Source: a bacterium
GTDB taxonomy: Bacteria > Patescibacteriota > Minisyncoccia > Phycocordibacterales > UBA918
NCBI GenBank assembly: GCA_043719295.1
Contig: JAYSUD010000001.1
Span: 28,943 to 92,942 of the forward strand
Length of the DNA stretch: 64,000 nucleotides
Direction: 5' to 3'
The notes under the pieces were generated by a model. That model was not told the origin of the DNA. It did not search any database and saw nothing but the letters and a program-made list of their open reading frames with translations. The position numbers and the translations under genes are program-made. Positions 1 to 64,000 of the stretch are shown here, in pieces; positions within the stretch are counted from its first letter, which is position 1; the number at the start of each line of letters is the position of its first letter.

Positions 1-34
1 CGCATGTGGCCTGGACCCAACAGTAATACGTTTA

Positions 35-628
35 TTGCATGGGCTCTTGCTCAAGTATCGGGTCACAACTTTGTATTACCTTTTAATGCCTTTGGGAAAG
101 GATACTCTATTTCAAATAATGCGTAACCTTTATAGTTGTATGAAAAAAGTAACTAAAGTAACTGAAGTGCAGGTAACCGAACTCTACAAGATGAAAGATG
201 GTGAAAGAGTATCAGAGAACAAACATACACTCTTTGCGTCTTCTCCCTCTGCTGGTTTTCCTGCTCCAGGTGATGATCAGGTTGAAAAAATACTTGATAT
301 CAACGATTTGGTAGTTCAAAACAAAGACGCCACTTTCTTTGTCCGCGTTTCAGGTGACTCAATGACCGGAGCTGGTATTTTTGATGGTGACGTATTGGTA
401 ATTGATCGCTCCAAAGAAGCAAAAGACGGAAAAATTGTAGTTGCAGCAGTTAATGGAGAACTTGTTGTCAAACGCCTCTCTATCACAAAACAGACTTCAA
501 GTAACGGGTCAGACCCCTTGATGCAGCTTGTGTCAGAAAATGAAGCGTACAAACCAATCAGCATCGGTGAAGATGAAGAATGTTTCATCTGGGGAGTTGT
601 CGTAGGCTCCGTCCGCCAGTTTCAGTAA
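35..628 (+). CDS. umuD: UmuD-like S24 peptidase (SOS mutagenesis protein; LexA-like autocleaving C-domain without N-terminal DNA-binding domain). True start probably internal (ATG ~191, MKDGERV...)
   Basis: Motif ...SAGFPAPGDDQVEKILDINDLVVQ..ATFFVRVSGDSM...DGKIVVAAVNGELVVKRL aligns residue-for-residue with E. coli UmuD (CGFPSPAADYVEQRIDLNQLL...ATYFVKASGDSM). Ala-Gly cleavage site and Ser/Lys dyad are present; sits upstream of umuC. Confidence 0.8.
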   Translation: MHGLLLKYRVTTLYYLLMPLGKDTLFQIMRNLYSCMKKVTKVTEVQVTELYKMKDGERVSENKHTLFASSPSAGFPAPGDDQVEKILDINDLVVQNKDATFFVRVSGDSMTGAGIFDGDVLVIDRSKEAKDGKIVVAAVNGELVVKRLSITKQTSSNGSDPLMQLVSENEAYKPISIGEDEECFIWGVVVGSVRQFQ

Positions 629-649
629 GTCTCCATAAACATAACTAAA

Positions 650-672
650 TGTGAGGTCTCGTAAACCCCACA
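650..672. repeat. REP-like palindrome TGTGAGGTCTCGTAAACCCCACA (left flank of RAYT)
   Basis: Inverted repeat GTG(A/G)GG...CCCCAC; same unit recurs at 1185-1207, 1412-1435, 1454-1476. Confidence 0.7.
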
Positions 673-677
673 TAGAA

Positions 678-1346
678 TTATTCGTGCAAAAGGTATTTGA
701 TTTGACTTATATCGATATCTTGAAGGTATTCTTCAAGTTGTTTAACATATTGTCCTTCAAACACATCATTGAAGAAATCAGTTTTGAGAATAGAGGGGAA
801 ATTTTTTATACCGATATAGTCTTGGTAGCTACTCCAACGATACGACTTTAAAAATTCTAGAGCAGACACAGAGTCCTCAATCTGACGTTCTCGCCATGCA
901 AGTGCATTCTCTTTTAGATCAAGAGGGTTAAGGTGTATATAGTTGAGTATATGGAGCATATAAGAATCACTGTTGATCAAAATTTTCTTTGTCCTCCCTT
1001 GAAAGAGAGTTCCAACTCTTGTATATCTCGCATTAAAATAGTTAGCGTATCCAGTATTCAGCTTTCTCAAAAAAAGACTCAATCCATTTTCAATACATGG
1101 ACTCAGTAGTAAATGGTAGTGATTACCCATCAGACACCACCCATGTATATCAACAAGTTTTTCGCCAGAAATAACATCTCTGTATGTGGGGTCTCGTAAA
1201 CCCAACATATTGTTACGATATGTATTAATGGCAAGTTCAGTGGTATTGAAAGCATACATGTCATGGATGAAACGAACTCTGTCACCATTATCTATAAATA
1301 TCTGTCGCTTATCTACCCCTCGATTGAGTGCATGATATATATCCAT
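678..1346 (-). mobile_element. REP-associated tyrosine transposase (RAYT, IS200/IS605 Y1 HuH transposase family)
   Basis: N-terminal YHALNRGVDKRQIF motif, HuH motif GNHYHLLL, catalytic-Tyr region NYIHLNPL; flanked by REP-like hairpins. Confidence 0.8.
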
Positions 1347-1411
1347 ACTCTACTAAGCGTAACTCCAATGGCAGATATTTGTAAGTCCGACATATGCGTA
1401 TATATTCTCAA

Positions 1412-1476
1412 TGTGGGGTCTCGTAAACCCCACATGGGCAACAATTTATGTGATGTGGGGTTTACGAGACCCCACA
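1412..1476. repeat. REP doublet (two REP units in opposite orientation, 18 bp apart) on right flank of RAYT
   Basis: TGTGGGGTCTCGTAAACCCCACA at 1412-1435 and its reverse complement TGTGGGGTTTACGAGACCCCACA at 1454-1476. Confidence 0.7.
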
Positions 1477-1498
1477 TTCTAGAGCAAGGTGAAAGGGG

Positions 1499-2761
1499 GT
1501 GTATACTTTTGGGATGATTGGGTTGATGGATTGTAATAATTTTTTTGTTTCTTGTGAACGGCTTTTTAGGCCTGATTTGCGGACGAAGCCGGTTGCTGTT
1601 TTGTCTTCCAATGATGGGTGTATTGTGGCACGAAGTCAGGAAATTAAAGATTTGGGGATTCCTATGGGTGTACCGTATTTTCAGGTGAAGGATGTGTGTG
1701 AAAAGGCTGGCGCGGTGTTATTTTCTTCAAATTTTACGCTGTATAGAGATATTTCTGCACGCGTGATGCGGACGCTTGAAAAGGAGGTTGGTGTGTGTGA
1801 TATCTATTCTGTAGATGAGGCTTTTTTTCATGTTGATGATGATGCTACAGAAGAAGACGTACTTTCAATTCGAGCTCGAATCATGAAAGATGTAGGACTT
1901 CCTGTATCAATAGGGGTTGCAACAACTAAAACACTTGCAAAGCAGGCAAGTTCTATAGCAAAAAAGGGAAATGGGGTCTGTGTCTTAACGCAACAAATGT
2001 GGCTAGAAAGAACTCCTCTGACTTCCTGTGGCACTGTATGGGGTCTTGGGCGTCAGACGGTGACGAAGCTTCGTGGAATGAATATTACTACTGTTGCAGA
2101 ATTTATGAACCTTGATAGGTCGATTGTTCGGAAAGTGTTCGGGGTACAAGGTGATCGTATCTACTTAGAGTTACAAGGGAAACCTGTATACGAGCTTGGA
2201 CAGAACAGTAAGGATATACAGCAAAGTATCATGAGTTCACGATCGTTTGAGAAAACAACACATACGCTATCTGAATTAGAGAGTGCAATTGGGTACCATG
2301 TTAGCTTTGCATCAGAGAAACTACGTCAAAAAAAGTTGGTAGCTAGTAAATTGTATGTACAAATTCTGCCAAGTAGACATGGTGATTTTGCATTACGCAG
2401 AGGTTCTTCTGAAGTCATATTGAGTATTCCAACAGCAGATACGAAGGCGCTTTTGACTGAAGCACTTGCACAAGTACACATGCTGTTTGATCCTGAAGTT
2501 CCGTATAAAAAAGCAGGAATTGCACTTGGAGGGTTGTTACCTGAGGGATATGTCACTAGTTCACTTTGGGGTGAACGTAACACTCAAGTATTAGAATCAA
2601 GCTTAGACAACGTAACTGACATCATTAATCAAAGGTTTGGTAGTGGCACCATACGGTCTGGAGTTGTTCTTACAAGTGGCGCGCGAGGAAGTGCCAAACT
2701 TCGATCAAAAGAGTATACGACATCGTGGAAAGATATCCCCACTGTAAGAGCGATAACGTGA
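1499..2761 (+). CDS. umuC: UmuC, Y-family error-prone DNA polymerase V catalytic subunit
   Basis: N-terminus MIGLMDCNNFFVSCERLFRPDLRTKPVAVLSSNDGCIVARS...SVDEAFF matches E. coli UmuC (MFALCDVNAFYASCETVFRPDLWGKPVVVLSNNDGCVIARN...SIDEAF) and the C-terminal tail aligns. Confidence 0.9.
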   Translation: MYTFGMIGLMDCNNFFVSCERLFRPDLRTKPVAVLSSNDGCIVARSQEIKDLGIPMGVPYFQVKDVCEKAGAVLFSSNFTLYRDISARVMRTLEKEVGVCDIYSVDEAFFHVDDDATEEDVLSIRARIMKDVGLPVSIGVATTKTLAKQASSIAKKGNGVCVLTQQMWLERTPLTSCGTVWGLGRQTVTKLRGMNITTVAEFMNLDRSIVRKVFGVQGDRIYLELQGKPVYELGQNSKDIQQSIMSSRSFEKTTHTLSELESAIGYHVSFASEKLRQKKLVASKLYVQILPSRHGDFALRRGSSEVILSIPTADTKALLTEALAQVHMLFDPEVPYKKAGIALGGLLPEGYVTSSLWGERNTQVLESSLDNVTDIINQRFGSGTIRSGVVLTSGARGSAKLRSKEYTTSWKDIPTVRAIT

Positions 2762-2951
2762 CTATAGGTCAATAAGACATCAAAAACTAGTGACTTTTAG
2801 ACAACAAAGTCCTTTAAGAAACAAATATATAAAAAATAAGTCTATGTGAGCGTGTAACTTATTAAGAACAAGAACAGTTATCAACACACAATTTAAGACA
2901 CAAAGTCAATGTCCTTGTACTATATAAGTAGACCGATACAGATTAAAGATA

Positions 2952-2985
2952 TTGACGAAGTTTAAGGCTACACCTTTTATAAAAC
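2952..2985 (+). promoter_or_regulatory. Possible sigma70-like promoter (TTGACG-N17-TTTTATAAA) ~100 nt upstream of 3084 gene
   Basis: -35-like TTGACG at 2952-2957 with AT-rich -10-like sequence 17-20 nt downstream; weak call. Confidence 0.25.
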
Positions 2986-3083
2986 TTCCATAGTATTCTC
3001 CACAATTATTTGTATCGGATAGTGAATCACATTTTGTATTTGTGAAGCACAACGTTATTTAAAAATATAAATAAAAAAAGAAC

Positions 3084-4151
3084 ATGTTCGTATTAACAAC
3101 GAACGTTTCTGCAAGTTACAGAGTGATCGCGACACTCGTAGCAACTGCGTTAATTTTGTCGGCTACAGGAGTCTACAATTTTGCACAGGCAGCAAACGTC
3201 ACAAGCGTATCTGACACGTTGAGTGATTCAGATAGAAGCGTAGATTCAAACCATACCATCAGGTTCACAACACCAACTGGTATTACCGTTGGACAAACAG
3301 TCACCATAACCTTCCCAGCAGGTTTTAGTCTAACGGGTGTAACAACTGGAGACTTTGCAATTGCAACACCTGATGCAAACTGGACTGAAGGTGTTGCAGG
3401 ACAAGTGGTAACGTTCACTCGAACTACAAGTCCTGTAGCAGCATCTACTACAGTAATTGCCACCTTCACAGGATCAAACAAAATAAATAATCCTTCGACC
3501 ACAGGTTCGTATGAGATTGTTATTGCGGGGACTATGGCCGATTCAGGCCGCACACGCGTAGCGATTGTAGACAATGTTGATGTTACTGCGAGAGTAGATA
3601 CATCGTTTAACTTCACAGTTATTGGAAACGCAACAACAACAGCTGTTAATGGAACAACGACAACTCGCACATCTTCATCTACAACAATTCCGTTTGGAAC
3701 ACTCGTAGCAAATCAAATTACAACACTTGCACAAGATCTAACCGTCCAGACAAACGCCATTCGAGGGTTTGTGGTTACAGTTGCAGAAGATCAACATCTT
3801 CTTTCATCAACAGGAGCTGATATTGACAACTTCTCTGAGGGAGTTACCTCAGCAACACCTGTCGCATGGAATGCTCCCGACAACCTTATTGGAGACGAAA
3901 AGACCTGGGGACATTGGGGTGTTACTTCTGAAGACACTGCAACTACAAGAAGCGTCCAGTTTGGATCAAATCAATGGGTTGGAGTTTCGACAACACCACA
4001 AGTTCTCTTTAGTCACGCTGGTCCATCTGATGGTACAACAGCAGGAATAGGACGAACAAGAGTAGGGTATCAAGTACAAATCTCGCCACTTCAGGAAGCG
4101 GGAGATGACTACAGCACAACCCTTACATACATTGCAACTCCAACTTTCTAA
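3084..4151 (+). CDS. Secreted cell-surface protein with shared N-terminal module and WxL-like C-terminal domain (paralog of 40737..41882)
   Basis: N-terminal TM/signal then AANVTSVSDTLSDS...HTIRFTTPTGITVGQTVTITFPAGF; C-terminus ...TWGHWGVTSEDTATTRSV...GDDYSTTLTYIATPTF, conserved in five proteins of this window. Confidence 0.6.
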   Translation: MFVLTTNVSASYRVIATLVATALILSATGVYNFAQAANVTSVSDTLSDSDRSVDSNHTIRFTTPTGITVGQTVTITFPAGFSLTGVTTGDFAIATPDANWTEGVAGQVVTFTRTTSPVAASTTVIATFTGSNKINNPSTTGSYEIVIAGTMADSGRTRVAIVDNVDVTARVDTSFNFTVIGNATTTAVNGTTTTRTSSSTTIPFGTLVANQITTLAQDLTVQTNAIRGFVVTVAEDQHLLSSTGADIDNFSEGVTSATPVAWNAPDNLIGDEKTWGHWGVTSEDTATTRSVQFGSNQWVGVSTTPQVLFSHAGPSDGTTAGIGRTRVGYQVQISPLQEAGDDYSTTLTYIATPTF

Positions 4152-4171
4152 ACTAATTTAGAACAAAGAGT

Positions 4172-4203
4172 AAGAAAAATCCCCGAAAGGGGATTTTTCT
4201 GTA
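4172..4203 (+). terminator. Rho-independent terminator
   Basis: AAAAATCCCCGAAAGGGGATTTTTCT hairpin plus T-run directly after the 3084..4151 stop. Confidence 0.75.
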
Positions 4204-4287
4204 TGCCGGAGTTTTGTATTCTTGATGTTATATACATAAAATAATTCGATATCCAAGCGTGTAATGTTAAACTGTATGAGTTATTAG

Positions 4288-5370
4288 TTGTACCTATATA
4301 TGTTGCGTAATTCTCTACTAAAGCAGTTTTTATTTATTGTTCTTTTTGCAATCATCCTGCCTTATGCAACTGCTTCTGCACAAAATAGTACAGCTGGAAT
4401 TGGACTTAAACCGGCAACAATTGAAGGAGGGGCAATACCAGGTGAGACTCAAACGCATCCTTTTGGTGTCACAAACTTAAGTGCGGTAAATCAAACATAC
4501 TATCTTTTTACTCGAGATATTACTGGAGTTGAAGAAGGTGGGGTTCCAATATTTGCTGATGAAAATCAAGAAAAAACTGAGTATGAACTTTCTGAATGGG
4601 TAACACTAAGTGCACAAGAAGTAACCCTAGCACCAGGAGAAGAAAAAGTAATTGATGTTACTATTGCGGTACCGTTAACTGCAACACCGTGTAGTCACTT
4701 TGGTGGAGTGTTTGTTTCTATGCAACCACCACGAATGCGCTCAACTGGAGCTTCAGTAGGGTATGAAGTTGCAAACATCATTAGTTTGCGTGTTGCTGGT
4801 GAGTGTGTAGAAGATGCACAAATTCGTTCGTTCTCAACTGACAACTTTATCTATAGTAAACCTCTAGTTGAATTTACGGCTCGTGTTGAAAACAAAGGAT
4901 CGGTATTGGTTCGGCCATTTGGTCCGCTTGAGATAACCAATATGTTTGGAAAACGAGTTGCCATGGTTACGCTAAATGAATCTAAAGGTGGTGTGTTTCC
5001 TCGTACGGAACGCTCTTTTAATATAACTTGGGAAAGTGATGGACCTGGTTTTGGAAGGTATCAAGCTATTTTAAGTATGATTTATGGTGAGCAAGGCAGG
5101 CAATCAACTATTTCGTCTACTGCTTCATTTTGGATACTGCCGATGAACATTATCCTCCCTGCATTAGGTGCACTTGCGTTTTTACTCTTGTGCGCATACA
5201 TCTTTGTGAAGTTGTATATTAATAAAACAGTGCGGAGTATGTCAGGGGGCACACGGCGAATAGTTCGTCGTAAACGACAAGGGGGTATGTCGGCGCTGTT
5301 ACTTGTGGTTGTTGTCATGCTTTCAGTTACTGCGTTATTCCTCCTTATCTTGTTGGCCCTCTTTGCTTGA
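4288..5370 (+). CDS. CscA/DUF916-DUF3324-like cell-surface protein: signal peptide, two beta-sandwich ectodomains, C-terminal TM anchor(s)
   Basis: Signal peptide; ...VTLAPGEEKVIDVTIAVPLTATP...ENKGSVLVRPFGPLEITNMFGK... then hydrophobic C-terminal segment(s); follows a WxL-like protein as in Firmicutes csc loci; paralogs at 36600, 55030, 56021. Confidence 0.5.
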   Translation: MYLYMLRNSLLKQFLFIVLFAIILPYATASAQNSTAGIGLKPATIEGGAIPGETQTHPFGVTNLSAVNQTYYLFTRDITGVEEGGVPIFADENQEKTEYELSEWVTLSAQEVTLAPGEEKVIDVTIAVPLTATPCSHFGGVFVSMQPPRMRSTGASVGYEVANIISLRVAGECVEDAQIRSFSTDNFIYSKPLVEFTARVENKGSVLVRPFGPLEITNMFGKRVAMVTLNESKGGVFPRTERSFNITWESDGPGFGRYQAILSMIYGEQGRQSTISSTASFWILPMNIILPALGALAFLLLCAYIFVKLYINKTVRSMSGGTRRIVRRKRQGGMSALLLVVVVMLSVTALFLLILLALFA

Positions 5371-5387
5371 TGATAGAATAGATAGGT

Positions 5388-5789
5388 ATGAAAGATTCTG
5401 TGTACCACAGCTTGCTTCGAATCTCAGCACTCACCTTAAGTTTAGTGCTGTTGTTTGTTAGTGGCATTTTCTCAGAATCAACAAAAGAACTCTCGCTTAA
5501 TACAGGTTCGTATCTTGCTACCGCAATTGGAATGAATGCAGCAGTTTTGCCAACTGAAATAAATACACTCTCAGCACAACTTCTTGAAAAAGATAAAGAA
5601 ATACAGAGTAGGGAAATTGCAGTGAGTTTAAAAGAAGCAAATCAAAATAAAAGTGATACGGCAACATTTGTGTTAAGTGTTCTCCTTTTTGTACTTCTCA
5701 TTTTGATTGTTCTCAATTACATTCTCGACTACATACGGACACGAAAAATTACACCTCTACCTGTGTCAGGATATGAACAAGCTCACTAA
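5388..5789 (+). CDS. Small two-TM membrane protein, unknown function
   Basis: ORF with hydrophobic helices at both N- and C-termini; no recognisable motif. Confidence 0.35.
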   Translation: MKDSVYHSLLRISALTLSLVLLFVSGIFSESTKELSLNTGSYLATAIGMNAAVLPTEINTLSAQLLEKDKEIQSREIAVSLKEANQNKSDTATFVLSVLLFVLLILIVLNYILDYIRTRKITPLPVSGYEQAH

Positions 5790-6585
5790 GTCAGCTCTTA
5801 TAGGTATTGGTGCTGTAGTTTTATCTACGGTCGCTATTCAAGCAAGTGATCTTGTTGGTGGTATTAGTGGCAATCTCGCGGGTTTAGCAATTGAAAGTCA
5901 GAGTGTATGTGGCGAAGGAGCGACGTTGGTGCTTTTAGGTTCGCAAAGTTTATGTGTTGATACGTATGAAGCCTCACCGAGTGATGCGTGTCCGTATCCT
6001 GTTGTAGATAGTCAAAATAAAACACAAGACAATGCAAATGCTCCTGAGTGCACGGTGGCATCCGCCCAAGATGCAATACCGTGGGCTTTCGTTTCACAGA
6101 TTCAAGCACAGCAATTTTGTGGGAAAGTAGGTAAGCGCCTACCTTCAAATGAGGAATGGTATAAAATTGCCAGTGGATTTAGTAATGAAGGAGCGTGTGT
6201 TATTAACTCTGGGTTATCCTCTCCTTCTAAAACGGGGACAGAAGCGTGTGTCACTCCACTTGGCATCTACGATGTGGTTGGAAATGTATGGGAATGGATT
6301 GATGGTGAAGTAAGTGGGGGAATGTATAACAACCGCGCGTTACCAACTTCAGGGTATGTAGCCATGGTTGATACAAATGGTATTACTATTGAGACAAAAA
6401 ATAGTGCTTTGGAGGAATTTGGAAATGATTACGCACAAACTTCACAAGAAGGGATAAAAGGAATTATCCGTGGTGGTTTTTATGGAAGTAAAAGTGATGC
6501 AGGAATATTTGCTCAAAATCTAGCGGTGCCACTTGATTTTAAATCTGCTGGAGTTGGGTTTCGCTGTGTGAAGACGGTACAGTAA
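5773..6585 (+). CDS. Membrane-anchored SUMF1/FGE-sulfatase (C-type lectin-like fold) domain protein
   Basis: N-terminal TM (MNKLTKSALIGIGAVVL...) then RLPSNEEW...GNVWEWIDGE...RGGFYGSKSDAG...GFRCV, characteristic of the FGE-sulfatase domain. Start moved to ATG 5773 from track 5707. Confidence 0.65.
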   Translation: MNKLTKSALIGIGAVVLSTVAIQASDLVGGISGNLAGLAIESQSVCGEGATLVLLGSQSLCVDTYEASPSDACPYPVVDSQNKTQDNANAPECTVASAQDAIPWAFVSQIQAQQFCGKVGKRLPSNEEWYKIASGFSNEGACVINSGLSSPSKTGTEACVTPLGIYDVVGNVWEWIDGEVSGGMYNNRALPTSGYVAMVDTNGITIETKNSALEEFGNDYAQTSQEGIKGIIRGGFYGSKSDAGIFAQNLAVPLDFKSAGVGFRCVKTVQ

Positions 6586-6635
6586 TTTATTTATAGTTTT
6601 TTTGGGGATTAAGAAGTTCTTTGAACTTCTGATAG

Positions 6636-7457
6636 TTGTATACTATAAATATGAAATGGCTCAAAGTGGGGAGCGTTATATTTGGTGCGCTTATTATTAC
6701 TGCACTTGGTATTGACGCAGCCGATACACTTTCTGGTTCGAGAGGAACACTTCTTGGTCAATTAGTTGGAAGTCCCCAACAAAGTGCCTGTGAAGCAGGG
6801 ATGGTAGAAGTTAATTTGGCTTCAACGTTTACCTGTGTTGATGTATATGAAGCTTCTGCGCTACAAGACTGCCCCTATCCATCACCACAAAATGAAGAAG
6901 AGACTCGATTAAATCTTGAAAGTACTACTTGTGGAGCATCTTCAGGTGCGGAAGTTTTACCCTGGCGTTTTATTACACGTGAACAAGCAAATGTTGCCTG
7001 TATGAAGTCGGGTAAACGACTTCCAACAAACCAAGAATGGCACGTACTTGCATCGGGAACCCGTGATGACAGATCTCTCTGTAACATGGACGGGAGTGGA
7101 GTTTTGCAAACTGCAGCCAATTCACAATGTGTCTCAGCTATCGGAGTTATAAATGCTATTGGTAATGTGTGGGAATGGACCTCCGACGATGTAATTTCTG
7201 GAGTATATAAAGGAAGAGAGCTTCCAAGTTCTGGTTATGTTACTCAAGTTGATAACGAAGGGGTTGCGACACTCACAACACTCACACCTTCAGAATTGTT
7301 TTATAAAGATTATTTCTGGTCTTCAAAAGAAGGTGCATACGGTATTATGCGTGGGGGTTTCTATGGAAGTAAAAGTGATGCAGGTGTGTATGCGGTTCAT
7401 GCACAGACTTTGCCGACTGCAGCGGGGACTGCCATTGGTTTTCGCTGCCTTCGGTGA
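6636..7457 (+). CDS. Membrane-anchored SUMF1/FGE-sulfatase domain protein, tandem paralog of 5773..6585
   Basis: Same motifs: KRLPTNQEWH...GNVWEWTSDD...RGGFYGSKSDAG...GFRCLR; N-terminal TM. Confidence 0.65.
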   Translation: MYTINMKWLKVGSVIFGALIITALGIDAADTLSGSRGTLLGQLVGSPQQSACEAGMVEVNLASTFTCVDVYEASALQDCPYPSPQNEEETRLNLESTTCGASSGAEVLPWRFITREQANVACMKSGKRLPTNQEWHVLASGTRDDRSLCNMDGSGVLQTAANSQCVSAIGVINAIGNVWEWTSDDVISGVYKGRELPSSGYVTQVDNEGVATLTTLTPSELFYKDYFWSSKEGAYGIMRGGFYGSKSDAGVYAVHAQTLPTAAGTAIGFRCLR

Positions 7458-7458
7458 A

Positions 7459-7575
7459 GGCTAAAAATACCCCATTTACTTCGTTGCGTTTCAAAAAATT
7501 TTCCTCTACGTATGTTGAATACGTGTCGAAAAATTTTTTTCACGCGCCTCGTACCTGGGGCATTTTTAGCCTTTA
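7459..7575 (+). repeat. Family-2 structured intergenic element (copy R1): 15-bp outer inverted repeat GGCTAAAAATACCCC/GGGGCATTTTTAGCC around conserved core
   Basis: Core ...CTTCGTTGCG...AAATTTTCCTC...CGTA...CGCCTCGTA shared with copies at 38688-38806, 46897-47020, 61955-62095, 29730-29870(rc), ~9605-9720. Confidence 0.6.
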
Positions 7576-7680
7576 CCACTAGAGTTTGATTTAGAATTGC
7601 TAGGCGTTCATTGTTTATGTAAATCTTATAATGTGTACAGTAGTCATTACTGTTGTGTACATACGTTACAATGGTACGTA

Positions 7681-9600
7681 ATGAATAGGACCTACCTGTG
7701 TAGGAGTCTTGGTGTTATAGCACTTGCTGTTGTTTTAGTGCTCGGTTTTTTCGTCTTTCCGTTTTATAGCAACGCACTTAATATTCACTCATACAGTGAC
7801 ACTATTACCGATTCACGTCCCTTGGGTTATGCAAACCACACACTTGAATTTACGATCAAAACTGATATTGCGCCTTCTGGATTTATTGAAATTGAACCGC
7901 CCTCTGGATTTGAAATTACTTCTGCAGGTACTTTTGGTGAACGTAACGTTGAGGTGTATGTAAATGGGTTGTTGCGAACGGCAAGTTCAACAGGAGGTGC
8001 CACTGTTGATGAAGTAGTTATTACCCGTGGTTCACCTGGACTTATTCGCTATAGTTTAAACCCTACAGCAGGTATTGCAACAGATTCTCTAATTGAAGTA
8101 CGTATCGGTAATCATACTACTGGTGCATTGTATGACAGTGTTTCTTTTAGTAGTACTACAGGCACTACTACAACAATACGTGATACAGAGCCAATTAAAA
8201 ATAGTTCACAAATCGGCACACATAAAGTAGGTATTTCTTTTGGAGGAACTACAGCACCAGCGTATGCTGAGTTTAGTATTGCGGTTGTTAATGCGGTAGG
8301 TACAGGATTTGTTGATACAACTGAAACTGTTCCTCCATATCGTTTTAATGGTGCACCAACAGGTGAGATTGGAGGAACGACATTTAATGTTGAACTATCA
8401 CTTGAAACAGATGAGTTGGCTACGTGTAAGTTTTCGCAAGCATCAGGTACTCCGTATGTTTCAATGAACCGCACTTTTTCTCAAACGGGGCAAGTAGTCC
8501 ACTCGTCAATTGTGTCAGTTGCAACAGGGACACTCAATTCATACTTTGTTCGCTGTCTTGACGATGAAGGAAACTTCAACATTGACGATTACGTTATTTC
8601 TTTTATTTCGCAACCGCCACCATCAGGAAATCCTAACTCTGAAGGAGATGTAGATGGAGACGGAACTGGTACTGGAAATGACGGAACAGGAAGTGGTTCA
8701 GGCAGTGGCGGATCATCGGGAAATTCAAATGGTGGAGGTGGAGGAAGTGGTAGCAGTAGTGGTGGAGGTGGTGGTAGTAGTGGTGGAGGAAGTGGAGGTG
8801 ATAGTGGTACTGAAAATGCCAGTGAATCAGGTGGGGGACTTGAGTCAACTAACGCACCGTATCGAAGTGGTGACGCTGAAGTAGTAATTCGTGGATATGC
8901 ATTCCCTGGAAGTACTGTGTATGGACTTGTTGATGGGTTTCAAACAAAAAATGTAAAAGCAGGCAGTGATGGTAGTTACAGTATGACCATAGAGGAAATT
9001 GCACGTGGAGTGTATACCTTTGGTGTGTACGCAGTTGATGGTAGTGGTAAAAAATCAAGTACGTTTAGTACATCGTTTACCGTCACGGGAGGTAGAACTT
9101 CTAACCTTTCAAATATCAATATCATGCCGTCAATTACGGTAACTCCAAACCCTGTGACATCGGGGCAGTCACTTACTGTTAAAGGCGAATCAATTCCAAA
9201 CGCAGAAGTTACTGTTGAAAATCTAAATGATAAAAGTTCAGCGTCAAGAAAAAGTTTTACTGCAACTGCTAATGCATCAGGTGACTGGTCACTAACTATT
9301 GATACAACTGGCTTCACCAATGGTACGTATAAGATACGCGCAAAATCAAAGCAACTTGCAGGGTTGCTTTTAGAGACAAACTTTTCTGAGTATACATTTT
9401 ATGGAGTAGGTCAAAGTGCGGACGTCCCCTTAAGTGCTGACTTAAACACTGATGGAAAAGTAAACCTAACCGACTTCTCAATCTTACTCTTTTGGTGGGG
9501 AGGTGACGGGGGTAATTCAAACCCCCCTGCTGACATCAATAGAGACAAAAAAGTAAACCTAACCGACTTCTCAATCTTACTCTTCAACTGGACCGGTTAA
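7681..9600 (+). CDS. Secreted dockerin-containing surface protein (shared N-terminal module, Ig-like repeats, Gly/Ser-rich linker, C-terminal dockerin)
   Basis: TM/signal; N-terminal module homologous to 3084/40737 proteins (YSDTITDS...HTLEFTIKT...SGFEIT); (GGS)n linker; C-terminal double repeat DLNTDGKVNLTDFSILLFWWGG / DINRDKKVNLTDFSILLFNWTG matches the dockerin Ca-binding repeats. Track ORF begins 7597; ATG 7681 precedes the signal peptide. Confidence 0.65.
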   Translation: MNRTYLCRSLGVIALAVVLVLGFFVFPFYSNALNIHSYSDTITDSRPLGYANHTLEFTIKTDIAPSGFIEIEPPSGFEITSAGTFGERNVEVYVNGLLRTASSTGGATVDEVVITRGSPGLIRYSLNPTAGIATDSLIEVRIGNHTTGALYDSVSFSSTTGTTTTIRDTEPIKNSSQIGTHKVGISFGGTTAPAYAEFSIAVVNAVGTGFVDTTETVPPYRFNGAPTGEIGGTTFNVELSLETDELATCKFSQASGTPYVSMNRTFSQTGQVVHSSIVSVATGTLNSYFVRCLDDEGNFNIDDYVISFISQPPPSGNPNSEGDVDGDGTGTGNDGTGSGSGSGGSSGNSNGGGGGSGSSSGGGGGSSGGGSGGDSGTENASESGGGLESTNAPYRSGDAEVVIRGYAFPGSTVYGLVDGFQTKNVKAGSDGSYSMTIEEIARGVYTFGVYAVDGSGKKSSTFSTSFTVTGGRTSNLSNINIMPSITVTPNPVTSGQSLTVKGESIPNAEVTVENLNDKSSASRKSFTATANASGDWSLTIDTTGFTNGTYKIRAKSKQLAGLLLETNFSEYTFYGVGQSADVPLSADLNTDGKVNLTDFSILLFWWGGDGGNSNPPADINRDKKVNLTDFSILLFNWTG

Positions 9601-9639
9601 AATGAATTAAATCACTTCATTTGCTTTGTCAGCCTACGA

Positions 9640-9688
9640 AAAAAGACACTCGCTGGGTATTCACCCCACTCGTGTCTTTTTTCTTGTC
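9640..9688 (+). terminator. Probable rho-independent terminator (imperfect hairpin plus T-run)
   Basis: AAAAAAGACACTCGCTGGG...CCCCACTCGTGTCTTTTTTC downstream of the 9600 stop. Confidence 0.4.
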
Positions 9689-9811
9689 TTTCGCGCATCT
9701 AAAGCAATTTACTTCATTTTAATTATTTATAAAAAATTTTAGAAATATCTCGATGCGTAACTGTGCATAAATAACTTCAGTATAAGTAGATAGACACGAT
9801 ATAATTCTTGT

Positions 9812-10276
9812 ATGTCCTTTCTACAAAGACTTAAAGGTCGGGGTGTACGAAGTGGAGAAAAACTACTTTCTTCTGATGAAGCTACTTCGCTTGATAAAAT
9901 TGTGCAACTTGATGTTGACGTGTTTCAAACTGACAACATGATTGTTGTTTATGCACATGCGGCGGGTGCTGATATGTCTGACATTCAAGTTTCCATTGAA
10001 GGAGACGCTGACATTGTACTTATTGAAGGGCGACGACTTCGTCCTGAACATATTGCATTTCCAAAGAAGAAACCTGATGGTGCATTTTTTACTGAAGAAT
10101 GTATCTGGGGCGATTTTTATCGAAGAATTATTTTGCCTGAAAGTGTTGATATCGAAAACGCTGATGCAAAAATTAAAAATGGTGTTCTCATTTTAGTATT
10201 GCCACTTTTGAAAGCTGAAGAAAAAGAAAAAGTAAAACTGAAGATAACTAAAGCAAAGTCAGCACAACGTATGTAA
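9812..10276 (+). CDS. Hsp20/alpha-crystallin family small heat-shock protein
   Basis: ACD pattern VDVFQTDNMIVVYAHAAGADMSDIQVSIEGD..LIEG...GDFYRRIILPESVDIENADAKIKNGVLILVLPL. Confidence 0.75.
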   Translation: MSFLQRLKGRGVRSGEKLLSSDEATSLDKIVQLDVDVFQTDNMIVVYAHAAGADMSDIQVSIEGDADIVLIEGRRLRPEHIAFPKKKPDGAFFTEECIWGDFYRRIILPESVDIENADAKIKNGVLILVLPLLKAEEKEKVKLKITKAKSAQRM

Positions 10277-10285
10277 TAATACATA

Positions 10286-11851
10286 GTGTACTCACATCGT
10301 ATGAATGTTCTTTCTCACACACTCTCTTTCAAAAATTCGCTAATCAAATTAGGTATTGCTGTTTTAGCAGTTTCTATAACTTATTTCTTGTGGGGTATTT
10401 CAAATGCGTATGCAGCTGACTTGGTTGTCTCTCCTTCATCTGGATCATATGCATCGGGACAAACGTTTACCGTAACTATTCAAGCAGATCCAAAAGGTGA
10501 TAGTGTCAATGCGGTTGAAGCTGGACTAACGTTTGATAAAACAAAGCTTTCTGTAGTGAGTGTTTCAAAAACAGGATCTGCGTTTTCACTGTGGACCACT
10601 GAACCAGTTTTTTCAAATACTGCAGGAACTATTACCTTTGGTGGAGGGAGTCCAACTCCGTTTACTGCTAAGTCCACACTTATGAGTGTGACGTTTAGAA
10701 CGCTAACTGAAGGTGCGGGTAGTGTTTCTTTTGGAACTGCGTCAGTTTTGGCTGCAGACGGTAGAGGAACTGATGTGCTTAAAGCAAAAGTTGGAGGAAA
10801 TTACACCGTTACTGCTACAACAGCGCCTGCACCAACGCCAACACCGACCCCAGAGACACCTAAAAAACCTGAAGAAGCACCTAAAACAGAAGATTCAAAT
10901 GCAGCACTTGCGTTTGGAGATCCGCCACGTGCACCTGAAGTCGGATCTGTAACGTTTCTTGATCCTGAGATTTGGTATAACAAAAAAGATGGAGCTTTTA
11001 CCTGGGAGCTTCCGTTTGACGTAAATGCATTACGGGCTGAAATTGCAACCTCAGCATCAAATGTACCAACAACCGTCATAGATCCGCCAAACGAAGAATT
11101 TGTTTTAAATAAAGAAAATATTGTTGACGGTATACAGTACTTGAGTATTCAGTACAAGAACCAAGTTGGTTGGGGTGCTGTTTTAAATCGTAAGATACAA
11201 ATAGATACAACTGCACCAGAGCCATTTGCAATAACTGTGCGAGCTGGAACAACTCCTTCTTCATTCCCACTATTGGTTTTCGATGCAAAAGACGTAACCT
11301 CAGGTATCGAAAAATATGAACTTACTATTGCTTCAAGCGAGCCGGTTATTGTAACTCCTGAAGAAGCACGTTTAGGTTATTTAATTAAAGATCTTGAAGA
11401 CGGTACCTATACAGTCAAAATTGTTGCGTTCGACAAAGCAGGAAACAAAATGGAAAGTAGTGTTCCAATTTTAATTACTGCAGGTTGGATAAAGCCACTT
11501 GATACACTTGAGGAAGTTTCGTTTTGGTCATTCTTAACAGGAACAACTATCTTTGTAACACTTCTTATACTCGCACTCTTGATGCAATTCGCATACTTGG
11601 TATACGAACGAAAGCAATACCGAAAGAAGGAAGAGAAGTTACGAAAAGAGACTCGAGAAATTCAAGATCAAATGGAAAAAATCTTCTCTGCATTACGTGA
11701 TGAGATTTACGATCAAATTAATAATATTTCAAAGCGGCCACGACTATCAGTTAAAGAAAAAGAAGCTGTTGAAGGTCTAAACCAAGCACTTGAAGTATCA
11801 GAGACGCTTATTGAGAAAGAGATTAATGACGTCAAGAAGATACTTAAGTAA
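10286..11851 (+). CDS. Membrane-anchored cohesin-like domain protein (N-terminal cohesin-like module, Pro/Thr linker, Ig/FN3-like domains, C-terminal TM plus cytoplasmic coiled coil)
   Basis: ADLVVSPSSGSYASGQTFTVTIQADP...VSFGTASVLAADGRGTDVLKAKVGGNYTVTA resembles the cohesin beta-sandwich; paralogous modules at 42634, 43679, 46124; C-terminal TM LTGTTIFVTLLILALLMQFAYLV then charged coiled coil. Confidence 0.5.
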   Translation: MYSHRMNVLSHTLSFKNSLIKLGIAVLAVSITYFLWGISNAYAADLVVSPSSGSYASGQTFTVTIQADPKGDSVNAVEAGLTFDKTKLSVVSVSKTGSAFSLWTTEPVFSNTAGTITFGGGSPTPFTAKSTLMSVTFRTLTEGAGSVSFGTASVLAADGRGTDVLKAKVGGNYTVTATTAPAPTPTPTPETPKKPEEAPKTEDSNAALAFGDPPRAPEVGSVTFLDPEIWYNKKDGAFTWELPFDVNALRAEIATSASNVPTTVIDPPNEEFVLNKENIVDGIQYLSIQYKNQVGWGAVLNRKIQIDTTAPEPFAITVRAGTTPSSFPLLVFDAKDVTSGIEKYELTIASSEPVIVTPEEARLGYLIKDLEDGTYTVKIVAFDKAGNKMESSVPILITAGWIKPLDTLEEVSFWSFLTGTTIFVTLLILALLMQFAYLVYERKQYRKKEEKLRKETREIQDQMEKIFSALRDEIYDQINNISKRPRLSVKEKEAVEGLNQALEVSETLIEKEINDVKKILK

Positions 11852-12740
11852 AAATGAGCTACAGAGCGTAGCGACAATAGCGAATTTTGTTCCCAGTTTC
11901 TGCTGCTGACCGAGAGAAATACTTTAAGCCTCAGCTTTGCTGTGCTTAAAGTATTTCTCAGCAGAAACTGCTGGAACTCTCCAACGCTTGGTAATCTCCG
12001 CACCTTGGTATCAAGTATATCGAATTTCCCTTCTTACAGAAGCTGTCCACTCATTGGATACTTTATTTCGTTTCACTCATAAAGTACCTCAATGAGTCTT
12101 GCAAAAGTGTCACACACTTTCTCACCCAGTTTCTGCTGCTGACTCAGAAAAATATTGTACGCCTCAGCTTTAGCTGTGCGTACAATATTTTTCAGCAGAA
12201 ACTGCTGGAACTCTCCAACAGCGACATAACTCTGCATACAGCTATCTTCAACAAAAAACTTCTGGAGCTACCACTCGAACGTAATTCATACTCTATTCTC
12301 TTGTGTGCTACTGAAATCGAGAAAGATCGAGAGTGAGCTAAGCGTTAGAGACGTCCAGCAGTTTCCGCCGATCATAGTTTAGAACACGGCTAGCGCCGAG
12401 TTTCTAAACTATTCTCTAGGGCAAGGCGGAAACTGGGACGCACCGTACTCTGGAGTAGAAGTTTGCTATTGTCGTTTGCATACTACTGAAATCGAGAAAG
12501 ATCGAGAGTGAGCTTAGCGTTGGAGACGTCCAGCGATTTTTGCTGAACAATACTGTCTGCACAGCTAACGCTGAGGCAGACAGTATTGTTCTGGGTCAGT
12601 AGCAAAAATCGGGACGGAAGTTCGTCATTGTCGCTACAGACAGTGGAGTTAACTTAAGGTTCGAGACGTCGATACCAAGCCCAGGAAAGGGCAAGGTACT
12701 GACGGAAATTCGCCATTGTCGTCTGCGACTCTGTGGCTCA
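11852..12740. repeat. Cluster of ~5 family-1 long palindromic hairpin elements (100-190 bp each), both orientations
   Basis: Units built from GTAGCGACAATAGCGAATTTCCGTCCCAGTTTCCGCC ...variable inner stem... CTCAGCTAACGCTGAGG ...GGCGGAAACTGCTGGACGTCTCCAAC. Copies at ~11868-11987, 12125-12224, 12342-12480, 12517-12633, remnant 12660-12735. Confidence 0.8.
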
Positions 12741-12801
12741 TTCCTCTCCACAGTTATAAAGCGCCAAATAAGGGTTTGACGCGTTATAATTATTGAGAAT
12801 A

Positions 12802-12821
12802 CACAGTAATAAATACTGTGT
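12802..12821. promoter_or_regulatory. Perfect 8-bp-arm palindrome ACACAGTA-ATAA-TACTGTGT upstream of giant adhesin gene (candidate operator)
   Basis: Seen directly; located ~175 nt upstream of the RBS-supported start at 12995. Confidence 0.3.
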
Positions 12822-12994
12822 AGGTTGTATGTAACTGGATGAGGTTTTTCTCAAAAAAAAGAGGTGAGAATACTATAATATCCATATTTAAAGCGCTATA
12901 TTTTACAGTGTGTGCTTTTGTTGCATCCTTCTCTACAAAACTAGTACCAAGAAGAATATTTGTCACATACAACTCAATATTGAGGAGATTAAAA

Positions 12995-15900
12995 ATGTCG
13001 ATTATCACTGCCTTGATACTTGTTGGTATTGGTGGTGTGGGTGTGCACTATACATTTTCAAATATCTATGCAAGTGATCATAAGGGTAGTATTAAAAGCA
13101 CACTTTTGGTGTATCCTTCCACTGTATTAGATTCAACATGGGGTGGAGTTACCGATGCGCTCACTTCAGACTTGGATGAAGAATCGATGTATCAAGATTT
13201 TTCTGCACGTAATTCAGCGTATATACTTTTGACTTCAGATGATTCTACTCAACCATCAAATGCAAATACACAATCGCAAAATCAAGTTGTCCCACAACCT
13301 GACGAAAAAACAGATGATGCACCTTTAATTCCTTCAGATGAAACTCAATCATCAGTACTTGAATCTGATGTTGTACCAGATGCTCCTGCTCTAGAAACTG
13401 AAACTGAAAGTGTGAGTGAACCAGTGACTTTAAAAAAGGCTACTGCTTCAGTTTTTACATTCCTTGAAACAGTAACTCGATTATTTCCTTTCGCACAAGA
13501 GACGGTACAAGAACCAGTAAGTGAACAAGAATCAGATTCTGAAGCATCGCTTGAGAATATACCCCAAGCTGAAGTTGTTGAAACTCTGAAGCCAACAGTT
13601 GTTGAAGTTCAAACTGTAGAGGAGCTGCCAGTACCTCTAGAAAATTCAACTGTTTCGACAACATCTCCATCAATAACTCTGCCAATGCTAGCGCCAGTTA
13701 CAAATGAAACGAAAGAAGTAAATGTACAACAGCAAAATTCAGTGCAACACTCGATCACTCTTTCTGATTTTAGTATTCCCGATTTAAAAACAGGTGAATT
13801 TATTACCAACGTTCAGTTGCGTATGTCACTTGGAGCTAAGTACAAAGATCAAGATAGTGAGGTCAAACCAGAAATATCAATTAGTTACAAAACACCATCA
13901 TCGACAAGTGATGTGGGTACCATTATTCTTGAAGATGAAGTTTCAAATGCACTCAATGGTGGATACTTTTTGTTTGCTCTTCCTGAAATTCTCACAGCTT
14001 CAGAGTTACGTGATATACACATTACCGTAACTTACAAAGGTGACATAAAAAAACTTGACGGAGTATTTCTTGATGCAGTATGGCTTGAGATAGATGTTGA
14101 GAGCATTGATAAAGAGGCTCTTGAAGAACAGGTATTAATTGATACACAAATAAAACAGGATGAACCTTTGCTCCACACAATGATTAGCGAACAGGTGGAT
14201 TTTACACGAAGCGAACTTCCAAAATTCAGTCTTAAGTACAATGCACAACGTAATATTGCTGTTCGGTTTTTCCGAGATTTATTTGGTCGTGATTTAGCAA
14301 CTATTGAAGATGTCTCATTTGTACACAGCGATGCTGGTGATATTGGCGCTACTCCTAAAATTGATATGACAAGTGAAGGCTTGCTCACTATTCAGTTTGA
14401 GGAAAATGACATGCGTCGCTTGAAGCCTGGGGAATACACAGTTGAACTTGAGGTAAACGAAGGGGGGGTATCATACACCGACTCATTCTCTTTCCAGTGG
14501 GGACTTTTGTCTTTGAACTCTAACAAGAGTGTCTATACACCAAATGAAACTGCAACAATATCCTTGGGTTCTTTGTCACTTAATGGAAACACTGTATGTG
14601 ATGCAAATTTGCGGTTGTATATTATTGATGGAGCTAATGGTGTTTCAAAATCTGAGGTTACTCCTTCTGGTTTGTGTAACGGAAATAATGTTATTGATAT
14701 TGCAGACTACAGTGCCACATTTATACCAACAACAGTTGGTATACATGAAATGTATCTTGAGCGAATTGATGTTGACGGTACCATTATGTCCCACACTTCC
14801 GATACCTTTGATGTTCGAGAAGTAGTACCACTATCAATAGAGAGAAATGGACCAAGTAGAATCTATCCGAGAGCAACCTATCCGATGGAGCTTATTGTAG
14901 ATGGAAAGTCACCATGGGTAGGAACACTTGTTGAAGTTGTTCCTTCTGATTTTGTAATTTCAGAAACTGATGCGATCGTTACCAAGAGAGGTGATTTCCA
15001 AGAACTTACATGGGATATCAGTGTTGATGTAGATGCGCCACAGACAGTCTCATATACATTTGATGCTCCAGATATTTCACCATTTTTGTATACGGTAGGA
15101 AAAGCAAAACTGGTGGGTATACAACCCGAACCTCAGGTTATTGATGATGCTCAAGTGGAGGTATTGGTACCAAGTGAAGTAGAGCCACTTTCTCCTGTTA
15201 CTGTCCCCGATGATACAGTAATTGATGTCATTGATGCTACAGATACTCCTATTGCTGTAGAGCCCATAGAATCAGTCCCCGAAACAATAGCTACTTCAAG
15301 CACAGAAAGTTCTCTTGAAGAAAAAGACATGCAACCTGTTGAAGAGGAAAAAACGTTGTTAGAAAAAATAATTGATTTTATTCCGTTTATTGGAAACGAT
15401 GAAACGCCCGCATCATCTGAGGTTGTTGAACCCGTATCGGAACTGCAAGTATCTACACCAGAACTTCAAGAGCCTACACCTATGGATCAGGTTGTTGCAT
15501 CAGAAATCGATGCGCTAACTCCTTCATCAGCAGTAGAAACAGAAGTCATAGCTTCTTCAACAATCTTAATGAGTGAAGCTGTTACTGTAGAAGCAATGGG
15601 GGGTGAGACAGTTTTTGAAGAGCATCGTCAATGGCAAATTGCGTCTGATGCAACGGGAAGTATGATTGCCTATTGGACTTCAGGTGCCTCCGTGCCATCA
15701 GGATGGACTTGCTTGTCATGTGGCTCTGGAACTTTTTACCAAAAGTTTGTACGTGGTGGAGCAACTTATAATCAAACAGGAGGCGCTGCTACGCATACGC
15801 ACAACGCAAGTGGTACCGTCAATGCTTCAGCTGTAGCTAACTCAGAAAACAGAGCAGGTGTTAACGTCGCACTTAATTCTCACTCACACACATACACACC

Positions 15901-18900
15901 GACAATTACTGCGTCTACAACATTACCTGCGTACAGAAATTTACGAGTAATTCAAAACAATAGTGCAGGGGAACCTGCAACAGTTCCGGCTGGAGTAGTG
16001 ATGCTGTTTGACGGTACCTTGCCTTCAGGTTGGGTACAATACGCAGCACTTACCAATCGCTATCCACGGGGAGAAAATACTATTGCAAGTTTAGGTACCT
16101 CAACGCACCGCCATACTATCTCCGGTTCAACCCTTGCAGCTTCAGGATCTACTGTTGACGGAAGAGCGGGAGGAACACAGGTTAGCGCATCAGCTAATAC
16201 TCATACGCATACCGTTAGTTCAAATACTGGTTTTGTTAATCATGAACCACCATACGTAAGTGTTATTTTTGCCACTTCAACAACCGCAACTAACACACCA
16301 ACGGGAGCTGTTACTATGTGGACTGATACACCGCCTGCACAATGGCAAAACGCTTCTGCGCAAGCAAGCGATCCATTTTTTGATAAGTTTATTAAGGGTT
16401 CAGCAACCTATGGAACAACTGGAGGAACTGAAACCCATACACACAGTAGTGTTAACGGTATAACAAGTAGTGCTGCAGTTGGAACACAAAATGCACGTAC
16501 GGGGGCAACAGGTGCAAACACTACGCACACTCATGCTGTTGATGTAAGTAGTTTTACAACAACAAATCATTTGCCACCATATATAACTGCAATTTTTGGT
16601 CGAAAGTATGGACCTGTACCCCTCTACACACAAAGTGGTTTTAAGTTTTATGTAAACACCAATGCATCAACACCAACTGACGCGTGGCCAGTTGGAGGGG
16701 ACGCACTATTGGAAAATGAGCCAATTGATGCTGCAAGTGTACCGGTTAAAAACGCTGACGTCGTACGTATCCGAACACAGCTTTCCGTTTCTAACTCTAC
16801 TTCTACAGCAGAATCTTTTAAGTTACAGTTTGCTTCAACAACAGCTTTGTGTACTGACGCTACAACATGGACTGATGTTGGAAATGCGACATCTTCAGCA
16901 CTATGGCGTGGGTACAACAATGCGGGAGTAAGTGATGGAGCGACGCTGTCATCTTCAACAATTTCGGGTACCGATGTATATGGTACCTATGAAGAAATAA
17001 ACCCTACGGTAACGATGCCAAATACTGTTGGTATTGCACGTCAAGGTGAGTGGGACTTTGTGGTGCAGCAAAATGCTGCACTTGAAGGAACTACGTATTG
17101 TTTCAGAATGGTTAAGAGCAACGGCACACCTCTATTTGCGTATGCGCAGTATCCAAGTGTTGTAACAAATGAGGCACCTAATGCACCTTCATTATCAAAA
17201 CTTTTTGACAACGAAAAAACAGCTACAACAACTCCTGATTTTGAGTTTTCGGCTTCTGATAATGAGTCAAATGATTTAACGTATCAAATTCAAATTGATG
17301 ATGACGCGTTGTTTGGATCGGTAACCGTTGATAGAAACAGTGTTACAAACTCTGCGCAATTTGAAAACCTCGCAACTCCAGCAGATAAAGATCCATTTAC
17401 ACAAGGTGAGCTAATTCGTTTTAATAACACCACAGGACTGACTAACGGCACAACCTACTATTGGCGTGTTCGTGCGAGCGACCCAACGGGTTCAAATACA
17501 CAAGGAAGTTGGTCGACGGTTCGAAGCTTCACTGTTGACACAGCACTAACTTTTTCTACGTGGTTTCAAACAACTGATGAGCAGTTTGATACCAACACAC
17601 TTAATGGTGTTGATGGAGTAACTGATCAAGCGCAACTGCGAGTTGGTTCGACCACGGGAACTATGTACAGTGATCCAGTTACTTTTAGTGAGGGACTTGT
17701 TGGTACTGCATGGGGCTCGTTTGCATTTAATGATACTGAAACAAGTAGCGATTTGAAATACACTATTCAATACAATAATGGCGGGACATGGACTGATATT
17801 CCTGATTCCGTTCTTTCTGGAAACGTTGCAGGTTTTGATACTTCACCAGTGTCGCTTCTTGGAGTTAATAAAACAGTGTATAGCGAGTTGCGTATTGAAG
17901 CGAATTTTGTAAACTCTGGTGCCTCACCGTCTTTACAGAACTGGTCTGTTACCTGGGCATACTTAATTGAAACACCAACAATCAATGCTCCTTTTGGTAA
18001 TGAAAAGGTAGCAACTACAACACCCACCTTTGAGTTCACTACAACTGATCCACAAAACGATAGTTTGCAATATCAAATACAATGGTCAACAACCTACGCG
18101 TTTACTGCTTCAACAACACGCAACTCAAATGTGAATGCTGGTTTTTCAAACGCGACAAACGGTGGGGATACTGACCCGTTTAATTCAGGTGATACTATTC
18201 GCTTTAAAATACAGGCGGGCGATGCATTAACAAATGGCACAACCTACTGGTGGCGTGTACGTGCACGTGACCCGTTAGGAAGTAATACCTATTCGTTCTT
18301 TGCTGACCCGAGGAGTCTTACTGTCGATACTACGGTAACAGTTTCAACATGGTTTCAAACTACACGATCACAATTTGGAAATAACACACTTTCAAATACG
18401 TATGCGCGGGGGACAGATGTGATTACTGTTGCAACAACTACACAGACGTCCCTTATTGCCTACGCAGAAGGAACAGTAACAACTCCACGCTATCGAACGT
18501 GGGATGGTTCAGTGTGGTCAATTGAAAGCTCAGCGCTTGATGTTGGTGCAACCATAAACTGGACGGTAACTAAAGCATCACCTACAGAAAGTGAATACAT
18601 TCTTGCAACCATGGGTACTGATGCAGATGTGAACGTACAAGTATTTAAAAATGGTGCATGGGGAAATTTACAAGAAGTAACTGCGTCGATTTCAAATACT
18701 ACTATGCGTGGATTTGATGTGGGATATGAGCAGTCTTCAGGAGATGCAATGGTCGTAACCTGTGATGGGGATGCAAATCCGACCTATTGGATGTGGAATG
18801 GAAGTGCCTGGTCGAATGAGGGTGCCATTGGTTTGTCAGCTGGAAATACCTGTGGTTGGATTAAACTTATTTCTGATCCAACGTCAGATGAAATTATTGC

Positions 18901-21900
18901 GATAACTCGTGATACCACAGGAACAGGATACGAATCACGGGTATGGAGCGGTACCGCGTGGGGTAACTCTGCAACATGGGGTTCAATGAGTCAAACAAAC
19001 CATGAAGGTATTGCTGCGGCGTACGAAGATAGTGGAGGTCAAGCAGTTGTCGCTGTTTCAAACGGAACAGGTTCAAGTTTCTCTTGGAGAGCATGGACGG
19101 GAGCAAGTTGGGGAGCTGCAGCTGCAGCAGTTACTATTGGCGATGACTTTGAATCAGGCTCTATGGTACAAGACGATGGTACTGATAATCTTGGGCTTTG
19201 TTATATTGATGAAGATGGAGACATAGGAGTGATGCGTTGGACAGGTGCCGCGTGGAATACCTTTGTTGCAGCAAGTGACGAGATAGAAACAACGTGGACT
19301 ACTGCAAGTGGTTTGTATAATGATCAACCAATTGATTGTGCGTATGAAGTTGGAGGTGTGCGTGACGGATACCTAACTGCCGTATATAGTGATCGTACCA
19401 ATACACGCTATCGGTCATTTACTGGCACATTACCATGGGTTGCTGAAGCTTCAGTATCGACCCTTGGAGTTGGTCCACGAGTGCAGTTGCGTCGCACGGG
19501 AGCAAATCGTGTGCAAGCAATGTTGTATGCAACAAGTACCGACAGCTATAACTATGCTGATTGGAATGGAACTACGTGGTCTTCACCATTACAGACACTC
19601 GAAAATAATGGATCTGTTGGAGCAACTCCATTTAAGGTTCCATTCATGATTGATCCTTCAAATCCTTCAATTGCAGGAACGGTAGTAGGAACACCTATTG
19701 CAAGTTTCTATGAAGGTTCAGGGCCCTACTGGCAACAGATGTCATGGGCAGACACTACAACCGGTGGCTCTGATATTTTGTATCAAGTTGAATACTACGA
19801 CGGTGATTCGTGGGAACTCATCCCTAATGGCCTTATTCCAGGGAATTCAACGGGAACAACAACAAGTCCTATAAACCTCACCAATGTTTTACCTGCAGCA
19901 ACGTACGACGAAATTCGCCCTGTAGCTAACATGACGTGTAACGTCGGTACCTGCCCGTCGCTCTCTGACTGGACAATTACTTGGGCTGCTGGAATTACTA
20001 TTTCAGGTACAGCTGACGCGTATGATCAGACAACTGATGTGACTTCAGGTACGGTTGCAGTTGCTCTTAATGGTACGGTCCAGATAGGGAAAACTGGTAC
20101 CATCTCGGGAGGTACATGGTCAATTGCAAACGTGAATGCAGCACCAGGCGACGTCGTATCAGTATTTGTTACGGGGGCTGCGACAACTTCTGAAGCGGTA
20201 GTAGTTACAAAATACGACGGGGTTGGAAACATGAGTGGTTTGAATTTGTATCAACGGCACCTCACGATTGGTTCCGATGATTTGGCAACTATTACTAACG
20301 CAAATCTTGGACTCTATGACTTTACTAATACTGAAGATGTCTTCTATGATGTCAATGTCGGTAATGATCTTTCAATTTGTACAACACTAACTGGATGTAC
20401 TGATGCGGAGGTATTCATAAAAGCACGAAATATCTATCAACCGGGAAGTGGTGGTGATGTAGCAACACACGATTTAGAAAATAATGGGACATTGCGGTTA
20501 AACGGTAATACTATGCGTCTTACTGGTTCATGGGACAATAATGCAACAAGTACGCTTGCAACTTCAACGGTTTGGTTTACTGCAACGGGGACAAGTGAGA
20601 CACTTGACGAGACAGGAGCTATAAGTCCTTCATTCAATACACTCACCATTGGTTTTTCAACAAGTACTGCAACATGGACACTTGGAAGTGCGCTCGATGT
20701 TAACGGGAATCTCAACGTAAACGGAGGGACGTTCGCTCGAAATACCCGCGCAATTACACTTGCGGGGAATCTTGTCAGTGCTCTTAATGGTGTATGGACT
20801 GGTGTTGGTACTACAACATTTGATGGTTCAACAGCTTCAAACTGGACCGATGCAAGTGTTGCGTTACAAAATATTGGACGAGTGGTTATTGATGGTACTA
20901 CAAAAACAGTAACCCTTGGGGACGATGCTAAAGCACAATCAATTACTATCGGAAGTGATGACACGTTTGATGCGTCTTCTTCACACTTTGATGTAACGGT
21001 GTTTCGAAATTGGATAAACAATAATACCTTTAATGCCCGGAACGGTACGGTCTTTTTTGGAGCTACAACAACCGGTAGAATCATTACCGCAGGTGGAGAC
21101 AATTTTTATGACATGACGTTTAATGGAGTTGGAGGCTCATGGTCATTTACTGAAAATACACTTGGAGTTACTAATGACTTTGGGATTACTGCAGCTGGAA
21201 CAGTCACGTTACCTACTGCAACAACAACTATTGCGGGATCTTTTACAAACTCAGGCGGTACGTTTGTGCATAATAACGGTCAGCTCTATTTTACTGCGGT
21301 AAGTGCAAAGACACTTACACTTGGAGGAACAGCTTTTACCAATGCATTTTATAATGCGCGCTTTACAGGAAGTGGTAGTTGGTCATTTACCGAAAGCAAC
21401 GCAACCACATCAAATCTCTTTAGAATTACACAAGGAAACGTGACTCTCCCAAGTGGTACGTTGACTGTTGGAGATACCTTTACTAACTCCGCGGGTACCT
21501 TCACGCACAACAGCGGGACCGTGAAGTTCATAAGTGCTGCAACGGAAGTTATTGATACTAATTCATCTTTCAATAGCTTGCGCTTTACTGGAAGTGGCAG
21601 TTTCTCGTTTTTGGATGCGAACGTTACACAACTTGGAAGTCTGACGGTAACGGGAGGTACGGTGACACTACCAAGTGGTACTTTAACCCTCGGAGGATCT
21701 ATAACTAACAGCGCAACACTAACGCATAATAACGGTACGGTGTTGCTTAACTCAACTGATACTGGAGAGACAATCAATCTTGGCAATTCGTCACTGTACA
21801 ACATGACCTTTAACAGCGGTACCGGAGGATGGACTATCAGTGAAAACGCTACTACAACAAATAATACAACGTTGACTTCTTTGAATTCATTTACGCTTGC

Positions 21901-24900
21901 TTCAGGAAAGAGACTTTCTGTAGGGGCAGTCTTTACTAACAGTGTTGGAGGTGGAGCTACCACTTGGACAGGAAGTACTTTGTCACTTGAAGCTGGTGAT
22001 TATAGTCTTAACGCAAAAGCAAATACCGGGGATGCCTACAATATCTTACGGATAGATTCAAATACTGATATTAAGATGTGGAACTCGTCTGCAACAACCT
22101 ATACGGTTGATGCTACTGGATCACTCTATTCTCAAGACCATGCTACTTCTGATGGGGATTTATACATTTTTGGTAACTACCCGCGAAGTAGCGGTACAGA
22201 GTACTGGAGTGGAGCGTATGATTTTGACGGAACAGCACTTGGAGGAAGTAGTCGGCAAGTTGATGTTCGTTTTGCATCGGGAGCTTCTGCGTCATTTACT
22301 AATAGTATTGTGAACATTCAAGGAAGTAGTACTGCGACCACCACCATCGCCAATCAAGGGAGCGGTAATTACACCGTTTCAATGTACGGTGGAACCACAA
22401 CAGCACGATACTACAGCTTTGCTAATTTAGGGGTAACTGGTGTATCACTTGGAGGTCCAAATAATGTCACCTCACTTGCAAATGGAGTCTTTAATGCGGG
22501 TGTTGGAGGGGGAACTGGGTTAACCATTTCATCAACAACTATTGATACAAATCCTGGATTACAAATTTACAATGTTTCATTTGGCACAAGTTCACCTGTT
22601 GTTGCTAACAACGTTAAACAGATTGATGCTGCGCCAGTATCGTACTGGTGGTTTAGAAGTTCTGCAGGGACGCTTGATGGTGAAGCATTCGACCTTGATA
22701 CGGGGGATCCTGGTTCTATTCGTTGGGACAATAGTTCGTTATCGTTTACTATTTCTGGAACAGTGTATAGTGACGATGGAGTAACTCCGCTTGCCGGAGG
22801 AACTTGTAACGGAGTTACAACACCAGTGCGTGTTGTTGTTGATGGTCTGACTTCGTACACCGGTACCTGTAGTGCGCTTAATGGATCGTTTAGTATTCCG
22901 GGAGTGGTTGCTGTTGGAGACCCTACTATTACGGTTTACCTTGATGGTGCCTCAGGAGGACAGCGTGCGGTTACCGTTTCAAAAACACCAACAACCGATA
23001 TTGCGAATTTTAATCTGTATGTAAATCGAGTCATAACTCGTCATGAGGATACTGCACCGATGACCATAGAAGACATGGCGGTCTATGACAGTACAAACGA
23101 TAGCGATATCAAGTTTACTGCTGCAACCGGAAGCCCACATACGCTCCTTGTTTTTGCTGATACTGAACTTTTTATTCACGCATCTACCACATTTACTCCA
23201 GGCGGAACAGTTACTTTGCAGTCCGGAGGTACGTTAAATTCTTATGACGGGTCACTCCATATTGATAACGGTGCAACATTTGTAAGCTCTGCTAGTGCAA
23301 CAACTACTGTGGGTGGTAATTTTGTACTTGATACCAATGCAACCTTTACACATGCATCGGGTACGGTAGTCATGACAGCGACAACTACCGGCAAAGCAAT
23401 TGTTGTAGCAGGAGGTGAAACTGCAACTTTTAATCTTCTTCGATTTACCGGAAGTGGAGGTGCGTGGAATCTAAATGGAAATATGATTGCAGGTAACGCT
23501 ATTGAACTTAAAACAGGGACACTTACGGGTACTGGAAATATCCTAATTCCTAATGGGTCACTCTATGGAAACGGTCTCTTGTCACTTGGTAGTGGTACCA
23601 CAACAATCGAGCGTACCAATACGCTTGGGGGTACACAGGCATGGACTTTTGCAAACCTTGTCTTAGGAAATGGTGTAACTGTTGGAACAACAACCCCAGG
23701 AAGCACAGCCACAACAACAATAGGAGGGAAACTTACACTTCAAACAGGACACTATCTTGATGCGGGTTCTTCACGTTTTAACTTTACTGGTTCGGGAAAT
23801 GTGTTTGTAGAGAATGGAAACTTCTTACAAGACAGTAGTTCCGTCCGATATAGTGGCGTAAGTGCAACAAACATTCTCTCAACAAGTTATTACAACCTAG
23901 AACTTATTGCAGGGGGAGGCACTCCAACCTACACCACCGTTGGTACGGGTATTTTAGTTGGAAACAATCTAACTGTAGGTGGTCCAAACACAACAACAGT
24001 AAACGTAACTTCCAACGACACACCACTTGATGTAAATGGAAATGTAACCATTGCTTCAAACGGTACTTTTATTGCAAGTAACTCTGGACTTTTGAATGTT
24101 GGAGGTAGTTGGGATAATAATGGAACCTTCACGCACAGTAGCGGAAGCATTACGTTTGATGGGGGAGGTTCGCCAGTAATTGACGCAGGAACGTCATGGT
24201 TTAATAATGTAACCATAAACAGTACTGGTTCATTTACGATATCTCCACACGCTACTTCTTCGGGAGCTTTCTCACTTACTGCTGCGACTTCCTTTACGCT
24301 AGGTAGCGGTCAAGTTCTTGCAGTTGGGGGCACATTCACTAACAGTGTAGGAGGAGCTGCTACTGTTTGGACAGGAAGTACACTTCGACTTTATAGCGGA
24401 ACAAACTTCCAAATGAATGCAAAGACGATCTCTGATGCATACAATATCCTTTCTATTGGTTCTAATACTGATGTGCGTATGTGGAACTCGTCTGCAACAA
24501 CATATACCGTTTCAGCATCAGGTTCACTCTACTCACAAGATCATAATGATGTCGCCGGAGATGTGTATGTCTATGGAAATTATGTTGGTAATGGTGCAAC
24601 CGATCATTGGAGTTACGCAACAGATTTTGATGGAGTAGCGCTCGGCGGTAGTAGTCGACAAGTTGATGTCCGCTTCATAAGTGGAGCAAGTATGGAACTT
24701 ACTTCAGGTGGATTAAGTGTACGGGGGATCATATCTGCATCAACTTCAATTCAAAATCAAGGAAGTGGTACCTACGGTATACGTATTGGAGGTACAGCCT
24801 CTACTTCATGGTCATACTACGACGTTGAAGATATGAGTAGTGTAGGATTAACCTTTAGTGGTACTTCACAGGTAATCACGCTTTCCCACGGTGACTTCGA

Positions 24901-27900
24901 AGTGTCGCAGGCAGGTGGTTCAGCAATTACCGTTGGCGGGTCTGTTATAAATACAAACACTGCAAAGACGTTCACCTTTAATACCTTCTCGACAACAACA
25001 GGCATAACTGCATTTAACGTAACGGCTACAGGAACTGCAATCAGTTCTTGGAGATTTACAAATCACACAGGGAATATTGATGGTGAAGCGCGTGATGTTG
25101 ATCCAGATGGTGACCCTGGATACCTTGTGTGGGACGACTCTGCTGCTTCAGTAACTATTTCTGGAAATGTATATAGTGATGAAGGGGTGACTGTTTCAGG
25201 AGTTTGTGATGGGGTTACAAACAACGTGCATCTTCGTATTGCAGGATTAACAAGTTATACAACAACCTGTAACGTAGGTACAGGATTCTATTCAATTCCA
25301 GGAATTGTATTTAGTCCGGGGGATTCGTTGATTGTCTATATTGACGGAGAGACTGAAAAAGCTGCCACAATTACAGAAGATATTTTCTCAAGTATTGGTA
25401 ATTTACACCTCTATGAAAACAGAGTAATTGTTCGTCATGAAGATACAGATTCACTGAGTATTGCTGACATGGCAGTATGGGATAGTACCGATGATGCTGA
25501 CATACCATTTACCGCAGTTGATGCAGGTACGGACACGTTGACGTTACCTGCAAATAGAAAACTTATTGTGTGGGCATCAAAAGAATTTGAACCAAATGGA
25601 AATGTAACACTCTCAGGCGGGGGTGGCGGAGCAGCATATGACGGTACACTTGAAGCCCAAACAAATGCGATTGTGACATTTGCAGGGTCGCAAACACATA
25701 GCATTGGTGGTTCGTTTATCTTAGGAAGTGGTTCAACATTTGACGCAGGGCTATCAACAACTACATTCACCACTTCGGGTGCTTCTCGCACCATTGATAT
25801 CAATAATGAAGGATTTTATAATGTTGCATTTACTGGAAGCGGTAGCTGGGTTGTAACTGACAGTATTCTTGATGTTAATACACTGATTATGGCATCGGGC
25901 GCGTTAACCTTGCCTACAGGAACAACAACGGTCGCGAGTTCGTGGATTGTCAACGGAGGCTCATTTGGAGTTAATGGAAGCACTCTTGTGTTTACGGCAA
26001 CGGCAAGTGGTAAGGTAGTCAAAGCAAATGGATCAAATTTTGAAGAATTGATTTTCAATGGAATAGGTGGCAGTTGGAGCATGACTGATGTTAATGCAAC
26101 CTCAACTGGTTCAGTTACGGTGCGCAAAGGAACAGTATCCTTGCCTTCGGGAATCTTTGCAGTAGGTGGTAACTTGAGAAATGAAGGTGGAGCACTAACC
26201 CACAATACGTCAGAAATCGTACTTACAAATGCTACCTCCGCAACACTTCTTGCTTCAAGTTCTGATCTCTACGGTGTTACCTTTAAAGGAGCAGGAAGCT
26301 TTACCTTAAGTGATGCAAGTTTGGCAGTTTTAGATGACTTTAGAATATTGCAAGGGTCAGTTATCCTCTCCTCAACAACACTTGCAGTTGGTGGATCATG
26401 GACAACAACCGCGGGTACATTTGCTCATGCATCAGGTACTGTGTTCTTTAATTCAACTGATGTGGGTGAAACGATAAATCCGGGAAGTAGTTTGTTCTAT
26501 AACGTGAACATTGGTAACGCAACGGGAGGATGGACCATAAGTGCTTCTGCAACAACAACTCGAAATTTCACTATCAGTAATGCTGCGTCGTTTACTCAAA
26601 CAAGTGGCACGAGACTCTCTGTAGGAAATGTGTTTACCAATAGTGTTGGAGGTTCTGCGACCACATGGACTGGAAGCACGCTTGCGTTGTTGTCACAAAG
26701 TGAATATGCGATAAACTCAAAAACGTTAGGAGGTGATAATTATCAGACGCTTATTGTGGGAGCAAATACCGATATCAGTAGTTGGAATTCTAAAGCAACA
26801 ACTACCTCAGTGTCAGCTTCAGGTTCACTCTATTCACAAGATCACGGTGCTTCAAACGGTGCACTTTCAATCTTTGGAGACTATCATATTGGTACTTCAA
26901 CTAAGTATTGGAGTTATGCAACAGACTTTGATGGAACCGCGCTCGGTGGATCACCACGTTTAGTAACGGTCTCTATTGTAAACGGTGCAACAACTACACT
27001 TGGAAGTGGTGCGCTTTCAATTGTAGGAGTAAGTGGGAATGAGACACTAATAACTAATCAAGGAAGTGGCACCTATGACTTTAATGTAACGGGAGGTACG
27101 TTTAATGCTCAGTACTATAAGTTTAGAAATCTAAACAGTCAGGGACTTACATTTTCAGGTAGCCCAAGTATCACCTCACTTTCATATGGAGACTTTGAGC
27201 TTGCGGTTAACGGAGGAAGTCTCATAAAACTCTCGTCAACAACACTTAACGCAAATGCCTCGATGCTCCACACTGGTAATCGGTTTGCGACAACTACTGC
27301 AATTACCGGTTCGAACGTTACGCTATTAGGTACTACAAGTAACGCATGGACATTTATTACCCATACGGGAAATCTTGATGGAGAAGCATACGATAGCGAT
27401 GGTATTGACGCCTGTGGATCAATTCGTTGGAGTGATAGTTCGTGTCTTCTTACACAACAAACTCACTATCGATTCAGAAACGATGATGGTCTTGTGGGTG
27501 TACCAAATACAGAATGGTTTAATGGAAATTGGAACGCGCGAAAGTCCGTTCGAGTAGAGAATCTTGACGCAACATCCTACACCAACGCAGTAGTAAAACT
27601 TGAAGTAGCATACGACAGTGACATGCAAGTTGACTTTGAAGACATCCGCTTTACCGACAGTAGTGGTACTACAACACTTAATCACTTTATTGAACGGTAT
27701 ACTGCAAGTACCGATGCTGATGTGTGGGTTGAAGTCCCGTCACTTGGTGCATCAGAAACAGAAACTATCTTCATGTACTACAACAACGCAACAGCTTCTT
27801 CAACAAGCTCAAGTACAGAAACATTTATAGCAGCAGACGACTTTGAAGATGGAAATAAAACTGAATACAGTGGGGACACGACACTGTTTGCTGTTGACGG

Positions 27901-29725
27901 AACATTTGCGTATGGTGGATCATACGGACTTGATGCAACCGGTAACGAAAATAGTCGAGCTACAGATGGTATAGCACGATTTGATCAGACGGTAAGCCAA
28001 GGACAAATTATTCGGTATATGCAATATGTTGATGTTGCAGCAAGTGGTGATGATGTTTGTACGTTGTTTGGAGTACAGTCACCAGTAACGAGTAATCAGA
28101 ACTACGCACTTTGCCTGACGCGTTATGTATCTAATAAAATTACACTCGCTGAAAATGTCTCTGATATTGGTTCTTCTGGAACAGTACTTTCATCTTCAAG
28201 CGCTGCCTTTATTGGAACTGCGGCATGGTATGAAGTTGAAATAGACTGGAATGGAAGTTTGATTTCTGTTGAAGTGTCTCAAGATGGCAGCCTCATTGCA
28301 ACTACTTCTGCCACAGATAGCTCTTATACTTCTGGAGGCATTGGATTTACCTACTGGTTCCAGCACGGTGGATGGGATAACTACACGTCACGTGCACGAG
28401 TTAATACCGAACCCGTTATCCGTTTTGGTGGAGAACAGGTAGATGGTGGTGCGTCGTGGAAAGCACTACTTGATACTCCTGCCTCATTTATTGCAGGAGA
28501 TAAAGCTCGTCTTCGATTTGCAATTGAAAACACAGGACTTCAAATTACAAATCAAACTTATGACCTTGAGTATGCAGAAAAAGGAGCAGCTCCAAGTTGT
28601 GAATCAGTAAGTAGTCCAAGTTATACGGCTGTTCCGGTAGCAGCGTCATGTGGATCTTCACCAATTTGTATGACAACGTCAACAAATGTATCCAATGGTG
28701 TTTCAATCGCTGACTTACTCTTTGGACCAATTATTAACTTTATTTTAGGTGAACAAGTTGAAGACCCAAGTTACACAACTGATGCATTAACACTCAATCA
28801 AGACGAATACACTGAACTTGAGTATGTGTTTACTCCAACAGTTAATGCAACCGAACCAGCGTACTGTTTACGAGTAACCGATGCAACAGATCCTTTGGAC
28901 ACCTATCTAAAAGTAGCGGAAATGCAGCTACAATTTGATCCTACTGTGACGAATGTATCAATTAATGAAGGACTTCCAATTTCATTGCTTCCGGGCACAA
29001 CTACACGAGTGTTTGCAACAGGTACCGTAACCGATCTTAACGGTCCAAGTGACTTCAATGGTGCAACATCGACCATCTATCGAAGTGGTGTTGCAGGTGG
29101 TGCTTCATGTACAGAAAATAATAACAACTGTTACATATCACAATGTTCAATTGGTGGCTGTATAGGAAATAGTTGTACTGCAACCTGTTATGCAGACGTC
29201 TATTACCATGCCGATGCAACAGACTCGACGTTTGTTGGAGAAAACTGGCTTGCCTCAATAGAGGTGCGTGATCAAAATGGTGTCATTGATATTGGCAGTG
29301 TCCCTGCAGGACAAGAACTCCTATCGTTACGTGCGCTTGATCTGGTGACCAATAGTATCGGATATGGGTCTCTTGCTTCCGGTTCAACTACAGGAGCCTT
29401 TAACCCAACAACTACCGTACGTAGTTTAGGTAACGTTCCAATTGATATTAGTTTGCAAGGTACAGACTTAACTGACGGCTTGTCTTCAACCATCCCGGTA
29501 TACGAACAATTGTTTGCATCAACAACCTTTACCTATACTGGTTGCCCTTCATGTAGCGTATTGTCTTCAACGACACCAGTTTCGCTTGAGCTTGATCTAA
29601 TAAAACCCACCTCAACGTCAACCGCAATAACCGATGTTGTCTATTGGGGAATTGAGATACCCCCAGTTGGTATTGCCGGAAATCCGCACTCAGGTACTAA
29701 CATCTTTTATGCGGTTGCAGACTAA
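12995..29725 (+). CDS. Giant (~5576 aa) cell-surface adhesin: N-terminal TM anchor, acidic linker, phage tail-collar-like HxH domains, FN3-like domains, ~800-aa beta-helix/Cna-B-like super-repeats x3, DUF2341 plus ConA-like lectin module, WxL-like C-terminal domain
   Basis: Single uninterrupted ORF. Strong RBS GAGGAG 8 nt before ATG 12995 (track ORF begins at 12839). Motifs THTHN..HSHTYTP..NHEPPYVSVIFA (tail collar), TNGTTYYWRVRASDP (FN3), repeated FTGSGSWSFTE.. beta-helix rungs, WNARKSVRVENLD...DIRFTDSSG...VWVEVPSL...IFMYYNN (DUF2341), C-terminal ...VVYWGIEIP...HSGTNIFYAVAD. Confidence 0.85.
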   Translation: MSIITALILVGIGGVGVHYTFSNIYASDHKGSIKSTLLVYPSTVLDSTWGGVTDALTSDLDEESMYQDFSARNSAYILLTSDDSTQPSNANTQSQNQVVPQPDEKTDDAPLIPSDETQSSVLESDVVPDAPALETETESVSEPVTLKKATASVFTFLETVTRLFPFAQETVQEPVSEQESDSEASLENIPQAEVVETLKPTVVEVQTVEELPVPLENSTVSTTSPSITLPMLAPVTNETKEVNVQQQNSVQHSITLSDFSIPDLKTGEFITNVQLRMSLGAKYKDQDSEVKPEISISYKTPSSTSDVGTIILEDEVSNALNGGYFLFALPEILTASELRDIHITVTYKGDIKKLDGVFLDAVWLEIDVESIDKEALEEQVLIDTQIKQDEPLLHTMISEQVDFTRSELPKFSLKYNAQRNIAVRFFRDLFGRDLATIEDVSFVHSDAGDIGATPKIDMTSEGLLTIQFEENDMRRLKPGEYTVELEVNEGGVSYTDSFSFQWGLLSLNSNKSVYTPNETATISLGSLSLNGNTVCDANLRLYIIDGANGVSKSEVTPSGLCNGNNVIDIADYSATFIPTTVGIHEMYLERIDVDGTIMSHTSDTFDVREVVPLSIERNGPSRIYPRATYPMELIVDGKSPWVGTLVEVVPSDFVISETDAIVTKRGDFQELTWDISVDVDAPQTVSYTFDAPDISPFLYTVGKAKLVGIQPEPQVIDDAQVEVLVPSEVEPLSPVTVPDDTVIDVIDATDTPIAVEPIESVPETIATSSTESSLEEKDMQPVEEEKTLLEKIIDFIPFIGNDETPASSEVVEPVSELQVSTPELQEPTPMDQVVASEIDALTPSSAVETEVIASSTILMSEAVTVEAMGGETVFEEHRQWQIASDATGSMIAYWTSGASVPSGWTCLSCGSGTFYQKFVRGGATYNQTGGAATHTHNASGTVNASAVANSENRAGVNVALNSHSHTYTPTITASTTLPAYRNLRVIQNNSAGEPATVPAGVVMLFDGTLPSGWVQYAALTNRYPRGENTIASLGTSTHRHTISGSTLAASGSTVDGRAGGTQVSASANTHTHTVSSNTGFVNHEPPYVSVIFATSTTATNTPTGAVTMWTDTPPAQWQNASAQASDPFFDKFIKGSATYGTTGGTETHTHSSVNGITSSAAVGTQNARTGATGANTTHTHAVDVSSFTTTNHLPPYITAIFGRKYGPVPLYTQSGFKFYVNTNASTPTDAWPVGGDALLENEPIDAASVPVKNADVVRIRTQLSVSNSTSTAESFKLQFASTTALCTDATTWTDVGNATSSALWRGYNNAGVSDGATLSSSTISGTDVYGTYEEINPTVTMPNTVGIARQGEWDFVVQQNAALEGTTYCFRMVKSNGTPLFAYAQYPSVVTNEAPNAPSLSKLFDNEKTATTTPDFEFSASDNESNDLTYQIQIDDDALFGSVTVDRNSVTNSAQFENLATPADKDPFTQGELIRFNNTTGLTNGTTYYWRVRASDPTGSNTQGSWSTVRSFTVDTALTFSTWFQTTDEQFDTNTLNGVDGVTDQAQLRVGSTTGTMYSDPVTFSEGLVGTAWGSFAFNDTETSSDLKYTIQYNNGGTWTDIPDSVLSGNVAGFDTSPVSLLGVNKTVYSELRIEANFVNSGASPSLQNWSVTWAYLIETPTINAPFGNEKVATTTPTFEFTTTDPQNDSLQYQIQWSTTYAFTASTTRNSNVNAGFSNATNGGDTDPFNSGDTIRFKIQAGDALTNGTTYWWRVRARDPLGSNTYSFFADPRSLTVDTTVTVSTWFQTTRSQFGNNTLSNTYARGTDVITVATTTQTSLIAYAEGTVTTPRYRTWDGSVWSIESSALDVGATINWTVTKASPTESEYILATMGTDADVNVQVFKNGAWGNLQEVTASISNTTMRGFDVGYEQSSGDAMVVTCDGDANPTYWMWNGSAWSNEGAIGLSAGNTCGWIKLISDPTSDEIIAITRDTTGTGYESRVWSGTAWGNSATWGSMSQTNHEGIAAAYEDSGGQAVVAVSNGTGSSFSWRAWTGASWGAAAAAVTIGDDFESGSMVQDDGTDNLGLCYIDEDGDIGVMRWTGAAWNTFVAASDEIETTWTTASGLYNDQPIDCAYEVGGVRDGYLTAVYSDRTNTRYRSFTGTLPWVAEASVSTLGVGPRVQLRRTGANRVQAMLYATSTDSYNYADWNGTTWSSPLQTLENNGSVGATPFKVPFMIDPSNPSIAGTVVGTPIASFYEGSGPYWQQMSWADTTTGGSDILYQVEYYDGDSWELIPNGLIPGNSTGTTTSPINLTNVLPAATYDEIRPVANMTCNVGTCPSLSDWTITWAAGITISGTADAYDQTTDVTSGTVAVALNGTVQIGKTGTISGGTWSIANVNAAPGDVVSVFVTGAATTSEAVVVTKYDGVGNMSGLNLYQRHLTIGSDDLATITNANLGLYDFTNTEDVFYDVNVGNDLSICTTLTGCTDAEVFIKARNIYQPGSGGDVATHDLENNGTLRLNGNTMRLTGSWDNNATSTLATSTVWFTATGTSETLDETGAISPSFNTLTIGFSTSTATWTLGSALDVNGNLNVNGGTFARNTRAITLAGNLVSALNGVWTGVGTTTFDGSTASNWTDASVALQNIGRVVIDGTTKTVTLGDDAKAQSITIGSDDTFDASSSHFDVTVFRNWINNNTFNARNGTVFFGATTTGRIITAGGDNFYDMTFNGVGGSWSFTENTLGVTNDFGITAAGTVTLPTATTTIAGSFTNSGGTFVHNNGQLYFTAVSAKTLTLGGTAFTNAFYNARFTGSGSWSFTESNATTSNLFRITQGNVTLPSGTLTVGDTFTNSAGTFTHNSGTVKFISAATEVIDTNSSFNSLRFTGSGSFSFLDANVTQLGSLTVTGGTVTLPSGTLTLGGSITNSATLTHNNGTVLLNSTDTGETINLGNSSLYNMTFNSGTGGWTISENATTTNNTTLTSLNSFTLASGKRLSVGAVFTNSVGGGATTWTGSTLSLEAGDYSLNAKANTGDAYNILRIDSNTDIKMWNSSATTYTVDATGSLYSQDHATSDGDLYIFGNYPRSSGTEYWSGAYDFDGTALGGSSRQVDVRFASGASASFTNSIVNIQGSSTATTTIANQGSGNYTVSMYGGTTTARYYSFANLGVTGVSLGGPNNVTSLANGVFNAGVGGGTGLTISSTTIDTNPGLQIYNVSFGTSSPVVANNVKQIDAAPVSYWWFRSSAGTLDGEAFDLDTGDPGSIRWDNSSLSFTISGTVYSDDGVTPLAGGTCNGVTTPVRVVVDGLTSYTGTCSALNGSFSIPGVVAVGDPTITVYLDGASGGQRAVTVSKTPTTDIANFNLYVNRVITRHEDTAPMTIEDMAVYDSTNDSDIKFTAATGSPHTLLVFADTELFIHASTTFTPGGTVTLQSGGTLNSYDGSLHIDNGATFVSSASATTTVGGNFVLDTNATFTHASGTVVMTATTTGKAIVVAGGETATFNLLRFTGSGGAWNLNGNMIAGNAIELKTGTLTGTGNILIPNGSLYGNGLLSLGSGTTTIERTNTLGGTQAWTFANLVLGNGVTVGTTTPGSTATTTIGGKLTLQTGHYLDAGSSRFNFTGSGNVFVENGNFLQDSSSVRYSGVSATNILSTSYYNLELIAGGGTPTYTTVGTGILVGNNLTVGGPNTTTVNVTSNDTPLDVNGNVTIASNGTFIASNSGLLNVGGSWDNNGTFTHSSGSITFDGGGSPVIDAGTSWFNNVTINSTGSFTISPHATSSGAFSLTAATSFTLGSGQVLAVGGTFTNSVGGAATVWTGSTLRLYSGTNFQMNAKTISDAYNILSIGSNTDVRMWNSSATTYTVSASGSLYSQDHNDVAGDVYVYGNYVGNGATDHWSYATDFDGVALGGSSRQVDVRFISGASMELTSGGLSVRGIISASTSIQNQGSGTYGIRIGGTASTSWSYYDVEDMSSVGLTFSGTSQVITLSHGDFEVSQAGGSAITVGGSVINTNTAKTFTFNTFSTTTGITAFNVTATGTAISSWRFTNHTGNIDGEARDVDPDGDPGYLVWDDSAASVTISGNVYSDEGVTVSGVCDGVTNNVHLRIAGLTSYTTTCNVGTGFYSIPGIVFSPGDSLIVYIDGETEKAATITEDIFSSIGNLHLYENRVIVRHEDTDSLSIADMAVWDSTDDADIPFTAVDAGTDTLTLPANRKLIVWASKEFEPNGNVTLSGGGGGAAYDGTLEAQTNAIVTFAGSQTHSIGGSFILGSGSTFDAGLSTTTFTTSGASRTIDINNEGFYNVAFTGSGSWVVTDSILDVNTLIMASGALTLPTGTTTVASSWIVNGGSFGVNGSTLVFTATASGKVVKANGSNFEELIFNGIGGSWSMTDVNATSTGSVTVRKGTVSLPSGIFAVGGNLRNEGGALTHNTSEIVLTNATSATLLASSSDLYGVTFKGAGSFTLSDASLAVLDDFRILQGSVILSSTTLAVGGSWTTTAGTFAHASGTVFFNSTDVGETINPGSSLFYNVNIGNATGGWTISASATTTRNFTISNAASFTQTSGTRLSVGNVFTNSVGGSATTWTGSTLALLSQSEYAINSKTLGGDNYQTLIVGANTDISSWNSKATTTSVSASGSLYSQDHGASNGALSIFGDYHIGTSTKYWSYATDFDGTALGGSPRLVTVSIVNGATTTLGSGALSIVGVSGNETLITNQGSGTYDFNVTGGTFNAQYYKFRNLNSQGLTFSGSPSITSLSYGDFELAVNGGSLIKLSSTTLNANASMLHTGNRFATTTAITGSNVTLLGTTSNAWTFITHTGNLDGEAYDSDGIDACGSIRWSDSSCLLTQQTHYRFRNDDGLVGVPNTEWFNGNWNARKSVRVENLDATSYTNAVVKLEVAYDSDMQVDFEDIRFTDSSGTTTLNHFIERYTASTDADVWVEVPSLGASETETIFMYYNNATASSTSSSTETFIAADDFEDGNKTEYSGDTTLFAVDGTFAYGGSYGLDATGNENSRATDGIARFDQTVSQGQIIRYMQYVDVAASGDDVCTLFGVQSPVTSNQNYALCLTRYVSNKITLAENVSDIGSSGTVLSSSSAAFIGTAAWYEVEIDWNGSLISVEVSQDGSLIATTSATDSSYTSGGIGFTYWFQHGGWDNYTSRARVNTEPVIRFGGEQVDGGASWKALLDTPASFIAGDKARLRFAIENTGLQITNQTYDLEYAEKGAAPSCESVSSPSYTAVPVAASCGSSPICMTTSTNVSNGVSIADLLFGPIINFILGEQVEDPSYTTDALTLNQDEYTELEYVFTPTVNATEPAYCLRVTDATDPLDTYLKVAEMQLQFDPTVTNVSINEGLPISLLPGTTTRVFATGTVTDLNGPSDFNGATSTIYRSGVAGGASCTENNNNCYISQCSIGGCIGNSCTATCYADVYYHADATDSTFVGENWLASIEVRDQNGVIDIGSVPAGQELLSLRALDLVTNSIGYGSLASGSTTGAFNPTTTVRSLGNVPIDISLQGTDLTDGLSSTIPVYEQLFASTTFTYTGCPSCSVLSSTTPVSLELDLIKPTSTSTAITDVVYWGIEIPPVGIAGNPHSGTNIFYAVAD

Positions 29726-29729
29726 TTGA

Positions 29730-29870
29730 GATGATATGATAAGGACTTACGCAAACGAGTGCAATTCGAGGCGTACAAGTAAAATGTGACGAGGTGTACG
29801 GTATAGTACATAGAGGAATATTTTGCGCAGTACAACGAAGAAGTGTGCCGTTTGCGGAAGTCCTAAAAAA
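29730..29870 (-). repeat. Family-2 element, reverse orientation (copy R6)
   Basis: Reverse complement reads ...CGCAAAATATTCCTCTATGTACTATACCGTACACCTCGTCACATTTTACTTGTACGCCTCGAATTGCAC, near-identical to the core of the 46897-47020 copy. Confidence 0.55.
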
Positions 29871-29871
29871 T

Positions 29872-31350
29872 ATGAGAGCTCTTGTTAGTATTATCATCTT
29901 CACGTTACTCTATCTGCCTTTTTCTGCGTCGGTTACTTTTGCGGTTGATACTGAAGCTCCAGAGATTTCTAATGTAAAAATTGCGTCAACAACTGACAAT
30001 GCGATTACCGTTACGTGGGAAACTGATGAGGATTCAGACTCCTTAATTAACTATGGCTTTCAAGAAGACTACGGAATTGTGCGTGTACCTGAAGCAGATA
30101 AAAAGGCACACACAATAACACTTGATAACCTTGATCCAGGACGCGTCTATTACTTTCGAGTAGTATCAGCCGATGGTGAAGGGAACCAAGGAATTTCAGC
30201 TGACTATAAAGTGCAAACAACCGGAACTCCTCAAGCTATGGGAGAAGGGCAGGCAGATGGACAAGGGGAAGGGCAAGCAACTCCAACGCCACAAGATGTT
30301 CAAAAAATTCAAGAAATAATTAAAGAGATAAAAGATCCTAAACAGCTTGAAGAGATTCTCAATGAAACCGTTAAAGCAATTCAGGGTATTACTGAAGACT
30401 TAACTATTGTCGGTCCACCGACAGTAATTCCAGAAACTACAACTGCGCTCGTTAAGTGGACAACTGACCGTGAAGCAAACTCGACCGTATTTTTCTCTTC
30501 AACAGATGAATATGTCCCAGGCAGTTATGTGTACTCTCAAGCAAGTACTAACGGTGTTACCACAGACCACGAGGTTCGACTTATCGGACTTACCTCATTT
30601 ACCGAATACCACTTTAAAGTTGTTTCAACTGATGCGGTAAATATAACTGGTGAAAGTCGTGACTATACATTCAAAACAAAGGCATCACTTCCTGAAATTC
30701 GAAACTTACGAATTATTAAAGTAGAAGAAAACTCCGCAACGCTTGCATGGGATACAACCGTTCCTGCAAAAGCACTTGTTGAATACCAAGACTTATCAAC
30801 GGGGGGTCAAAACTCAAAAGGACGACCAACCCTCGCCACAACACATCAGATGCGTATTGATGATCTTACCTTGGGTACGCGGTACTTGGCATTTGTGACT
30901 GCAGAAAACGGAGGAGGAGATAGAGTAAAAAGCCAACCTATTACGTTCATTACGGTTAAAGATAATGCACCACCAATCATTAGTAACGTAACCAATGAAT
31001 CAACACTGTTCCCAGGAGGTGATTCACGTGTCCAGAGTATTGTTGAGTGGAAAACAGATGAAGCTTCTTCGTGTGTGATGACGTATCGTGAAGGAGTTGC
31101 AGGAGGAGTTGAGCCAACAGTTATTGAACAAGTGTCAATTTCATATACCGATAAACACGTTGAGGTAATTGTTGATTTTGCACCTGCTACCGTGTATCAA
31201 TTCTGGTTAAACTGTAGTGATGAAGCAGGGAATGCTGTTCAGTCGGAAAACTTTGTGCTCTTTACTCCAATACAAGAAAAAAACATTATTGACTTGATTC
31301 TTGAAAACTTCCAGTCAACGTTCGGATGGGTTAAGAATATTGGGGCGTAA
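29872..31350 (+). CDS. Secreted protein with ~4 tandem fibronectin type III-like domains
   Basis: Signal peptide MRALVSIIIFTLLYLPFSASVTFA; repeated ...TVTWETDE.S...Y..V...TH.I.L..L.PG..Y.FRVVS.D..GN modules. Start moved to ATG 29872 (the track ORF's N-terminal extension overlaps repeat R6). Confidence 0.65.
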   Translation: MRALVSIIIFTLLYLPFSASVTFAVDTEAPEISNVKIASTTDNAITVTWETDEDSDSLINYGFQEDYGIVRVPEADKKAHTITLDNLDPGRVYYFRVVSADGEGNQGISADYKVQTTGTPQAMGEGQADGQGEGQATPTPQDVQKIQEIIKEIKDPKQLEEILNETVKAIQGITEDLTIVGPPTVIPETTTALVKWTTDREANSTVFFSSTDEYVPGSYVYSQASTNGVTTDHEVRLIGLTSFTEYHFKVVSTDAVNITGESRDYTFKTKASLPEIRNLRIIKVEENSATLAWDTTVPAKALVEYQDLSTGGQNSKGRPTLATTHQMRIDDLTLGTRYLAFVTAENGGGDRVKSQPITFITVKDNAPPIISNVTNESTLFPGGDSRVQSIVEWKTDEASSCVMTYREGVAGGVEPTVIEQVSISYTDKHVEVIVDFAPATVYQFWLNCSDEAGNAVQSENFVLFTPIQEKNIIDLILENFQSTFGWVKNIGA

Positions 31351-31793
31351 AAATGAGCAAACGAGCGTAGCGATTATTGCGAATTTTCGTCCAACTTTCC
31401 GCTGTTGCCCGAGAACCTAGTTCATATGTGTAGCGACAGCGGAAGATATGAACTAGGTTCAGCGGAAAGTTCTGGACGTCTCCAACGCTTAGATAACCCT
31501 CGACCTTTCTCAATTTCGAAGATGTGGATACAAAGTAGGTTTGTTTTGGATGAGTGTGTTTTAATAGACGAATAGAAAAGTGTAGACGTATTTGATTGTA
31601 TCTAGCAAATTGAGCGCGATATGCGTTTGAGGGTTCCAGCAGTTTCTGCTCACCTTGCGTTGGAGACGTCCAGCAGTTTCCGCCGAGAGAACTTTAGAAC
31701 TCAGCTAACGCTGAGGTTCGAAAGTTCTCTCTAGGGCAAGGCGGAAACTGGGACAGGAATTCAAAATAGTCACTACGTTCCTTTTTTCATTTC
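31351..31793. repeat. Two family-1 hairpin elements (31365-31493 '+' form; 31631-31776 '-' form) ending in a conserved leader abutting the ABC gene start
   Basis: GTTGGAGACGTCCAGCAGTTTCCGCC GAGAGAACTTTAGAAC TCAGCTAACGCTGAGG TTCGAAAGTTCTCTC ...GGCGGAAACTGGGACAGGAATTCAAAATAGTCACTACGTTCCTTTTTTCATTTCATG. Confidence 0.8.
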
Positions 31794-33116
31794 ATGGCTA
31801 AACCCCTCATCATCTGTCGTAACTTGGACATTACCTATAACAAGGGTAAGTCAAATGAATTTAAGGCGCTTGTGAATGCAAGTACTGATATTTATGAGGG
31901 TGAGTACATCATTCTCTTTGGTGCTTCGGGTTCGGGGAAATCTACACTGATGTACGCTATTCAGGGATCACTACCACCAGGAGGAGGGACGATGCTTATT
32001 GGTGGGGAAGACATCTATTCAATTCCCGTTGATGATAGAATCTACTTTCAGCGGTACGTGATGGGAATTATTTTCCAGTCGTTTAACCTCATTGGTTCGT
32101 TGTCAGTTCTTGATAACGTGGCACTCCCTATGATTTTCTGTAATGCTGATAAACCAACACGCGAACGTCGTGCGCAATCGCTCCTTGAACGTTTCGGAGT
32201 GGGTCACGTATCACATAAAATCCCGTCCATGCTTTCAGGAGGTCAGCAACAGCGTGTGTCTGTTGCCCGTTCGATGGTTAACGATCCAAAAATTCTCTTG
32301 GCTGACGAACCCACAGGAAACCTCGACTCTGTTTCAACACAACAAGTAATGGATAAAATTGATGAGATTAATACGTTCGATAAACGTACTATTATCATGG
32401 TGTCGCACAACGCCGCACACTTAAGTTACGCACACCGCGTGTATTACCTTAAAGATGGGTACATTGTTCGTGAGGTAGTAAATCCACAACGTAAACAAAT
32501 TAAACCGGTAAAAGAAGGCGAGACTATTGTGACGGAACTTGAACAGCTCGCGCGATTGTATCCATACGACTCTATTGAATCACTCCGTGTTAAGAGTTTA
32601 GTTAACTATGTGACACAAGACTATACATTTAGTCAGATTGAACGTCTTGAGCGTGCGTTGGAGTATTTTATTGGAGGGAAAATAGACGATGTGGCAGCAA
32701 TAAAGATGATGATGTCGCCGTATGAACGGGGAGGTATTGGTATTCCTGAAAAAGAAGCTAAACGGATGCTTCATGTTGCAAGTAAAATGCTTTCTCAAGC
32801 AGACGACATTAGACGATTCCGAAAGCAGTATGATCAAGCGCATACTTTTTTTGATCAACATAAGCTTTCAGAACGCCTCCGCGATCACTTGCTCTACGCA
32901 CACCACATGAAACTAACTAAGAAACAAGATGAGAATCTTGTGGAGGTAATTGCCGATAGAGTGGTTGGCGTTTCAGGTGAAGATGATTTTCATGAACGCT
33001 TAGGTAAAACAGTCTCACAAGGTGGGCTTGCGTTATCAAGAGATGAGCAAGATAGCATCACGAGGTATTTTGAGAAGATTATTGCGCAGGGGGTTGACGT
33101 TAGTTATAAGAATTAG
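31794..33116 (+). CDS. ABC transporter ATP-binding protein (MacB/LolD-type NBD) with ~200-aa helical C-terminal extension
   Basis: Walker A GASGSGKST, Q-loop, signature LSGGQQQRVSVARS, Walker B LLADEPTGNLD, H-loop VSHN; extra C-terminal region without recognised motif. Confidence 0.85.
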   Translation: MAKPLIICRNLDITYNKGKSNEFKALVNASTDIYEGEYIILFGASGSGKSTLMYAIQGSLPPGGGTMLIGGEDIYSIPVDDRIYFQRYVMGIIFQSFNLIGSLSVLDNVALPMIFCNADKPTRERRAQSLLERFGVGHVSHKIPSMLSGGQQQRVSVARSMVNDPKILLADEPTGNLDSVSTQQVMDKIDEINTFDKRTIIMVSHNAAHLSYAHRVYYLKDGYIVREVVNPQRKQIKPVKEGETIVTELEQLARLYPYDSIESLRVKSLVNYVTQDYTFSQIERLERALEYFIGGKIDDVAAIKMMMSPYERGGIGIPEKEAKRMLHVASKMLSQADDIRRFRKQYDQAHTFFDQHKLSERLRDHLLYAHHMKLTKKQDENLVEVIADRVVGVSGEDDFHERLGKTVSQGGLALSRDEQDSITRYFEKIIAQGVDVSYKN

Positions 33117-33206
33117 TGGGCAACTCAAGTCTTGCTGTTTCTGGGGATACTGCGAGTACATAGAAAGTACTTGTGTGGTGTAATAGAGGAATAAAGGTAA
33201 GTGCTA

Positions 33207-33326
33207 GCGTTGGAGACGTCCAGCAGTTTCCGCCGAGAGAACTTTAGAACACAGCTAGCGCTGAGGTTCAAAAGTCCTCTCTAGGGCAAGGCGGAAACTG
33301 GGACAGAAGTTCAAAATAGTCATTAC
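33207..33326. repeat. Family-1 hairpin element between ABC ATPase and permease genes, with same conserved leader up to the permease ATG
   Basis: GTTGGAGACGTCCAGCAGTTTCCGCC...GGCGGAAACTGGGACAGAAGTTCAAAATAGTCATTACATTCCTTTTTTCACTTCATG, ~90% identical to 31657-31796. Confidence 0.8.
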
Positions 33327-33343
33327 ATTCCTTTTTTCACTTC

Positions 33344-34552
33344 ATGCGAATACAAGATCTTGCACAACTGTCTACTCGAGCCTTTAAAACGAACCCAATG
33401 CGTACGTGGTTGACGATTTTAGGTATGGGAGTTGGAACAGGGGCTGTGGTAATTTTGGTAGGTCTAGGGTTTGGACTTCAGCAAATTATTCTTGAGCAGA
33501 TTGTGTTCGGAGAAACACTTTTGTCACTTGGTGTTTCGGCAACAGGGGCTCAAAATTTGAAACTTACTCAAGAGACAGTTGCGCAGTTTGAAGCAAATGA
33601 ACACGTGCTTGACGCTGCACCTTTGGCTCGTTTCCCGGCACTTGTTACCTATAAAGGGTTAACAGGAAATGTGTTCATTCAAGGGGTAGAGCCACCGTAC
33701 ATTCGCTATGCAGGAGTGGTCGCTGGAGCAGGTAAAGTATTTACCGATGAAGATGCAGAAAATACAACTGAGATTATGCTTTCTCCAGCGGTATTGAAGC
33801 TTTTTGGTATTGAAGATGAAAAAACATTTATTGGTGAAAAAGTAAAATTTAGAATCTTGGTACCTGCTGAAGATGGAACAGATCAGGTGGATGAAGTTTT
33901 TATTGATAAAGAATATACCGTTAAAGGTATTACAAAAGAACAAGGGGTACTTAATGCAATGATGATGCTTCCTGAACTTCGAAGTCATATTGGTATTGAA
34001 GAGTTTGAACGGGTGCAAGTACGTGTTGATACCAATGAATTTTTGGGAGTTGTAGAAAAAGAACTTATTGAAGCAGGCTACCGAGTAACTGCACTTTCAA
34101 AAACTGTAGAGCAAGCATCAAAGATTTTCCAAGGTGTGCAGATTGTGCTTGCAACATTTGGAGGTATTGCCCTTATGGTGTCTGCTATTGGTATGTTTAA
34201 CACGATGACGGTGACACTTCTTGAGCGTACAAAAGAAATTGGAATTATGCGTACTATTGGCGCGTCACCGTCTGACATCAAGTGGCTCTTTGTTTCTGAA
34301 TCAATTGTAGTAGGTTTTCTAGGAGGAGTTTCAGGTATTGTAATGGGGGTGACGCTTGGTCTCATTATTAACCTCATGCTTAACCTAGCTGCGGGGCAAT
34401 TCGGTGGCCAATCAGTTCGACTGTTTGCCTTTCCATTAAATTTCCTTGTTTTTATTGCATTGTTCTCTGCAGGAGTTGGCTACTTAACAGGAATTTTCCC
34501 CGCAAAAAGAGCTGCGTCTTTAAATCCTTTAGATGCAATTAGGTATGAATAG
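33344..34552 (+). CDS. ABC transporter permease, MacB/FtsX family (N-terminal TM, large extracytoplasmic domain, C-terminal FtsX 3-TM bundle)
   Basis: Architecture and C-terminal ...MRTIGASPSDIKWLFVSESIVVGFLGG...PAKRAASLNPLDAIRYE typical of the FtsX-like permease domain; adjacent to NBD gene. Confidence 0.75.
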   Translation: MRIQDLAQLSTRAFKTNPMRTWLTILGMGVGTGAVVILVGLGFGLQQIILEQIVFGETLLSLGVSATGAQNLKLTQETVAQFEANEHVLDAAPLARFPALVTYKGLTGNVFIQGVEPPYIRYAGVVAGAGKVFTDEDAENTTEIMLSPAVLKLFGIEDEKTFIGEKVKFRILVPAEDGTDQVDEVFIDKEYTVKGITKEQGVLNAMMMLPELRSHIGIEEFERVQVRVDTNEFLGVVEKELIEAGYRVTALSKTVEQASKIFQGVQIVLATFGGIALMVSAIGMFNTMTVTLLERTKEIGIMRTIGASPSDIKWLFVSESIVVGFLGGVSGIVMGVTLGLIINLMLNLAAGQFGGQSVRLFAFPLNFLVFIALFSAGVGYLTGIFPAKRAASLNPLDAIRYE

Positions 34553-34646
34553 GGTATATCCTGTTTATAACACAGCTGGTAAAATGTGTATAACTCTGCA
34601 TCTTTTCGTAAAGTTTTAGTTACAATACTAGTAGTTACTAATATTT

Positions 34647-36500
34647 ATGTCGTACAACATGAAAGAGCTGCCACAATACATCAACACGGCAGGTAAAATA
34701 ACCGTCATCACATCACTTCTTGGAGTGGTTGCTTTTGCAGTTGTCTTCCTGCTTAACATCGGAGCTCAAGAGCTTCGTCAAGCAGAGGCACAAGGAATGG
34801 CGACAACAACTGTCACGGTTTTAAACACTCCTCCGCAATGGACGGTTGACGCAAGAGAATCAACTCCTTCATCTACAACAACCCCAACAAACTCAGGTTC
34901 TGTTATTACTTGGCGAGCAATTGCAACTGACTCGAACGCAGAAAGTTATTACCTGTTGGTTTGTAATAATGGTAACGCGCCAACAGCAAACCCAGCAGCA
35001 GTACCAACGTGTGGAGCTGGTGCAGTACGATGGGCAGTATCTTCCTTTACAGCAAGTGCAGCCCAAGCAAGTGCAGCAACAACAACAACCGAAGCATTTG
35101 CTGAATCAAATGCATGGTTTGCCTGGATTTGTGACGCAGTTGCAGTAAGTCCAAGATGCAACTCTCTTTTCAAACAAGGAACAGGTTCAACTTCTTCTCC
35201 GTTTAACGTAAACCACCGACCAACATTTACCGTATTTGCAGATAACTCACCTGCACTTCCTGGTGCAACAGTAAGCTTTACCTCAACTGCATCTGATGCG
35301 GATACAGTGACGTCGTCTGACACCGTTAAACTCTATGTCTGTTCAACTGCAGTATTTGCAACATCAACTGACACGTGTGGAGGTCTTCTACTTGCTAGTT
35401 CTACACTCTCAGCATCTAATCCAACAGCGAACTATGTCATTCCAATTCCAACACAAGATCAGAACTATGGAGCTTTTGGATACATTGTTGACAATCATGG
35501 CCATGAAGCTTCTGGAGGATCCCAGGCATCAAACTCAATTTTGACTGTTTCTAATGCAACTCCATCTGTAACCGCAGCTCAGATTACTCTTAACGGGGGA
35601 ATTGACATGACGTTAGCTGTAGAAGCAGGTCAAACAACGGGTTACACACTTCAGTATGTAGCTACCGATAACAATAGTTGCCAAAATGCATCCGCAGGAA
35701 GAGAAATAACTCGAAATATTGTTTCAGTGTATCGATCAGGTATTGGATCAACTACGTGTAATGGTAGCGCGGGTGCGTATAATGCAAACAACTGTTACGG
35801 AAGTAGAATCGCAACATCAACTTGGAACCTATCATGTACAGCCTCAACTACAAGTTGTGGAGGGGCAGCTGACACAACTCAGATTTTCGATTGTACGTTC
35901 CCGCTTTGGTATATCGCTGACCCAACTGACGGTACTGCAACAAGTACTCAATATTCAGCACAAGATTGGAGAGCCGCAGTATCAGCAATTGATGACAATA
36001 GTGCAACAAGTTCATTCACGCAAAGTTCAACTGCAAACATTGACGTATTAAGTTATCTATCAATGGCACTTAACACTCTTGCTATACCGTATGGTTCACT
36101 TGAGCCAGGGCAAAGGACTGACCCTCTGGCTGCAACAACCACAATTTCCGCAACAGGTAACGTCGGTCTTGATGAGCGACTAACAGGAGAATCAATGTGT
36201 ACGTACTACACTTCAGCAGTAAGTTGTAACAACTCTGCAACATCAACAGTCGCCGATTTCAATCAGGTATTTGGAACCTCTTCTGTAACGTATGGCTTTG
36301 CAACTTCAGCTGGAAGAACACTTTCATCAACCACACAAAAAGAACTTGAGATTAACGTTAAGAAGTCTACAACAACATTGACACAGGCTACAGGAAGAAC
36401 ATATTGGGGTATTAACATCCCTGCAACTATTACACTCGCAGGTTCATATACAGGTGAAAACACATTCTACGCAGTTGTTGGAGAGTCTGCATTCTGGTAA
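34647..36500 (+). CDS. Secreted Thr/Ser/Ala-rich surface protein with WxL-like C-terminal domain (divergent member)
   Basis: N-terminal TM; C-terminus ...LAIPYGSL...ISATGNVGLD...TYWGINIPATITLAGSYTGENTFYAVVGESAFW parallels the C-termini of the 12995 and 48833 giants. Confidence 0.5.
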   Translation: MSYNMKELPQYINTAGKITVITSLLGVVAFAVVFLLNIGAQELRQAEAQGMATTTVTVLNTPPQWTVDARESTPSSTTTPTNSGSVITWRAIATDSNAESYYLLVCNNGNAPTANPAAVPTCGAGAVRWAVSSFTASAAQASAATTTTEAFAESNAWFAWICDAVAVSPRCNSLFKQGTGSTSSPFNVNHRPTFTVFADNSPALPGATVSFTSTASDADTVTSSDTVKLYVCSTAVFATSTDTCGGLLLASSTLSASNPTANYVIPIPTQDQNYGAFGYIVDNHGHEASGGSQASNSILTVSNATPSVTAAQITLNGGIDMTLAVEAGQTTGYTLQYVATDNNSCQNASAGREITRNIVSVYRSGIGSTTCNGSAGAYNANNCYGSRIATSTWNLSCTASTTSCGGAADTTQIFDCTFPLWYIADPTDGTATSTQYSAQDWRAAVSAIDDNSATSSFTQSSTANIDVLSYLSMALNTLAIPYGSLEPGQRTDPLAATTTISATGNVGLDERLTGESMCTYYTSAVSCNNSATSTVADFNQVFGTSSVTYGFATSAGRTLSSTTQKELEINVKKSTTTLTQATGRTYWGINIPATITLAGSYTGENTFYAVVGESAFW

Positions 36501-36599
36501 AAAACATTCGCAGCAAAACAGTTAGTTATTAGCTGTAATCTTCTTGCGTTCTTAAGGTTTATTGTTGATAATTAACACGTCAAACCCGCAACACTAAAA

Positions 36600-37544
36600 A
36601 TGAAATTTGTTAAATTATTTTGCATAGGGTTGCTCCTTTTTACCCAATTGGGAGCACCATTTGCATTGGCAGGTTTCGGTGTTACTCCCCCCTACGTTCG
36701 TAATACAAGCCTCACACGAAACTCTACTTATGAGCAACAAATTCTTCTAGTTAGAGGAGATCCTGCCTTTCCACTTAAAGCAACAGTAATTGTTGATGCA
36801 CCAGAAATCTTAACGTGGATTGAAATTGTTGAAGGGACTGAGTTTGAGCTTCCAAAAGGTGAACAAAAAGTTCCAATGACCGTGCGAATCAAGGTCCCGA
36901 AAGATGCAGAGTTTAAAAACTATACTGGAGCAATTCGTGTCAAAACAGGTGCATCAAACGATGCAGTCGCGTCAGGTGCCGTTAATATTTCTTTGGGTGC
37001 ACAGATTGATATTGAGCTTGATGTCATTGATAAAGAGATTAAAGATTTTCGTATTCAGAAGATTGGAATATCTGACTTAAATGCAGGTCACAAATTCGCA
37101 TGGCTCTACTTCCCAGGAAAGATCAATTTTAATATGCTTGTAGAGAATATTGGTAACGTTGACGTCGCTCCTTCAAAAGTAACGTTCAGCATCTTTGACG
37201 CAACTGGAAACGTACTTCTTGAAGATATTAAAAATAAAGGCTCAATCAAAGAAGTAGCCCCGTATGGAGCAGAACAAGTAACGGCATCACTTCCAACACG
37301 ATTACCACCAGGTACCTACATAGCGCGATATAAGATTTTTAACGATGACGACATCAAACAAGAGGGTGAGGTTAATGTAAACGTACTGCCGTACGGGACA
37401 TTACAAGTTGCAGGTTTTGGTTTTATAGGTCTTTCACTTGCACATCAGATTTCTGTTATTCTCCCAATCCTCGCACTCTTGTCAATTATAATCTTTACCA
37501 TATACACAGTTAAGGAGCGTCGACTAAGAAAAAATGCCGTATAA
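36600..37544 (+). CDS. CscA/DUF916-like cell-surface protein with C-terminal TM anchor
   Basis: Signal peptide, two beta-sandwich-like halves (…GEQKVPMTVRIKVPKDAEFKNYTGAIRV…; …ENIGNVDVAPSKVTFSIFDATGN…), C-terminal TM ILPILALLSIIIFTIYTV + KERRLRKN; directly follows a WxL-like protein. Confidence 0.5.
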   Translation: MKFVKLFCIGLLLFTQLGAPFALAGFGVTPPYVRNTSLTRNSTYEQQILLVRGDPAFPLKATVIVDAPEILTWIEIVEGTEFELPKGEQKVPMTVRIKVPKDAEFKNYTGAIRVKTGASNDAVASGAVNISLGAQIDIELDVIDKEIKDFRIQKIGISDLNAGHKFAWLYFPGKINFNMLVENIGNVDVAPSKVTFSIFDATGNVLLEDIKNKGSIKEVAPYGAEQVTASLPTRLPPGTYIARYKIFNDDDIKQEGEVNVNVLPYGTLQVAGFGFIGLSLAHQISVILPILALLSIIIFTIYTVKERRLRKNAV

Positions 37545-37547
37545 CGT

Positions 37548-38684
37548 ATGTATGCAACATTGTACGCTTTCAACAAAATTGTAGTTGCATTGCTCATAAT
37601 TCTTTTTCTCGTACAGCCACTTAATTCATTTGCTCAGATAAGCCCAGGGTACGTTTCAACTACTACTTTTACCTTAAGTATTTGCGGAAATGTGCTAGTG
37701 GATGACGGTGAGGAGTGTGATGTGCTTGGAGAAACTGGTGGATACAGCACTACTATCATAGGGCGTCAGTGTGATGTTGATTGTCAGTATGGACCCTACT
37801 GTGGTGATGCAATTTTACAGACTATTTTTGGTGAGGAATGTGACGACGGAAACAATGCTGATGCCGATTTTTGTAGTGCTGAATGTACCATTGAACCAGC
37901 AGGAAGTGGCGGTGGAGGCTCTTCAGGAGGTGGAAGTGGGGGAAGTGGAGGAAGTACTGAAGATCTAGGAGATACAAAAGTGAGTATTACCGGAAGGGGG
38001 TTTCCAAGTCAAACAGTACACGTTCTTTTGGATTCAAGAGAAATAAGTACGGTTCGTGCAGATAGCACAGGTAAATTTACCTTTGCAACAAATGCATCTC
38101 CTGGGACTGTCTCTATGGGTTTTTGGTCACTTGACCTCAATAGAATTAAATCAATTACCTACAATACAACGTTCGATGTAACGCAAGGAGCAATTACAAA
38201 CGTTAATAGTGTTTTGATTCCTCCAACACTTGCAGTTGATAAAGCAGTATTGAATTCTGGCGACACTATAAACTTCAGTGGTCAGACAATACCAAACACA
38301 AAAGTTGAAGTGCATATTAATAACAGTGAAAAAGTACTCACGACAACTTCAGGTGCCAACGGTGTTTGGACAGTACCGTATGTCACAACTGGTTTAAGCA
38401 ACAAAGAGCATACCGCACGCGCACGTTTTATTTTGGGTGCTGGTACACTAACCACACAAAGTAGTTTTAGTACCACGCTGCAGCTTGCTGTGGGGGTTGC
38501 AGGTCGTTCCTCAACACCATCAGACTTGAATCGAGATGGAAACATAAATCTTACTGACTTTTCTATTTTAATTTTCTGGTGGGGAAAAGACGGCGGTAAC
38601 TCAGATCCAAAAGCCGACATCAACGGAAATGGAAATGTAGGCCTAGAAGACTTTTCGATCTTACTATTCAACTGGACGGGCTAA
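37548..38684 (+). CDS. Secreted protein with Myxococcus-type cysteine-rich repeats, Gly/Ser linker, Ig-like region and C-terminal dockerin
   Basis: CGNVLVDDGEECDVLGE...CGDAILQTIFGEECDDGNNADADFCSAECTIE fits the C-x-DG-x-EECDDGN-x-DGDGCS-x-C repeat; C-terminus DLNRDGNINLTDFSILIFWWGK / DINGNGNVGLEDFSILLFNWTG dockerin repeats. Confidence 0.65.
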   Translation: MYATLYAFNKIVVALLIILFLVQPLNSFAQISPGYVSTTTFTLSICGNVLVDDGEECDVLGETGGYSTTIIGRQCDVDCQYGPYCGDAILQTIFGEECDDGNNADADFCSAECTIEPAGSGGGGSSGGGSGGSGGSTEDLGDTKVSITGRGFPSQTVHVLLDSREISTVRADSTGKFTFATNASPGTVSMGFWSLDLNRIKSITYNTTFDVTQGAITNVNSVLIPPTLAVDKAVLNSGDTINFSGQTIPNTKVEVHINNSEKVLTTTSGANGVWTVPYVTTGLSNKEHTARARFILGAGTLTTQSSFSTTLQLAVGVAGRSSTPSDLNRDGNINLTDFSILIFWWGKDGGNSDPKADINGNGNVGLEDFSILLFNWTG

Positions 38685-38687
38685 AGC

Positions 38688-38806
38688 GCAAAAAACAAAC
38701 TCATCTACTTCGTTGCGATGCAGAAATTTTTCTTCAATGTACTCAATGTACACCTCAGAAAAACTTCTTTCCGCGCCTCGTATCTAAGTCTGTTTTTTGT
38801 GCTTTA
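38688..38806 (+). repeat. Family-2 element (copy R2)
   Basis: Outer inverted repeat CTAAAGCGCAAAAAACAAACTCA/TAAGTCTGTTTTTTGTGCTTTAG around core ACTTCGTTGCGATGCAGAAATTTTTCTTC...CGCGCCTCGTA. Confidence 0.6.
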
Positions 38807-38825
38807 GTGAAATGAGCCACAGAGC

Positions 38826-39320
38826 GCAGCGACAATGGCGAATTTCGTTCCCAATTTTATGCTGCTGCCCGAGAACATACTGTAGAACCTCGGCGTTAGC
38901 CGTGTTCTACAGTATGTTCAGCAGAAAATGAGAACTCTCAAATGCTAAATTTACTCAGTCTGTTGTAGCGACAATGGCAAATTTCCGTCCCAATTTTCGC
39001 GTTGACCAAGAGTTCTGTTCTGAGCCTCGGCGTAAGCCGTGCTCTGAATAGAACTCAGCGGAAATTGCTGGACGTCTCTATAATTCCAGTTAACTCAGTC
39101 TGTTGTAGCGACTATTACGAACTTTACCTAATTTTCAACGACCTTAAGGGAGTATGAAAATGGATATACCCTTGTGGTGCCGTCCCAATTTCAGCGTTGC
39201 CCGAGAGTGAGTAGTAGAACCTTGGCGTTAGCAGTGTTCTACGAAGCACGGAGCAGAAAATCTTGCGTCCCAAACGCTATGGAATCTCTGTCTACTGTAG
39301 CGACTGTGGCAAAAAAATTG
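38826..39320. repeat. Cluster of ~4 family-1 hairpin elements plus leader remnants
   Basis: Copies ~38826-38945, 38965-39079, 39176-39280 with leader motif GTAGCGACAATGGC(G/A)AATTTC and loop CCTCGGCGTTAGCCGTG; leader-only remnants at ~39095-39130 and ~39292-39320. Confidence 0.75.
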
Positions 39321-39357
39321 ATCGTCTGCACCCCTCCCTCCACTAATGACTTTATAT

Positions 39358-39379
39358 ATTACTCCAATCGATTGGAGTA
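39358..39379. promoter_or_regulatory. Perfect palindrome TTACTCCAATCGATTGGAGTAA at 3' end of regulator gene (identical copy at 39807-39826)
   Basis: Seen directly; the two identical 20-bp palindromes bracket the 39381..39791 gene. Confidence 0.5.
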
Positions 39380-39380
39380 A

Positions 39381-39791
39381 TTAAGAGCGTATACCTTTGT
39401 ACCTATCGAGACCGACACGGTGGGGTATTATGCCTCCGGCATGTAAGAGTGAATCTACGACTTCAAGGATCGCTATATAAACCTCGAGATGATTTTTAAG
39501 TGTTTTTGTTACTTCTACATAAGCATCACCACTTCTCCTTGCCTGTATGTTTTTTATTGTAGATTGACTTAGTTTTAAAGTTTCAGCTATACGATAACTT
39601 GAATACCCCTCTTTAAGCATCACAATAACAGCAAGTCGTTTAGCGAGCATCAATCGTTCCTCAGGTCCAATCAGTCCATTGAGAAATACACTGATTTTAT
39701 CAGGTGCTAGTTCTCCTAAAACTGTATCCAATTGTTTGTTCAAACTTTTGATGTTCTTGGCAGGGAGTAAATTTTTATTTATGCGTACCAT
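39381..39791 (-). CDS. TrpR/YerC-YecD-like small DNA-binding regulator
   Basis: ...EERLMLAKRLAVIVMLKEGYSSYRIAETLKLSQSTIKNIQARRSG resembles the YerC/TrpR-like HTH (…LAQRLEVARMLREG.TYQDI...ISSATISRV). My hand index puts the stop codon one base earlier, so gene and palindrome coordinates carry a possible ±1 error. Confidence 0.5.
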   Translation of the reverse strand: MVRINKNLLPAKNIKSLNKQLDTVLGELAPDKISVFLNGLIGPEERLMLAKRLAVIVMLKEGYSSYRIAETLKLSQSTIKNIQARRSGDAYVEVTKTLKNHLEVYIAILEVVDSLLHAGGIIPHRVGLDRYKGIRS

Positions 39792-39806
39792 GTACTAAGT
39801 ATAATA

Positions 39807-39826
39807 TACTCCAATCGATTGGAGTA
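39807..39826. promoter_or_regulatory. Palindrome TACTCCAATCGATTGGAGTA immediately upstream (promoter region) of the minus-strand regulator gene; candidate autoregulatory operator
   Basis: Lies 16 bp upstream of the start codon, adjacent to a TATTAT -10-like hexamer on the minus strand. Confidence 0.45.
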
Positions 39827-40008
39827 ACAGTTTTTATGCTAGTTCTAGTATCGTTTTATAAGTTCAATTAATTTTGTTGAGATTTTGTGTAAGATAATTG
39901 AACCAACAAATTGGTATGGTATGTGAAATGTAATTGGTATCACTGCACACATCTGTATCTCTCTCTAAACTAAATCTCGAATTTTGAGTCAAAAGAAAAT
40001 GAGTTCTG

Positions 40009-40440
40009 TTGACGTTGGAGACGCACAATCGGTTTTCACTAAACATGATTGCAAGCACAGCTAATGCTGAGGCAAAAGAGTTATGCTCTATGACAGCAAC
40101 AGAAACTGGGATGGGAAATTACAAGATAGTTTTGTGTCGGTGTTGGAGTGTTCCAGCGGTTTTTTGTTGAACATAATATTGCACACGGCAAGCCGAGGTG
40201 CAATATTATGTTCTTTGGCAACAACAAAAACCGGGTGAGAAAGTGTGGAACACTTTCGCAAGACTCTTTGAGAGACTTTGTGAGAGAAGCGAAATAAAGT
40301 ATCCAATGAGTGGACAGCTTCTGTTAAGAAGATAAATTCGCAATAGTCGCTACTTCTTACAGAAGCTGTTTAGGTCGTCACTATTTTATTCAAAATAGTA
40401 GTCAACCTCTTGCAAAAGCGTCCCACGCTTTTTCACTCGT
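40009..40440. repeat. Cluster of degenerate family-1 elements (two '-' copies ~40013-40138, 40140-40258) plus family-3/leader hairpin modules (40295-40355, 40405-40440)
   Basis: GTTGGAGTGTTCCAGCGGTTTTTTGTTG AACATAATATTGCAC...GTGCAATATTATGTTC ...CAACAACAAAAACCGGG; CAGCTTCTGTTAAGAAG...CTTCTTACAGAAGCTG hairpin enclosing GTAGCGACTATTGCGAATT; CTTGCAAAAGCGTCCCACGCTTTTTCAC. Confidence 0.65.
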
Positions 40441-40736
40441 TTGCTTATTTTTTATGTGTATAACCCATCAATTATTTTTTACAACAAAGCTACAATGAAG
40501 GAGTACTTGTTGCAGATGTAGTCCTTTAGAACTACTGCGTTACGTCGCGTCGTAACGGGCATCTTCAGCCGGATGTTATGCAACGAGTGTACGTACATAT
40601 CTAGTCTCGTGCCTTGGGCGTGGAGACCCGATGCACAACTTCTTTTTGCCCTACCACAAGCAAAATTAAATCTTGAATCTTTGCATACAAACAAAGAAAT
40701 AAGAAAGGTGTGCGTTAAAAACCAACGAAAGAGCAT

Positions 40737-41882
40737 ATGTTGAAAACGGAAAAAACCGTTATATTGCTCAAAACTATTGCAACGGTGGCAGGCTTCGCGA
40801 TCATTTTATGGTCACTTGGTCTGCCGTCACTCCGCTTTGCGGACGCCGCAAACATCACGGATGTTAGCGACACACTCTCAGATTCAGCACCGAGTGCTGC
40901 ATCAGATCACACGCTTTCGTTCGTAACTCCAACAGGAGTTTTAAACGGAGCAACCACAACCATCACGTTTCCAGCAGGATTCACGGGAATTGGTGCACTT
41001 GGTGTTGAAGATGTAGACTTTGCGTCTTCATCTGATATGTCAATTGCAACCACGTGTAGCGGTTCTGAACGAGTAAGATTTATTCCTTCAGGCCAGACGG
41101 TAAGTTTTGTTTTCTGTCCAGGTGACGGAGGAGTGCTTGCAGCTGGTGCTACCACTACTATCCAAATTGGTTTTAATGCCACATTTGGTTCAGCGGGTAA
41201 TTCTCGGATATCGAATCCAGCAGGAGAAGGATCATATGAAATCGGCTTTACGGTCGGTGCATCTGATTCTGGATGGACTCGAGTTGTAATCTTAAGTGAT
41301 GTACTTGTTACAGCGGCTGTTGACACAATCTTTACGTTCGCTGTCGCGGGCTTAGGTGCGGGTCAAACAGTTAATGGGACAACAACAACAGGAATTACTG
41401 GTTCAACCACTATTCCTTTTGGTACACTCGCAGCTGGAGTAGCAACTCGAACAGCACAAAGTCTCACAGTAAATACAAATGCGGCTAATGGGTATGTTGT
41501 CACCGTACAACTTGACCAACCTCTTCAGTCATCAACTGGAGCGGACATTGACGGATTTGCTCAAGGATCGTACACAAATACTCCCGTTGCATGGGTAGCT
41601 CCAACAAGTGTTGTTGGTAGCGAAAACACTTATGGACACTGGGGTATAACTTCTGACGATGCAACCACAACACGAAGCGTAGGAGATGAGTTCAATGCTA
41701 ATGAATTTGCATCAGCAAGCACATCACCTCGCGTAGTTATGAGCCATACAGGACCAACAAATGGTACTATAACTGGCGAAGGGACTACACGTGTAGGTTA
41801 CAAAATTCAGATTGGTGGACTCCAAGAGGCTGGAGATGATTACACTGCTACGCTTACGTACGTAGCAACTCCTACTTTTTAA
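40737..41882 (+). CDS. Secreted cell-surface protein, paralog of 3084..4151 (shared N-terminal module and WxL-like C-terminal domain)
   Basis: ADAANITDVSDTLSDS...HTLSFVTPTGV...TITFPAGF; C-terminus ...TYGHWGITSDDATTTRSV...GDDYTATLTYVATPTF. Confidence 0.6.
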   Translation: MLKTEKTVILLKTIATVAGFAIILWSLGLPSLRFADAANITDVSDTLSDSAPSAASDHTLSFVTPTGVLNGATTTITFPAGFTGIGALGVEDVDFASSSDMSIATTCSGSERVRFIPSGQTVSFVFCPGDGGVLAAGATTTIQIGFNATFGSAGNSRISNPAGEGSYEIGFTVGASDSGWTRVVILSDVLVTAAVDTIFTFAVAGLGAGQTVNGTTTTGITGSTTIPFGTLAAGVATRTAQSLTVNTNAANGYVVTVQLDQPLQSSTGADIDGFAQGSYTNTPVAWVAPTSVVGSENTYGHWGITSDDATTTRSVGDEFNANEFASASTSPRVVMSHTGPTNGTITGEGTTRVGYKIQIGGLQEAGDDYTATLTYVATPTF

Positions 41883-41989
41883 AGAAATAATATACTCGCG
41901 TTACATTATTTTCTTGTACGGTTTATACGAAATATCTGTCGCGTCAGAGAATGCCAGTAAACCGAAAAATTGCAATAGCAAGAGCATCA

Positions 41990-42024
41990 AAAAACCTATC
42001 TCCCACCACGAGTAGGTTTTTTGT
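41990..42024 (+). terminator. Rho-independent terminator after 40737..41882
   Basis: AAAAACCTATCTCCCACCACGAGTAGGTTTTTTG: 8-bp stem AAAACCTA/TAGGTTTT plus T-run. Confidence 0.6.
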
Positions 42025-42029
42025 TTGTG

Positions 42030-42600
42030 AAATGAGCTACAGAGTGAAAAAGTCTGGGAGACTTTTGCAAGAGGTTGACTACTATTTTGAATAAAATAGT
42101 GACAACCTGAACAGCTTCTGTAAGAAGTAGCGACAATAGCGAATTTCCGTCCCAGTTTCCGCCTTGCCCGAGAGTATAGTTTAGAACCTCGGCGTTAGCC
42201 GTGTTCTAAACTATGATCGGCGGAAACTGCTGGACGTCTCCAAAACTAAAACTAACTCTGTCTACTGTAGCGACTATTCTGAATTTCCGTCAGTGATTTT
42301 TATTCCTAATAAAATCATCGACGTCTCTAAAACTACAATATACTTTGTCAGCAGTAGCGACAATAGCGAATTTCCGCCCCAGTTTCTTTCCTACAGAAAC
42401 GGTTCACTTTGTCACTTTTTCTTCAATATATTAAAGAAAAAGTAGTCAAAGTCTTGCGAAGTGACGTTTAGTCACTTCTCACCTTGCCCGAGAGTATAGT
42501 TTAGAACCTCGGCGCTAGCCGTGTTCTAAACTGTGATCGGCGGAAACTGCTGGACGTCCCGAACGTTTAGTTAAATTAGCTCATCTCAAACAAAGTACTA
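42030..42600. repeat. Cluster of family-1 elements (42128-42245; short copy 42268-42340; 42352-42565 carrying a nested extra hairpin) preceded by family-3 hairpin (42040-42075)
   Basis: GTAGCGACAATAGCGAATTTCCGTCCCAGTTTCCGCCTTGCCCGAGAGTATAGTTTAGAACCTCGGCGTTAGCCGTGTTCTAAACTATGATCGGCGGAAACTGCTGGACGTCTCCAA; the third copy has a ~80-bp insertion forming its own stem (GTCACTTTTTCTTCAATATATTAAAGAAAAAGTAGTCAAAG...). Confidence 0.75.
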
Positions 42601-42633
42601 CTTTACATATCAATTTGTGCATAAAACTTCAAT

Positions 42634-43674
42634 TTGAATGTCTACTCACGGTATACTAAACATATGAAAATCTTTCTCCCGATTTTAGCTTTATTCTTTT
42701 TGGTATGTTTGAAGGCTGACGCGGCGTCACTCTATATGGACCCAAACAACACTGAACTTAAACGTGGTGACACCATTAAGGTTTCGGTACGTTTAGATAC
42801 CGAAGAAGGTGAATGTGTGAATGCAGTAGATGGAGTAATTACCTACACTGAGAACATTCAGCCCGTTGATACCTCCAGAGGCAGTTCAATTTTTAGTATG
42901 TGGGTTGAGGAACCTGTTATTGATAAAGTAAAACGAACTATTACTTTTGCTGGGGGAATTCCAAATGGGTACTGTGGACGTATTCCTGGAGATCCTCGCC
43001 TTACTAACAACATTGTCGATCTCTTATTTCAATCACCGGGGATGCAAATTGGAACAACGGAAAGCGGAAACGAGGCCTTAATTGAATTTAATCCAAGTAC
43101 TCAAGTATATTTAAATGATGGATTTGGAACAGTAGCACAAACCTCTTTTTTCGGCTCAAAAATAATTCTTTCCAAAGACGCAGGTGCTACTCAAATCAAT
43201 CCATGGCAAGAAGCTGTTGTAGATGATGCAATTGCTCCTGAGAAATTTAGTATTGCCCTTGAACGTACAACAAACGCTTTCAGTAATGATTATTTTATTG
43301 TGTTTAACACAACAGACAAACAGTCAGGTATTGATCACTATGAAATAATTGAGGAACCACTTAATTCTAAAAATCTTTTTGGTTGGGGAGCTGAAACTGC
43401 ACCATGGCGTGAAATAAAAAGCCCATATGTACTTGAAGATCAGTCGCTTAACAGTACTATCAGAGTTAAAGCAATTGATAAGGCGGGTAATGAATATATT
43501 GCAATTTATGTTGTGGAAGAAGAGAAGCGAACAATTTCAAAGAATACGCTCTATACAATAGGAGGTGCAGTGATTCTTGTCACAATCTTACTGGGACTTC
43601 TTGTTATTGGTATAACACTTATAAGAAGACGAAAAATGAATGTGGTTATACCAGTTGAAGATTCTATTAAATAA
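42634..43674 (+). CDS. Cohesin-like domain protein with Ig-like second domain and C-terminal TM anchor
   Basis: Signal peptide; ASLYMDPNNTELKRGDTIKVSVRLDTEEGECVNAVDGVITYTENIQPVD...ITFAGGIPNG cohesin-like beta-sandwich pattern; C-terminal TM LYTIGGAVILVTILLGLLVIGITLI + RRRK. Confidence 0.45.
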   Translation: MNVYSRYTKHMKIFLPILALFFLVCLKADAASLYMDPNNTELKRGDTIKVSVRLDTEEGECVNAVDGVITYTENIQPVDTSRGSSIFSMWVEEPVIDKVKRTITFAGGIPNGYCGRIPGDPRLTNNIVDLLFQSPGMQIGTTESGNEALIEFNPSTQVYLNDGFGTVAQTSFFGSKIILSKDAGATQINPWQEAVVDDAIAPEKFSIALERTTNAFSNDYFIVFNTTDKQSGIDHYEIIEEPLNSKNLFGWGAETAPWREIKSPYVLEDQSLNSTIRVKAIDKAGNEYIAIYVVEEEKRTISKNTLYTIGGAVILVTILLGLLVIGITLIRRRKMNVVIPVEDSIK

Positions 43675-43678
43675 TCAT

Positions 43679-45442
43679 ATGCAACAACAAACAGTATCTG
43701 CAGTTGCTCACATAAAAAAGCTTATTGTAGTATTTTGTTTTCTCTTTTTCTTAGTATCGATTGACACGGCGTTTGGAGCAACTTTATCAGTTTCACCGGC
43801 AACAGGTGTCTATACAGCTGGGCAAACATTTACTGCTAGAGTTGTGGTCAACACCAGTGGCGCAGCGGTAAATGCAGCTGACGGTACACTATCATTCAAA
43901 CCAAGCGAAATTAGTGTCGTGAGCGTTGCCAAAGGTTCAATTTTTAATCTTTGGACGGCAGACCCATCATTTTCAAACGCAAACGGTACAATAACTTTTA
44001 GTGGAGGAAGTCCAACGGGCTACACAGGGAGCGCTGGTACGGTAATTAGTGTTACCTTTAAAGCAAAGGCAGCAGGCAGTCCCAAAGTCTCATTTTCAAG
44101 TGGTTCAGTGTTAGCAGCTGACGGTAGAGGGACTAACGTTCTTTCAACAATGAATGGAGGAGCTTTTACTATTACTGCACAAGAAACACAGCCACAGGCT
44201 GAAGTAGTTGTTGAATATATAGCGCCAGCGAATACCCCAAGTGCTCCCAAGGTAGAATCAGCAACACATGGAGACCAGACAAAGTGGTATACCAATAAAA
44301 ACGCAGAGCTAACGTGGAGTGTTGGAAGTGACATCGTTGCTGTCCGCACATTACTTGATGCAAACAAAACAACGGTTCCGACAAAAGTCTATGAAGAGCC
44401 GCTTCGAAAAATTTCGCTTTCTGATTTAAGTGAAGGTGTACAGTATTTCCATGTGCAACTTAAAAATGCTGATGGTTGGGGAAAGGTGACTCACTATAGA
44501 CTTGCAATAGATACACAGAAACCAGAATCATTAGAGCTCTCTCTTAAGCCAGATTCTGATTTATCAAGTTCACTTCAAACGCTCAGTATAAAAAGTTCTG
44601 ATGTAACATCAAAAGTTATACGATTTATGGTTCGGATTGATGACAAAGAGCCATTTGAATATATAGACGTACAAGGTAGTTCAACTATTCCGCTTCCATC
44701 TTTGGAGCCTGGGTATCACACTGTTATTGTTGAAGCGTTTGACGAGGCTTCAAACGGTATAATCAATTCTCTTTCATTTACGATTTTAGCATTTGATAAA
44801 CCGCAATTTACTGAATACCCTCAAGAAATTAACGAACAGGTTATTCCAGTAATAAAAGGTATAACACGTCCTAAATCAAAAGTTGTGGTAACGTTAACCG
44901 AACTTGGAGGTGGCACGTCTTCAAACAAAGTGGTAACCCAAGAAGTAACAAGTTCCGATACGGGGGAATTTATATTTATTCCAAACGGCAGACTCACTGT
45001 TGGAGTGTATGAACTTACCGCCGTTGCGGTAGATCAATATGGAGCACAAAGTAGTGTCTCGGATGTGGTGCGTATAGCAGTCCAGCAACCAGGTTACTTA
45101 CGACTTGGTAGTTTTATGGTGAGTTTCTTGTCGGTTCTCATTCCACTTTGTGCACTTGTGGCAGTTATGGTGTTTGGAGCATGGTTGTTGTATCTTAAAC
45201 TCAGATTGTTTAAAAAGGGAGTGAGAAGGGAGTCAAAAGAAGCTGAAGTAATTCTCGCAACTGAGTTTGAACACTTACAAAGTGAAATACTCTATCAGCG
45301 AACACTTCTTGAAGATTCAAGAAAAACAAAAAAGCTCACCAAAGCTGAATTGCTACTCTTTGATACGCTTACTAGTGCACTCATGAAATCCCAACAGAAA
45401 GTACAGAAAGAGATTGAAGACGTTGAACACCTAGTAGAATAA
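43679..45442 (+). CDS. Membrane-anchored cohesin-like domain protein (cohesin-like N-domain, Ig-like repeats, C-terminal TM, cytoplasmic coiled coil); architecture parallels 10286..11851
   Basis: ATLSVSPATGVYTAGQTFTARVVVNTSGAAVNAADGTLSFKPSEISVVSVAKGSIFNLWTADP...VSFSSGSVLAADGRGTNVLSTMNGGAFTITA, clear paralog of the 10286 protein module; C-terminal TM + KLRLFKKGVRRESKEAEV... coiled coil. Start moved to ATG 43679 (the track start at 43640 overlaps the upstream gene). Confidence 0.5.
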   Translation: MQQQTVSAVAHIKKLIVVFCFLFFLVSIDTAFGATLSVSPATGVYTAGQTFTARVVVNTSGAAVNAADGTLSFKPSEISVVSVAKGSIFNLWTADPSFSNANGTITFSGGSPTGYTGSAGTVISVTFKAKAAGSPKVSFSSGSVLAADGRGTNVLSTMNGGAFTITAQETQPQAEVVVEYIAPANTPSAPKVESATHGDQTKWYTNKNAELTWSVGSDIVAVRTLLDANKTTVPTKVYEEPLRKISLSDLSEGVQYFHVQLKNADGWGKVTHYRLAIDTQKPESLELSLKPDSDLSSSLQTLSIKSSDVTSKVIRFMVRIDDKEPFEYIDVQGSSTIPLPSLEPGYHTVIVEAFDEASNGIINSLSFTILAFDKPQFTEYPQEINEQVIPVIKGITRPKSKVVVTLTELGGGTSSNKVVTQEVTSSDTGEFIFIPNGRLTVGVYELTAVAVDQYGAQSSVSDVVRIAVQQPGYLRLGSFMVSFLSVLIPLCALVAVMVFGAWLLYLKLRLFKKGVRRESKEAEVILATEFEHLQSEILYQRTLLEDSRKTKKLTKAELLLFDTLTSALMKSQQKVQKEIEDVEHLVE

Positions 45443-45452
45443 TTTTAATTTC

Positions 45453-46127
45453 ATGTTTACAGTTACCTCGACAAACAAAAAAACGATACTTAATGCTTTC
45501 GTGATACTTTTTTTGCTATTAGTTTGTGTATTTGTGTATATACGCCAAAATCAAGAAAAATTTGTTGCACATACAAAATTGAAAATTTCTGAACAACAAA
45601 CAACTCTTTCTTCAATTGCGTTGCTTACCTCAAAGGACGGTGCAGACATGGTCGTTTCAAAAATTATTAAAGATTGCAGTCCTGAAAACAGAGCTTTGTT
45701 TGATGAAAAGTTGAGTAACTTACCGCAACTTAAAGGGCAGGAGCTTGTACAAATGGAACAACTTTTTAATGCATGTGGGAATTTTTTCGCTGAACAAAAT
45801 GCAGTAATGGTCGCGCGCCTTACACGTGAGTATGAATTCTATGCTGATCTTATTGAGATCAATTCTGTTGTTGGTAAACGATTTGATGAGCGAGTATACA
45901 AAAAAGAAGAATGGGAACAACTTGTTCTCCTTGCAACCAAACGTAGTGAATTATCAACAAAACTTGTTGACGCACAAGGAGCTATAATTCGAGCACTTAG
46001 AAATAATGTGACTATAGCCTCAGATGTGATGCAGGCGGAACTTGTTGAAGCACAAAAAACAAAACAGGAACTTGTAACTGTAACTCTTGATATTGACTCA
46101 CGTCTGCAACAGATCCTTAATCTATGA
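45453..46127 (+). CDS. N-terminally membrane-anchored helical protein, unknown function
   Basis: Single N-terminal TM (ILNAFVILFLLLVCVFVYI), otherwise charged/helical; no recognised motif. Confidence 0.4.
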   Translation: MFTVTSTNKKTILNAFVILFLLLVCVFVYIRQNQEKFVAHTKLKISEQQTTLSSIALLTSKDGADMVVSKIIKDCSPENRALFDEKLSNLPQLKGQELVQMEQLFNACGNFFAEQNAVMVARLTREYEFYADLIEINSVVGKRFDERVYKKEEWEQLVLLATKRSELSTKLVDAQGAIIRALRNNVTIASDVMQAELVEAQKTKQELVTVTLDIDSRLQQILNL

Positions 46128-46894
46128 CCCTATTTAAAAAAATATTATATTTTTTTTGTGCAAGCTGTCGTCCTAACCGAAGCAGCACCGTTCGTTACGC
46201 CTTTCCACTTGTTTTTACCCTCGCTGCATTCTTAGGCGCTGCAGTTATCGTAACTGATAATAAATCCTTTATTCATCTTGAATCTTCTGTTGCTTCAGTT
46301 AATGCAGGAGAATCATTTCAGATAGAAATCTATGTTTCTGCACATGTTCCGGTTAATGCTGTAGACATCACGCTTGAGTTTCCAAAAAACCAGATTAAAG
46401 TTACAAGTATTGATAAAGGGGAATCAGTGTTGACCTTATGGACACAAGAACCAAGGGTTGAAAATAATAAAGTGTATTTAACGGGAGGTACGTTTAGAAG
46501 AGGTTTTATTGGTGACCACCTCATCGCAACTATCAATGCCCGTGCAATTCAATCAGGTTTAGCAAAATTCAGTGTAGATAATGTTTCACTTCTTGCGGGC
46601 GACGGTTCAGGTTCAAAAGTTTCTGTAACTAAAAATGATAAGGAAAGTGCAACACTCTACATAACAAATGCAGATGGTACTAAAACACAGGGAACTGAGG
46701 CTGTGGGGGTACAGGGAGTAACTTCGGTTGTGATCATAACCGACATTGATGGCGATGGACAAGTTACATTAGCCGATATAAGTCGTTTTATGTCAGCATG
46801 GAATACAAAAACAATCACCTATGACTTTAACGGTGATGGTGCTATGTCGTTTAGAGATTTTGGGATAATACTCGCCGATTCCTTCCTCCGCTAA
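46124..46894 (+). CDS. Adaptor-like protein with cohesin-like domain plus C-terminal dockerin
   Basis: N-terminal TM/signal; ...VNAGESFQIEIYVSAHVPVNAVDITLEFPKNQIKVTSIDKGESVLTLWTQEP...FSVDNVSLLAGDGSGSKVSV cohesin-like; C-terminus DIDGDGQVTLADISRFMSAW...DFNGDGAMSFRDFGIILADSF dockerin repeats. Confidence 0.55.
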   Translation: MTLFKKILYFFCASCRPNRSSTVRYAFPLVFTLAAFLGAAVIVTDNKSFIHLESSVASVNAGESFQIEIYVSAHVPVNAVDITLEFPKNQIKVTSIDKGESVLTLWTQEPRVENNKVYLTGGTFRRGFIGDHLIATINARAIQSGLAKFSVDNVSLLAGDGSGSKVSVTKNDKESATLYITNADGTKTQGTEAVGVQGVTSVVIITDIDGDGQVTLADISRFMSAWNTKTITYDFNGDGAMSFRDFGIILADSFLR

Positions 46895-46896
46895 AC

Positions 46897-47020
46897 AAAA
46901 GCCTAAAACTGGCACATTTCTGCGTTGCGCTACGCAAAATGTTCCTCACCGTACTATACGTACGACTCGTCACACTTTGCTTGCACGCCTTGAACTGCAC
47001 TCAGTTTTAGGCTTCTGCAC
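46897..47020 (+). repeat. Family-2 element (copy R3)
   Basis: Outer inverted repeat AGCCTAAAACTGGCAC / GCACTCAGTTTTAGGCT around core CTGCGTTGCGCTACGCAAAATGTTCCTCACCGTACTATACGTACGACTCGTCAC. Confidence 0.6.
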
Positions 47021-47167
47021 TGAGTCGTAATTTGTTTCGAAGTTTACAGATTTCGAATGTTGATAAGTTAAAACGGGGGATTGGCTAAAAAGGTACAATA
47101 GGTATGTGATGGGGATAGTATACAAATACTTGATACCGTATCCTGCTTAGAACACTCTGCTTTTTAC

Positions 47168-48817
47168 ATGCATCAACACCACAAAGAAAATATAGGTTAT
47201 ACAAAAACAACACTCTATAGTGTGGTTTTTGAAAGTTGGTATGTAAAAAGTGCGGTATTTTCTCTTTTTATACTTTTATTGATTCAACCAATTGCTCCTG
47301 CCTTAGCTTCTCTAGAAGAAGGTGACGCACCAGAGCCATCGTTTATATCTCCGACATTTGACACTCCTGAAGTTATTGTAAATTCACCGGTACCTGAAGA
47401 AATAAAAGAAGCCGAAGTTGTTTCCGAAGATGTGTCTCAAAGTGCTGGTGTAGGTACCGAAGTAACACCAGAACAAACAGCAACAATTGTTGCTGAAACT
47501 GAAACTACTATCCCTCTTCCTGTAACTCAAGAACCTTTACCTAATTCAGTAGAACAAACTCAGAATGCCTCAACCTCAGATACAGAAGTTTCTGTGTTAC
47601 CACCTGTTGTTATAGATGAAGAAGTGATAACAGAAACTGAAGTTCAGAGTAGTTCAACATTGCCAAGTGCAACCACAAGTCCAAGTACGGAATTAGAAGA
47701 AGTAGTTGAGGAAGTTATTCAATCAGAAGAAAGTACAACAACAGTAGCTTCGATTGTCGCAACTTCTACTGATGCGGTATTTGGGCGACCTGCTAAAGCG
47801 TTTGAATTTGATACAAAAGAATGTGCGAGCGTTGGTGACGGTGCCTATTATTGTAGTACACCCAAAGACCTGGTTGATCCGCTACAAGATGGGGTATTCG
47901 CACTTCCTGATAATGATGGCGATTTAGAGATTTTTGTCCGAGTAGGAGGGAGTGAAAATAAACTAACCGACAACAAGGTTGACGATAGTGCCCCATACTT
48001 TGATGCAGTATCGAAACGTATCGTGTGGCACACGAGTATCGACGATAGGTACCAAATCATTTCATACGACACAGAAACAACAGAAAAAACACTGATAACA
48101 AAAACCTCATATAACAACATGGAACCTGTGGCATCCGGCAACGTGACACTGTGGCAGGCATGGATTGGTAACAACTGGGAAATAATGATGTATGACAATG
48201 AAGCCGTAGTCCAGCTTACCAACAATACACAACAAGATGTGTCGCCCCACATGCGAGAAGGATATATTGTTTGGCAAACTCAGTTTACAGACGGGTGGAA
48301 AGTAGCAGTGTATGATCAAAAAACAAAAACCATTGAGTACATAAACTCTGAAGGTGGACTTAAAGTAGAAAACCCACGTTTTGTTTTGGTCTATGACAGT
48401 ACAAACGAACAAGGTGATATACAGACTGTAGGATATGATTTAAATAATAAACAGTCGTTTACACTTGGAAGTCTACCTGCACAGTTACCTGAACAACTTC
48501 CCGAGCCTGACCAAACAGGAGAAACGCGTGCTTTGATACAAAATAAACAAAGTTCAAAAGAAGGTGACACAGAAGTGATTGATATACCCCTCCCATCTTC
48601 AGGTAATACCACTTCTACAGCAACAAGTTCTGTGTCATCTCTTGACCTCAGTGTGGGCACAACATCACAAACAAGTGCGACTTCGTCACCAACAGTAATC
48701 TCTGATGTCCTCATCCCTAGCTACACCGCAACTTCAACCGAGAGTCAAGATGTAATTACCATTCCCGACCTAGTTATTCCACCAAACAGTGCTACAACAA
48801 CTGAAGAAATAAGTTAA
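47168..48817 (+). CDS. Secreted/anchored acidic Ser/Thr-rich protein with probable beta-propeller-like (W-x-x-YD) repeats; unknown function
   Basis: N-terminal TM; repeated ...VWHTSIDDRYQIISYD / LWQAWIGNNWEIMMYDNE / VWQTQFTDGWKVAVYDQKT blocks; long acidic and S/T-rich low-complexity tails. Confidence 0.4.
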   Translation: MHQHHKENIGYTKTTLYSVVFESWYVKSAVFSLFILLLIQPIAPALASLEEGDAPEPSFISPTFDTPEVIVNSPVPEEIKEAEVVSEDVSQSAGVGTEVTPEQTATIVAETETTIPLPVTQEPLPNSVEQTQNASTSDTEVSVLPPVVIDEEVITETEVQSSSTLPSATTSPSTELEEVVEEVIQSEESTTTVASIVATSTDAVFGRPAKAFEFDTKECASVGDGAYYCSTPKDLVDPLQDGVFALPDNDGDLEIFVRVGGSENKLTDNKVDDSAPYFDAVSKRIVWHTSIDDRYQIISYDTETTEKTLITKTSYNNMEPVASGNVTLWQAWIGNNWEIMMYDNEAVVQLTNNTQQDVSPHMREGYIVWQTQFTDGWKVAVYDQKTKTIEYINSEGGLKVENPRFVLVYDSTNEQGDIQTVGYDLNNKQSFTLGSLPAQLPEQLPEPDQTGETRALIQNKQSSKEGDTEVIDIPLPSSGNTTSTATSSVSSLDLSVGTTSQTSATSSPTVISDVLIPSYTATSTESQDVITIPDLVIPPNSATTTEEIS

Positions 48818-48832
48818 AATAAAAGGGTATTT

Positions 48833-51800
48833 ATGAACCGACGGCTGTATAACACCGGTAGCTTTTTAGTTGCATATAAATTTCTCTCGATATTACTTAT
48901 CGTTTCTTTTTTCTTTGGAAATCTAGGAGCACTTTTTAATTTTAATACTGCAGAAAAAGCAGAAGCTGCACAGGTGACTATTGATTCAGCAGCTGATGTA
49001 ACGGGAGCTTCGCATATTCATGGTGCAAGTCAATCAGTTTTTATTTCAGATCAAGTTGGATATAAGTTTTATCGTGACGCCCCTGGGTATTGCGTATATA
49101 AAAAAACATCTGACGGAGGATCAACATGGAGTTCTACTACTACTGTAGATGCGCAAATTGACTGTGTAGGAATTTCTGTGTGGTATGACAGATGGACGCC
49201 TGGAGACACGGGTACGAATATTCATATCGTTACCATTGATACTGGTAACGATGATCCTTGGTATAACAGATTAGATACTAATGGTGACACACGTCTTCTT
49301 GGTTCCGCTCCTGTAAGTGCAATCCTTGGGCCACCCGCACAAGGTGCTAATACATTTACTGCGCTTTCAAACTATCCAGCAATTACCAAAGGAACGGATG
49401 GAACGGTGTACATTGCCGTTAGCGACAACGTCGATTCGTATATTGTTGAATGTTCCATTACCTGTCAAACTGCAGCGAATTGGACTGAAACAGGGCCTAC
49501 TGGTACTTTGCCTGCAACACCTGACTTTAACTTGTTGGTTCCACTTGCAAGTGGAAATATTATGCTTATCAATCGTTTGATTGCGTCTGAAGATATTCGA
49601 AGTAAAATTTGGAACAATACAGCGTGGTCGGGTACATGGACGGTAATAGAAGGCAATGGAACTGACAACACTACCTATCCAGTTGGCATGGCTGCAACAG
49701 TAAGCTCCACTACTCCTGGCAATGTGTATTTGGCGTATGTTGCGAGCAACGCAACACTTGGGACTGACGATCAAGTGCGAACACATCGCTATACCGGCGG
49801 TGCTTGGGCAACCACAACGAGCGTCTTAACAGGAACTACTCGTGGTTTAACAAACGTTGCTATCGCATTAGATGCATCAAATGACGATGTATATGTAGCA
49901 TATACTGGGAGGACTACAGCGACTGCGTCGTCAACAGGTAATGTGTATTGGAAAAAATCCTTAGATGACATGGCTACATGGAGTGTTGAATCGCCAGTTA
50001 TTAACACAACATCCAATGATATGTACGGTGTTGACTTAAATATCTCAAGTAATGAGCGGATACAAGCAACGTGGTTTGATAATGCACGAGATGATATTTA
50101 TACTGATACCATTGCTGATGTTTTTTCAGGTATTCATGCGACAACCACGGGTTCTCATACAGGAAGTGCAACTGCAAGTACTTCGAATTTTTATGTTGGT
50201 GGTGCATTTGTCTTATCTCAAAACTACAAAACACAAGATATAACGGACATTACAATTACTGAAAATGGAACAATTGATGGTGATGCTAATATTTCAAACA
50301 TCAAATTGTTTTATGAAATGGATACAACGTTGCCATACAATTGTGCAAGTGTGTCGTATGGGGGTGGCGAATCTCAGTTTGGATCAACTGATACCTCTGG
50401 TTTTTCTGGTCCAAACGGTGTGTCGACATTTTCGGGAACAACGGTGTCAGTTGGCACCACCTCAACAATGTGTGGGTATGTAGTACTCGATATTTTGAAC
50501 TCAACACCAAACGGTTCTACTATTGATCTTTCAATTAACAATCCTGCAACAGATGTCACTGTTACAAATGGAACTGCAGGTCCACCCACCGCACAAACAA
50601 TGACTGGCGCTACAACAGTTACTAACGACAACCTCACACAAATTCGGTATCACTGGCGTAATGATGATAATACTGAAGCTTTGGCAACATCTAAAACGGG
50701 GGGTACTGAAGGGATTTCTTTTAGTGGGTACCAACGTACTCCTGTTCGTTTACGTATGGAAGTTTCAAACGAAGGGGGTGCATCTTCACTTGCTACTCAG
50801 TACAGACTTGAATACAGTCTTGCAACTACAAGTTGTAACTTAGCTACAGGTTGGACAGACGTTGGTGCTTCAAACGGTGACTTTGATATGTCGCCAAGTG
50901 CAAATCTTACCGATGGAAACGATACAACAAATATTGCGGTAGCCCAAGGAGGGGTTACTAATGAAAATACCACTTTTTTAACTCCAAACGGTGGAGTTAA
51001 AGATACTTCTTCGCAAACAGGAAATATTACACTCAGTACTACACAATACGTTGAGCTTGAATACTCAATCATCGCTTCAACTACTGCAGCAGATGGAAAC
51101 ACGTACTGTATGCGGCTTACCAATGCAGGAACACCACTTGATACGTATTCAGTATATCCACAAGTTACTATTCAAGCCGATGTGAATCTTACAACACGTT
51201 TAACACAGACAGCAAACCTCAATGTGCCCTCAACAAACCAAAATGTCGGTGGACAATTTGTACTCACTGATGCAACGGGGTCCCACACTATTACCTCTAT
51301 CAAGCTCACGGAAAACGGAACGGTCAATGCACAAACAGGCTTAGACAATATTCGACTTAAATATGATTTTGATACAACCGCCCCGTATGACTGTGCGAGT
51401 GAATCGTATGGGGGGAGTGAAGCACAGTTTGGAGCAACAAGTACGGCTAGTTTTAGTGGGACTAACGGAACAACAACCTTTTCAGGATCGCTTGGAGTTA
51501 CTACTACTCAAACTGTGTGTATGTATACCGTGCTTGACGTAACAACTTCAGCATCAAACGGACAAACGGTGGAAGTGGAAATAAGTAACGCAACAACTGA
51601 CGCAACCCTTACGTCCGGAAGTTCTGCTCCTTCTAGTGCTCGAGCGCTCCCCGGAACTACAACACTTGTTGGTGCGGTGCTTACCCAGTCTCGCTATCAT
51701 TTTAGAGCCGACAACGGTACTGAAGCTGCTGCAACGTCACTTACAGGAGGGAATGAAAATACAGCATTAACAAATGTCTCACAGAACACTCCCGTTAGAA

Positions 51801-54800
51801 TCCGTATGGAAGTATCAAATGAAGGTACGATTACTTCACCGAATACAGCGCTCCGTCTGGAGTTTGGTACAAAAATTAGTACCTGTTCAGCTGTAGCTTC
51901 GTGGACAGACGTTGGTGCGACGTTAGGTGCCTTTGATATGTTTGCTTCAGCAAACCTAACAGAAGGAGGTAACACAACAAATATTGCTACAGGTATCGGT
52001 GGAGTTACAGACGATAATACTACGTTTAAAACTCCAAACGCCTCAGTTAAAGACACAAGTTCGCAAATAGCAACAACTACTTTTTTATCGACGAACTTTA
52101 TTGAAACGGAGTTTTCAGTTAAGCAAACAGCAAATGCTGCGTACGATACAACGTACTGTTTTAGACTTTCAAACGCGGGGACAGCATTGCAGGCCTACAC
52201 AGCCTATCCGGAGCTTACAACCTCTCCAGAACGTGATTTTGAAATACAGCGAGGTGTCGCTAACTTTAGTGCAACGTCAGTTACCTTAACTGCAGGAGTT
52301 GACTATATCGCGCCAAGTGCTTCAACTAGTGCGTTTGTTCGTATTACAAACTCACATTATACAGGCGCAGGTGATAGTTCAGCAGGTGGAAACTCTAATG
52401 CTGATGACGTAACTGCCTACATTTCAAACCCTTCTAACCTTGTTACTTCGTTTACCATAACAAGACCCGCAACAGCCATAGCTACTACTACACGTGTTGC
52501 CTGGGAAATTGTTGAATTTATTGGAACACCAGGCTCTGATAATGAAATGAAGGTACGTGGCAATGGAACAGTGACCTATACCACTACATCAATTACCGCA
52601 ACAGGAACTGCAGTAACGGGTATTGTTAATGATGCAGACGTCGTTGTGTTTATAACTGGACAAGATAATCCCGATATACTTACTACAGACTACAACACCG
52701 GACAGTCAGTATCACAGTGGCTTTCGGCTTCTGACCAGCCGTCATTTAGACGTGGAGAGGCTTCGGGGGATGCAAGTCGCATTAGTTATGCAGTTGTAGA
52801 ATTTACCGGAGTAAATTGGAAAGTACAACGAGCTTCACACACGTATACAGCAGCAGGTACAACGGAAACAGAGTCTATTACTGCAGTAAATAGTTTATCA
52901 AGAACTTTTATTCATTCTCAGAAACGCATGGGTACGGCGCTTCAAGGTGAAGATGAGTTTGGGCATGAGGTATGGCTTTCAAGTATTGGTGCTGTTTCTT
53001 TTTTCTTACAAGGGGGAGCAACATCACCAGCACTTCAAACTTCAGTTGCGTGGATTATTGAAAATACACAAACAAGCAATGGCGCAATGGTGGTGACACA
53101 AAAAAATAACTTTACAAACGGTGGAGCGGAGCCGCTGACGTTAAGTATGCCAATAGATATTACGCTTGACGATCTCACCAATACATCAATATTTGCAACA
53201 AACCGCGCTGTAGGTACAGGAACGTTGTTCCCTCGCCCAATTGCTGGATTTAGAATTGCATCAACAACACATTTTGAAATTTGGAGAAGTGATACGGGAA
53301 CTCAGATTGATTATCGTGTAGAGATTGTACAGTGGCCAACAGCTGGTTTGGCACTTCATCAAAACGACTACCGTTTTTATGTTGATAATAATGCACTTGA
53401 CCCAACTGACCCGTGGCCTTTAGGTGTTATTGATCTTGGTGAAAACACGGTATTAACAGGAAGTGACGAACCGCTAGGTGATGCAGAGCATATTCGTATT
53501 CGTATGTCGGCTACGGTCTTTAATGCAACATTGCCTGAAGATACTGTAAGTAACAAGTTACAATTTGGGGAGCGTATAACAACCTGTACTGCAATAGGTG
53601 AAATTAATTGGATTGATATTGGCAATGCTACATCAAGTGCAATTTGGCGAGGGTACAATGCTTCTGGTGTTGTAGATGGTACAACATTGTCAACAGATCC
53701 TCCTACAGGAGGTGAACTCAATATTACTGCGTCCGATATTGGGGGAACGTATGAGGAAACAAACAACTCTGCTGTAAACCCGTATACAGTAGAAGAAGGT
53801 GAAGACATTGAGTATGACTGGCACATTCAGCAAAATGGTGCAGATGCTGAAACTTTCTATTGTTTTAGAATGGTTGATAGTAGTGGTTCAGTATTTGGTG
53901 CATATGATGACTATCCGCAGTTACGGACCTCTTCATTTACCGCAAAAACACAAAACTGGCGTTGGTATAGTGATGCAAATAACGAAACCCCAACCCAAGC
54001 ATTAGCGATTGAAAATTCGGCACCTATTGATATTGGTAATGGAAGTACGACAAAATTGCGAGTAACGGTTAAAGAAACTGAAAACATCGCACGTGATGAT
54101 GTTCGTTTTAAATTGCAGTATTCAGAGTATGCCGATTTTTCAAACAATGTGTACGACGTTCTTGCAACAAGTACGTGTATTGCTTCGTCAACATGGTGTT
54201 ACTTTAATGGAGGAGGAAGTGATAATGCGGTTATAAGTACAAAGGTACTTTCTGATGCAGACGCGTGTGTTGCGGGAGTTGGTGATGGTTGTGGTACACA
54301 CAATGAAAGTTCACAGTTACTAACGGGATTTAGACACGAAAATAGCGCTGCTACTGAATACGAATTTACGCTTGAGGCAAAAGCTCTGCGAGCAAATGCG
54401 GTGTATTATTTTAGGTTGTATGACATAACCCAAGACATACCTGTTCTCATAAACACAGGTGAGTCGTATCCTTCACTTGTTGCTGTTGGTGCATCATTGG
54501 TTTTTGACGTTGCAGGGATTACTTCGGGAACCGTTATTGACTCATTTACCGTTGACGTAACTTCAACACCAACTGCGATTCCGTTTGGTACAGTTCCGTT
54601 TAATACTGATTTTGAGGCTGCATACAGACTTAATATAAACACAAATGCAACCCAAGGATATCAAGTGTTAATGTACGCTGATCAACAATTACTTAATTCA
54701 TATGGCACACAAATTCAACCAATAACTGCGACAAATGCAACTCCTGCGGGTTGGAATGATCTTACATTCGGTTGTTTACCCTCTTCTTTTGGTTGTTTTG

Positions 54801-55024
54801 GGTATCACGCAGAAGATGATTCATTAAGTGGAATAAATGGACCACGATTTGGAGCTGATGATACATTTGCACAACTTTCCACAACTACGCCACATGAAGT
54901 TATGTATAGCTCTATTCCTGTTAATGATACTCATGATATTCTATACAGATTAAAGGTGACCGAACAGCAGGCAGCGGGGGAGTATGAAACAACCATAACG
55001 TATATAGCTGTACCTGTGCATTAA
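48833..55024 (+). CDS. Giant (2063 aa) cell-surface protein with internal tandem duplications and WxL-like C-terminal domain
   Basis: N-terminal TM/signal; two ~250-aa tandem repeats (TTLPYNCASVSYGGGESQFG...YCMRLTN vs TTAPYDCASESYGGSEAQFG...YCFRLSN); further (Y/F)R(F/W)Y.D...YCFRMV modules shared with the 5576-aa giant; C-terminus ...AIPFGTV...NTNATQGYQV...GEYETTITYIAVPVH. Confidence 0.8.
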   Translation: MNRRLYNTGSFLVAYKFLSILLIVSFFFGNLGALFNFNTAEKAEAAQVTIDSAADVTGASHIHGASQSVFISDQVGYKFYRDAPGYCVYKKTSDGGSTWSSTTTVDAQIDCVGISVWYDRWTPGDTGTNIHIVTIDTGNDDPWYNRLDTNGDTRLLGSAPVSAILGPPAQGANTFTALSNYPAITKGTDGTVYIAVSDNVDSYIVECSITCQTAANWTETGPTGTLPATPDFNLLVPLASGNIMLINRLIASEDIRSKIWNNTAWSGTWTVIEGNGTDNTTYPVGMAATVSSTTPGNVYLAYVASNATLGTDDQVRTHRYTGGAWATTTSVLTGTTRGLTNVAIALDASNDDVYVAYTGRTTATASSTGNVYWKKSLDDMATWSVESPVINTTSNDMYGVDLNISSNERIQATWFDNARDDIYTDTIADVFSGIHATTTGSHTGSATASTSNFYVGGAFVLSQNYKTQDITDITITENGTIDGDANISNIKLFYEMDTTLPYNCASVSYGGGESQFGSTDTSGFSGPNGVSTFSGTTVSVGTTSTMCGYVVLDILNSTPNGSTIDLSINNPATDVTVTNGTAGPPTAQTMTGATTVTNDNLTQIRYHWRNDDNTEALATSKTGGTEGISFSGYQRTPVRLRMEVSNEGGASSLATQYRLEYSLATTSCNLATGWTDVGASNGDFDMSPSANLTDGNDTTNIAVAQGGVTNENTTFLTPNGGVKDTSSQTGNITLSTTQYVELEYSIIASTTAADGNTYCMRLTNAGTPLDTYSVYPQVTIQADVNLTTRLTQTANLNVPSTNQNVGGQFVLTDATGSHTITSIKLTENGTVNAQTGLDNIRLKYDFDTTAPYDCASESYGGSEAQFGATSTASFSGTNGTTTFSGSLGVTTTQTVCMYTVLDVTTSASNGQTVEVEISNATTDATLTSGSSAPSSARALPGTTTLVGAVLTQSRYHFRADNGTEAAATSLTGGNENTALTNVSQNTPVRIRMEVSNEGTITSPNTALRLEFGTKISTCSAVASWTDVGATLGAFDMFASANLTEGGNTTNIATGIGGVTDDNTTFKTPNASVKDTSSQIATTTFLSTNFIETEFSVKQTANAAYDTTYCFRLSNAGTALQAYTAYPELTTSPERDFEIQRGVANFSATSVTLTAGVDYIAPSASTSAFVRITNSHYTGAGDSSAGGNSNADDVTAYISNPSNLVTSFTITRPATAIATTTRVAWEIVEFIGTPGSDNEMKVRGNGTVTYTTTSITATGTAVTGIVNDADVVVFITGQDNPDILTTDYNTGQSVSQWLSASDQPSFRRGEASGDASRISYAVVEFTGVNWKVQRASHTYTAAGTTETESITAVNSLSRTFIHSQKRMGTALQGEDEFGHEVWLSSIGAVSFFLQGGATSPALQTSVAWIIENTQTSNGAMVVTQKNNFTNGGAEPLTLSMPIDITLDDLTNTSIFATNRAVGTGTLFPRPIAGFRIASTTHFEIWRSDTGTQIDYRVEIVQWPTAGLALHQNDYRFYVDNNALDPTDPWPLGVIDLGENTVLTGSDEPLGDAEHIRIRMSATVFNATLPEDTVSNKLQFGERITTCTAIGEINWIDIGNATSSAIWRGYNASGVVDGTTLSTDPPTGGELNITASDIGGTYEETNNSAVNPYTVEEGEDIEYDWHIQQNGADAETFYCFRMVDSSGSVFGAYDDYPQLRTSSFTAKTQNWRWYSDANNETPTQALAIENSAPIDIGNGSTTKLRVTVKETENIARDDVRFKLQYSEYADFSNNVYDVLATSTCIASSTWCYFNGGGSDNAVISTKVLSDADACVAGVGDGCGTHNESSQLLTGFRHENSAATEYEFTLEAKALRANAVYYFRLYDITQDIPVLINTGESYPSLVAVGASLVFDVAGITSGTVIDSFTVDVTSTPTAIPFGTVPFNTDFEAAYRLNINTNATQGYQVLMYADQQLLNSYGTQIQPITATNATPAGWNDLTFGCLPSSFGCFGYHAEDDSLSGINGPRFGADDTFAQLSTTTPHEVMYSSIPVNDTHDILYRLKVTEQQAAGEYETTITYIAVPVH

Positions 55025-55029
55025 ACTAT

Positions 55030-56049
55030 ATGAATAATTTTAAGTATTCTCTAAAAATCAAGATACAACTTTTTTTGTGTGTTGCATTTTTTCTTCCACA
55101 ACTTGCTTTTGCATCGGTGTACTCTGTTTCTCCGCTTGTTATTGATCATGAGCTAGAAAAACGAGACATTATCGAAGAAACTATAACCCTCACTAATAGA
55201 CAAGAAAGTGTTATCTCAATTTATCCTTCTGTAAATGAAGTGAATGTTAGTGATAAGGGAGCGATTGTAGGATTTGTTGAGCCGTCAATGGTCGAAAACA
55301 GAGGGACTGCCATTACTTCGTGGCTCGCCATCAGTCGTGCAAATATTGAACTACAACCTGGTGAAACAAAAGAAGTTACGTTAACCATTCGGGTGAATCC
55401 TGAAGTTGAACCAGGTGAGTATCATGCATTTATTGGGTTTGGAGAAGGTTCAAATCGCCCAGAAGCAGAAAAAAAGGTACAAGAAGGAACAGCCCCTGGT
55501 ACGGTTGTCCGCATTGGTGTAGATAAGGTTCAAAATGAATTTTTGCGTTTGGAAAAATTTTCAGTTGAACGGTTTATTAAAAATGAATCCGAAGGCGATA
55601 TTGTAATTAAGCTTGCTAACCCGGGAGAAAGTATGGTAATTCCAGGAGGTGAAGTTATTTTTTACGACACCAACGGTATTGAACTTGAATCAATACCACT
55701 TAACGAATCAAAAGTTTCGATTGAACCTGGAAAAAGTATTGAACTTACTCAAGAGGTGCCTGATGTGCTTCAAATGGGTAAGTATAAAGCTTTTTTATCG
55801 GTAGAATATGGAGAAACACAGAAAGCATCACTTAACGACACTGCTTTCTTTTACGTATTACCTTTTAAAAAATTGTTACTTATATTCGCAATTTTGCTTA
55901 TCTTTGCTATTGCGATAGCATTGTTTGTGCACAGAAGGTACGACAAAGAAGACGGACATGAAGATGGTGTAGCTGATGTTGCAATGTACGTCCGTTCAAG
56001 CCGTTCAGAAAGTAAGGATCATGATATCGATTTATCTAAGAATAAGTAA
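55030..56049 (+). CDS. CscA/DUF916-like cell-surface protein with C-terminal TM anchor
   Basis: Signal peptide; ...LQPGETKEVTLTIRVNPEVEPGEYHAFIGF...; second half ...IKNESEGDIVIKLANPGESMVIPGG...; C-terminal TM LLLIFAILLIFAIAIALFV + HRRYDKEDG. Confidence 0.5.
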   Translation: MNNFKYSLKIKIQLFLCVAFFLPQLAFASVYSVSPLVIDHELEKRDIIEETITLTNRQESVISIYPSVNEVNVSDKGAIVGFVEPSMVENRGTAITSWLAISRANIELQPGETKEVTLTIRVNPEVEPGEYHAFIGFGEGSNRPEAEKKVQEGTAPGTVVRIGVDKVQNEFLRLEKFSVERFIKNESEGDIVIKLANPGESMVIPGGEVIFYDTNGIELESIPLNESKVSIEPGKSIELTQEVPDVLQMGKYKAFLSVEYGETQKASLNDTAFFYVLPFKKLLLIFAILLIFAIAIALFVHRRYDKEDGHEDGVADVAMYVRSSRSESKDHDIDLSKNK

Positions 56050-57682
56050 CTCAATATTGTACGGAGTCTTAATTGGACTTGCGACTGCTATTTTTTTAGT
56101 ACCTTCTCAAACACAAGCCCAGACACTCGATGGTTTGTCATTGAGTGTCACCCCAACTCTGTTTGAGATGTCTGTTGTGCCAAGTCAGGTGTGGAACAGT
56201 AATGTAAAAGTAATCAATAACAATAAATATCCGATAACGGTATATGCACAAGTAGTCAATTTTGCACCCCAAGGGGAACAAGGTGAAGGTAAGTTTATCC
56301 CTGTCTTAACAGAGGTGACCGAAGGGTCAACACTTGCAGAATGGATTAAGCTTTCAAATGAACCGTTTGTGATTGAACCTGAGAAAAGTGCTGTCATTCC
56401 ATTTGTTGTTACAGTTCCAGAAGGAGCAAGTCCGGGTGGTCACTTCGCTGCTATCATGGTTGGTACAAAACCACCGAAACTTGATGGCACTATTAAAGTA
56501 GCTACATCGCAGATTGTCACGTCTCTATTTTTTGTTCGTGTTGCAGGTGACGTTATTGAAGACGGACAGGTGCGAGAATTTAGAGTTACAAAATCAATTG
56601 TCGATACGCCTCGCGCTCTTTTTGAAGTTCGGTTTGAAAATAAAGGTAATGTACACGTGCAACCACAAGGAGAGATTGTTATCACAAACATGTGGGGTAA
56701 AGAACGAGGTATTATTCCTATAAATCATCAAACCCATTTTGGTAATGTGCTCCCTAACAGTATTCGCAAGTTTGAATTTAGTTGGGAAGGTGAGTATTCC
56801 TTTTCAGATATTGGTCGATACAAAGCTGACCTTACGCTCAGTTACGGAGATGGTGAAAAAAAGTTTGCAACCAGTCGAGCCTATTTTTATATTATACCGT
56901 TTAAAGCTGGTTTAATACTTTTGTCCTCGCTAGTTTTATTGGTGCTCTTTGTACGGTTCGCTATAAAGTCATACATTCGAAGAATGTTACTACTTGCAGG
57001 AATTGAGCCAGAAGTATACAAACAAAGAAATACTAAAAGTTATCAAAAAGAAGGTGACGTTCGCATTGTAAAACATGCATCAGTACGTGCTCCTGTTTTA
57101 CTTGGTGTATCTGATTTGAAGGAACATTTTAAAGGGAGAGTACAGCTTATTGATAAAGCCAAAGGGTTGGTGCAATTTGTTGTTTTGTACAAGACTTTCT
57201 TCCTTCTTGCATGTCTTGGGATTATCTCAATTGTCGCAGTGACGTTGTTCTTCTTGTCAGTGACAAAAAGCCAACGTGATTATGAAATTATTATAGATAA
57301 TGCAGATACGGATGTTACGCTTTCATCAGAACAAATTTTGTATAATAAAGATAAAGCAATCGCTAAACCAGAATCTGTTTTTGAGGAATCGAATAAAAAA
57401 GATCAATCCTTTAAGCTCATTTTGGTTAACTCAAGTGACACACCTGGGGCCGCTGCAATACTGCAAAAGACATTAGAGAGTAAAGGATATGTCATAGAGG
57501 ATCTCCAATCTGATTTTGAAAAGTCTAAAGAAAAGTCAGTAGTGGTCTACAGTACAGAACTTCAAGAACAAGCACTTGATCTGAGTAAGTACATTGGTGG
57601 AGCCCTGTTGTCTGCACGACCTGAAGGTGATACCGAGGTTCCTACCATAACTTTGTTTATAGGGAATGATTATGTGCAATAA
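56021..57682 (+). CDS. CscA/DUF916-like ectodomain fused via TM segments to a C-terminal LytR_C-like domain
   Basis: Signal peptide MISIYLRISNSILYGVLIGLATAIFL; ectodomain ...EPEKSAVIPFVVTVPEGASPGGHFAAIMVG... and ...ENKGNVHVQPQGEIVITNMWGK... (compare 4288 protein ENKGSVLVRPFGPLEITNMFGK); TM; C-terminal LILVNSSDTPGAAAILQKTLESKGYVIEDLQ...SVVVYSTELQEQALDLSKYIGGALLSARPEGDTEVPTITLFIGNDY resembles LytR_C. Track ORF begins 55976 and overlaps the upstream gene; ATG 56021 used. Confidence 0.45.
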   Translation: MISIYLRISNSILYGVLIGLATAIFLVPSQTQAQTLDGLSLSVTPTLFEMSVVPSQVWNSNVKVINNNKYPITVYAQVVNFAPQGEQGEGKFIPVLTEVTEGSTLAEWIKLSNEPFVIEPEKSAVIPFVVTVPEGASPGGHFAAIMVGTKPPKLDGTIKVATSQIVTSLFFVRVAGDVIEDGQVREFRVTKSIVDTPRALFEVRFENKGNVHVQPQGEIVITNMWGKERGIIPINHQTHFGNVLPNSIRKFEFSWEGEYSFSDIGRYKADLTLSYGDGEKKFATSRAYFYIIPFKAGLILLSSLVLLVLFVRFAIKSYIRRMLLLAGIEPEVYKQRNTKSYQKEGDVRIVKHASVRAPVLLGVSDLKEHFKGRVQLIDKAKGLVQFVVLYKTFFLLACLGIISIVAVTLFFLSVTKSQRDYEIIIDNADTDVTLSSEQILYNKDKAIAKPESVFEESNKKDQSFKLILVNSSDTPGAAAILQKTLESKGYVIEDLQSDFEKSKEKSVVVYSTELQEQALDLSKYIGGALLSARPEGDTEVPTITLFIGNDYVQ

Positions 57683-57725
57683 AAAATGGTATACTAAGAA
57701 ATAATCGATTTAAGAAACTATATCT

Positions 57726-58202
57726 ATGAATCAAAAAGCTGTTGCCGTTGCTATCTCACTTTTTTTGCTCATTGTTGCGGGCATGTTCACCTTTGCCTAT
57801 GTCAAAAAGCAGGAATTAAAAAATCAAGAACCAGCTCCACAAACCCAAACAGGTGATGTTAAATTTGCATCCATAACGAGAATTGACGCAAAACACTATT
57901 ATATTGATGGAGTTCATACGTACGTCGGAGAGATTGCTCTTCCAACCCCTTGTGATTTGCTTGAAACAAGTATGCTTGTTGCCGAATCATATCCAGAACA
58001 AATGCGGATTGATTTTAATGTCATTAACACTGCAGAAGTGTGTGCTCAAGTAGTAACTAACCAACGATTTAAAGTAGATGCAACCGCAAGTAGAGAAGCA
58101 ACCGTGAGTGCACTTTTCATGGGTAGAAATGTTGAACTCAACATCATTGAAGCACTTCCTGGAGAAAAACCTGAAGATTTCGAACTATTTATTAAAGGGT
58201 AG
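57726..58202 (+). CDS. Small N-terminally anchored protein, unknown function
   Basis: N-terminal TM (VAVAISLFLLIVAGMFTFAYV); no recognised motif. Confidence 0.4.
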   Translation: MNQKAVAVAISLFLLIVAGMFTFAYVKKQELKNQEPAPQTQTGDVKFASITRIDAKHYYIDGVHTYVGEIALPTPCDLLETSMLVAESYPEQMRIDFNVINTAEVCAQVVTNQRFKVDATASREATVSALFMGRNVELNIIEALPGEKPEDFELFIKG

Positions 58203-58204
58203 GT

Positions 58205-58753
58205 ATGGCGAAAAATAATGTACTCACCATAGTAATACTTATTGTAATTCTTGCATCTGTAGGTCTGGTTACGTATTACTTTTTCACTGTTCCAAACGAC
58301 AAAGCAAATTCTGAAGCATCAAAAAACTTACAAAGCTCGGAAGATGCAGTGTATACGGATCTTGAAGGTATTCCTATTAGCTTTGAAGCATACGAAGGGA
58401 AGGTGCGCATTGTAAACTCATGGGCAAGTTGGACTCCATTTTCACAGGCCGAGTTACTTGATCTTGAATCACTTGCACAAGAGTATAAAGGTAAAGACAT
58501 TGCATTTTTAGCAATCAACCGTAAAGAACCAAAAGAACTTGCAAAACAGTATTTGAAAACAATCGGCGAGTTCAAAGAACTGACTTTTATTATCGACCTC
58601 ACTGACGCGTACTATCTCAAAACAGGAGGGTATGCGATGCCTGAGACACTTGTATATGACGCAAAAGGAGCAATTGTAATGCATAGACGCGGAGCAATGA
58701 CAAAAGATGAGATGCGACAGTATATTGAACAGGCAGTTGCACAATCGAGATAA
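58205..58753 (+). CDS. TlpA/ResA-like thioredoxin-fold protein lacking the CXXC active site
   Basis: N-terminal TM; ...YEGKVRIVNSWASWTPFS...DIAFLAINRKEPKELAKQYLK...ETLVYDAKGAIV... follows the TlpA-like pattern, but the canonical W-C-x-x-C is replaced by W-T-P-F-S. Confidence 0.5.
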   Translation: MAKNNVLTIVILIVILASVGLVTYYFFTVPNDKANSEASKNLQSSEDAVYTDLEGIPISFEAYEGKVRIVNSWASWTPFSQAELLDLESLAQEYKGKDIAFLAINRKEPKELAKQYLKTIGEFKELTFIIDLTDAYYLKTGGYAMPETLVYDAKGAIVMHRRGAMTKDEMRQYIEQAVAQSR

Positions 58754-58811
58754 GTATAAAATATGCACTCCTTCGCTATCAATATGGTATCTGGTCTGCT
58801 AGAATACAAAT

Positions 58812-59846
58812 ATGATTGTAAACAGAATCGTTGAATACGTTTTCTTCTTCGGCTTTATGGCTGTTGTTGGTTATTTGGTGTGGCAAATGCTCCAGCCGTT
58901 TGTTTCAGCGTTAGCACTTTCGGCTATTATCGTCACTATATGCTATCCAATGTATGAAAAAATACAAAAGAGAATGCCGCGAAAAAACCAAACGCTCGCA
59001 GCTTTTGTAACCACACTCATTGTATTGTTTATTGTTATTATCCCAATGTTTTTCATAACATCGGTATTGGTTAATGAAGCAGTATCTGTCTACAAAGTGG
59101 TAAATGTCGAACAAGTAGGATTCGAGAGCTCATTAAGTAAAGTTGAGTTAGAAATCCAACGTTTTGTTCCCGGCTTTGATCTCAATATAACTGAGTACTT
59201 AAAACAGTCTGCTTCATGGTTTGCGTCGCACCTTGGTGATATTTTCTCTGGTACCGCTTCTACACTCTTTCTTTTCTTTATAGCTATTTTTGGTTCTTTC
59301 TACTTGTTTAGAGATGGTAAATTATTTATTAAAAGTTTAGTAAAAATTAGCCCACTTCCTGATGCACAAGATGAGGTGATTATGGAACGTCTTGCGTTGG
59401 CTATCCGTTCTGTTGCAACAGGCACGGTACTTATTGCTCTCATTCAAGGAGTCCTTACCGCATTTGGCCTTTGGCTTTTTGGTTTTGAGCGGGCAATATT
59501 GTGGGGAGTAATCGCTGCGTTTGGTGCACTTATTCCGGGGATAGGAACACTCATTGTCTTTATACCTGCAATAGCGTATTTGGCATTTTTTGGCATGTAT
59601 ACACAGGCAGTACTTCTCTCGATATGGGGAATGGTTGCAGTAGGACTTATTGATAACTTCTTGGGCCCATATCTCATCAGTCGTGGAAGTAAACTTCACC
59701 CGTTTATGATTCTCTTGGCCGTTTTAGGGGGAGTTTCTGTGTTTGGTCCTATTGGATTTATTGTTGGCCCCGTTCTCGTTAGTTTGTTTATGGTACTTCT
59801 TGAACTCTACTCACTCCACATTTCAGATCACAAAAAAAATAAATAG
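58812..59846 (+). CDS. AI-2E family (PerM/YhhT, UPF0118) membrane transporter
   Basis: ~8 TM segments; conserved C-terminal region ...LIDNFLGPYLISRGSKLHPFMILLAVLGG...GPIGFIVGPVL typical of the family. Confidence 0.7.
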   Translation: MIVNRIVEYVFFFGFMAVVGYLVWQMLQPFVSALALSAIIVTICYPMYEKIQKRMPRKNQTLAAFVTTLIVLFIVIIPMFFITSVLVNEAVSVYKVVNVEQVGFESSLSKVELEIQRFVPGFDLNITEYLKQSASWFASHLGDIFSGTASTLFLFFIAIFGSFYLFRDGKLFIKSLVKISPLPDAQDEVIMERLALAIRSVATGTVLIALIQGVLTAFGLWLFGFERAILWGVIAAFGALIPGIGTLIVFIPAIAYLAFFGMYTQAVLLSIWGMVAVGLIDNFLGPYLISRGSKLHPFMILLAVLGGVSVFGPIGFIVGPVLVSLFMVLLELYSLHISDHKKNK

Positions 59847-59851
59847 TTTCT

Positions 59852-60268
59852 ATGATAGAACGAAGCCAAGTTGAACAATTTCTAAAGTTAAACGGGGTGC
59901 CTGTAACAGCACCTGACGAAGAAATAAAATCTGTACTATTGCGTGCACGATGGGGCGAGAAGGATGTTGAAACTGCACTTTTAATACTCCGGGAAAATAT
60001 TCATAGTCATGAAACTCATGTGGATTCATTGCGTAAAGTATTTCAAACTGACACTGCCTTAAAACCTGAAAACATAACTGCTCTACTTGGAATTGATGTA
60101 TTTGTATCAAAAGAGAGTATCGAAAAAAGAGGACAAAAAAGAAATCGATCAATGACTTTTTTCCAAGGGGTGCAGATGGTCTTTCTATCTTTAGTTCTAT
60201 CTGGGTTGTTTATATTTGGAGCAATGTGGTACATGCAAATTGGGCTGTTTCATATCACGATGCGCTAA
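59852..60268 (+). CDS. Small protein with C-terminal TM helix, unknown function
   Basis: ORF with soluble N-terminal part and a single C-terminal hydrophobic helix (VFLSLVLSGLFIFGAMWYM). Confidence 0.4.
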   Translation: MIERSQVEQFLKLNGVPVTAPDEEIKSVLLRARWGEKDVETALLILRENIHSHETHVDSLRKVFQTDTALKPENITALLGIDVFVSKESIEKRGQKRNRSMTFFQGVQMVFLSLVLSGLFIFGAMWYMQIGLFHITMR

Positions 60269-60277
60269 ATTTTTTAT

Positions 60278-61348
60278 ATGAAAAAACAAAATTTTTTCTA
60301 TGCGTTAGTAAGTGTGTGCTGTATTTTTGTCGTTCTCTTTCCTCTGTTTCTTCATAATGGACATATTGAACAAGTGGAAGGAGAAGAAAGTTTGGCTCAT
60401 AGCAAATCACTTGTCCAAAAGTTGCTAGCAACTGATACAAAAGACACTAAAACCGGAATCGCGTTTACAGGTGACATAATGCTTGCTCGCAATGTTGAAA
60501 ACCTTATGACCGCATATGGGTCTTCGTACCCCTTGTTAGGACTTCAAAAACACAGTGACGATATGTATCTTGTTGGAAATTTTGAATCTGCAATTCCTGT
60601 AACGCATGCGCACACTCCAAGTATGGGATTTTCATTTTCAACAAAAAAAGAAAATCTTGAAGGATTGAAGCAATATGGATTTACACACATGGGAGTTGCA
60701 AACAATCATTCATATGATTTCGGACAAGATGACTTCTTGCATACAAAAAAAATACTTGAAGAGTCGGAATTGCATCCCTTTGGAGATCAGCGAAACTTAG
60801 CTTCAAGTACAGTACAGTTTGTAGAGGTTGAGGGAGAGACCGTTGCACTTGTGGGGGTATTTGCCGTTGATGTTGGACCTACTAAAGCTGATATTTCAAA
60901 ACTTTTTAAAAAAATCGAGACTAAAAGTACACTTCAAGTAGCATACGTACACTTTGGTACAGAATATAAGGCAACTCATTCGTATTTCCAAGAAAATCTC
61001 GCACACACACTTATTGACGCAGGGGCTGATGTGGTTATAGGGCACCATCCTCACGTTGTTCAAGATATTGAAATATACAAAAATAAAGTAATTTTCTATT
61101 CACTTGGTAACTTTATTTTTGATCAATACTTTAGTAAAGAAGTGCAAGAAGGCCTTGTTGTTGAAATGCGTGTAGAGCAAGATGATCTTGTGTTTACCCT
61201 TAAACCGGTTACGAGTATCGGTTCAAGAAGTATGCCCCGTTTTATGGCGCCGTACGAAAGAGACACATTTCTTTCTGAACTTGCAAAGAAAAGTGATACA
61301 GGGCTTGGTGTAATGATAGAAGAGGGAGTTCTACGTACAATACAGTAA
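60278..61348 (+). CDS. capA: CapA/PGA_cap family metallophosphatase-like protein (poly-gamma-glutamate capsule synthesis CapA-like)
   Basis: N-terminal TM; motifs FTGDIMLAR, GNFESAI, VANNHSYDFG, HFGTEY, GHHPHVVQ, YSLGNFIFDQ, characteristic of the CapA family. Confidence 0.8.
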   Translation: MKKQNFFYALVSVCCIFVVLFPLFLHNGHIEQVEGEESLAHSKSLVQKLLATDTKDTKTGIAFTGDIMLARNVENLMTAYGSSYPLLGLQKHSDDMYLVGNFESAIPVTHAHTPSMGFSFSTKKENLEGLKQYGFTHMGVANNHSYDFGQDDFLHTKKILEESELHPFGDQRNLASSTVQFVEVEGETVALVGVFAVDVGPTKADISKLFKKIETKSTLQVAYVHFGTEYKATHSYFQENLAHTLIDAGADVVIGHHPHVVQDIEIYKNKVIFYSLGNFIFDQYFSKEVQEGLVVEMRVEQDDLVFTLKPVTSIGSRSMPRFMAPYERDTFLSELAKKSDTGLGVMIEEGVLRTIQ

Positions 61349-61399
61349 CGCATATACTTGCATTTAGCCGATACATGCGTATTATTTTGGTATTAAACT

Positions 61400-61942
61400 T
61401 TGAGTATGATAAACAAATTTGAGATAATTGGCGTGTTCGCATGTGTAGGGACAATGGCGTTGGCACTTTTTCTTCTGCAACACAACACAAATGGCAGTAT
61501 TCTTTCTTCAGTAACAGCTGATAGCCAAATGGCAACCGTAGTTGCTGTAGATGCCAATACAAAAAATACCGACAATTTAGAAAAAACTATTAAAAATTCA
61601 ATTGATATGAAAGGTAATGTAGACGAACTTATACGTGACGATGTGGTTATTGGAAAAGGAAGCGAAGTGAAAGAAGGTGACACGGTATCAGTACACTACA
61701 TAGGAACATTACAAGACGGACAAGAGTTTGATAACTCAAACAAACGAGGTGCACCGTTTGAATTTACCGTAGGTGAAGGAAGAGTGATTAAAGGATGGGA
61801 TCAAGGAGTAATAGGAATGAAAGAAGGAGGTACACGGATTTTAGTTATACCTGCAAGTTTGGCGTATGGAGCAAATGCAATTGGACCTATCCCCGCACAG
61901 TCTACGTTAGTATTTTCTATAGAGTTACTTGTAATAAAATAA
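61400..61942 (+). CDS. FKBP-type peptidyl-prolyl cis-trans isomerase, membrane anchored
   Basis: N-terminal TM; VKEGDTVSVHYIGTLQDGQEFDNSNKRGAPFEFTVGEGRVIKGWDQGVIGMKEGGTRILVIPASLAYG classic FKBP domain. Confidence 0.85.
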   Translation: MSMINKFEIIGVFACVGTMALALFLLQHNTNGSILSSVTADSQMATVVAVDANTKNTDNLEKTIKNSIDMKGNVDELIRDDVVIGKGSEVKEGDTVSVHYIGTLQDGQEFDNSNKRGAPFEFTVGEGRVIKGWDQGVIGMKEGGTRILVIPASLAYGANAIGPIPAQSTLVFSIELLVIK

Positions 61943-61954
61943 CGCTCGGCTAGA

Positions 61955-62095
61955 TATCACCTCGTCTGCTTTGTCGCACTGCAGAAATTTTCCTCATCGT
62001 ACTACAACGTACGCCTCGTAAAATTGCTTTGTGCTTCGCGCACCCAAGGCAATCTCTAACCAAGCTACGTTGCTCTGTAATTTTGTAGACTTCAA
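61955..62095 (+). repeat. Family-2 element (copy R4)
   Basis: Core CACCTCGTCTGCTTTGTCGCACTGCAGAAATTTTCCTCATCGTACTACAACGTACGCCTCGTAAAATTGCTTTGTGCTTCGCGCACC. Confidence 0.5.
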
Positions 62096-62121
62096 AGTTG
62101 GTTATTTTATAAAATATTTCT

Positions 62122-63369
62122 ATGTCCTTCAAACCAGTAACATTTGAAATTGAAAAAAAGGTAAAAAACACACTTGCGCGAGCTGGTGTTATTCATACGC
62201 TCCATGGTGACATAGAAACACCTGCCTTTGTCGTTGTTGGTACAAAAGCAAGTGTAAAAAGTTTGATGCCAGAAGACTTAACACAATACGTTGGTAATCA
62301 AGTAACACTTGCCAATACATATCACCTTTTTCTACAGCCAGGTCACGAGGTTATTAAAGCTGCAGGAGGTCTCCACGCGTTTACAAACTGGCAAATGCCA
62401 ACCATGACTGACTCAGGCGGATTTCAAGTTTTTTCGCTTGGGGCTGCATTTGGTAAAGGAGTGACAAAGTTTGCTAAAGGTGAGGAAGGCGGGGAAGTTG
62501 AACTACCATCGCGCGCTGCATTAAATGTATACAGTGCGAAGTTTGCAAAAGACCATGGGAAGCTTTGTGTGATTGACGAAGAAGGAGTTACCTTTACCTC
62601 ACATCTTGATGGGTCAATGCATCGCTTTACCGCAGAACGTTCAATTGAGATTCAACATGCAATTGGAGCTGACATTATTGTGGCGTTTGACGAGTGTACG
62701 TCACCAACAGCAGAATACGAATACCAAAAAGAAGCCATGGACAGAACACACCGTTGGGCAAAACGTTCAATCATGGCACATAAACAAAATTACGAAGCAC
62801 TAAAGAAACAAGGTTTGTATGGAGTAATTCAAGGTGGACGATACTTAGACTTGCGAAAAGAAAGTGCAACAGCATTAGGCGATATGGATTTTGATGGGTA
62901 TGCAATTGGCGGTTCATTTTCAAAAGAAGATTTAGGAGAGTCACTTAAGGTTGTAAACGAGCTCCTTACTGAAGAAAAGCCTCGACACCTACTTGGTATT
63001 GGTGAACCAGAAGACATTGTGCAAGGGGTGCTCCAAGGTTGTGACACGTTTGATTGTGTTGCACCAACACGAATTGGAAGAACAGGAACAATCTACGTGA
63101 AAACAGGGAATATGATAACAACACCCTGTGGCACATTTACGTATCCTGAAACAAAAAAAATCAACTTGATGAATGAAAAGTATAAAACAGACCATAGCCC
63201 CCTTGATCCTCTAAGTGATGGATACATTGCTAAAACTTACACTAAAGCGTACGTAGCCCATCTATTCCGCGCCGGAGAGATTCAAGGCCCGCACCTTGCC
63301 TCAATCCACAACCTCAATTTTATAGTGAATTTTACTAAGGATTTGCGAGAGCAGATATTGACAAATTAG
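62122..63369 (+). CDS. tgt: tRNA-guanine transglycosylase (queuine tRNA-ribosyltransferase) homolog; catalytic motifs present, canonical Zn-binding CxCxxC absent
   Basis: PAFVVVGTKASVK, NTYHLFLQPG, MTDSGGFQVFSL, GADIIVAFDECT, GYAIGGS, LLGIGEPEDIVQG, APTRIGRTG, KYKTDHSPLDP align with E. coli Tgt; the region aligning to [10 protein letters not shown] reads LSDGYIAKTY. Confidence 0.8.
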   Translation: MSFKPVTFEIEKKVKNTLARAGVIHTLHGDIETPAFVVVGTKASVKSLMPEDLTQYVGNQVTLANTYHLFLQPGHEVIKAAGGLHAFTNWQMPTMTDSGGFQVFSLGAAFGKGVTKFAKGEEGGEVELPSRAALNVYSAKFAKDHGKLCVIDEEGVTFTSHLDGSMHRFTAERSIEIQHAIGADIIVAFDECTSPTAEYEYQKEAMDRTHRWAKRSIMAHKQNYEALKKQGLYGVIQGGRYLDLRKESATALGDMDFDGYAIGGSFSKEDLGESLKVVNELLTEEKPRHLLGIGEPEDIVQGVLQGCDTFDCVAPTRIGRTGTIYVKTGNMITTPCGTFTYPETKKINLMNEKYKTDHSPLDPLSDGYIAKTYTKAYVAHLFRAGEIQGPHLASIHNLNFIVNFTKDLREQILTN

Positions 63370-63442
63370 GACACTTTTAAATCCCATTGTATTATTAGTA
63401 CAAACACATTGATTCTGATGTGTTTTATTGGAGGAAAGCTGG

Positions 63443-63592
63443 ATGTTTGATTTCAATGGGTTCTTGGGGGTTGTTTGTGCAGTGGCAGCAATCAGCGTCA
63501 GTATTGATGCTGAAAAAAAGCCCACATGGCTGAATGGGCTCGCAATCATTACACTGTTGGCAATAGGGGGTTATCTGGTTTTTGGTTTATGA
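63443..63592 (+). CDS. Possible small (49 aa) single-TM membrane protein (not in ORF track)
   Basis: Strong RBS GGAGGA 7 nt upstream of ATG; hydrophobic peptide MFDFNGFLGVVCAVAAISVSIDAEKKPTWLNGLAIITLLAIGGYLVFGL; followed by a strong terminator. Confidence 0.35.
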   Translation: MFDFNGFLGVVCAVAAISVSIDAEKKPTWLNGLAIITLLAIGGYLVFGL

Positions 63593-63607
63593 TCTTTGCA
63601 TAGGTTC

Positions 63608-63647
63608 GGTACAGGGCGTTGATTCGCCCCGTACCGCGCTTTTTTTA
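63608..63647 (+). terminator. Rho-independent terminator
   Basis: GGTACAGGGCG-TTGATTC-GCCCCGTACC hairpin followed by GCGCTTTTTTTAT. Confidence 0.75.
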
Positions 63648-63676
63648 TATTAAATTTGAAGGTATACTCAAACTCT

Positions 63677-64000
63677 GTGAAATTTGAAATCTCAACTGAA
63701 AAAACTCCGGCGGGAGACCAACCGAAGGCGATTGAAAAATTGCTTAAGGGGATTAATGCGGGAATGCAGCATCAGACGCTTCTTGGTGTTACGGGGTCTG
63801 GAAAAACCTTTACTGCGGCCAACATCATTCAAGCGGTTCAAAAGCCGACGCTTGTAATTGCGCATAACAAAACGCTTGCGGCGCAACTCGCGCAAGAGTA
63901 CAAAGATTTTTTTCCTTTAAACGAAGTGCATTACTTTGTCTCGTATTACGACTACTACCAACCTGAGGCGTACATGTCGGCGTCTGACACGTACATTGAA
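63677..64000 (+). CDS. uvrB: Excinuclease ABC subunit B, 5' partial (runs off window end)
   Basis: Translation [108 protein letters not shown] matches the E. coli UvrB N-terminus (…[89 protein letters not shown]…). Start codon uncertain (GTG 63677 or TTG 63656). Confidence 0.85.

Follow-up and report, generated by a model that had tools for sequence, protein, structure and literature searches.

The window, by which we mean the whole 64,000-nucleotide stretch of DNA analysed here, comes from a member of the Paceibacteria/Parcubacteria (CPR) and probably encodes a divergent Pam pilus system, in which assembly would proceed by chaperone-assisted, usher-less donor-strand exchange. The Pam pilus was described in Candidatus Mycosynbacter amalyticus, with PamA/PamB as pilins and PamC/PamD as chaperones (Troman et al., bioRxiv 10.64898/2026.03.03.709456). 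Our reading draws on homologies, predicted folds, domain layouts and conserved gene order. At its centre are two pilin-like paralogs and a giant protein with a C-terminal domain (C-domain) of the same type:

3084..4151, + strand: p355, predicted major pilin (AF2 model, NF058581 match, conservation)
3084-3191: p355 signal peptide (residues 1-36)
3192-3566: p355 nine-strand N-domain (residues 37-161)
3567-3605: p355 hydrophobic linker, putative donor strand (residues 162-174)
3606-4148: p355 C-terminal domain, putative acceptor (residues 175-355)
40737..41882, + strand: p381, second pilin paralog, with N-domain, linker and C-domain like p355 (identity, NF058581)
48833..55024, + strand: p2063, giant protein ending in a Pam-type acceptor domain (54470-55021)

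The reading frames listed in the initial annotation are present where it placed them. p355 and p381 share 51% identity over their full length (E 3e-98, pairwise comparison), and several related genomes also have two pilin copies. The AF2 model of p355 (pLDDT 89) shows exactly nine strands in the N-domain, followed by an unstructured linker (residues 162-174) and the C-domain. A homolog search returned more than 2044 homologs of p355, none of which is annotated. Among 118 diverse relatives, positions that are invariant or nearly so cluster chiefly in the linker and C-domain, the pattern also reported for Pam pilins (bioRxiv 10.64898/2026.03.03.709456), and the motifs quoted in the initial annotation are real and strongly conserved. 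The linker between the two domains of p355 is hydrophobic, with some positions that hardly vary; that of p381 is strongly hydrophobic by hydrophobic-segment scan. The modules shared by the two proteins are most likely the two halves of a Pam-pilus subunit.

The NCBI model NF058581 (CPR_Pam_pilin_C) matches residues 199-355 of p355 (E 1.6e-5, nearly the whole model covered), p381 (E 4.4e-5, nearly full model length) and the C-terminus of p2063 (36.7 bits, E 4.1e-9, model positions 4-146 of 148). Scores of 25-37 bits in the window are significant but lie below the curated NCBI cutoff of 55 bits. Among the 118 diverse family members 74 match the model, with a best E of 1.5e-10. In the solved Pam filaments, the pilin C-domain is a groove that accepts the donor strand of a neighbour (bioRxiv 10.64898/2026.03.03.709456). 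The C-domain match extends to the last residue in the 150 matches listed, out of 1261 representative clusters, except for P0220, where it ends at residue 320 of 334. According to the initial annotation, the domain also terminates the 617-, 2063- and 5576-aa proteins. For p2063 this holds: residues 1885-2062 are matched by the C-domain HMM with 78.8 bits and by BLASTP with 32% identity (E 1e-15). Other genomes contain proteins of 1022-2469 aa with a p355-type C-domain at the end, and p2063 is a candidate pilus-borne or tip adhesin. It does not hold for the other two proteins, which end in a different domain:

12839..29725, + strand: giant surface protein of 5628 aa (5576 aa from Met53), ending in an alternative 'YWGI.IP' C-terminal domain
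34647..36500, + strand: p617, surface protein ending in the alternative C-terminal domain

In both, the p355-type C-domain was sought by HMM (negative scores), BLASTP (nothing) and NF058581 (nothing). They share a C-terminal domain of their own (32% identity, E 9e-27), which is always terminal in its proteins in 24 metagenome loci. Its profile-profile alignment with the p355 C-domain is collinear, weak and non-significant (P 0.006).

The genes that follow these surface proteins encode candidate partners:

4300..5370, + strand: p360, membrane-anchored two-Ig-domain protein of the WxLIP/DUF916 family, candidate PamC/PamD-like chaperone (Pfam, tblastn, HMM, Foldseek)
55030..57682, + strand: p339 and p568, WxLIP/p360-family membrane-anchored proteins, immediately after p2063 (HMM, Pfam)
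36600..37544, + strand: p314, with signal peptide, beta-rich region and C-terminal membrane helix (sequence, hydrophobic segments)

p360 is a relative, in sequence and fold, of WxLIP (PDB 9i25, 9i1y) and, after that, of chaperone-usher chaperones. Pfam WxLIP_PGBD scores 26.6 bits on p360 against a gathering score of 27.3, about half of the p360 homologs carry PF06030, and tblastn with p360 finds annotated DUF916 proteins, on which the p360-family HMM scores 37-59 bits. The p360 profile also matches EfmWxLIP1 in the PDB (E 7e-5). With the p360 model as query, the best Foldseek matches in the PDB are the WxLIP structures 9i25_C and 9i1y (E about 1e-12 to 1e-13), followed by CfaA, CsuC, Caf1M and FimC (E 1e-8 to 1e-10, target TM-score ~0.5). 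A p360-like ORF directly follows the pilin gene in at least 65 of 80 species-level loci. The p360-family HMM gives 88.8 bits for p339 and 170.3 bits for p568; both have weak Pfam WxLIP_PGBD matches, and p568 has a LytR_C domain in addition. p314 scores 13 bits. A p314-like ORF follows the gene for the alternative C-domain in 13 of 24 loci, and six p314-like ORFs of those loci match the p360 HMM; p314 is a distant p360-family relative and the cognate partner of p617-type proteins. Since the modules of p355 and p381 are most likely those of a Pam pilus subunit, served by chaperone-like relatives of WxLIP, a polymerisation socket is a likelier role for their "WxL-like" C-domain than a cell-wall anchor.

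Between and beside these genes lie dockerin and cohesin proteins and several further conserved genes:

5388..5789, + strand: p133, small membrane protein with two hydrophobic segments (scan), conserved in the cluster
5773..7457, + strand: tandem pair of FGE-sulfatase-like proteins, both with a membrane segment at the N-terminus (Pfam E 2.8e-13 and 7.6e-13)
7681..9600, + strand: p639, with pilin-type N-domain, linker-like segment, Gly/Ser-rich spacer, Big domains and tandem dockerin, and no acceptor domain
9812..10276, + strand: Hsp20-family protein between the dockerin and cohesin genes (Pfam HSP20 E 4e-11)
10286..11851, + strand: p521, with signal peptide, cohesin, Ig-like region, C-terminal membrane helix and charged tail
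37548..38684, + strand: p378, second dockerin protein, with Cys-rich region, Big domain and dockerin (Pfam Dockerin_1 29.0 bits)
42634..45442, + strand: p346 and p600, membrane-anchored proteins, both with C-terminal hydrophobic segments
46124..46894, + strand: p256, small protein whose dockerin match is marginal (Dockerin_1 22.3 bits, gathering score 22.9)

The N-module common to p355, p381 and p639, as proposed in the initial annotation, is borne out. An HMM built from the mature residues 37-165 of p355 matches p639 residues 34-148 with 41.0 bits, and since the signal peptide was excluded from this HMM, the similarity is not explained by signal-peptide bias. In place of the C-domain, p639 carries a dockerin (Dockerin_1 29.6 bits, gathering score 22.9), together with Big_13 and Big_6. 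Its orthologs retain the linker-like motif VAIIDxVGVGPVDT, and the tandem dockerin forms the C-terminal end in all 14 complete orthologs. In 45 of 80 related genomes, an ORF that has the N-module and lacks the C-domain is located downstream of the pilin gene. The modular swap is thus real and conserved. The dockerin is plausible as an attachment device, since the cohesin proteins p521 and p600 both combine a signal peptide with a membrane helix at the C-terminus. p521 (Pfam Cohesin 25.8 bits, gathering score 24.1; hydrophobic segment at residues 411-429) is probably the receptor in the membrane to which the p639 dockerin binds. The Cohesin match of p600 in Pfam reaches 37.2 bits; p346 is cohesin-like by eye only, with no Pfam match.

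The gene order is conserved in the related locus L006, where pilin, p360-type protein, small protein, two FGE-like proteins, dockerin protein, Hsp20, cohesin protein and giant follow each other; the giant there is a 5475-aa ortholog of the 5628-aa protein at the same position, and the Hsp20 gene also keeps its place. L005 has this order in part, and the proteins of both loci are ~55% identical to those of the window. The position of p521 is kept in both loci, that of p133 in L004, L005 and L006, and the FGE-sulfatase-like pair is syntenic in L004 and L006. Speculatively, this pair may modify surface proteins.

From these data we infer a filament with p355 and p381 as its pilins. In both, a Sec signal peptide is followed by a nine-strand beta-sandwich N-domain, then by the conserved hydrophobic linker and the C-domain. 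Homology with PamA and PamB suggests that the C-domain is an incomplete Ig-like fold; the next subunit would supply its linker strand to fill the groove, and the filament would polymerise in this way. p360, p339, p568 and, more distantly, p314 are membrane-anchored, have two predicted beta domains each and belong to the same family as the Gram-positive WxL-interacting protein. They would keep the groove of freshly secreted subunits capped up to the moment of strand exchange; the p360 model resembles PapD-type chaperones. Large proteins such as p2063 would join the fibre through their C-domain and display their long N-terminal regions as adhesins. The most conjectural step concerns p639, which, judging from domain logic and gene order, may be chain terminator and anchor. 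It retains the N-domain and a linker-like strand without a groove, and could therefore donate a strand and not accept one. It would end the chain on the cell-proximal side, with its dockerin binding the membrane-anchored cohesin protein p521. If this reading is true, the pilin C-domain polymerises and the dockerin tethers, and the two are not interchangeable anchors.

In the anchor reading that goes back to the initial annotation, the C-domain is a WxL-type domain that binds peptidoglycan non-covalently, with C-domain and dockerin as interchangeable holders of one N-module. Its place at the protein C-terminus, the clustering of its genes with WxLIP/DUF916-family genes and a collinear resemblance in motifs (ipFGtL; TNAxxG[FY]xV against D.RG..GWxL; AG.DY..TLTYIATP against AGTYKSVFTYTATSG of an annotated Paenibacillus WxL protein) all fit this view. 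However, Pfam WxL PF13731 matches no protein of the window at E up to 10 and is absent among the families listed for the 118 relatives. The solved WxL chain 9i25_A is not matched by the C-domain profile, which found no related sequence in the PDB, and is absent among the 50 listed Foldseek matches of the p355 model. The conserved Asp and Arg that precede the first Trp in WxL domains (PMC9772566) are missing, and it is the Pam pilin model that the domain matches instead. Comparison with WxL by hhalign gives P 0.03, in a test of low power: compared with each other, two bona fide WxL subfamilies come no further than P 0.007. The reading as a WxL-like cell-wall anchor fails the refutation test that the initial annotation itself had named, and we consider a WxL anchor decidedly improbable. 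At the level of the system the WxL idea was half right, as the partner p360 is a true WxLIP/DUF916 relative. The observation behind the annotation is thus partly confirmed and its interpretation partly supported.

A static arrangement, in which p360-type proteins are permanent anchors that complete the C-domain fold with a strand of their own and p355, p381 and p2063 are single molecules that form no fibre, is rather unlikely. Such a role has already been proposed for WxLIP, the closest structural match of p360 is a stable complex of WxLIP with a long WxL protein (9i25), in an AF2 prediction the WxL beta-sandwich is completed by a strand from WxLIP (PMC10599100), and p360-type proteins have membrane helices. 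Against it, the hydrophobic and partly near-invariant linker of p355 suits a donated strand better than a passive connector, the homology is to a domain shown by cryo-EM to polymerise, and the presence of two pilin paralogs in a genome is reminiscent of PamA and PamB. Scarcely credible, in our view, are matrix or coat proteins unrelated to Pam, with a BslA-like hydrophobin cap as N-module and a TasA-like jelly-roll as C-domain. Foldseek with the whole p355 model returns BslA (target TM-score 0.66) and, weakly, the TasA fibre 8aur (E 9e-4) beside generic two-Ig adhesins, and two relatives have weak Pfam BslA matches; these matches are weak, single-domain and reflect the generic Ig-like class. 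Pfam scans gave no TasA/Peptidase_M73, no dedicated signal peptidase gene lies nearby, and the Pam model with its chaperone-like partner accounts for more of the data.

The preferred Pam-type reading can be set against known systems. Likeness to PamA and PamB is drawn from the published description and NF058581, and the family is known here from genes and predicted folds. Common to the Pam system and the window are the pilin layout (signal peptide, nine-strand N-domain, linker, C-terminal domain), two pilin paralogs, a significant if sub-cutoff similarity of the pilin C-domains, strongest conservation in linker and C-domain, two-Ig chaperone-like proteins with C-terminal membrane helices, the lack of an usher, and a CPR host. 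Pam pilins are reported mainly in Saccharimonadia and Microgenomatia, whereas our host belongs to the Paceibacteria/Parcubacteria, which are absent from the text of that report (bioRxiv 10.64898/2026.03.03.709456). Unlike in Pam, scores fall under the NF058581 family cutoff, the genes form at least three sub-clusters rather than one operon, the pilin C-domain also occurs on giants of 2063 aa and more, and a protein with N-domain, linker and terminal dockerin stands beside membrane cohesins; bioRxiv 10.64898/2026.03.03.709456 says nothing of dockerin or WxL/DUF916. ATP synthase genes were not seen in the parts of the window scanned. PamC and PamD have one C-terminal transmembrane helix each (bioRxiv 10.64898/2026.03.03.709456), whereas hydrophobic-segment scanning of p360 finds a second hydrophobic helix beyond the first membrane helix.

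The WxL/WxLIP (DUF916-DUF3324) clusters of Firmicutes (PF13731, PF06030; PMC9772566, PMC10599100; 9i25, 9i1y) share with the window a partner homologous to WxLIP in sequence and fold, with signal peptide, two Ig-like domains and membrane helix, and the cluster logic, in which a small subunit and a large protein with the same C-domain go together with an Ig protein anchored in the membrane. The WxL fold is predicted to be completed by a strand that WxLIP inserts. In contrast, our C-domain has no WxL profile match, Trp-x-Leu pairs or Asp/Arg pair, the small subunit has an additional N-domain and linker, and neither LPXTG proteins nor sortases occur in the window's cluster; published descriptions present WxL proteins as platforms bound to peptidoglycan rather than as polymers. 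With chaperone-usher pili (Pap/Fim pilins) the window shares the predicted fold of p360, like the two-lobed chaperones PapD, FimC, Caf1M, CfaA and CsuC, and the proposed donor-strand complementation followed by exchange. No sequence similarity to chaperone-usher proteins was detected. Here both usher and outer membrane are absent, the chaperone-like protein has a membrane anchor, and the Pam donor strand is an internal linker of two-domain pilins rather than an N-terminal extension. As in cellulosome-type cohesin-dockerin systems (PF00963/PF00404), tandem calcium-binding dockerin repeats are C-terminal, cohesin genes lie nearby, and both domains match above the Pfam gathering scores. Here, however, glycoside hydrolases and a scaffoldin are absent, the cohesins sit on a membrane helix with a charged cytoplasmic tail, and the dockerin is fused to a pilin-type N-domain.

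The window carries nearly all of its genes on the + strand, and the open reading frames described in the initial annotation are present where it had placed them. The two predicted pilins, p355 (3084-4151) and p381 (40737-41882), are full-length paralogs with 51% identity (E 3e-98), which agrees with their proposed homology. Their N-terminal module had also been reported in p639 (7681-9600), a protein with a C-terminal dockerin. An HMM built from mature p355 residues 37-165 and 64 homologs, with the signal peptide left out, matches p639 residues 34-148 with 41.0 bits. The N-terminal similarity is thus real, and signal-peptide bias as its sole source is ruled out. The modular swap of C-termini behind this N-module is likewise real. 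The p355-type C-domain closes the giant 2063-residue protein p2063 (48833-55024), with an HMM score of 78.8 bits over the last 178 residues and 32% identity in BLASTP (E 1e-15). The same domain had been assigned to the C-termini of the 617- and 5628-residue proteins p617 and p5628. This assignment is rejected by three methods: HMM scores are negative, BLASTP finds nothing and the NCBIfam model NF058581 gives no match.

The C-domain does match the model NF058581 (“CPR_Pam_pilin_C, Pam pilus system pilin subunit”), over almost the whole length of the model. The match is to p355 residues 199-355 (25.0 bits, E 1.6e-5), p381 (23.6 bits, E 4.4e-5) and the C-terminus of p2063 (36.7 bits, E 4.1e-9), covering model positions 3-148 of 148. 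None of the three reaches the curated cutoff of 55 bits, and such significant but sub-threshold scores indicate homology beyond the limits of the curated family. Among 118 diverse p355 relatives, 74 match at E up to 0.01 (best E 1.5e-10). The Pam filaments PamA and PamB of Candidatus Mycosynbacter amalyticus were solved by Troman et al., and each subunit has a signal peptide, an N-domain folded as a nine-strand β-sandwich, one linker strand and a C-domain of truncated Ig-like fold, in the groove of which lies the linker of the adjacent subunit (bioRxiv 10.64898/2026.03.03.709456). The AF2 model of p355 (pLDDT 89) agrees with this layout and has a helix at residues 9-29, nine strands within residues 40-161, a stretch without regular structure at residues 162-174 and the C-domain at 175-353. 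As in the Pam pilins, the linker and the C-domain are the most conserved parts (bioRxiv 10.64898/2026.03.03.709456): in the 118 relatives, 27 of 29 nearly invariant positions fall within residues 165-353, N136 and P137 lying outside, and the six invariant ones do so without exception. The linker region of p381 is hydrophobic enough to give a membrane-like score in a hydropathy scan. The C-domain is best interpreted as a socket for polymerisation rather than a wall anchor.

The pilin family is large, with more than 2044 pilin homologs, 1261 representative clusters of the C-domain at 50% identity and 205 GTDB loci. Homologs of the proteins studied belong to MAGs labelled Paceibacteria/Paceibacterota, Kaiserbacteria, Nomurabacteria and Parcubacteria, which places the window in the Parcubacteria group of CPR bacteria. 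In the alignment of p355 relatives, one member matches NCBIfam NF052521 (“TafC family fimbrial protein”, E 4.1e-11) and two carry LVIVD repeats and choice-of-anchor B domains, so that varied N-terminal cargo is joined to one C-domain.

The gene directly downstream of p355 encodes p360 (4300-5370), which has a signal peptide, two β domains and C-terminal helices, placed by its AF2 model at residues 282-315 and 332-355. It scores 26.6 bits on the Pfam family PF06030 (WxLIP_PGBD/DUF916), 0.7 under the gathering score of 27.3, and PF06030 is present in about half of the p360 homologs listed. Conversely, a p360-family HMM matches annotated DUF916 proteins of Enterococcus, Cellulosimicrobium and Paenibacillus with 37.6-59.0 bits, and the p360 profile matches the solved structure EfmWxLIP1 in the PDB by sequence (E 7e-5). 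A Foldseek search with the p360 model has as its top PDB matches 9i25_C (“WxLIP bound to long WxL”) and 9i1y, followed by the pilus chaperones CfaA, CsuC, Caf1M and FimC with target TM-scores of about 0.5, and RbmA with about 0.31. Two genes directly after p2063, encoding p339 and p568, belong to the p360 family by HMM (88.8 and 170.3 bits), and all three proteins group with the WxLIP/PF06030 family. Besides the p360/WxLIP-type ectodomain, p568 (55976-57682) has two more membrane segments and, at the C-terminus, a LytR_C domain (35.4 bits). At species level, at least 65 of 80 loci have a p360-like ORF next after the pilin. The Pam operon likewise encodes PapD/FimC-like chaperones, PamC and PamD, each with a C-terminal membrane helix (bioRxiv 10.64898/2026.03.03.709456), and p360 resembles them in its predicted chaperone-like fold and in its C-terminal helices.

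The C-termini of p617 and p5628 match each other (32% identity, E 9e-27) and form an alternative domain that is the protein end in 24 of 24 metagenomic relatives, all with a YWGI.IP motif. The fuller motif reads YWGI.IP ... G.Y.G.N (window 12839-29725 and 34647-36500; loci L087-L110 from other genomes). A 26-sequence profile of this domain aligns collinearly with the p355 C-domain at only P 0.006; the two are separate domains that may be very distant relatives. The gene directly after p617 encodes p314 (36600-37544), a distant member of the p360 family (13 bits by HMM), and an ORF for a p314-like, membrane-anchored protein comes next after the alternative-domain gene in 13 of the 24 loci. The p617-type and p314-like genes may constitute a second subunit-chaperone pairing. 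With p360 after p355, p339 and p568 after p2063 and p314 after p617, the window holds three subunit-partner pairs.

The initial annotation had read the C-domain as a WxL-like cell-wall anchor. Pfam PF13731 (WxL) gives no match on p355, p381 or the C-termini of p2063, p617 and p5628 at E up to 1 or 10, and it is absent among the families listed (25 of 61) for the 118 p355 relatives. The WxL signature consists of two Trp-x-Leu motifs, the first after D-x-R-G-T-x-A-G and the second in Y...LTWxL...P near the C-terminus, and an Asp and an Arg ahead of the first Trp are conserved (PMC9772566). At these positions the p355-type C-domain has TNAxxG-[FY]-V-V and DY.TTLT-Y-I-A-TP, and it lacks the Asp and Arg. 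In one annotated WxL protein, from Paenibacillus, the second motif likewise carries Tyr or Phe, and the likeness in motifs is therefore a lead only. For profile comparison, a WxL reference set was reached through tblastn matches of the neighbour p360 (annotated plasmid proteins of Enterococcus faecium and Paenibacillus urinalis, and a candidate small Cellulosimicrobium protein) and enlarged to 35 homologs. hhalign of the C-domain family against these alignments gives a non-significant P 0.03 in an underpowered test, two bona fide WxL subfamilies reaching mutually only P 0.007. In greedy mode the same underpowered comparison is collinear over 158 columns with three motifs lined up. The C-domain profile does not match the solved WxL structure 9i25_A, which is also absent among the 50 Foldseek matches listed for the p355 model, and PDB sequence searches with pilin profiles find nothing related. 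WxL membership of the C-domain is thus not established, the Pfam WxL profile having given no match. On the Paenibacillus urinalis plasmid, the annotated WxL protein (L002:7043-7612) and the adjacent RCC1-domain protein (L002:7628-10774) both end in ...AGTY(K/R)SVFT(Y/F)T(A/L)TSGI, with Tyr or Phe in place of the expected second Trp. Several close homologs of these proteins are missed by Pfam WxL, and the model therefore seems to overlook part of the family.

The dockerin protein p639 is built of the pilin N-domain, a Gly/Ser-rich spacer, Big domains and a tandem dockerin, whose calcium-binding repeats are readable in the sequence as DLNTDGKVNLTDFSILL and DINRDKKVNLTDFSILL. Dockerin_1 (PF00404, gathering score 22.9) scores 29.6 bits on p639 and 29.0 bits on p378, a further dockerin protein. 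Two proteins, p521 and p600, combine a signal peptide, a cohesin domain (PF00963; 25.8 and 37.2 bits, gathering score 24.1) and a C-terminal membrane helix; both sets belong to the type I dockerin and cohesin families. In 45 of 80 loci the pilin has, downstream of it, ORFs that carry the N-module without the C-domain, and the tandem dockerin is the end of all 14 complete p639 orthologs. Orthologs of p639 retain the final strand of the N-domain as well as a linker-like motif, VAIIDxVGVGPVDT, which reads VAILDxVLVTAxVDT in the pilins. A related locus, L006, keeps the order pilin, p360-type protein, small protein, two FGE-like proteins, dockerin, Hsp20, cohesin and giant protein, and locus L005 keeps it partly. 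Further features of the window are the following:

35-2761, UmuD-like (Peptidase_S24) and UmuC-like (IMS) genes, directly upstream of the pilin gene
5773-7457, two tandem FGE-sulfatase-like proteins (formylglycine-generating-enzyme fold) with N-terminal membrane segments, between the p360 gene and the dockerin gene
9812-10276, Hsp20 small heat-shock gene between the dockerin and cohesin genes, placed likewise in L006
31794-34552, MacB-type ABC ATPase and FtsX/MacB permease, between p518 and p617
39381-39791, minus strand, the only sizeable ORF in 38685-40736, 136 aa, by eye like a small helix-turn-helix regulator

UmuD/UmuC-like neighbours recur in L005 and L006, so this adjacency is kept across genomes. 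The FGE-sulfatase-like pair, also found in L004 and L006, might modify surface proteins, and the MacB-type ATPase and permease could export or process surface components; p518 is an fn3-rich neighbour of the giant protein p5628. The position of Hsp20 beside surface-protein genes is odd for a cytoplasmic chaperone. The region 38685-40736 is about 2 kb with almost no coding on the + strand, about 950 bp upstream of p381 are non-coding, and Rfam and tRNA scans of the window are empty.

Homologies, predicted folds and synteny are direct observations here, and the Pam structures suggest how the parts would work together. By analogy with them, p355 and p381 would polymerise through donor-strand exchange, with the p360-type proteins as membrane-anchored chaperones, and p2063 would enter the fibre via its C-domain, as an adhesin. 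For p639 we infer a role from our own analysis: it would give a strand and be unable to accept one, so that the fibre would terminate at the cell, and its dockerin would tie the fibre to the membrane by binding cohesin. This would parallel the role proposed for PamR (bioRxiv 10.64898/2026.03.03.709456).

Three other readings were weighed against polymerisation. The subunits might instead dock statically on the p360-type proteins and never polymerise, a possibility that arises because 9i25 is a stable complex; it would leave the conserved hydrophobic linker unexplained, and we regard it as unlikely. That the C-domain is a WxL-type peptidoglycan anchor is more doubtful again, both the profile and the motif tests having failed. 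The WxL idea of the initial annotation holds for the link to the WxL world, which is real through the partner proteins, and gives way to the polymerisation socket as regards wall anchoring. A matrix protein of the TasA or BslA type is very improbable, since nothing beyond weak single-domain fold matches speaks for it. With the full p355 model as query, the PDB matches listed by Foldseek are generic two-Ig adhesins, BslA and, weakly, TasA.

In the prevailing view CPR bacteria spend their lives attached to other cells, by means of contact that are still little understood. The window suggests that a related pilus system is very common in Paceibacteria/Parcubacteria, where giant adhesins and a cohesin-dockerin link come with it. 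The window also connects the WxL/WxLIP surface clusters known from enterococci, listeriae and lactobacilli, which have long lacked an explanation, with a mechanism of chaperones and subunits, and this link makes testable predictions for both fields.

The system may work in the manner of chaperone-usher pili. It is a non-member of that class, as Pfam scans of most of the larger ORFs in the window, with neither the giant protein nor the last few genes among them, gave no usher-like protein. In WxL/WxLIP clusters the WxLIP gene adjoins the WxL gene, just as p360 adjoins the pilin p355. For the Firmicute system, an AF2 prediction has a strand of WxLIP filling a gap in WxL and completing its β-sandwich (PMC10599100), which, as modelled, would be donor-strand complementation in all but name. 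The connection to Pam is drawn neither there nor in the Pam paper (bioRxiv 10.64898/2026.03.03.709456), and our literature search found no paper joining WxL with donor-strand exchange. We put forward, as a tentative possibility, that the CPR Pam pilus and the Gram-positive WxL/WxLIP clusters are two branches of one ancient, usher-less system of membrane-anchored chaperones. WxLIP would be its PapD-like chaperone and WxL domains its incomplete Ig-like subunits completed by strand insertion, and Paceibacteria would have added a new form of rooting of the pilus through a terminator (pilin N-domain and donor linker) whose dockerin sits in a membrane-anchored cohesin. The kind of system has been known since June 2026, the new pilus type having been solved in 2026 in one Saccharibacterium (bioRxiv 10.64898/2026.03.03.709456). 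The system in the window is a divergent and very widespread Paceibacteria variant of the Pam type, to which it adds giant proteins bearing the pilin C-domain, a pilin N-domain fused to a dockerin beside membrane cohesins, and a clear homology of its chaperone-like proteins with WxLIP.

What the first reader, a model, noticed from the sequence alone, without database searches (positions are those of the whole stretch)
3084..57682. Three csc-like cassettes: a WxL-like-terminated protein immediately followed by CscA/DUF916-like TM-anchored protein(s)
The pairing recurs at 3084→4288, 34647→36600 and 48833→55030+56021. Each downstream protein has a signal peptide, two beta-sandwich-like halves and a C-terminal TM with basic tail. 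This is the architecture of CscA (DUF916/DUF3324) in Firmicutes cell-surface-complex (csc) loci, where CscA tethers WxL proteins. Finding the same logic here, scaled up to giant adhesins and mixed with cohesin-dockerin, suggests a composite surface-complex system.
Basis: partly seen in the sequence, partly recalled or inferred. Interest (0 to 1): 0.6.

Follow-up and report, generated by a model that had tools for sequence, protein, structure and literature searches.

The report
Pilin-like subunits with membrane-anchored chaperones
This stretch of an ultra-small (Patescibacteria/CPR) bacterial genome repeatedly pairs a secreted surface protein with a membrane-anchored helper that is a true but distant relative of the CscA/WxLIP protein of lactic acid bacteria; the pairs look like the newly described CPR 'Pam' pilus, which suggests these two surface systems share one assembly principle.

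Summary
The three gene pairs are real, and each is conserved in related genomes: 34/34, 5/5 and 11/11 loci. All four downstream proteins (4300-5370, 36600-37544, 55030-56049, 56021-57682) belong to one family. Each has a signal peptide, two Ig-like domains and a membrane anchor. The family is homologous to Firmicute WxLIP/CscA over both domains (hhalign 97-98 %, E 1e-11 to 1e-14). PF06030 hits 20/20 relatives of 4300-5370. The best structural match in the PDB is the E. faecium WxLIP crystal structure, followed by PapD/FimC/Caf1M pilus chaperones.

The upstream proteins are not WxL proteins by any profile test (PF13731: 0/35); only the last strand (YSTTLTYIA versus YSTTLTWxL) resembles WxL. 3084-4151, 40737-41882 and the C-terminus of 48833-55024 match NCBIfam 'CPR Pam pilus pilin C-domain' significantly, though below its cut-off. 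The small ones have the Pam pilin build. 34647-36500 and the 5628-aa giant share a different C-terminal module.

Best reading: Pam-like, chaperone-assisted donor-strand modules that build pili and mount giant adhesins, alongside genuine cohesin-dockerin pairs. This is a new variant of a known kind.

The parts
3084..4151 (+). A1: small secreted two-domain subunit, read as a Pam-pilin-like major subunit. It has a signal peptide ending AQA|A, a 9-strand N-terminal beta-sandwich, a conserved linker strand (about 165-181) and a C-terminal module ending YSTTLTYIATPTF.
   Evidence: The AlphaFold model has pLDDT 82.9, with 9 strands at 40-161, a strand at 175-181 and the C-terminal domain at 201-353. 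NF058581 CPR_Pam_pilin_C hits at 1.6e-5, model positions 3-148/148, and hits 26/35 family members. There are more than 2000 homologues and none carries a Pfam domain. PF13731 hits 0/35. The linker and C-terminal domain are more conserved than the N-terminal domain.
4173..4200 (+). Intrinsic-terminator-type hairpin (AGAAAAATCCCC-GAAA-GGGGATTTTTCT) 22 nt after the A1 stop codon.
   Evidence: An equivalent hairpin with a T-run, but a different sequence, follows the A1 homologue in 35/37 related loci.
4300..5370 (+). A2: WxLIP/CscA-like membrane-anchored protein with two Ig-like domains (the ORF opens at TTG 4288; ATG 4300 matches the 356-aa database protein). It has a conserved but low-confidence hairpin at about 141-165 and two TM helices.
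5388..5789 (+). Small protein with two TM segments that follows the A2 homologue.
   Evidence: A homologue is the next gene in 38/39 loci. It has no Pfam domain.
5707..7457 (+). Two paralogous membrane-anchored proteins with an FGE-sulfatase domain (5707-6585 and 6636-7457).
   Evidence: PF03781 scores 50.6 and 49.1 bits. Two or three copies are conserved at this position in the related loci.
7597..9600 (+). Secreted protein whose N-terminal region (residues 50-197) resembles the A1 N-terminal domain. It continues with a Gly/Ser-rich linker, Big_6 and Big_13 domains and a C-terminal dockerin.
   Evidence: The A1-family HMM hits at E 2.3e-13 over positions 19-145. Dockerin_1 scores 29.3 bits, above its cut-off of 22.9.
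9812..10276 (+). Hsp20 small heat-shock protein embedded in the operon.
   Evidence: PF00011 hits at 4e-11. Homologues in the related loci are 72-93 % identical.
10286..11851 (+). Membrane-anchored cohesin protein: cohesin, Ig/Fn3-like domains, a TM segment and a C-terminal tail after the TM. It is the likely receptor for the dockerin proteins.
   Evidence: Cohesin scores 25.8 bits, above its cut-off of 24.1. The TM is at 411-429. The gene is conserved in the related loci.
12839..29725 (+). Giant 5628-aa surface protein. Its last ~215 residues are the same C-terminal module as in B1 (type 2, ending ...NIFYAVAD).
   Evidence: BLAST to B1 residues 360-610 gives 3.7e-21. It contains DUF2341. Homologues of 5500-6700 aa sit at the same position in other genomes.
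29794..31350 (+). Secreted multi-Fn3 protein.
   Evidence: fn3 and Pur_ac_phosph_N hits. It is syntenic in 5/5 loci.
31794..34552 (+). MacB/FtsX-type ABC transporter pair: ATPase 31794-33116 and permease 33344-34552.
   Evidence: ABC_tran, MacB_PCD and FtsX hits. It is syntenic in 5/5 loci.
34647..36500 (+). B1: 617-aa secreted Cys-rich protein with the type-2 C-terminal module (ends GSYTGENTFYAVVGESAFW).
   Evidence: The module defines a family of 427 representative clusters. In the 150 best that were listed it lies at or near the C-terminus of proteins of about 77-2188 aa (many short ones are fragments) in all but a few cases. No member hits NF058581 (0/27), and B1 itself has no Pfam hit. 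Only its C-terminal hairpin aligns with the A1-type module, at E 0.013-0.019.
36600..37544 (+). B2: divergent WxLIP-like anchor or chaperone, with a signal peptide, two Ig-like domains, a TM segment and a basic tail.
   Evidence: hhalign gives 97.8 %, E 6.8e-13 to the C2/C3 family and 87.8 %, E 3.3e-6 to the A2 family, collinear through the TM. It has no direct PF06030 hit. It follows the B1 homologue in 5/5 loci.
37548..38684 (+). Secreted protein with Ig-like domains and a C-terminal dockerin, directly after B2.
   Evidence: Dockerin_1 scores 29.0 bits, above its cut-off of 22.9. It is 39 % identical to the C-terminal half of 7597-9600.
40737..41882 (+). D1: second small pilin-like subunit, a paralogue of A1 (51 % identity) with no adjacent anchor gene. 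It was not in the finding.
   Evidence: BLAST 1.2e-96. NF058581 hits at 4.4e-5. It is conserved at this position in other genomes.
42634..46894 (+). Cohesin/dockerin block: 42634-43674 (cohesin-like plus TM), 43640-45442 (cohesin plus TM), 45453-46127, and 46124-46894 (cohesin-like N-terminus with a borderline dockerin).
   Evidence: Cohesin scores 37.2 bits in 43640. Dockerin_1 scores 22.3 bits against a cut-off of 22.9 in 46124. BLAST links these proteins to 10286.
48833..55024 (+). C1: 2063-aa adhesin-like protein whose last ~185 residues are the A1-type (Pam-pilin-C-like) module plus the preceding linker-like strand. It ends YETTITYIAVPVH.
   Evidence: BLAST to A1 gives 1.1e-14. The A1-family HMM hits at 6e-23 over residues 1889-2067 of the stop-to-stop ORF, about 1884-2062 of the protein. 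NF058581 hits at 8.9e-8, 32 bits. A BNR_2-like stretch lies at 299-392.
55030..56049 (+). C2: WxLIP-like anchor or chaperone with a single TM and an acidic/basic tail.
   Evidence: The A2-family HMM hits at 3.8e-27. PF06030 scores 15.3 bits. The family profile against WxLIP gives 98.3 %.
56021..57682 (+). C3: WxLIP-like anchor or chaperone, extended by a second TM and an extracellular LytR_C domain (the ORF opens at 55976; ATG 56021 gives a proper signal peptide).
   Evidence: The A2-family HMM hits at 7.7e-52. PF06030 scores 18 bits and LytR_C scores 35.4 bits, above its cut-off of 22.2.

Best explanation
The region encodes several copies of one assembly module of a monoderm-type envelope. 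The module has two parts. The first is a Sec-exported protein whose C-terminal Ig-like domain is probably incomplete, that is, missing a strand. The second is a co-encoded membrane-anchored protein with two Ig-like domains, of the WxLIP/PapD-like kind.

Shown:
- The anchors (4300-5370, 36600-37544, 55030-56049, 56021-57682) are homologues of Firmicute WxLIP/CscA and are structurally closest to WxLIP and to chaperone-usher chaperones.
- The partners 3084-4151, 40737-41882 and the C-terminus of 48833-55024 carry a domain homologous to the C-domain of CPR Pam pilins.
- 3084 and 40737 have the Pam pilin build: a 9-strand N-terminal domain, a conserved hydrophobic linker strand and the C-terminal domain.
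- All three pairings are conserved in related genomes.

Inferred:
- The anchor's conserved, intrinsically disordered hairpin at the end of domain 1 (about residues 141-165 of 4300-5370) supplies the missing strand to the partner's C-terminal domain. This is donor-strand complementation, as predicted for WxLIP-WxL and for PamC/D-pilin.
- For the small subunits this strand is then exchanged for the linker strand of the next subunit, which gives a thin Pam-like pilus made mainly of 3084/40737-type subunits.
- The large proteins (48833-55024 with the same module; 34647-36500 and the 5628-aa giant with a second module type served by 36600-37544) use the module to be mounted at the tip of such a filament or held on the anchor, and so act as adhesins.
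- Membrane-anchored cohesins (10286, 43640) that bind dockerin proteins (7597, 37548, 46124) form a second, independent attachment layer in the same operons.
For: Anchor homology:
- PF06030 hits 20/20 family members, best 1.7e-9.
- hhalign to Firmicute WxLIP gives 97.2 %, E 3.2e-11 over 246 columns, and 98.3 %, E 1.1e-14 over 274 columns.
- The only PDB sequence hits of the family profile are EfmWxLIP1, 9i25_C and 9i1y.
- The top Foldseek hits are 9i25_C 'WxLIP bound to long WxL' at 5e-11, followed by CfaA, Caf1M, FimC, PapD, SafB and CsuC at 1e-9 to 1e-7.

Partner homology and build:
- NF058581 CPR_Pam_pilin_C hits 3084 (1.6e-5), 40737 (4.4e-5) and the C-terminus of 48833 (8.9e-8), covering the whole model. 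It hits 26/35 family members, best 3.7e-8.
- The AlphaFold model of 3084 shows a 9-strand N-terminal domain, a linker strand and the C-terminal domain, matching the PamA/B description in preprint 10.64898/2026.03.03.709456.
- The linker and C-terminal domain are more conserved than the N-terminal domain, and the last 20 residues are the most conserved. The same pattern is reported for Pam pilins.

Donor hairpin:
- The segment 146-154 of the anchor has pLDDT below 50 yet is nearly invariant: P144, R147, G150, A151, V153, Y155, V157, A158, I160.
- It parallels the disordered WxLIP hairpin that AlphaFold2 predicts to complete the WxL sandwich (PMC10599100).

Genomic context:
- Pairings are conserved in 34/34, 5/5 and 11/11 loci.
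- A terminator directly after the small subunit gene is conserved in 35/37 loci, as expected for a highly expressed major subunit.
- PamC/PamD are described as PapD/FimC-like with a C-terminal TM helix, which is the same architecture.
Against: - No complex could be modelled, so strand donation and polymerisation are inferences.
- NF058581 scores (24-32 bits) are below the curated cut-off of 55.
- The type-2 module of 34647 and the giant has no detectable relation to Pam pilin C or to WxL. No structure prediction of it was possible.
- Foldseek of the 3084 model against the PDB returned only generic Ig folds (ClfA, integrins, Fabs), plus BslA, YcnI and a CLIPPER domain as short single-domain matches. 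The WxL chain of 9i25 was not among the best 50.
- 4300-5370 has two TM helices and 56021-57682 has a LytR_C domain. Neither feature is described for WxLIP or PamC/D.
- The Pam preprint reports its pilins mainly in Saccharimonadia and Microgenomatia. The class of this genome was not verified.
Confidence: 0.6

Rival explanations
1. This is a static csc-like surface complex. The membrane-anchored WxLIP-like protein permanently tethers its partner (one per anchor) at the cell surface through the C-terminal module, without polymerisation. The small 3084/40737 proteins are platform proteins like the 'small WxL' proteins, and the large ones are the functional adhesins or enzymes.
For: - The anchors are homologous to WxLIP.
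- The Firmicute loci have the same order, large WxL - LPXTG - small WxL - WxLIP, and the same mix of small and large partners (PMC10599100).
- The last strand of the module resembles the second WxL motif: YSTTLTYIA versus YSTTLTW.L.
- A solved structure of WxLIP bound to a long WxL protein exists (9i25).
Against: - No WxL profile match: 0/35.
- Only 15-29 columns align with real WxL domains.
- The small subunits have an extra N-terminal domain and a strongly conserved hydrophobic linker strand. A passive platform does not need these, whereas they define Pam pilins.
- The partner domain matches the Pam pilin C model.
- The small subunit gene has its own conserved terminator, which suggests production well above the level of the anchor.
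Confidence: 0.25
2. The 3084/40737 family forms a two-dimensional surface layer (S-layer-like coat) that the two-Ig membrane proteins attach to the membrane. The giant proteins are independent adhesins that merely share an anchoring module.
For: - The family is very large and well conserved, with more than 2000 hits, the 120 best of them 52-100 % identical to the query.
- The gene is monocistronic-looking with a strong terminator.
- B2 gives a weak hit to a 'putative S-layer protein' model, NF033506, at 1e-4 and far below its cut-off.
Against: - No S-layer family hits the 3084 family in Pfam or NCBIfam.
- The architecture and the significant NF058581 hits point to a linear donor-strand pilin.
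- The NF033506 hit scores 21 bits against a cut-off of 110.
Confidence: 0.08
3. The adjacency has no functional meaning. The downstream genes are generic Ig-fold membrane proteins (CARDB/Fn3-like) that happen to lie next to large surface proteins in an envelope-gene island.
For: - Weak hits to generic Ig-like families also occur: fn3_5, NPCBM_assoc, CARDB and CopC.
- The window as a whole is rich in secreted proteins.
Against: - The pairings are conserved across genomes down to 37-45 % identity.
- The only PDB sequence hit is WxLIP.
- Homology to WxLIP runs collinearly over two domains.
- Each C-terminal module type has its own co-encoded anchor type.
Confidence: 0.03

Closest known systems
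CPR Pam pilus (PamA/PamB pilins, PamC/PamD membrane-anchored chaperones; Ca. Mycosynbacter amalyticus; bioRxiv 10.64898/2026.03.03.709456; NCBIfam NF058581)
   Same: [quoted passage not shown]
- The C-domain is homologous to NF058581.
- Chaperone-like proteins with two Ig domains and a C-terminal TM are encoded alongside.
- Several subunit paralogues share fewer chaperones.
- There is no usher or other trans-envelope machine.
- The host is a CPR bacterium.
   Different: - Scores lie below the family cut-off (24-32 bits against 55), so this is a distant branch.
- The related loci carry Kaiserbacteria, Paceibacteria and Parcubacteria names, plus TPA MAGs titled Saccharibacteria, whereas Pam was reported mainly in Saccharimonadia and Microgenomatia.
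- The same module sits at the end of a 2063-aa protein.
- A second, unrelated-looking C-terminal module has its own anchor (34647/giant with 36600).
- One anchor has two TM helices and one has a LytR_C domain.
- The operons also hold cohesin-dockerin pairs, FGE-sulfatase-domain proteins and Hsp20. The preprint does not mention cohesin or dockerin.
- No PamT-like or RbmA-like PamR gene was identified here.
Firmicute csc / WxL clusters (WxL proteins plus WxLIP = CscA, DUF916+DUF3324+TM; Siezen 2006, Brinster 2007 and Galloway-Pena 2015 as cited in PMC10599100; PDB 9i25, 9i1y)
   Same: - The anchor protein is a true homologue over both Ig-like domains and has the same size (314-360 aa), signal peptide and C-terminal TM.
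- The gene order is the same, with the partner immediately upstream.
- Both have small and large partners that share a C-terminal module of about 160-190 aa.
- A disordered hairpin in domain 1 is predicted to complete the partner's sandwich.
- The last strand motif is similar.
   Different: - The partners do not match PF13731 and lack both Trp-x-Leu motifs: GFVV and LTYIA stand in place of GWxL and LTWxL.
- PF11797 is not detected.
- No small LPXTG protein or sortase gene was seen among the ORFs scanned.
- The partners have a Pam-type N-terminal domain and linker.
- The host is a CPR bacterium, not Lactobacillales or Bacillales.
Gram-negative chaperone-usher pili (PapD/FimC/Caf1M/CfaA chaperones; Pap, Fim, Caf1, CFA/I)
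   Same: - The two-domain Ig-like chaperone fold matches: Foldseek E 5e-10 to 2e-7, with alignments spanning most of the chaperone chains (246-276 columns against chains of 190-229 residues), to CfaA, Caf1M, FimC, PapD, SafB and CsuC.
- Subunits carry a C-terminal Ig-like domain and a conserved extreme C-terminus.
- A major-subunit gene is followed by a terminator, and then by the chaperone gene.
   Different: - There is no outer membrane and no usher.
- The chaperone is membrane-anchored and not soluble.
- The donor strand would be an internal linker and not an N-terminal extension.
- The subunits have two domains.
- There is no sequence-level similarity to PapD-family Pfam models.
Cellulosome-type cohesin-dockerin anchoring
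   Same: Pfam Cohesin (10286, 43640) and Dockerin_1 (7597, 37548) score above their gathering cut-offs. The cohesin proteins are cell-anchored and the dockerins are C-terminal.
   Different: - The cohesin proteins are anchored by a TM helix and not by SLH domains or sortase.
- The dockerin proteins carry Ig-like domains, not glycoside hydrolases.
- One dockerin protein (7597) has a pilin-type N-terminal domain.

Membership tests
WxLIP / CscA (DUF916-DUF3324-TM) | N-terminal PGBD/DUF916 domain (PF06030) | tested here: met
   PF06030 hits 20/20 members of the 4300-5370 family, best 1.7e-9. About half of the listed homologues carry a precomputed PF06030 assignment. The window proteins themselves score 26.6 bits (4300), 18.0 bits (56021) and 15.3 bits (55030) against a cut-off of 27.3, so each is individually just below or below the cut-off. 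36600 has no direct hit and joins only through profile-profile links.
WxLIP / CscA (DUF916-DUF3324-TM) | Second HBD/DUF3324 domain (PF11797) directly after the first | tested here: inconclusive
   PF11797 hits no member at E<=0.1. However, hhalign alignments to real WxLIPs run through the second domain, columns 12-281 and 30-342 of 354. The AlphaFold model has a second beta-sandwich at 173-281, and Foldseek aligns 263-269 columns of 9i25_C/9i1y.
WxLIP / CscA (DUF916-DUF3324-TM) | Signal peptide and C-terminal transmembrane helix | tested here: met
   Hydropathy scan and helices 282-315 and 330-355 in the model. The deviations are two TM helices in 4300-5370, and a second TM plus LytR_C in 56021-57682.
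WxLIP / CscA (DUF916-DUF3324-TM) | Lies in a cluster with at least two WxL-domain proteins (cluster definition of PMC10599100) | tested here: not met
   No PF13731 hit in any upstream protein or in 35 family members at E<=1. The partners carry other C-terminal modules.
WxL domain (PF13731) | Profile match to the WxL domain | tested here: not met
   0/35 at E<=1. hhalign against 9 WxL domains taken from Firmicute plasmids gives probability 2-4 %, E 0.011-0.026, and aligns only the last 15-29 columns.
WxL domain (PF13731) | Two Trp-x-Leu motifs | tested here: not met
   The positions that look equivalent by eye read GFVV/GYVV and LTYIA/ITYIA (3084, 40737, 48833), and NTFYAV in 34647. There is no Trp-x-Leu.
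WxL domain (PF13731) | C-terminal module of about 160-190 aa shared by small and large secreted proteins next to the anchor gene | tested here: met
   A C-terminal module of about 185 aa occurs in proteins of 355, 381 and 2063 aa. The type-2 module occurs in proteins of 617 and 5628 aa.
WxL domain (PF13731) | Non-covalent peptidoglycan binding | not testable with these tools
   This needs biochemistry.
CPR Pam pilus | Pilin C-terminal domain (NCBIfam NF058581 CPR_Pam_pilin_C) | tested here: inconclusive
   The hits are significant and cover the whole model: 1.6e-5, 4.4e-5 and 8.9e-8, and 26/35 family members with a best E of 3.7e-8. All score below the curated cut-off (24-32 bits for the three window proteins against 55). 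None of the 27 members of the 34647 family hits it.
CPR Pam pilus | [quoted passage not shown] | tested here: met
   DSSP of the AlphaFold model of 3084-4151 shows 9 strands between 40 and 161, a strand at 175-181, and the C-terminal domain at 201-353.
CPR Pam pilus | Linker strand and C-terminal domain are the most conserved parts | tested here: met
   Information content is 3.28 bits for the linker, 3.35 for the C-terminal domain, 4.06 for the last 20 residues and 2.89 for the N-terminal domain. V167, T168, A169, V171, T173 and F177 are invariant.
CPR Pam pilus | PapD/FimC-like chaperones with a C-terminal TM helix in the same operon | tested here: met
   The Foldseek hits of the 4300-5370 model include CfaA, Caf1M, FimC and PapD, and the TM helices are present. 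Sequence homology to PamC/PamD themselves was not tested because their sequences were not obtainable.
CPR Pam pilus | Assembly into helical filaments by donor-strand exchange | not testable with these tools
This needs AlphaFold-Multimer or cryo-EM.
Chaperone-usher pili | Outer-membrane usher | tested here: not met
   No usher-family domain was found in the window ORFs scanned against Pfam. That CPR cells lack an outer membrane is established knowledge and was not tested here.
Cohesin-dockerin system | Cohesin and type I dockerin domains above the Pfam gathering scores | tested here: met
   Cohesin scores 25.8 and 37.2 bits (cut-off 24.1). Dockerin_1 scores 29.3 and 29.0 bits (cut-off 22.9), and 46124 is borderline at 22.3.

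The most novel reading that the evidence does not exclude
The csc/WxL clusters of Firmicutes and the Pam pili of CPR bacteria may be two branches of one ancient system for envelopes without an outer membrane. In that system a membrane-anchored PapD-like chaperone (WxLIP = CscA = PamC/D-like) completes an incomplete C-terminal Ig-like module on secreted proteins. The same mechanism would then yield tethered complexes, pili or tip-mounted giant adhesins. The Paceibacteria-type operons seen here would be the bridging form, because they combine a WxLIP-homologous anchor with Pam-type pilins. This would imply that WxL proteins are chaperoned, and possibly polymerising, donor-strand subunits, rather than simply peptidoglycan-binding domains.
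Probability: 0.35. Interest if true: 0.8.

Novelty: new variant of a known kind. Interest (0 to 1): 0.6.

Why it matters
Patescibacteria make up a large share of bacterial diversity and are thought to live attached to hosts, yet most of their surface proteins are annotated only as 'hypothetical'.

- The two subunit/anchor families studied here are large. Capped word-indexed searches found more than 2000 relatives of the small subunit and 823 and 1359 relatives of the two anchor types searched, without a single functional name. Placing them in a pilus/adhesin assembly scheme gives these proteins a testable function.
- The sequence-level link between the CPR anchors and Firmicute WxLIP connects two literatures that do not cite each other. 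The Pam preprint contains neither 'WxL' nor 'DUF916', and none of the ten top-ranked papers of a search combining DUF916/PF06030 with CPR terms contains DUF916.
- That link suggests a mechanistic re-reading of the csc/WxL virulence and colonisation loci of enterococci, listeriae and lactobacilli.
- It also shows how giant adhesins could be mounted on a cell that has neither sortase-type anchoring signals nor an outer membrane.

Tried and rejected
1. WxL membership of the upstream proteins. I ran Pfam on the proteins and on 35 family members. I ran hhalign of the C-terminal module against 9 genuine WxL domains fetched from Enterococcus, Listeria and Lactococcus plasmids, and repeated it with an enlarged profile. 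Only the terminal hairpin aligns, and not significantly. By eye there are five collinear motifs (FG; G[WF]x[LV]; WG; VP/SP hairpin; YSTTLT[WY]). I treat that as a lead, not a result.

2. One common C-terminal module for all three cassettes. This is rejected. 34647 and the giant form a separate family.

3. PDB sequence searches with single proteins and profiles of the 3084, 34647 and 36600 families found nothing meaningful.

4. Foldseek of the 3084 model against the PDB returned only generic Ig folds (ClfA, integrins, Fabs), plus BslA, YcnI and a CLIPPER domain as short single-domain matches. Neither the WxL chain nor Pam pilins were among the best 50, and 25PZ/25QA are apparently not in the PDB copy.

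6. NCBIfam models for a Pam chaperone: none hit the anchors.

7. PamC/PamD sequences were not in the preprint's supplement, so no direct comparison was possible.

8. Identifying the source genome. The exact look-up of the 356-aa protein failed.

9. There are no tRNA genes and no Rfam families in the window, and no further candidate small subunit genes in the gaps 38.7-40.7 kb and 41.9-42.6 kb.

Full report
**What is there.** The window has 38-45 % G+C (2-kb windows) and almost every long ORF is on the + strand. Relatives of its genes come from Patescibacteria/CPR metagenome-assembled genomes. Their record titles name Kaiserbacteria, Paceibacteria, Parcubacteria and Nomurabacteria, and a set of TPA bins is titled Saccharibacteria. 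I did not verify the class of the source genome.

The three pairs named in the finding are real ORFs:
- 3084-4151 (355 aa, 'A1') followed by 4288/4300-5370 ('A2').
- 34647-36500 ('B1', 617 aa) followed by 36600-37544 ('B2').
- 48833-55024 ('C1', 2063 aa) followed by 55030-56049 ('C2') and 55976/56021-57682 ('C3').

**The downstream proteins form one family, related to WxLIP/CscA.**
- A2, C2 and C3 are linked by BLAST and by HMM: 2e-35 and 1.6e-12, and 7.7e-52 and 3.8e-27.
- B2 is more distant. Its family profile matches the C2/C3 family profile at 97.8 %, E 6.8e-13. It matches the A2 family at 87.8 %, E 3.3e-6, collinear from the mature N-terminus through the TM.
- Pfam PF06030 (DUF916, now 'WxLIP_PGBD') is the best hit of A2, at 26.6 bits against a gathering score of 27.3. 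It is also found, more weakly, in C2 and C3.
- PF06030 hits all 20 sampled members of the A2 family, best 1.7e-9.
- I fetched six real WxLIP proteins and nine WxL domains from Enterococcus, Listeria, Latilactobacillus, Lactiplantibacillus and Lactococcus plasmids.
- hhalign of the A2 family against these WxLIPs gives 97.2 %, E 3.2e-11 over 246 columns spanning both domains. The C2/C3 family gives 98.3 %, E 1.1e-14 over 274 columns.
- The A2-family profile hits only one protein in the whole PDB, EfmWxLIP1 (9i25_C and 9i1y, E 0.004).
- The AlphaFold model of A2 (pLDDT 74) has two beta-sandwich domains followed by helices. Its best Foldseek matches are 9i25_C, 'WxLIP from E. faecium locus A bound to long WxL' (5e-11), and 9i1y. 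Next come the chaperone-usher chaperones CfaA, Caf1M, FimC, PapD, SafB and CsuC.
- PF11797 (DUF3324) is not detected.

**The upstream proteins are not WxL proteins. Two module types exist.**
- B1 shares a different module with the C-terminus of the 5628-aa ORF 12839-29725. This second module defines a family of 427 representative clusters. In the listed hits it lies at or near the C-terminus of proteins of very different lengths.
- PF13731 (WxL) hits none of 35 A1-family members, even at E<=1.
- Profile-profile comparison with the genuine WxL domains aligns only the last 15-29 columns: 'LQEAGDDYSTTLTYI' against 'NNLASQEYSTTITWN', E 0.011-0.026, probability 2-4 %.
- The two CPR module types align with each other only over the same terminal hairpin, at E 0.013-0.019.

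**A closer relative: the Pam pilus.**
- NCBIfam NF058581, 'CPR_Pam_pilin_C, Pam pilus system pilin subunit', hits A1 (1.6e-5), D1 (4.4e-5) and the C1 C-terminus (8.9e-8) over the whole model.
- It hits 26 of 35 A1-family members, best 3.7e-8. All scores are below the curated 55-bit cut-off.
- The model derives from a 2026 preprint (10.64898/2026.03.03.709456). Cryo-EM of filaments of the CPR parasite Ca. Mycosynbacter amalyticus identified two pilins, PamA and PamB. Each consists of a nine-strand beta-sandwich N-terminal domain, a single linker strand and a truncated Ig-like C-terminal domain. In the filament, the C-terminal domain is completed by the linker strand of the neighbouring subunit.
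- The same operon encodes PamC and PamD, which are PapD/FimC-like chaperones with a C-terminal TM helix.
- The AlphaFold model of A1 (pLDDT 82.9) has exactly nine strands between residues 40 and 161, one strand at 175-181 and a C-terminal beta domain.
- A1 is 355 aa, of the same order as PamB (38.7 kDa).
- As reported for Pam pilins, the linker and C-terminal domain are more conserved than the N-terminal domain. The last 20 residues are the most conserved, and the linker residues V167, T168, A169, V171, T173 and F177 are invariant.
- The B1 family does not hit NF058581 (0/27).

**Conservation of the pairs.**
- In 40 genome loci found with the A2 family, an A1/D1-type gene ends just upstream of the A2 homologue in 34 of the 34 loci with enough upstream DNA. 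The three truncated loci still show its C-terminus.
- A small two-TM protein follows in 38/39 loci.
- The rest of the operon recurs as well: 2-3 FGE-sulfatase-domain proteins, a dockerin protein, Hsp20 and a membrane-anchored cohesin.
- The order giant - Fn3 protein - MacB-type ABC pair - B1 - B2 - dockerin protein - D1 - cohesin proteins is kept in the five loci examined.
- C1-C2-C3 is kept in 11/11 metagenome loci down to 37-45 % identity. In one of them (L077) it directly abuts an A-type cassette.
- A strong terminator hairpin lies 22 nt after the A1 stop (4173-4200). An equivalent hairpin, with different sequences, follows the A1 homologue in 35/37 loci. This fits a highly expressed major structural subunit.

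**How it most likely works.**

Shown:
- The homology of the anchors to WxLIP, and their structural similarity to donor-strand chaperones.
- The homology and architecture of the small subunits relative to Pam pilins.
- The conserved pairing.

Inferred:
- The anchor supplies a strand to the partner's C-terminal domain. The candidate element is the hairpin closing domain 1 of A2. Residues 146-154 have pLDDT below 50, yet the segment is nearly invariant (P144, R147, G150, A151, V153, Y155, V157, A158, I160) and is followed by an alternating-hydrophobic strand.
- This parallels the disordered hairpin of WxLIP. [quoted passage not shown] It also parallels the F1-G1 loop of chaperone-usher chaperones; that comparison rests on established knowledge and was not tested here.
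- For A1/D1 the chaperone strand would be exchanged for the next subunit's linker, which would give a thin pilus.
- C1, B1 and the giant would use their modules to be mounted at a filament tip or held on the anchor.
- D1 and the giant have no anchor gene of their own. They would share A2/C2/C3 and B2 respectively, much as five Pam subunits share two chaperones.
- Cohesin (10286, 43640) and dockerin (7597, 37548, borderline 46124) domains are genuine.

I put 0.6 on this mechanism, 0.25 on a purely static csc-like tether without polymerisation, and less on an S-layer reading or on coincidence.

**Limits.**
- No multimer prediction could be run.
- PamA/B coordinates were not among the PDB matches, and PamC/D sequences could not be obtained.
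- The type-2 module remains without a structural or family assignment.

**Novelty.**
- The Pam preprint contains neither 'WxL', 'DUF916', 'cohesin', 'dockerin' nor 'Paceibacter'.
- A library search combining DUF916/PF06030 with CPR terms listed its ten top-ranked papers, and none of them contains DUF916.

The kind of system is known: WxLIP-WxL clusters and Pam pili. This is a distant, differently equipped variant. It also provides a sequence-level bridge between the two.

Noticed in passing
window 9812-10276: An Hsp20 small heat-shock protein gene sits inside the surface-protein operon. It is the operon's most conserved gene, at 72-93 % aa identity across the related loci. A cytoplasmic-type chaperone in a secreted-protein operon is unexplained.
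   Followed up: partly
window 5707-6585 and 6636-7457 (2-3 copies in L001-L040): Paralogous membrane-anchored proteins with an FGE-sulfatase (SUMF1-like, PF03781) domain always follow the anchor gene and the small two-TM protein 5388-5789. They could modify or bind the subunits. The Pam preprint reports a glycan-like modification on PamA.
   Followed up: partly
window 7597-9600: The N-terminal region (residues 50-197 of the ORF) is homologous to the N-terminal domain of the pilin-like A1 (HMM E 2.3e-13). The protein then has a Gly/Ser-rich linker, Ig-like domains and a dockerin instead of the pilin C-domain. It is a hybrid between the two anchoring systems.
   Followed up: partly
window 31794-34552: A MacB/FtsX-type ABC transporter pair is conserved between the giant adhesin plus Fn3 protein and B1 in all five loci examined (L047-L051). 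Copies also appear next to the dockerin gene in some A-type loci (L009, L010, L039).
   Followed up: partly
window 56021-57682 and 4300-5370: C3 continues after its TM with a loop of about 80 aa, a second TM and a LytR_C domain (35.4 bits, above its cut-off of 22.2). A2 has two TM helices separated by an Arg-rich loop. Neither feature is described for WxLIP or for PamC/D.
   Followed up: partly
window 58205-58753 and 61400-61942: A membrane-anchored thioredoxin-fold protein (Redoxin/AhpC-TSA) is found within a few kb downstream of C3 in the 12 metagenome loci examined (L053-L077), in several of them directly after it. An FKBP-type prolyl isomerase with an N-terminal hydrophobic segment lies further downstream. 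Both could be extracytoplasmic folding helpers for the Cys-rich secreted proteins.
   Followed up: partly
window 12839-29725: A single 5628-aa ORF carries DUF2341 and an Ig_Rha78A_N-like domain. Homologues of 5500-6700 aa lie at the same position in other genomes. Several internal stretches are similar to repeats in C1 (BLAST 2.4e-36).
   Followed up: partly
window 35-2761: A UmuD-like gene (Peptidase_S24, 35-628) and a UmuC/DinB-like gene (IMS, IMS_C and DUF4113, 1499-2761) are separated by an IS200-like Y1 transposase-family gene on the opposite strand (678-1346).
   Followed up: no
window 1-64000: There is no tRNA gene (ARAGORN) and no Rfam family at gathering threshold in 64 kb. Nearly all genes lie on one strand, and cumulative GC skew rises over nearly the whole window.
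   Followed up: no
L077 7310-20488: In one metagenome contig the C1-C2-C3 cassette is directly followed by a D1/A1-type subunit, an A2-type anchor, FGE-domain proteins, a dockerin protein, Hsp20 and a cohesin protein. The cassettes that are 45 kb apart in the window are contiguous there.
   Followed up: partly

Follow-up and report, generated by a model that had tools for sequence, protein, structure and literature searches.

A probable lineage-wide family of interspersed palindromic repeats carried in 3' untranslated regions of Patescibacteria

Introduction

What is an element that recurs six times in 64 kb of a patescibacterial genome, mostly right after stop codons, with a conserved core enclosed by a stem that seems to change from copy to copy? 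The stretch analysed here (64 kb, hereafter the window) raises this question for a repeat called family 2. The best reading is that family 2 corresponds in these bacteria to the small ERIC, REPIN and MITE-type repeats of others, rather than being a gene-specific regulatory RNA. More precisely, a probability of about 0.6 can be given to the proposal that it constitutes a new lineage-wide family of interspersed repeats of Patescibacteria (Paceibacteria/Kaiserbacteria), mobile or formerly mobile, carried in 3' UTRs.

Copies in the window

A covariance-model search with filters off (cmsearch) found exactly six copies in the window, all roughly where the sequence-only reading had placed them, and all other matches scored below 20 bits. 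An nhmmer profile of the core likewise recovered these six (E values 1e-15 to 1e-21) and no other match, and the core pattern matched four times versus 0.00 expected from shuffles. This amounts to six copies per 64 kb, in a genome of the ~1-Mb class.

The first copy, c1 (7450..7581, + strand, 111.5 bits), has its start 5 nt ahead of the TGA codon that ends an ORF with an FGE-sulfatase domain (6636-7457), and folds at -44.9 kcal/mol (z -8.1). Its closing stem, GGCTAAAAATACCCC/GGGGCATTTTTAGCC, was flagged as resembling an intrinsic terminator (A-tract, CCCC/GGGG, T-tract). The most divergent window copy, c2 (9595..9725, + strand, 90.3 bits; fold z -5.1), is preceded by the TAA stop of a dockerin protein gene (7597-9600) and followed by HSP20. 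It contains the inverted repeats I7 and I11, and two of its helices are compensatory replacements, GGGT/ACCC for GTAC/GTAC at the apex and GACAC/GUGUC for UUUU/AAAA in helix 4. The orthologous site in L030 is occupied too, but by a different subtype. The copy c3 (29737..29868, - strand, 127.7 bits) is inverted relative to both flanking genes, which lie on the + strand; it lies 11 nt past the stop of a 5628-aa ORF and ends 3 nt before an ATG at 29872. Its outer stem, TAGGACTTCCGCAAACGG/CGTTTGCGTAAGTCC, has the cross-genome consensus form, and it is 88% identical to L025:702-832, located on an unrelated contig with unrelated flanks.

In c4 (38679..38810, + strand, 108.5 bits), the base of the outer stem contains the TAA stop of a dockerin ORF (37548-38684), and the 3' end is abutted by a member of another repeat family, family 1, whose match starts at 38810. 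The model start of c5 (46892..47022, + strand, 120.6 bits; fold z -4.9) coincides with the TAA stop of ORF 46124-46894. Finally, c6 (61940..62070, + strand, 83.4 bits) lies between the genes of an FKBP isomerase (61400-61942) and a tRNA-guanine transglycosylase (62122-63369). Its outer stem is decayed and its fold reaches a z of only -1.35; orthologues that are 68% identical to it occupy the same position in L031 and L032 (76 and 74 bits).

The post-stop position that had been described is confirmed, the upstream stop being 0-5 nt into the model in five of the six copies, with the inverted c3 as the sixth. Three of the upstream genes had been said to encode dockerins: this holds for c2 and c4, the gene upstream of c5 being borderline for a dockerin/EF-hand domain (Pfam, 22.3 bits against a cut-off of 22.9). 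The core is indeed not a peptide gene, as no reading frame is conserved and each of the six frames is interrupted by stops in most copies.

Hairpin architecture and covariation

Family 2 is a ~130-nt imperfect palindrome that folds as a single rod-like hairpin of five helices, with an apical stem CGUAC-N4-6-GUACG and near-invariant internal loops that are pyrimidine-rich on the strand usually matching the upstream gene. Covariation was assessed on 34 copies, the six of the window and 28 more from genomes and metagenomes of Patescibacteria. Over 37 pairs, 89.7% of the cells are paired, versus 32-50% with slid partners; in 34 of the 37 pairs both partners have changed, and covariation scores 0.586 versus 0.166 in shuffles, none of 500 shuffles attaining the observed value. 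The structural signature suspected from the window copies is therefore strongly supported. Individual folds have z values of -4 to -8 (c6 excepted), and the polarity of the element is clear (83-128 bits for the sense strand, 12-35 for the antisense).

This conservation could point to a host function, that is, to a non-mobile, cis-acting 3'-UTR RNA whose conserved CCUC/CUCG loops would form a protein- or RNA-binding module, an elaborated terminator or a 3'-end stabiliser, a possibility that we rate as real though rather unlikely. Strong covariation and loops that stay near-invariant across genera agree with it, as do an A-tract/U-tract pair flanking a G-C-closed inner hairpin and runs of five or six U in c1, c2 and c4. 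However, the conserved pairing extends about 12 bp outside the internal U-run, which would be needless for a terminator ending there, and the full hairpin has no U-tract after it. Furthermore, G.U pairs are scarce (22 cells, fewer than the 52 of A.C) and the complementary strand folds better than the sense RNA in 32 of 33 copies, one strand also folding better under DNA parameters. Scarce G.U pairs and a weaker sense fold are not the usual signature of selection on a sense RNA.

The closing stem

The closing inverted repeats had been described as perfect, present in three copies and completely different from one copy to another. None of this stands as worded. The arms are 85%, 82% and 94% complementary over 27, 28 and 16 nt (85% over 27 nt in c1, 82% over 28 nt in c4), and the stem exists in all six copies, including c2 (79% over 28 nt), c3 (94% over 16 nt) and, weakly, c6. 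The outer arms share 40-44% mean pairwise identity versus 28% for the null, and those of five of the six window copies match arms from other genomes better than chance. Across genomes, a loose consensus TAGGACYT..AAAYGG / CTCRTTT..AGTCCTA is visible.

These data bear on the idea, implicit in the sequence-only reading if taken literally, that the element is limited to the ~85-bp core and inserted in the loops of unrelated pre-existing hairpins (terminators), the closing stems being host sequence. The stem of c1, AAAAATACCCC/GGGGCATTTTT, is indeed closely similar to a canonical terminator, AAAAATCCCC/GGGGATTTTT, located at about 4175-4205; the outer arms of c4 lack significant similarity to any others; and nested insertion into hairpin loops does occur, a family-1 module being found inside the apical loop of a family-2 copy (L030:9082-9294). 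This idea is nevertheless very improbable: besides the arm similarity in the five other window copies, the same outer stem is common to at least ten copies from different genomes, the terminator-like stem is absent from the L038 orthologue of c1, and the sequence common to two paralogues (L009a and L012a) covers the entire hairpin and runs on for about 15 nt. These results show that the whole hairpin, basal closing stem included, belongs to the element and keeps weak homology across genomes, and that the basal helix is its fastest-evolving part, in which pairing is maintained by compensatory change.

Distribution and genomic niche

Searches of genomes and metagenomes revealed additional copies in many Patescibacteria. 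True copies correspond to 13 of 14 genome matches and to most metagenome matches, all from this phylum; none was found among viral contigs, and no Rfam family matches family 2. Contigs break within or beside copies in L001, L027 and L032, as expected of a repeat. Even between bacterial families the loops remain near-invariant, and subtypes are common to several genomes.

About three quarters of the copies start at the stop of a co-oriented gene, giving an orientation ratio of roughly 3:1. About 20 copies have the stop codon within model positions 1-8, and the stop often forms the first base pairs of the stem; about seven copies are inverted. The upstream genes are functionally unrelated (gyrA twice, recA, rpoC, ssb, rpe, FKBP, dockerin proteins). 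About 35 nt downstream of the element in L009 sits a canonical terminator, which places this copy inside the gyrA 3' UTR.

The tight coupling to stop codons and the 3:1 bias towards the mRNA sense would suit a host-functional RNA, whereas the inverted quarter of the copies, the unrelated upstream genes, and the presence of canonical terminators in the same genome, one of them just downstream of a family-2 copy, count against it. Length, imperfect palindrome, immediate post-stop position and orientation bias also recall the attC recombination sites that follow integron gene cassettes. This reading is effectively refuted and almost certainly wrong: R''/R' boxes (RYYYAAC...GTTRRRY) are absent, the ends of family 2 being TAGGAC...GTCCTA; the conservation pattern of attC sites is the reverse of a conserved centre with variable ends; core housekeeping genes (gyrA, recA, rpoC, ssb) precede the copies; window copies are 2-20 kb apart across multi-gene blocks; and no integrase was seen among the 20 window ORFs scanned.

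Turnover between relatives

Comparison of filled and empty sites, made between fairly diverged genomes, shows that copies are gained, lost or swapped for ordinary terminators between syntenic relatives and that they duplicate within genomes. The FKBP-TGT site is filled in the window, L031 and L032, carries a plain terminator in L033 and L034, and has no spacer in L035. The site following a gene that ends in LLALFA* holds a copy in L030 and L038 but none in the window; the spacers measure 203 and 17 nt, which is not a clean 131-nt difference. After umuC, only L038 carries a copy, inverted. The c1 and c2 sites are empty in the syntenic complete genome CP064968.1, and the site after the gene at 3084-4151 bears an element in L030, its place being taken by a canonical terminator in L038 and in the window. 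Two copies at different loci of one contig (L009:4858 and L012:1226) are 92% identical paralogues that differ by a compensatory change from GGAC/GTCC to AGAC/GTCT.

A host-functional RNA would account for this turnover as ordinary gain and loss of regulatory elements, and the alternation of family 2 with canonical terminators at the same sites is in its favour. So is orthologous persistence with in-situ compensatory change (c6, L031 and L032; the gyrA site of L009 and L019); persistence of c6 and its orthologues, shared subtypes and near-invariant loops would fit a host function under purifying selection as well as a repeat. Near-identical paralogues do not favour it. As for the discrete ~100-nt RNA or 3'-UTR-derived sRNA with a free closing stem that the sequence-only reading implied, the wider evidence disfavours it, because the repeat is dispersed after unrelated genes in both orientations, because orthologous sites are variably filled or empty and near-identical paralogues coexist in one genome, and because G.U pairs are rare and the complementary strand folds better.

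Under the preferred reading of family 2 as an interspersed repeat, copies would form part of the transcript of the upstream gene, as 3' UTR or intercistronic RNA, and would fold there as a stable rod. This rod may protect the 3' end or act like a terminator, in which case the position after a stop codon would be a niche where copies are tolerated.

A candidate mobiliser

Propagation would require recognition of the hairpin and its conserved loops, most plausibly as ssDNA, by a trans-acting enzyme. The sole candidate seen is a Y1/HUH (RAYT-like) gene, conserved in single copy in these genomes, a putative mobiliser located at 678-1346 (- strand) in the window and encoding HUH (HYHLLL) and YIHLNP motifs. 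Family 2 could then be a dispersed client of this transposase, REPIN-like with inverted architecture, the enzyme recognising the apical hairpin and a TCG-containing loop in ssDNA and copying the element to single-stranded sites.

The locus (S24 peptidase - Y1 - UmuC-like polymerase) is conserved in the window, L036, L037, L038 and L039, and over 4000 homologues of the protein exist, most of them with a Patescibacteria label. Inverted REP pairs lie on either side of the gene; their stems vary from lineage to lineage but their loop, TCGTAA, is conserved, and the 3' apical loop of family 2 reads CTCGTAA or CTCGTCA. Watson-Crick dominance, scarce G.T and the better fold of one strand under DNA parameters fit an ssDNA substrate. 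Compensatory changes occur in REPINs also (PMC3116915). This specific link is nonetheless unlikely: the repeat flanking the Y1 gene, GTGGGGTCTCGTAAACCCCAC, differs from family 2, the motif common to both is only 3-7 nt long and was spotted post hoc, the protein scores under the NCBIfam RAYT cut-off (31.6 versus 80 bits), and CP064968.1 has no family-2 copy in the 20-kb region around its Y1 gene. Moreover, conservation in family 2 is lowest at the termini and highest in the centre, the opposite of both REPINs and DDE-type MITEs. For family 2, neither a transposition event nor a target-site duplication nor a cognate autonomous element was identified, the terminal TA..TA being unreadable as a duplication because it is part of the palindrome.

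Comparison with known systems

Family 2 resembles bidirectional intrinsic terminators by its post-stop position, its A-tract/U-tract around a hairpin and their interchange at orthologous sites. It differs from them by a hairpin of about 90 nt, A/U-rich with large loops, by pairing about 12 bp past the U-run without a U-tract after the complete hairpin, and by the canonical terminator that follows one copy.

With the REPIN-RAYT system (PMC3116915), it shares extragenic long hairpins, compensatory changes, many copies, vertical persistence combined with turnover, and co-occurrence with a RAYT-like Y1 gene in single copy. However, REPINs have conserved REP ends and a variable spacer, whereas in family 2 it is the centre that is conserved and the ends that vary, and the RAYT-like gene is here flanked by another REP pair.

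MITEs, including the Correia elements of Neisseria, are similar in size (about 100-150 bp), intergenic location, co-transcription (putative for family 2), hairpin RNA and variable presence. Correia ends read TA|TAG..., as family-2 ends do. Unlike these elements, family 2 has neither conserved terminal inverted repeats nor a demonstrable target-site duplication, and no related autonomous IS was found for it.

ERIC (or IRU) sequences are imperfect palindromes of ~127 bp whose central part is more conserved. They are extragenic, occur in both orientations within transcribed intergenic or 3' regions, are common to several genera with presence or absence differing between relatives, and form a long RNA or DNA hairpin. 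A sequence relationship to family 2 would not be expected and none was seen, and the phylum differs (Patescibacteria); family 2 is furthermore distinguished by its anchoring to stop codons, its pyrimidine-rich invariant loops, its clear polarity and its high density. Like ERIC, it is nevertheless an extragenic, centre-conserved palindrome near 130 bp, found in both orientations, common to several genera, variably present and able to form a long hairpin.

Copies of family 2 in the window

Family 2, a palindromic repeat of about 130 bp, probably (at a probability of about 0.6) represents a new family of interspersed palindromes that are, or once were, mobile, analogous in kind to ERIC, REPIN and MITE elements. 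The six stretches proposed by the sequence-only reading are all genuine and alignable, and the covariance model places them at 7450-7581 (c1), 9595-9725 (c2), 38679-38810 (c4), 46892-47022 (c5) and 61940-62070 (c6) on the + strand and at 29737-29868 (c3) on the - strand. This model, R1, is calibrated and has 131 positions and 37 pairs. A core-profile search of the window retrieved only these six copies (E 1e-15 to 1e-21), and an unfiltered scan with R1 detected exactly six (83-128 bits), the remaining matches, all below 20 bits, being generic hairpins. At gathering score, Rfam 15 gave no match over the whole window; in E-value mode, the sole overlap with the copies was a spurious match to a miRNA precursor (21.7 vs 100 bits). 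The exclusion of a peptide gene holds, as no reading frame is conserved on either strand; most copies carry stops in every frame and there is no common ATG ORF.

Hairpin structure and covariation

Every copy is predicted to fold as a single rod-like hairpin of about 125-130 nt, with minimum free energies ranging from -23 to -45 kcal/mol and z-scores from -4 to -8, except for c6 (-1.35). The consensus comprises five helices: a basal stem of about 14 bp, a short CUU/GAA helix with GGCACA/UGCACUC flanks, a variable helix of 4 bp, an A/U helix (AAAAUAUU/AAUAUUUU) and an apical CGUAC/GUACG helix of 5 bp that closes a variable loop of 4-6 nt. The highest conservation is found in the unpaired strands (CUUCGUUG, UCCUCAY, RNCUCGU and CGCCUCGAA), where 33-34 of 34 copies agree at several positions, and the apical and internal loops contain the invariant positions. 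The GC skew of the element sense strand (-0.2) results from the pyrimidine content of these unpaired strands (67%); that of the + strand around the elements is +0.04 to +0.10.

When 34 copies are aligned to the model, 89.7% of the pair cells form standard pairs, compared with 32-50% when the partners are slid by 1-3 columns. Changes on both sides are found in 34 of the 37 pairs, and the covariation score (0.586 vs 0.166 after shuffling) was reached by none of 500 shuffles. Therefore, the hairpin is either under real constraint or continually regenerated, and the structural inference drawn from the six window copies was right.

The closing inverted repeats had been described as perfect, specific to each copy and present in three of them. 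They do exist, and in all six copies, with arms that are 82-94% complementary rather than perfect. Furthermore, across genomes the outer arms share a loose consensus, TAGGACYTnCnnAAAYGG ... CTCRTTTnnGnnAGTCCTA, and a mean pairwise identity of 0.40-0.44 vs 0.28 for within-sequence shuffles, compared with 67% in the core (columns 28-116). For five of the six window copies, the best match among the outer arms of other genomes exceeds chance, and c3 shows 88% end-to-end identity to a copy carried by a contig with unrelated flanks. Therefore, the stems are not copy-specific but correspond to the fastest-evolving helix of one homologous hairpin, residual similarity being absent only in c4; on these alignments, the closing stem belongs to the element. 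The c1 closing stem (AAAAATACCCC/GGGGCATTTTT) resembles an ordinary terminator stem; individual copies could still have arisen by insertion into the loop of a terminator.

Distribution among bacteria

A pattern scan of species-representative genomes gave 14 loci, 13 of which hold true copies, and a metagenome scan gave 15 loci, with true copies in 14; the two others, L014 (Verrucomicrobiales) and L016 (metagenome), are chance pattern matches. Every true genome copy with a named taxon is labelled as Patescibacteria, Paceibacteria, Kaiserbacteria or (once) Saccharibacteria, two of the 13 having uninformative titles. The viral contigs searched contained no match, and a phage origin was rejected on this ground. 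In the full-text literature searched on CPR/Patescibacteria repeats, structured RNAs and REPIN/RAYT, no prior description was found, which does not prove that the family is undescribed.

Location after stop codons

In about 20 copies, a substantial co-oriented ORF has its stop codon at model positions 1-8, and this stop, often the consensus TAG or TAA, provides the initial pairs of the basal stem. Inverted copies number about seven (c3 and, in other genomes or metagenomes, L015, L017, L023, L026/L020 and L038:4199) and are usually also near a stop codon. The genes located upstream are unrelated and include gyrA (twice), recA, rpoC, ssb, a ribulose-phosphate epimerase-like gene and genes encoding an ABC substrate-binding protein, FKBP and several dockerin or surface proteins. 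Dockerin genes had been reported upstream of three window copies; they are confirmed for c2 and c4 and borderline for c5. At locus L009, the copy is followed, about 35 nt downstream, by a canonical terminator and therefore resides inside the gyrA 3' UTR. Copies are not confined to the 3' ends of protein-coding genes, since one of them has a tRNA gene (L020:1153-1225) as its neighbour, on the same strand and at a distance of about 70 nt. No tRNA or tmRNA gene was found in the window.

Such a location could suggest a transcription terminator. In an intrinsic terminator, a G+C-rich stem is directly followed by a 3' U-tract. In family 2, a U3-6 run does follow helix 2, but inside the larger hairpin, where it is paired to an A-tract, and no U-tract follows the full rod. 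A terminator consensus scan flags only c1, at background frequency, and ordinary A-tract/GC-stem/T-tract terminators occur elsewhere in the window. A canonical terminator is regarded as a less likely reading.

The genes of the window are nearly all on the + strand, throughout which GC skew is positive. Two ORFs, one of 5628 aa (12839-29725) and another of 2063 aa (48833-55024), lie in a region otherwise rich in dockerin, cohesin, Big and fn3 surface proteins.

Turnover at orthologous sites

Five orthologous sites differ among syntenic relatives. The site between the FKBP isomerase and tRNA-guanine transglycosylase genes is occupied by c6 in the window and by a copy in L031 and L032 (FKBP 92% and 81% identical in aa, respectively), these two copies sharing only 68% identity with c6 and showing compensatory changes in three helices. 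At the same site, L033/L034 (81%) carry a plain terminator and L035 (66%) overlapping stop and start codons. The site following a gene ending in LLALFA* is filled in L030 and L038 and is reduced to 17 nt in the window; that following the UmuC-like gene holds an inverted copy in L038 and none in the window, where the right flank aligns. After gene 3084-4151, L030 carries a copy, and the window and L038 a canonical terminator. Lastly, the c1 site, filled in the window, holds a degenerate copy in L038, the c2 site is filled in the window and, by a different subtype, in L030, and both are empty in CP064968.1, a syntenic complete genome.

Duplication is also apparent. Two copies located at different loci of one contig (L009:4858 and L012:1226) are 92% identical and differ by a compensatory change from GGAC/GTCC to AGAC/GTCT, and several assemblies break inside or beside copies. 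Altogether, the site differences, the paralogues and the contig breaks reveal the dynamics of a dispersed, duplicating repeat rather than those of a gene-specific regulator. The proposal of a separate sRNA-like gene whose closing stems are arbitrary was only partly right. Many copies read TA-TAGGAC...GTCCTA-TA, the TA being part of the palindrome, and the filled/empty pairs are too diverged to define junctions; a target-site duplication is inseparable from the palindrome.

The main rival explanation, a 3'-UTR RNA module selected by the host, is considered unlikely but is retained, since the family-2 loops hardly vary between genera and certain copies have been kept at orthologous sites. In the preferred reading, family 2 would be a set of imperfect palindromes dispersed in Patescibacteria, which are or once were mobile, which occupy a post-stop-codon niche and whose entire hairpin is maintained by compensatory change.

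Other elements were observed at these sites. In L033:2125-2267 (and L034), the terminator found at the c6-orthologous site is AAAATGAGTGAC-ttacgat-GTCACTCATTTTACTTG; it ends in ATTTTACTTG, a match to family-2 helix 4 on its 3' side, and precedes another long-inverted-repeat element (GTCTTTGCGAGC...GCTCGCAAAGAC). The c1-orthologous site of L030 (5098-5405) carries a string of four different perfect palindromes with 10-13-bp stems and no family-2 copy.

A second repeat family

A second, modular repeat family, probably the "family 1" of the sequence-only reading, fills large intergenic regions of the window (11852-12600, 31351-31793, 33204-33343, 38810-39080, 40230-40440 and 42044-42574). Its units begin with AAATGAGCnACAGAGCGTAGCGACAAT..., its conserved segments occur in both orientations and it has no match in Rfam at gathering score. 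Short perfect hairpins lie within the family-1 regions (11914-11959, 12545-12591, 31413-31460, 31685-31731, 38873-38919 and 40169-40213); they have 15-16-nt arms, which are copy-specific but begin with GAAC or GAGA, and 13-18-nt loops. A similar GAACCTAGGACAT...ATGTCCTAGGTTC palindrome flanks the Y1 gene of L035.

After gene 3084-4151 in L030 (9082-9294), a family-1 module of about 84 nt lies exactly in the apical loop of the family-2 copy. In L010:5452-5558 and L011:112-151, the 3' third of the family-2 copy is replaced by sequence matching window 12025-12125. Hairpin loops may be insertion targets for the other repeat.

A RAYT-like gene and the strand asymmetry of family 2

The window encodes a Y1/HUH protein of 222 aa (678-1346, - strand) with HYHLLL and YIHLNP motifs, which scores 24.1 bits against Pfam Y1_Tnp (cut-off 23) and 31.6 bits, below the cut-off of 80, against NCBIfam REP_Tyr_transpos (REP-associated tyrosine transposase). 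This protein has more than 4000 homologues. The arrangement of its locus, S24 (LexA/UmuD-like) peptidase - Y1 - UmuC-like polymerase, is conserved in the window and in L036, L037, L038 and L039, which include a complete Kaiserbacteria genome. The gene is flanked by its own repeat, GTGGGGTCTCGTAAACCCCAC (651, 1186, 1413 and 1455rc), a palindrome of 21-25 nt present in four copies (648-673, 1186-1206 and 1410-1478), which include a perfect inverted pair with 26-nt arms and a 17-nt spacer; one copy lies within the annotated 5' part of the Y1 ORF. This repeat is found nowhere else in the window, i.e. it is not dispersed. Between lineages, the stems of the Y1-flanking palindromes differ but their TCGTAA loop does not.

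Family 2 does not flank the Y1 gene in the window or in L036, L037, L038 and L039. Its CTCGTAA/CTCGTCA loop resembles the Y1-repeat loop over a few bases only. A link between family 2 and the RAYT-like gene was rejected, since the flanking repeats belong to another family and the shared motifs, ACCCCAC (c2) and CTCGTAA, are too short; the Y1 enzyme as mobiliser of family 2 is a candidate, a lead and not a finding.

The two strands of family 2 are not equivalent. G.U pairs are rare (22 of 1238 cells), compared with 52 A.C and 56 pyrimidine-pyrimidine mismatches. The complementary strand gives the better fold in 32 of 33 copies (-51.0 vs -37.0 kcal/mol with RNA parameters and -25.3 vs -20.7 kcal/mol with DNA parameters), because the invariant "loops" pair there as C-G, tandem G.A/A.G and G.U. 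In three quarters of the copies, the mRNA sense corresponds to the weaker-folding, pyrimidine-looped strand. Choosing the functional RNA strand from G.U vs A.C counts was abandoned, as the answer is opposite to gene orientation. The asymmetry fits selection on a DNA hairpin or an antisense transcript, loops deliberately held open in the mRNA, or an orientation filtered against the very stable form in transcripts or in the lagging-strand template.

Because folding is much stronger on the strand opposite to the usual mRNA sense, where tandem G.A and G.U replace the loops, a further reading is kept open, which we regard as quite unlikely: family 2 would be a Patescibacteria-wide functional module read strand-specifically and not only selfish DNA. 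It might be the ssDNA substrate of a domesticated Y1/HUH enzyme, in a damage-linked REPIN-type system whose architecture would be opposite to that of known REPINs and whose Y1 gene would be the one located between the LexA/UmuD-like and UmuC-like genes. Otherwise, it might be a stop-codon-anchored 3'-UTR RNA, in which three exposed CCUC/CUCG loops (anti-Shine-Dalgarno-like) would bind a protein or a purine-rich RNA, and whose basal stem would have to be melted by the terminating ribosome, so that the ribosome would be coupled to the fate of the mRNA.

Impact on the study of streamlined genomes

Genomes of Patescibacteria are about 1 Mb in size and thought to be highly streamlined. Nevertheless, family 2, a single palindromic family, takes up about 1.2% of the window length, and the second repeat family adds to this share. 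With the R1 model, annotators could mask these repeats, account for contig breaks in metagenome-assembled genomes and avoid miscalling copies as novel riboswitches or sRNAs. As orthologous and paralogous copies can be paired, family 2 offers a clean natural experiment on the compensatory evolution of a long hairpin; it is also a strain-typing marker for uncultured lineages. Combined with the RAYT-like gene conserved beside UmuD/UmuC-like genes, it provides a testable entry into the persistence of small repeats in minimal genomes.

Comparison with known repeats

Like mobile repeats in general, family 2 displays both presence/absence polymorphism at orthologous sites and near-identical paralogues. 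It is a long hairpin with compensatory changes, extragenic and multi-copy, and REPINs are also long hairpins kept by compensatory changes (PMC3116915). It nevertheless departs from the defining features of REPINs and DDE-type MITEs because of its conserved centre, fast-evolving ends, stop-codon anchoring and strong polarity. Indeed, REPINs carry conserved inverted REPs at their ends and a less conserved spacer, the opposite of family 2 (core 67% vs arms 40-44%), and in REPIN-RAYT systems the gene is flanked by the same repeat as the dispersed one, which is not so for family 2 and Y1. DDE-type MITEs have conserved terminal inverted repeats matching those of an autonomous IS, whereas the termini of family 2 are its least conserved part and neither the window nor the loci showed an IS with matching ends. 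Integron attC sites combine R''/R' (RYYYAAC / GTTRRRY), a variable centre and intI cassettes; the TAGGAC/GTCCTA ends of family 2, its conserved centre and its housekeeping upstream genes rule out this assignment. Family 2 is closest to ERIC-like repeats, which are extragenic, imperfect palindromes of about 127 bp, conserved at their centre and found in either orientation and across genera; it shares all these traits, the likeness being one of kind only.
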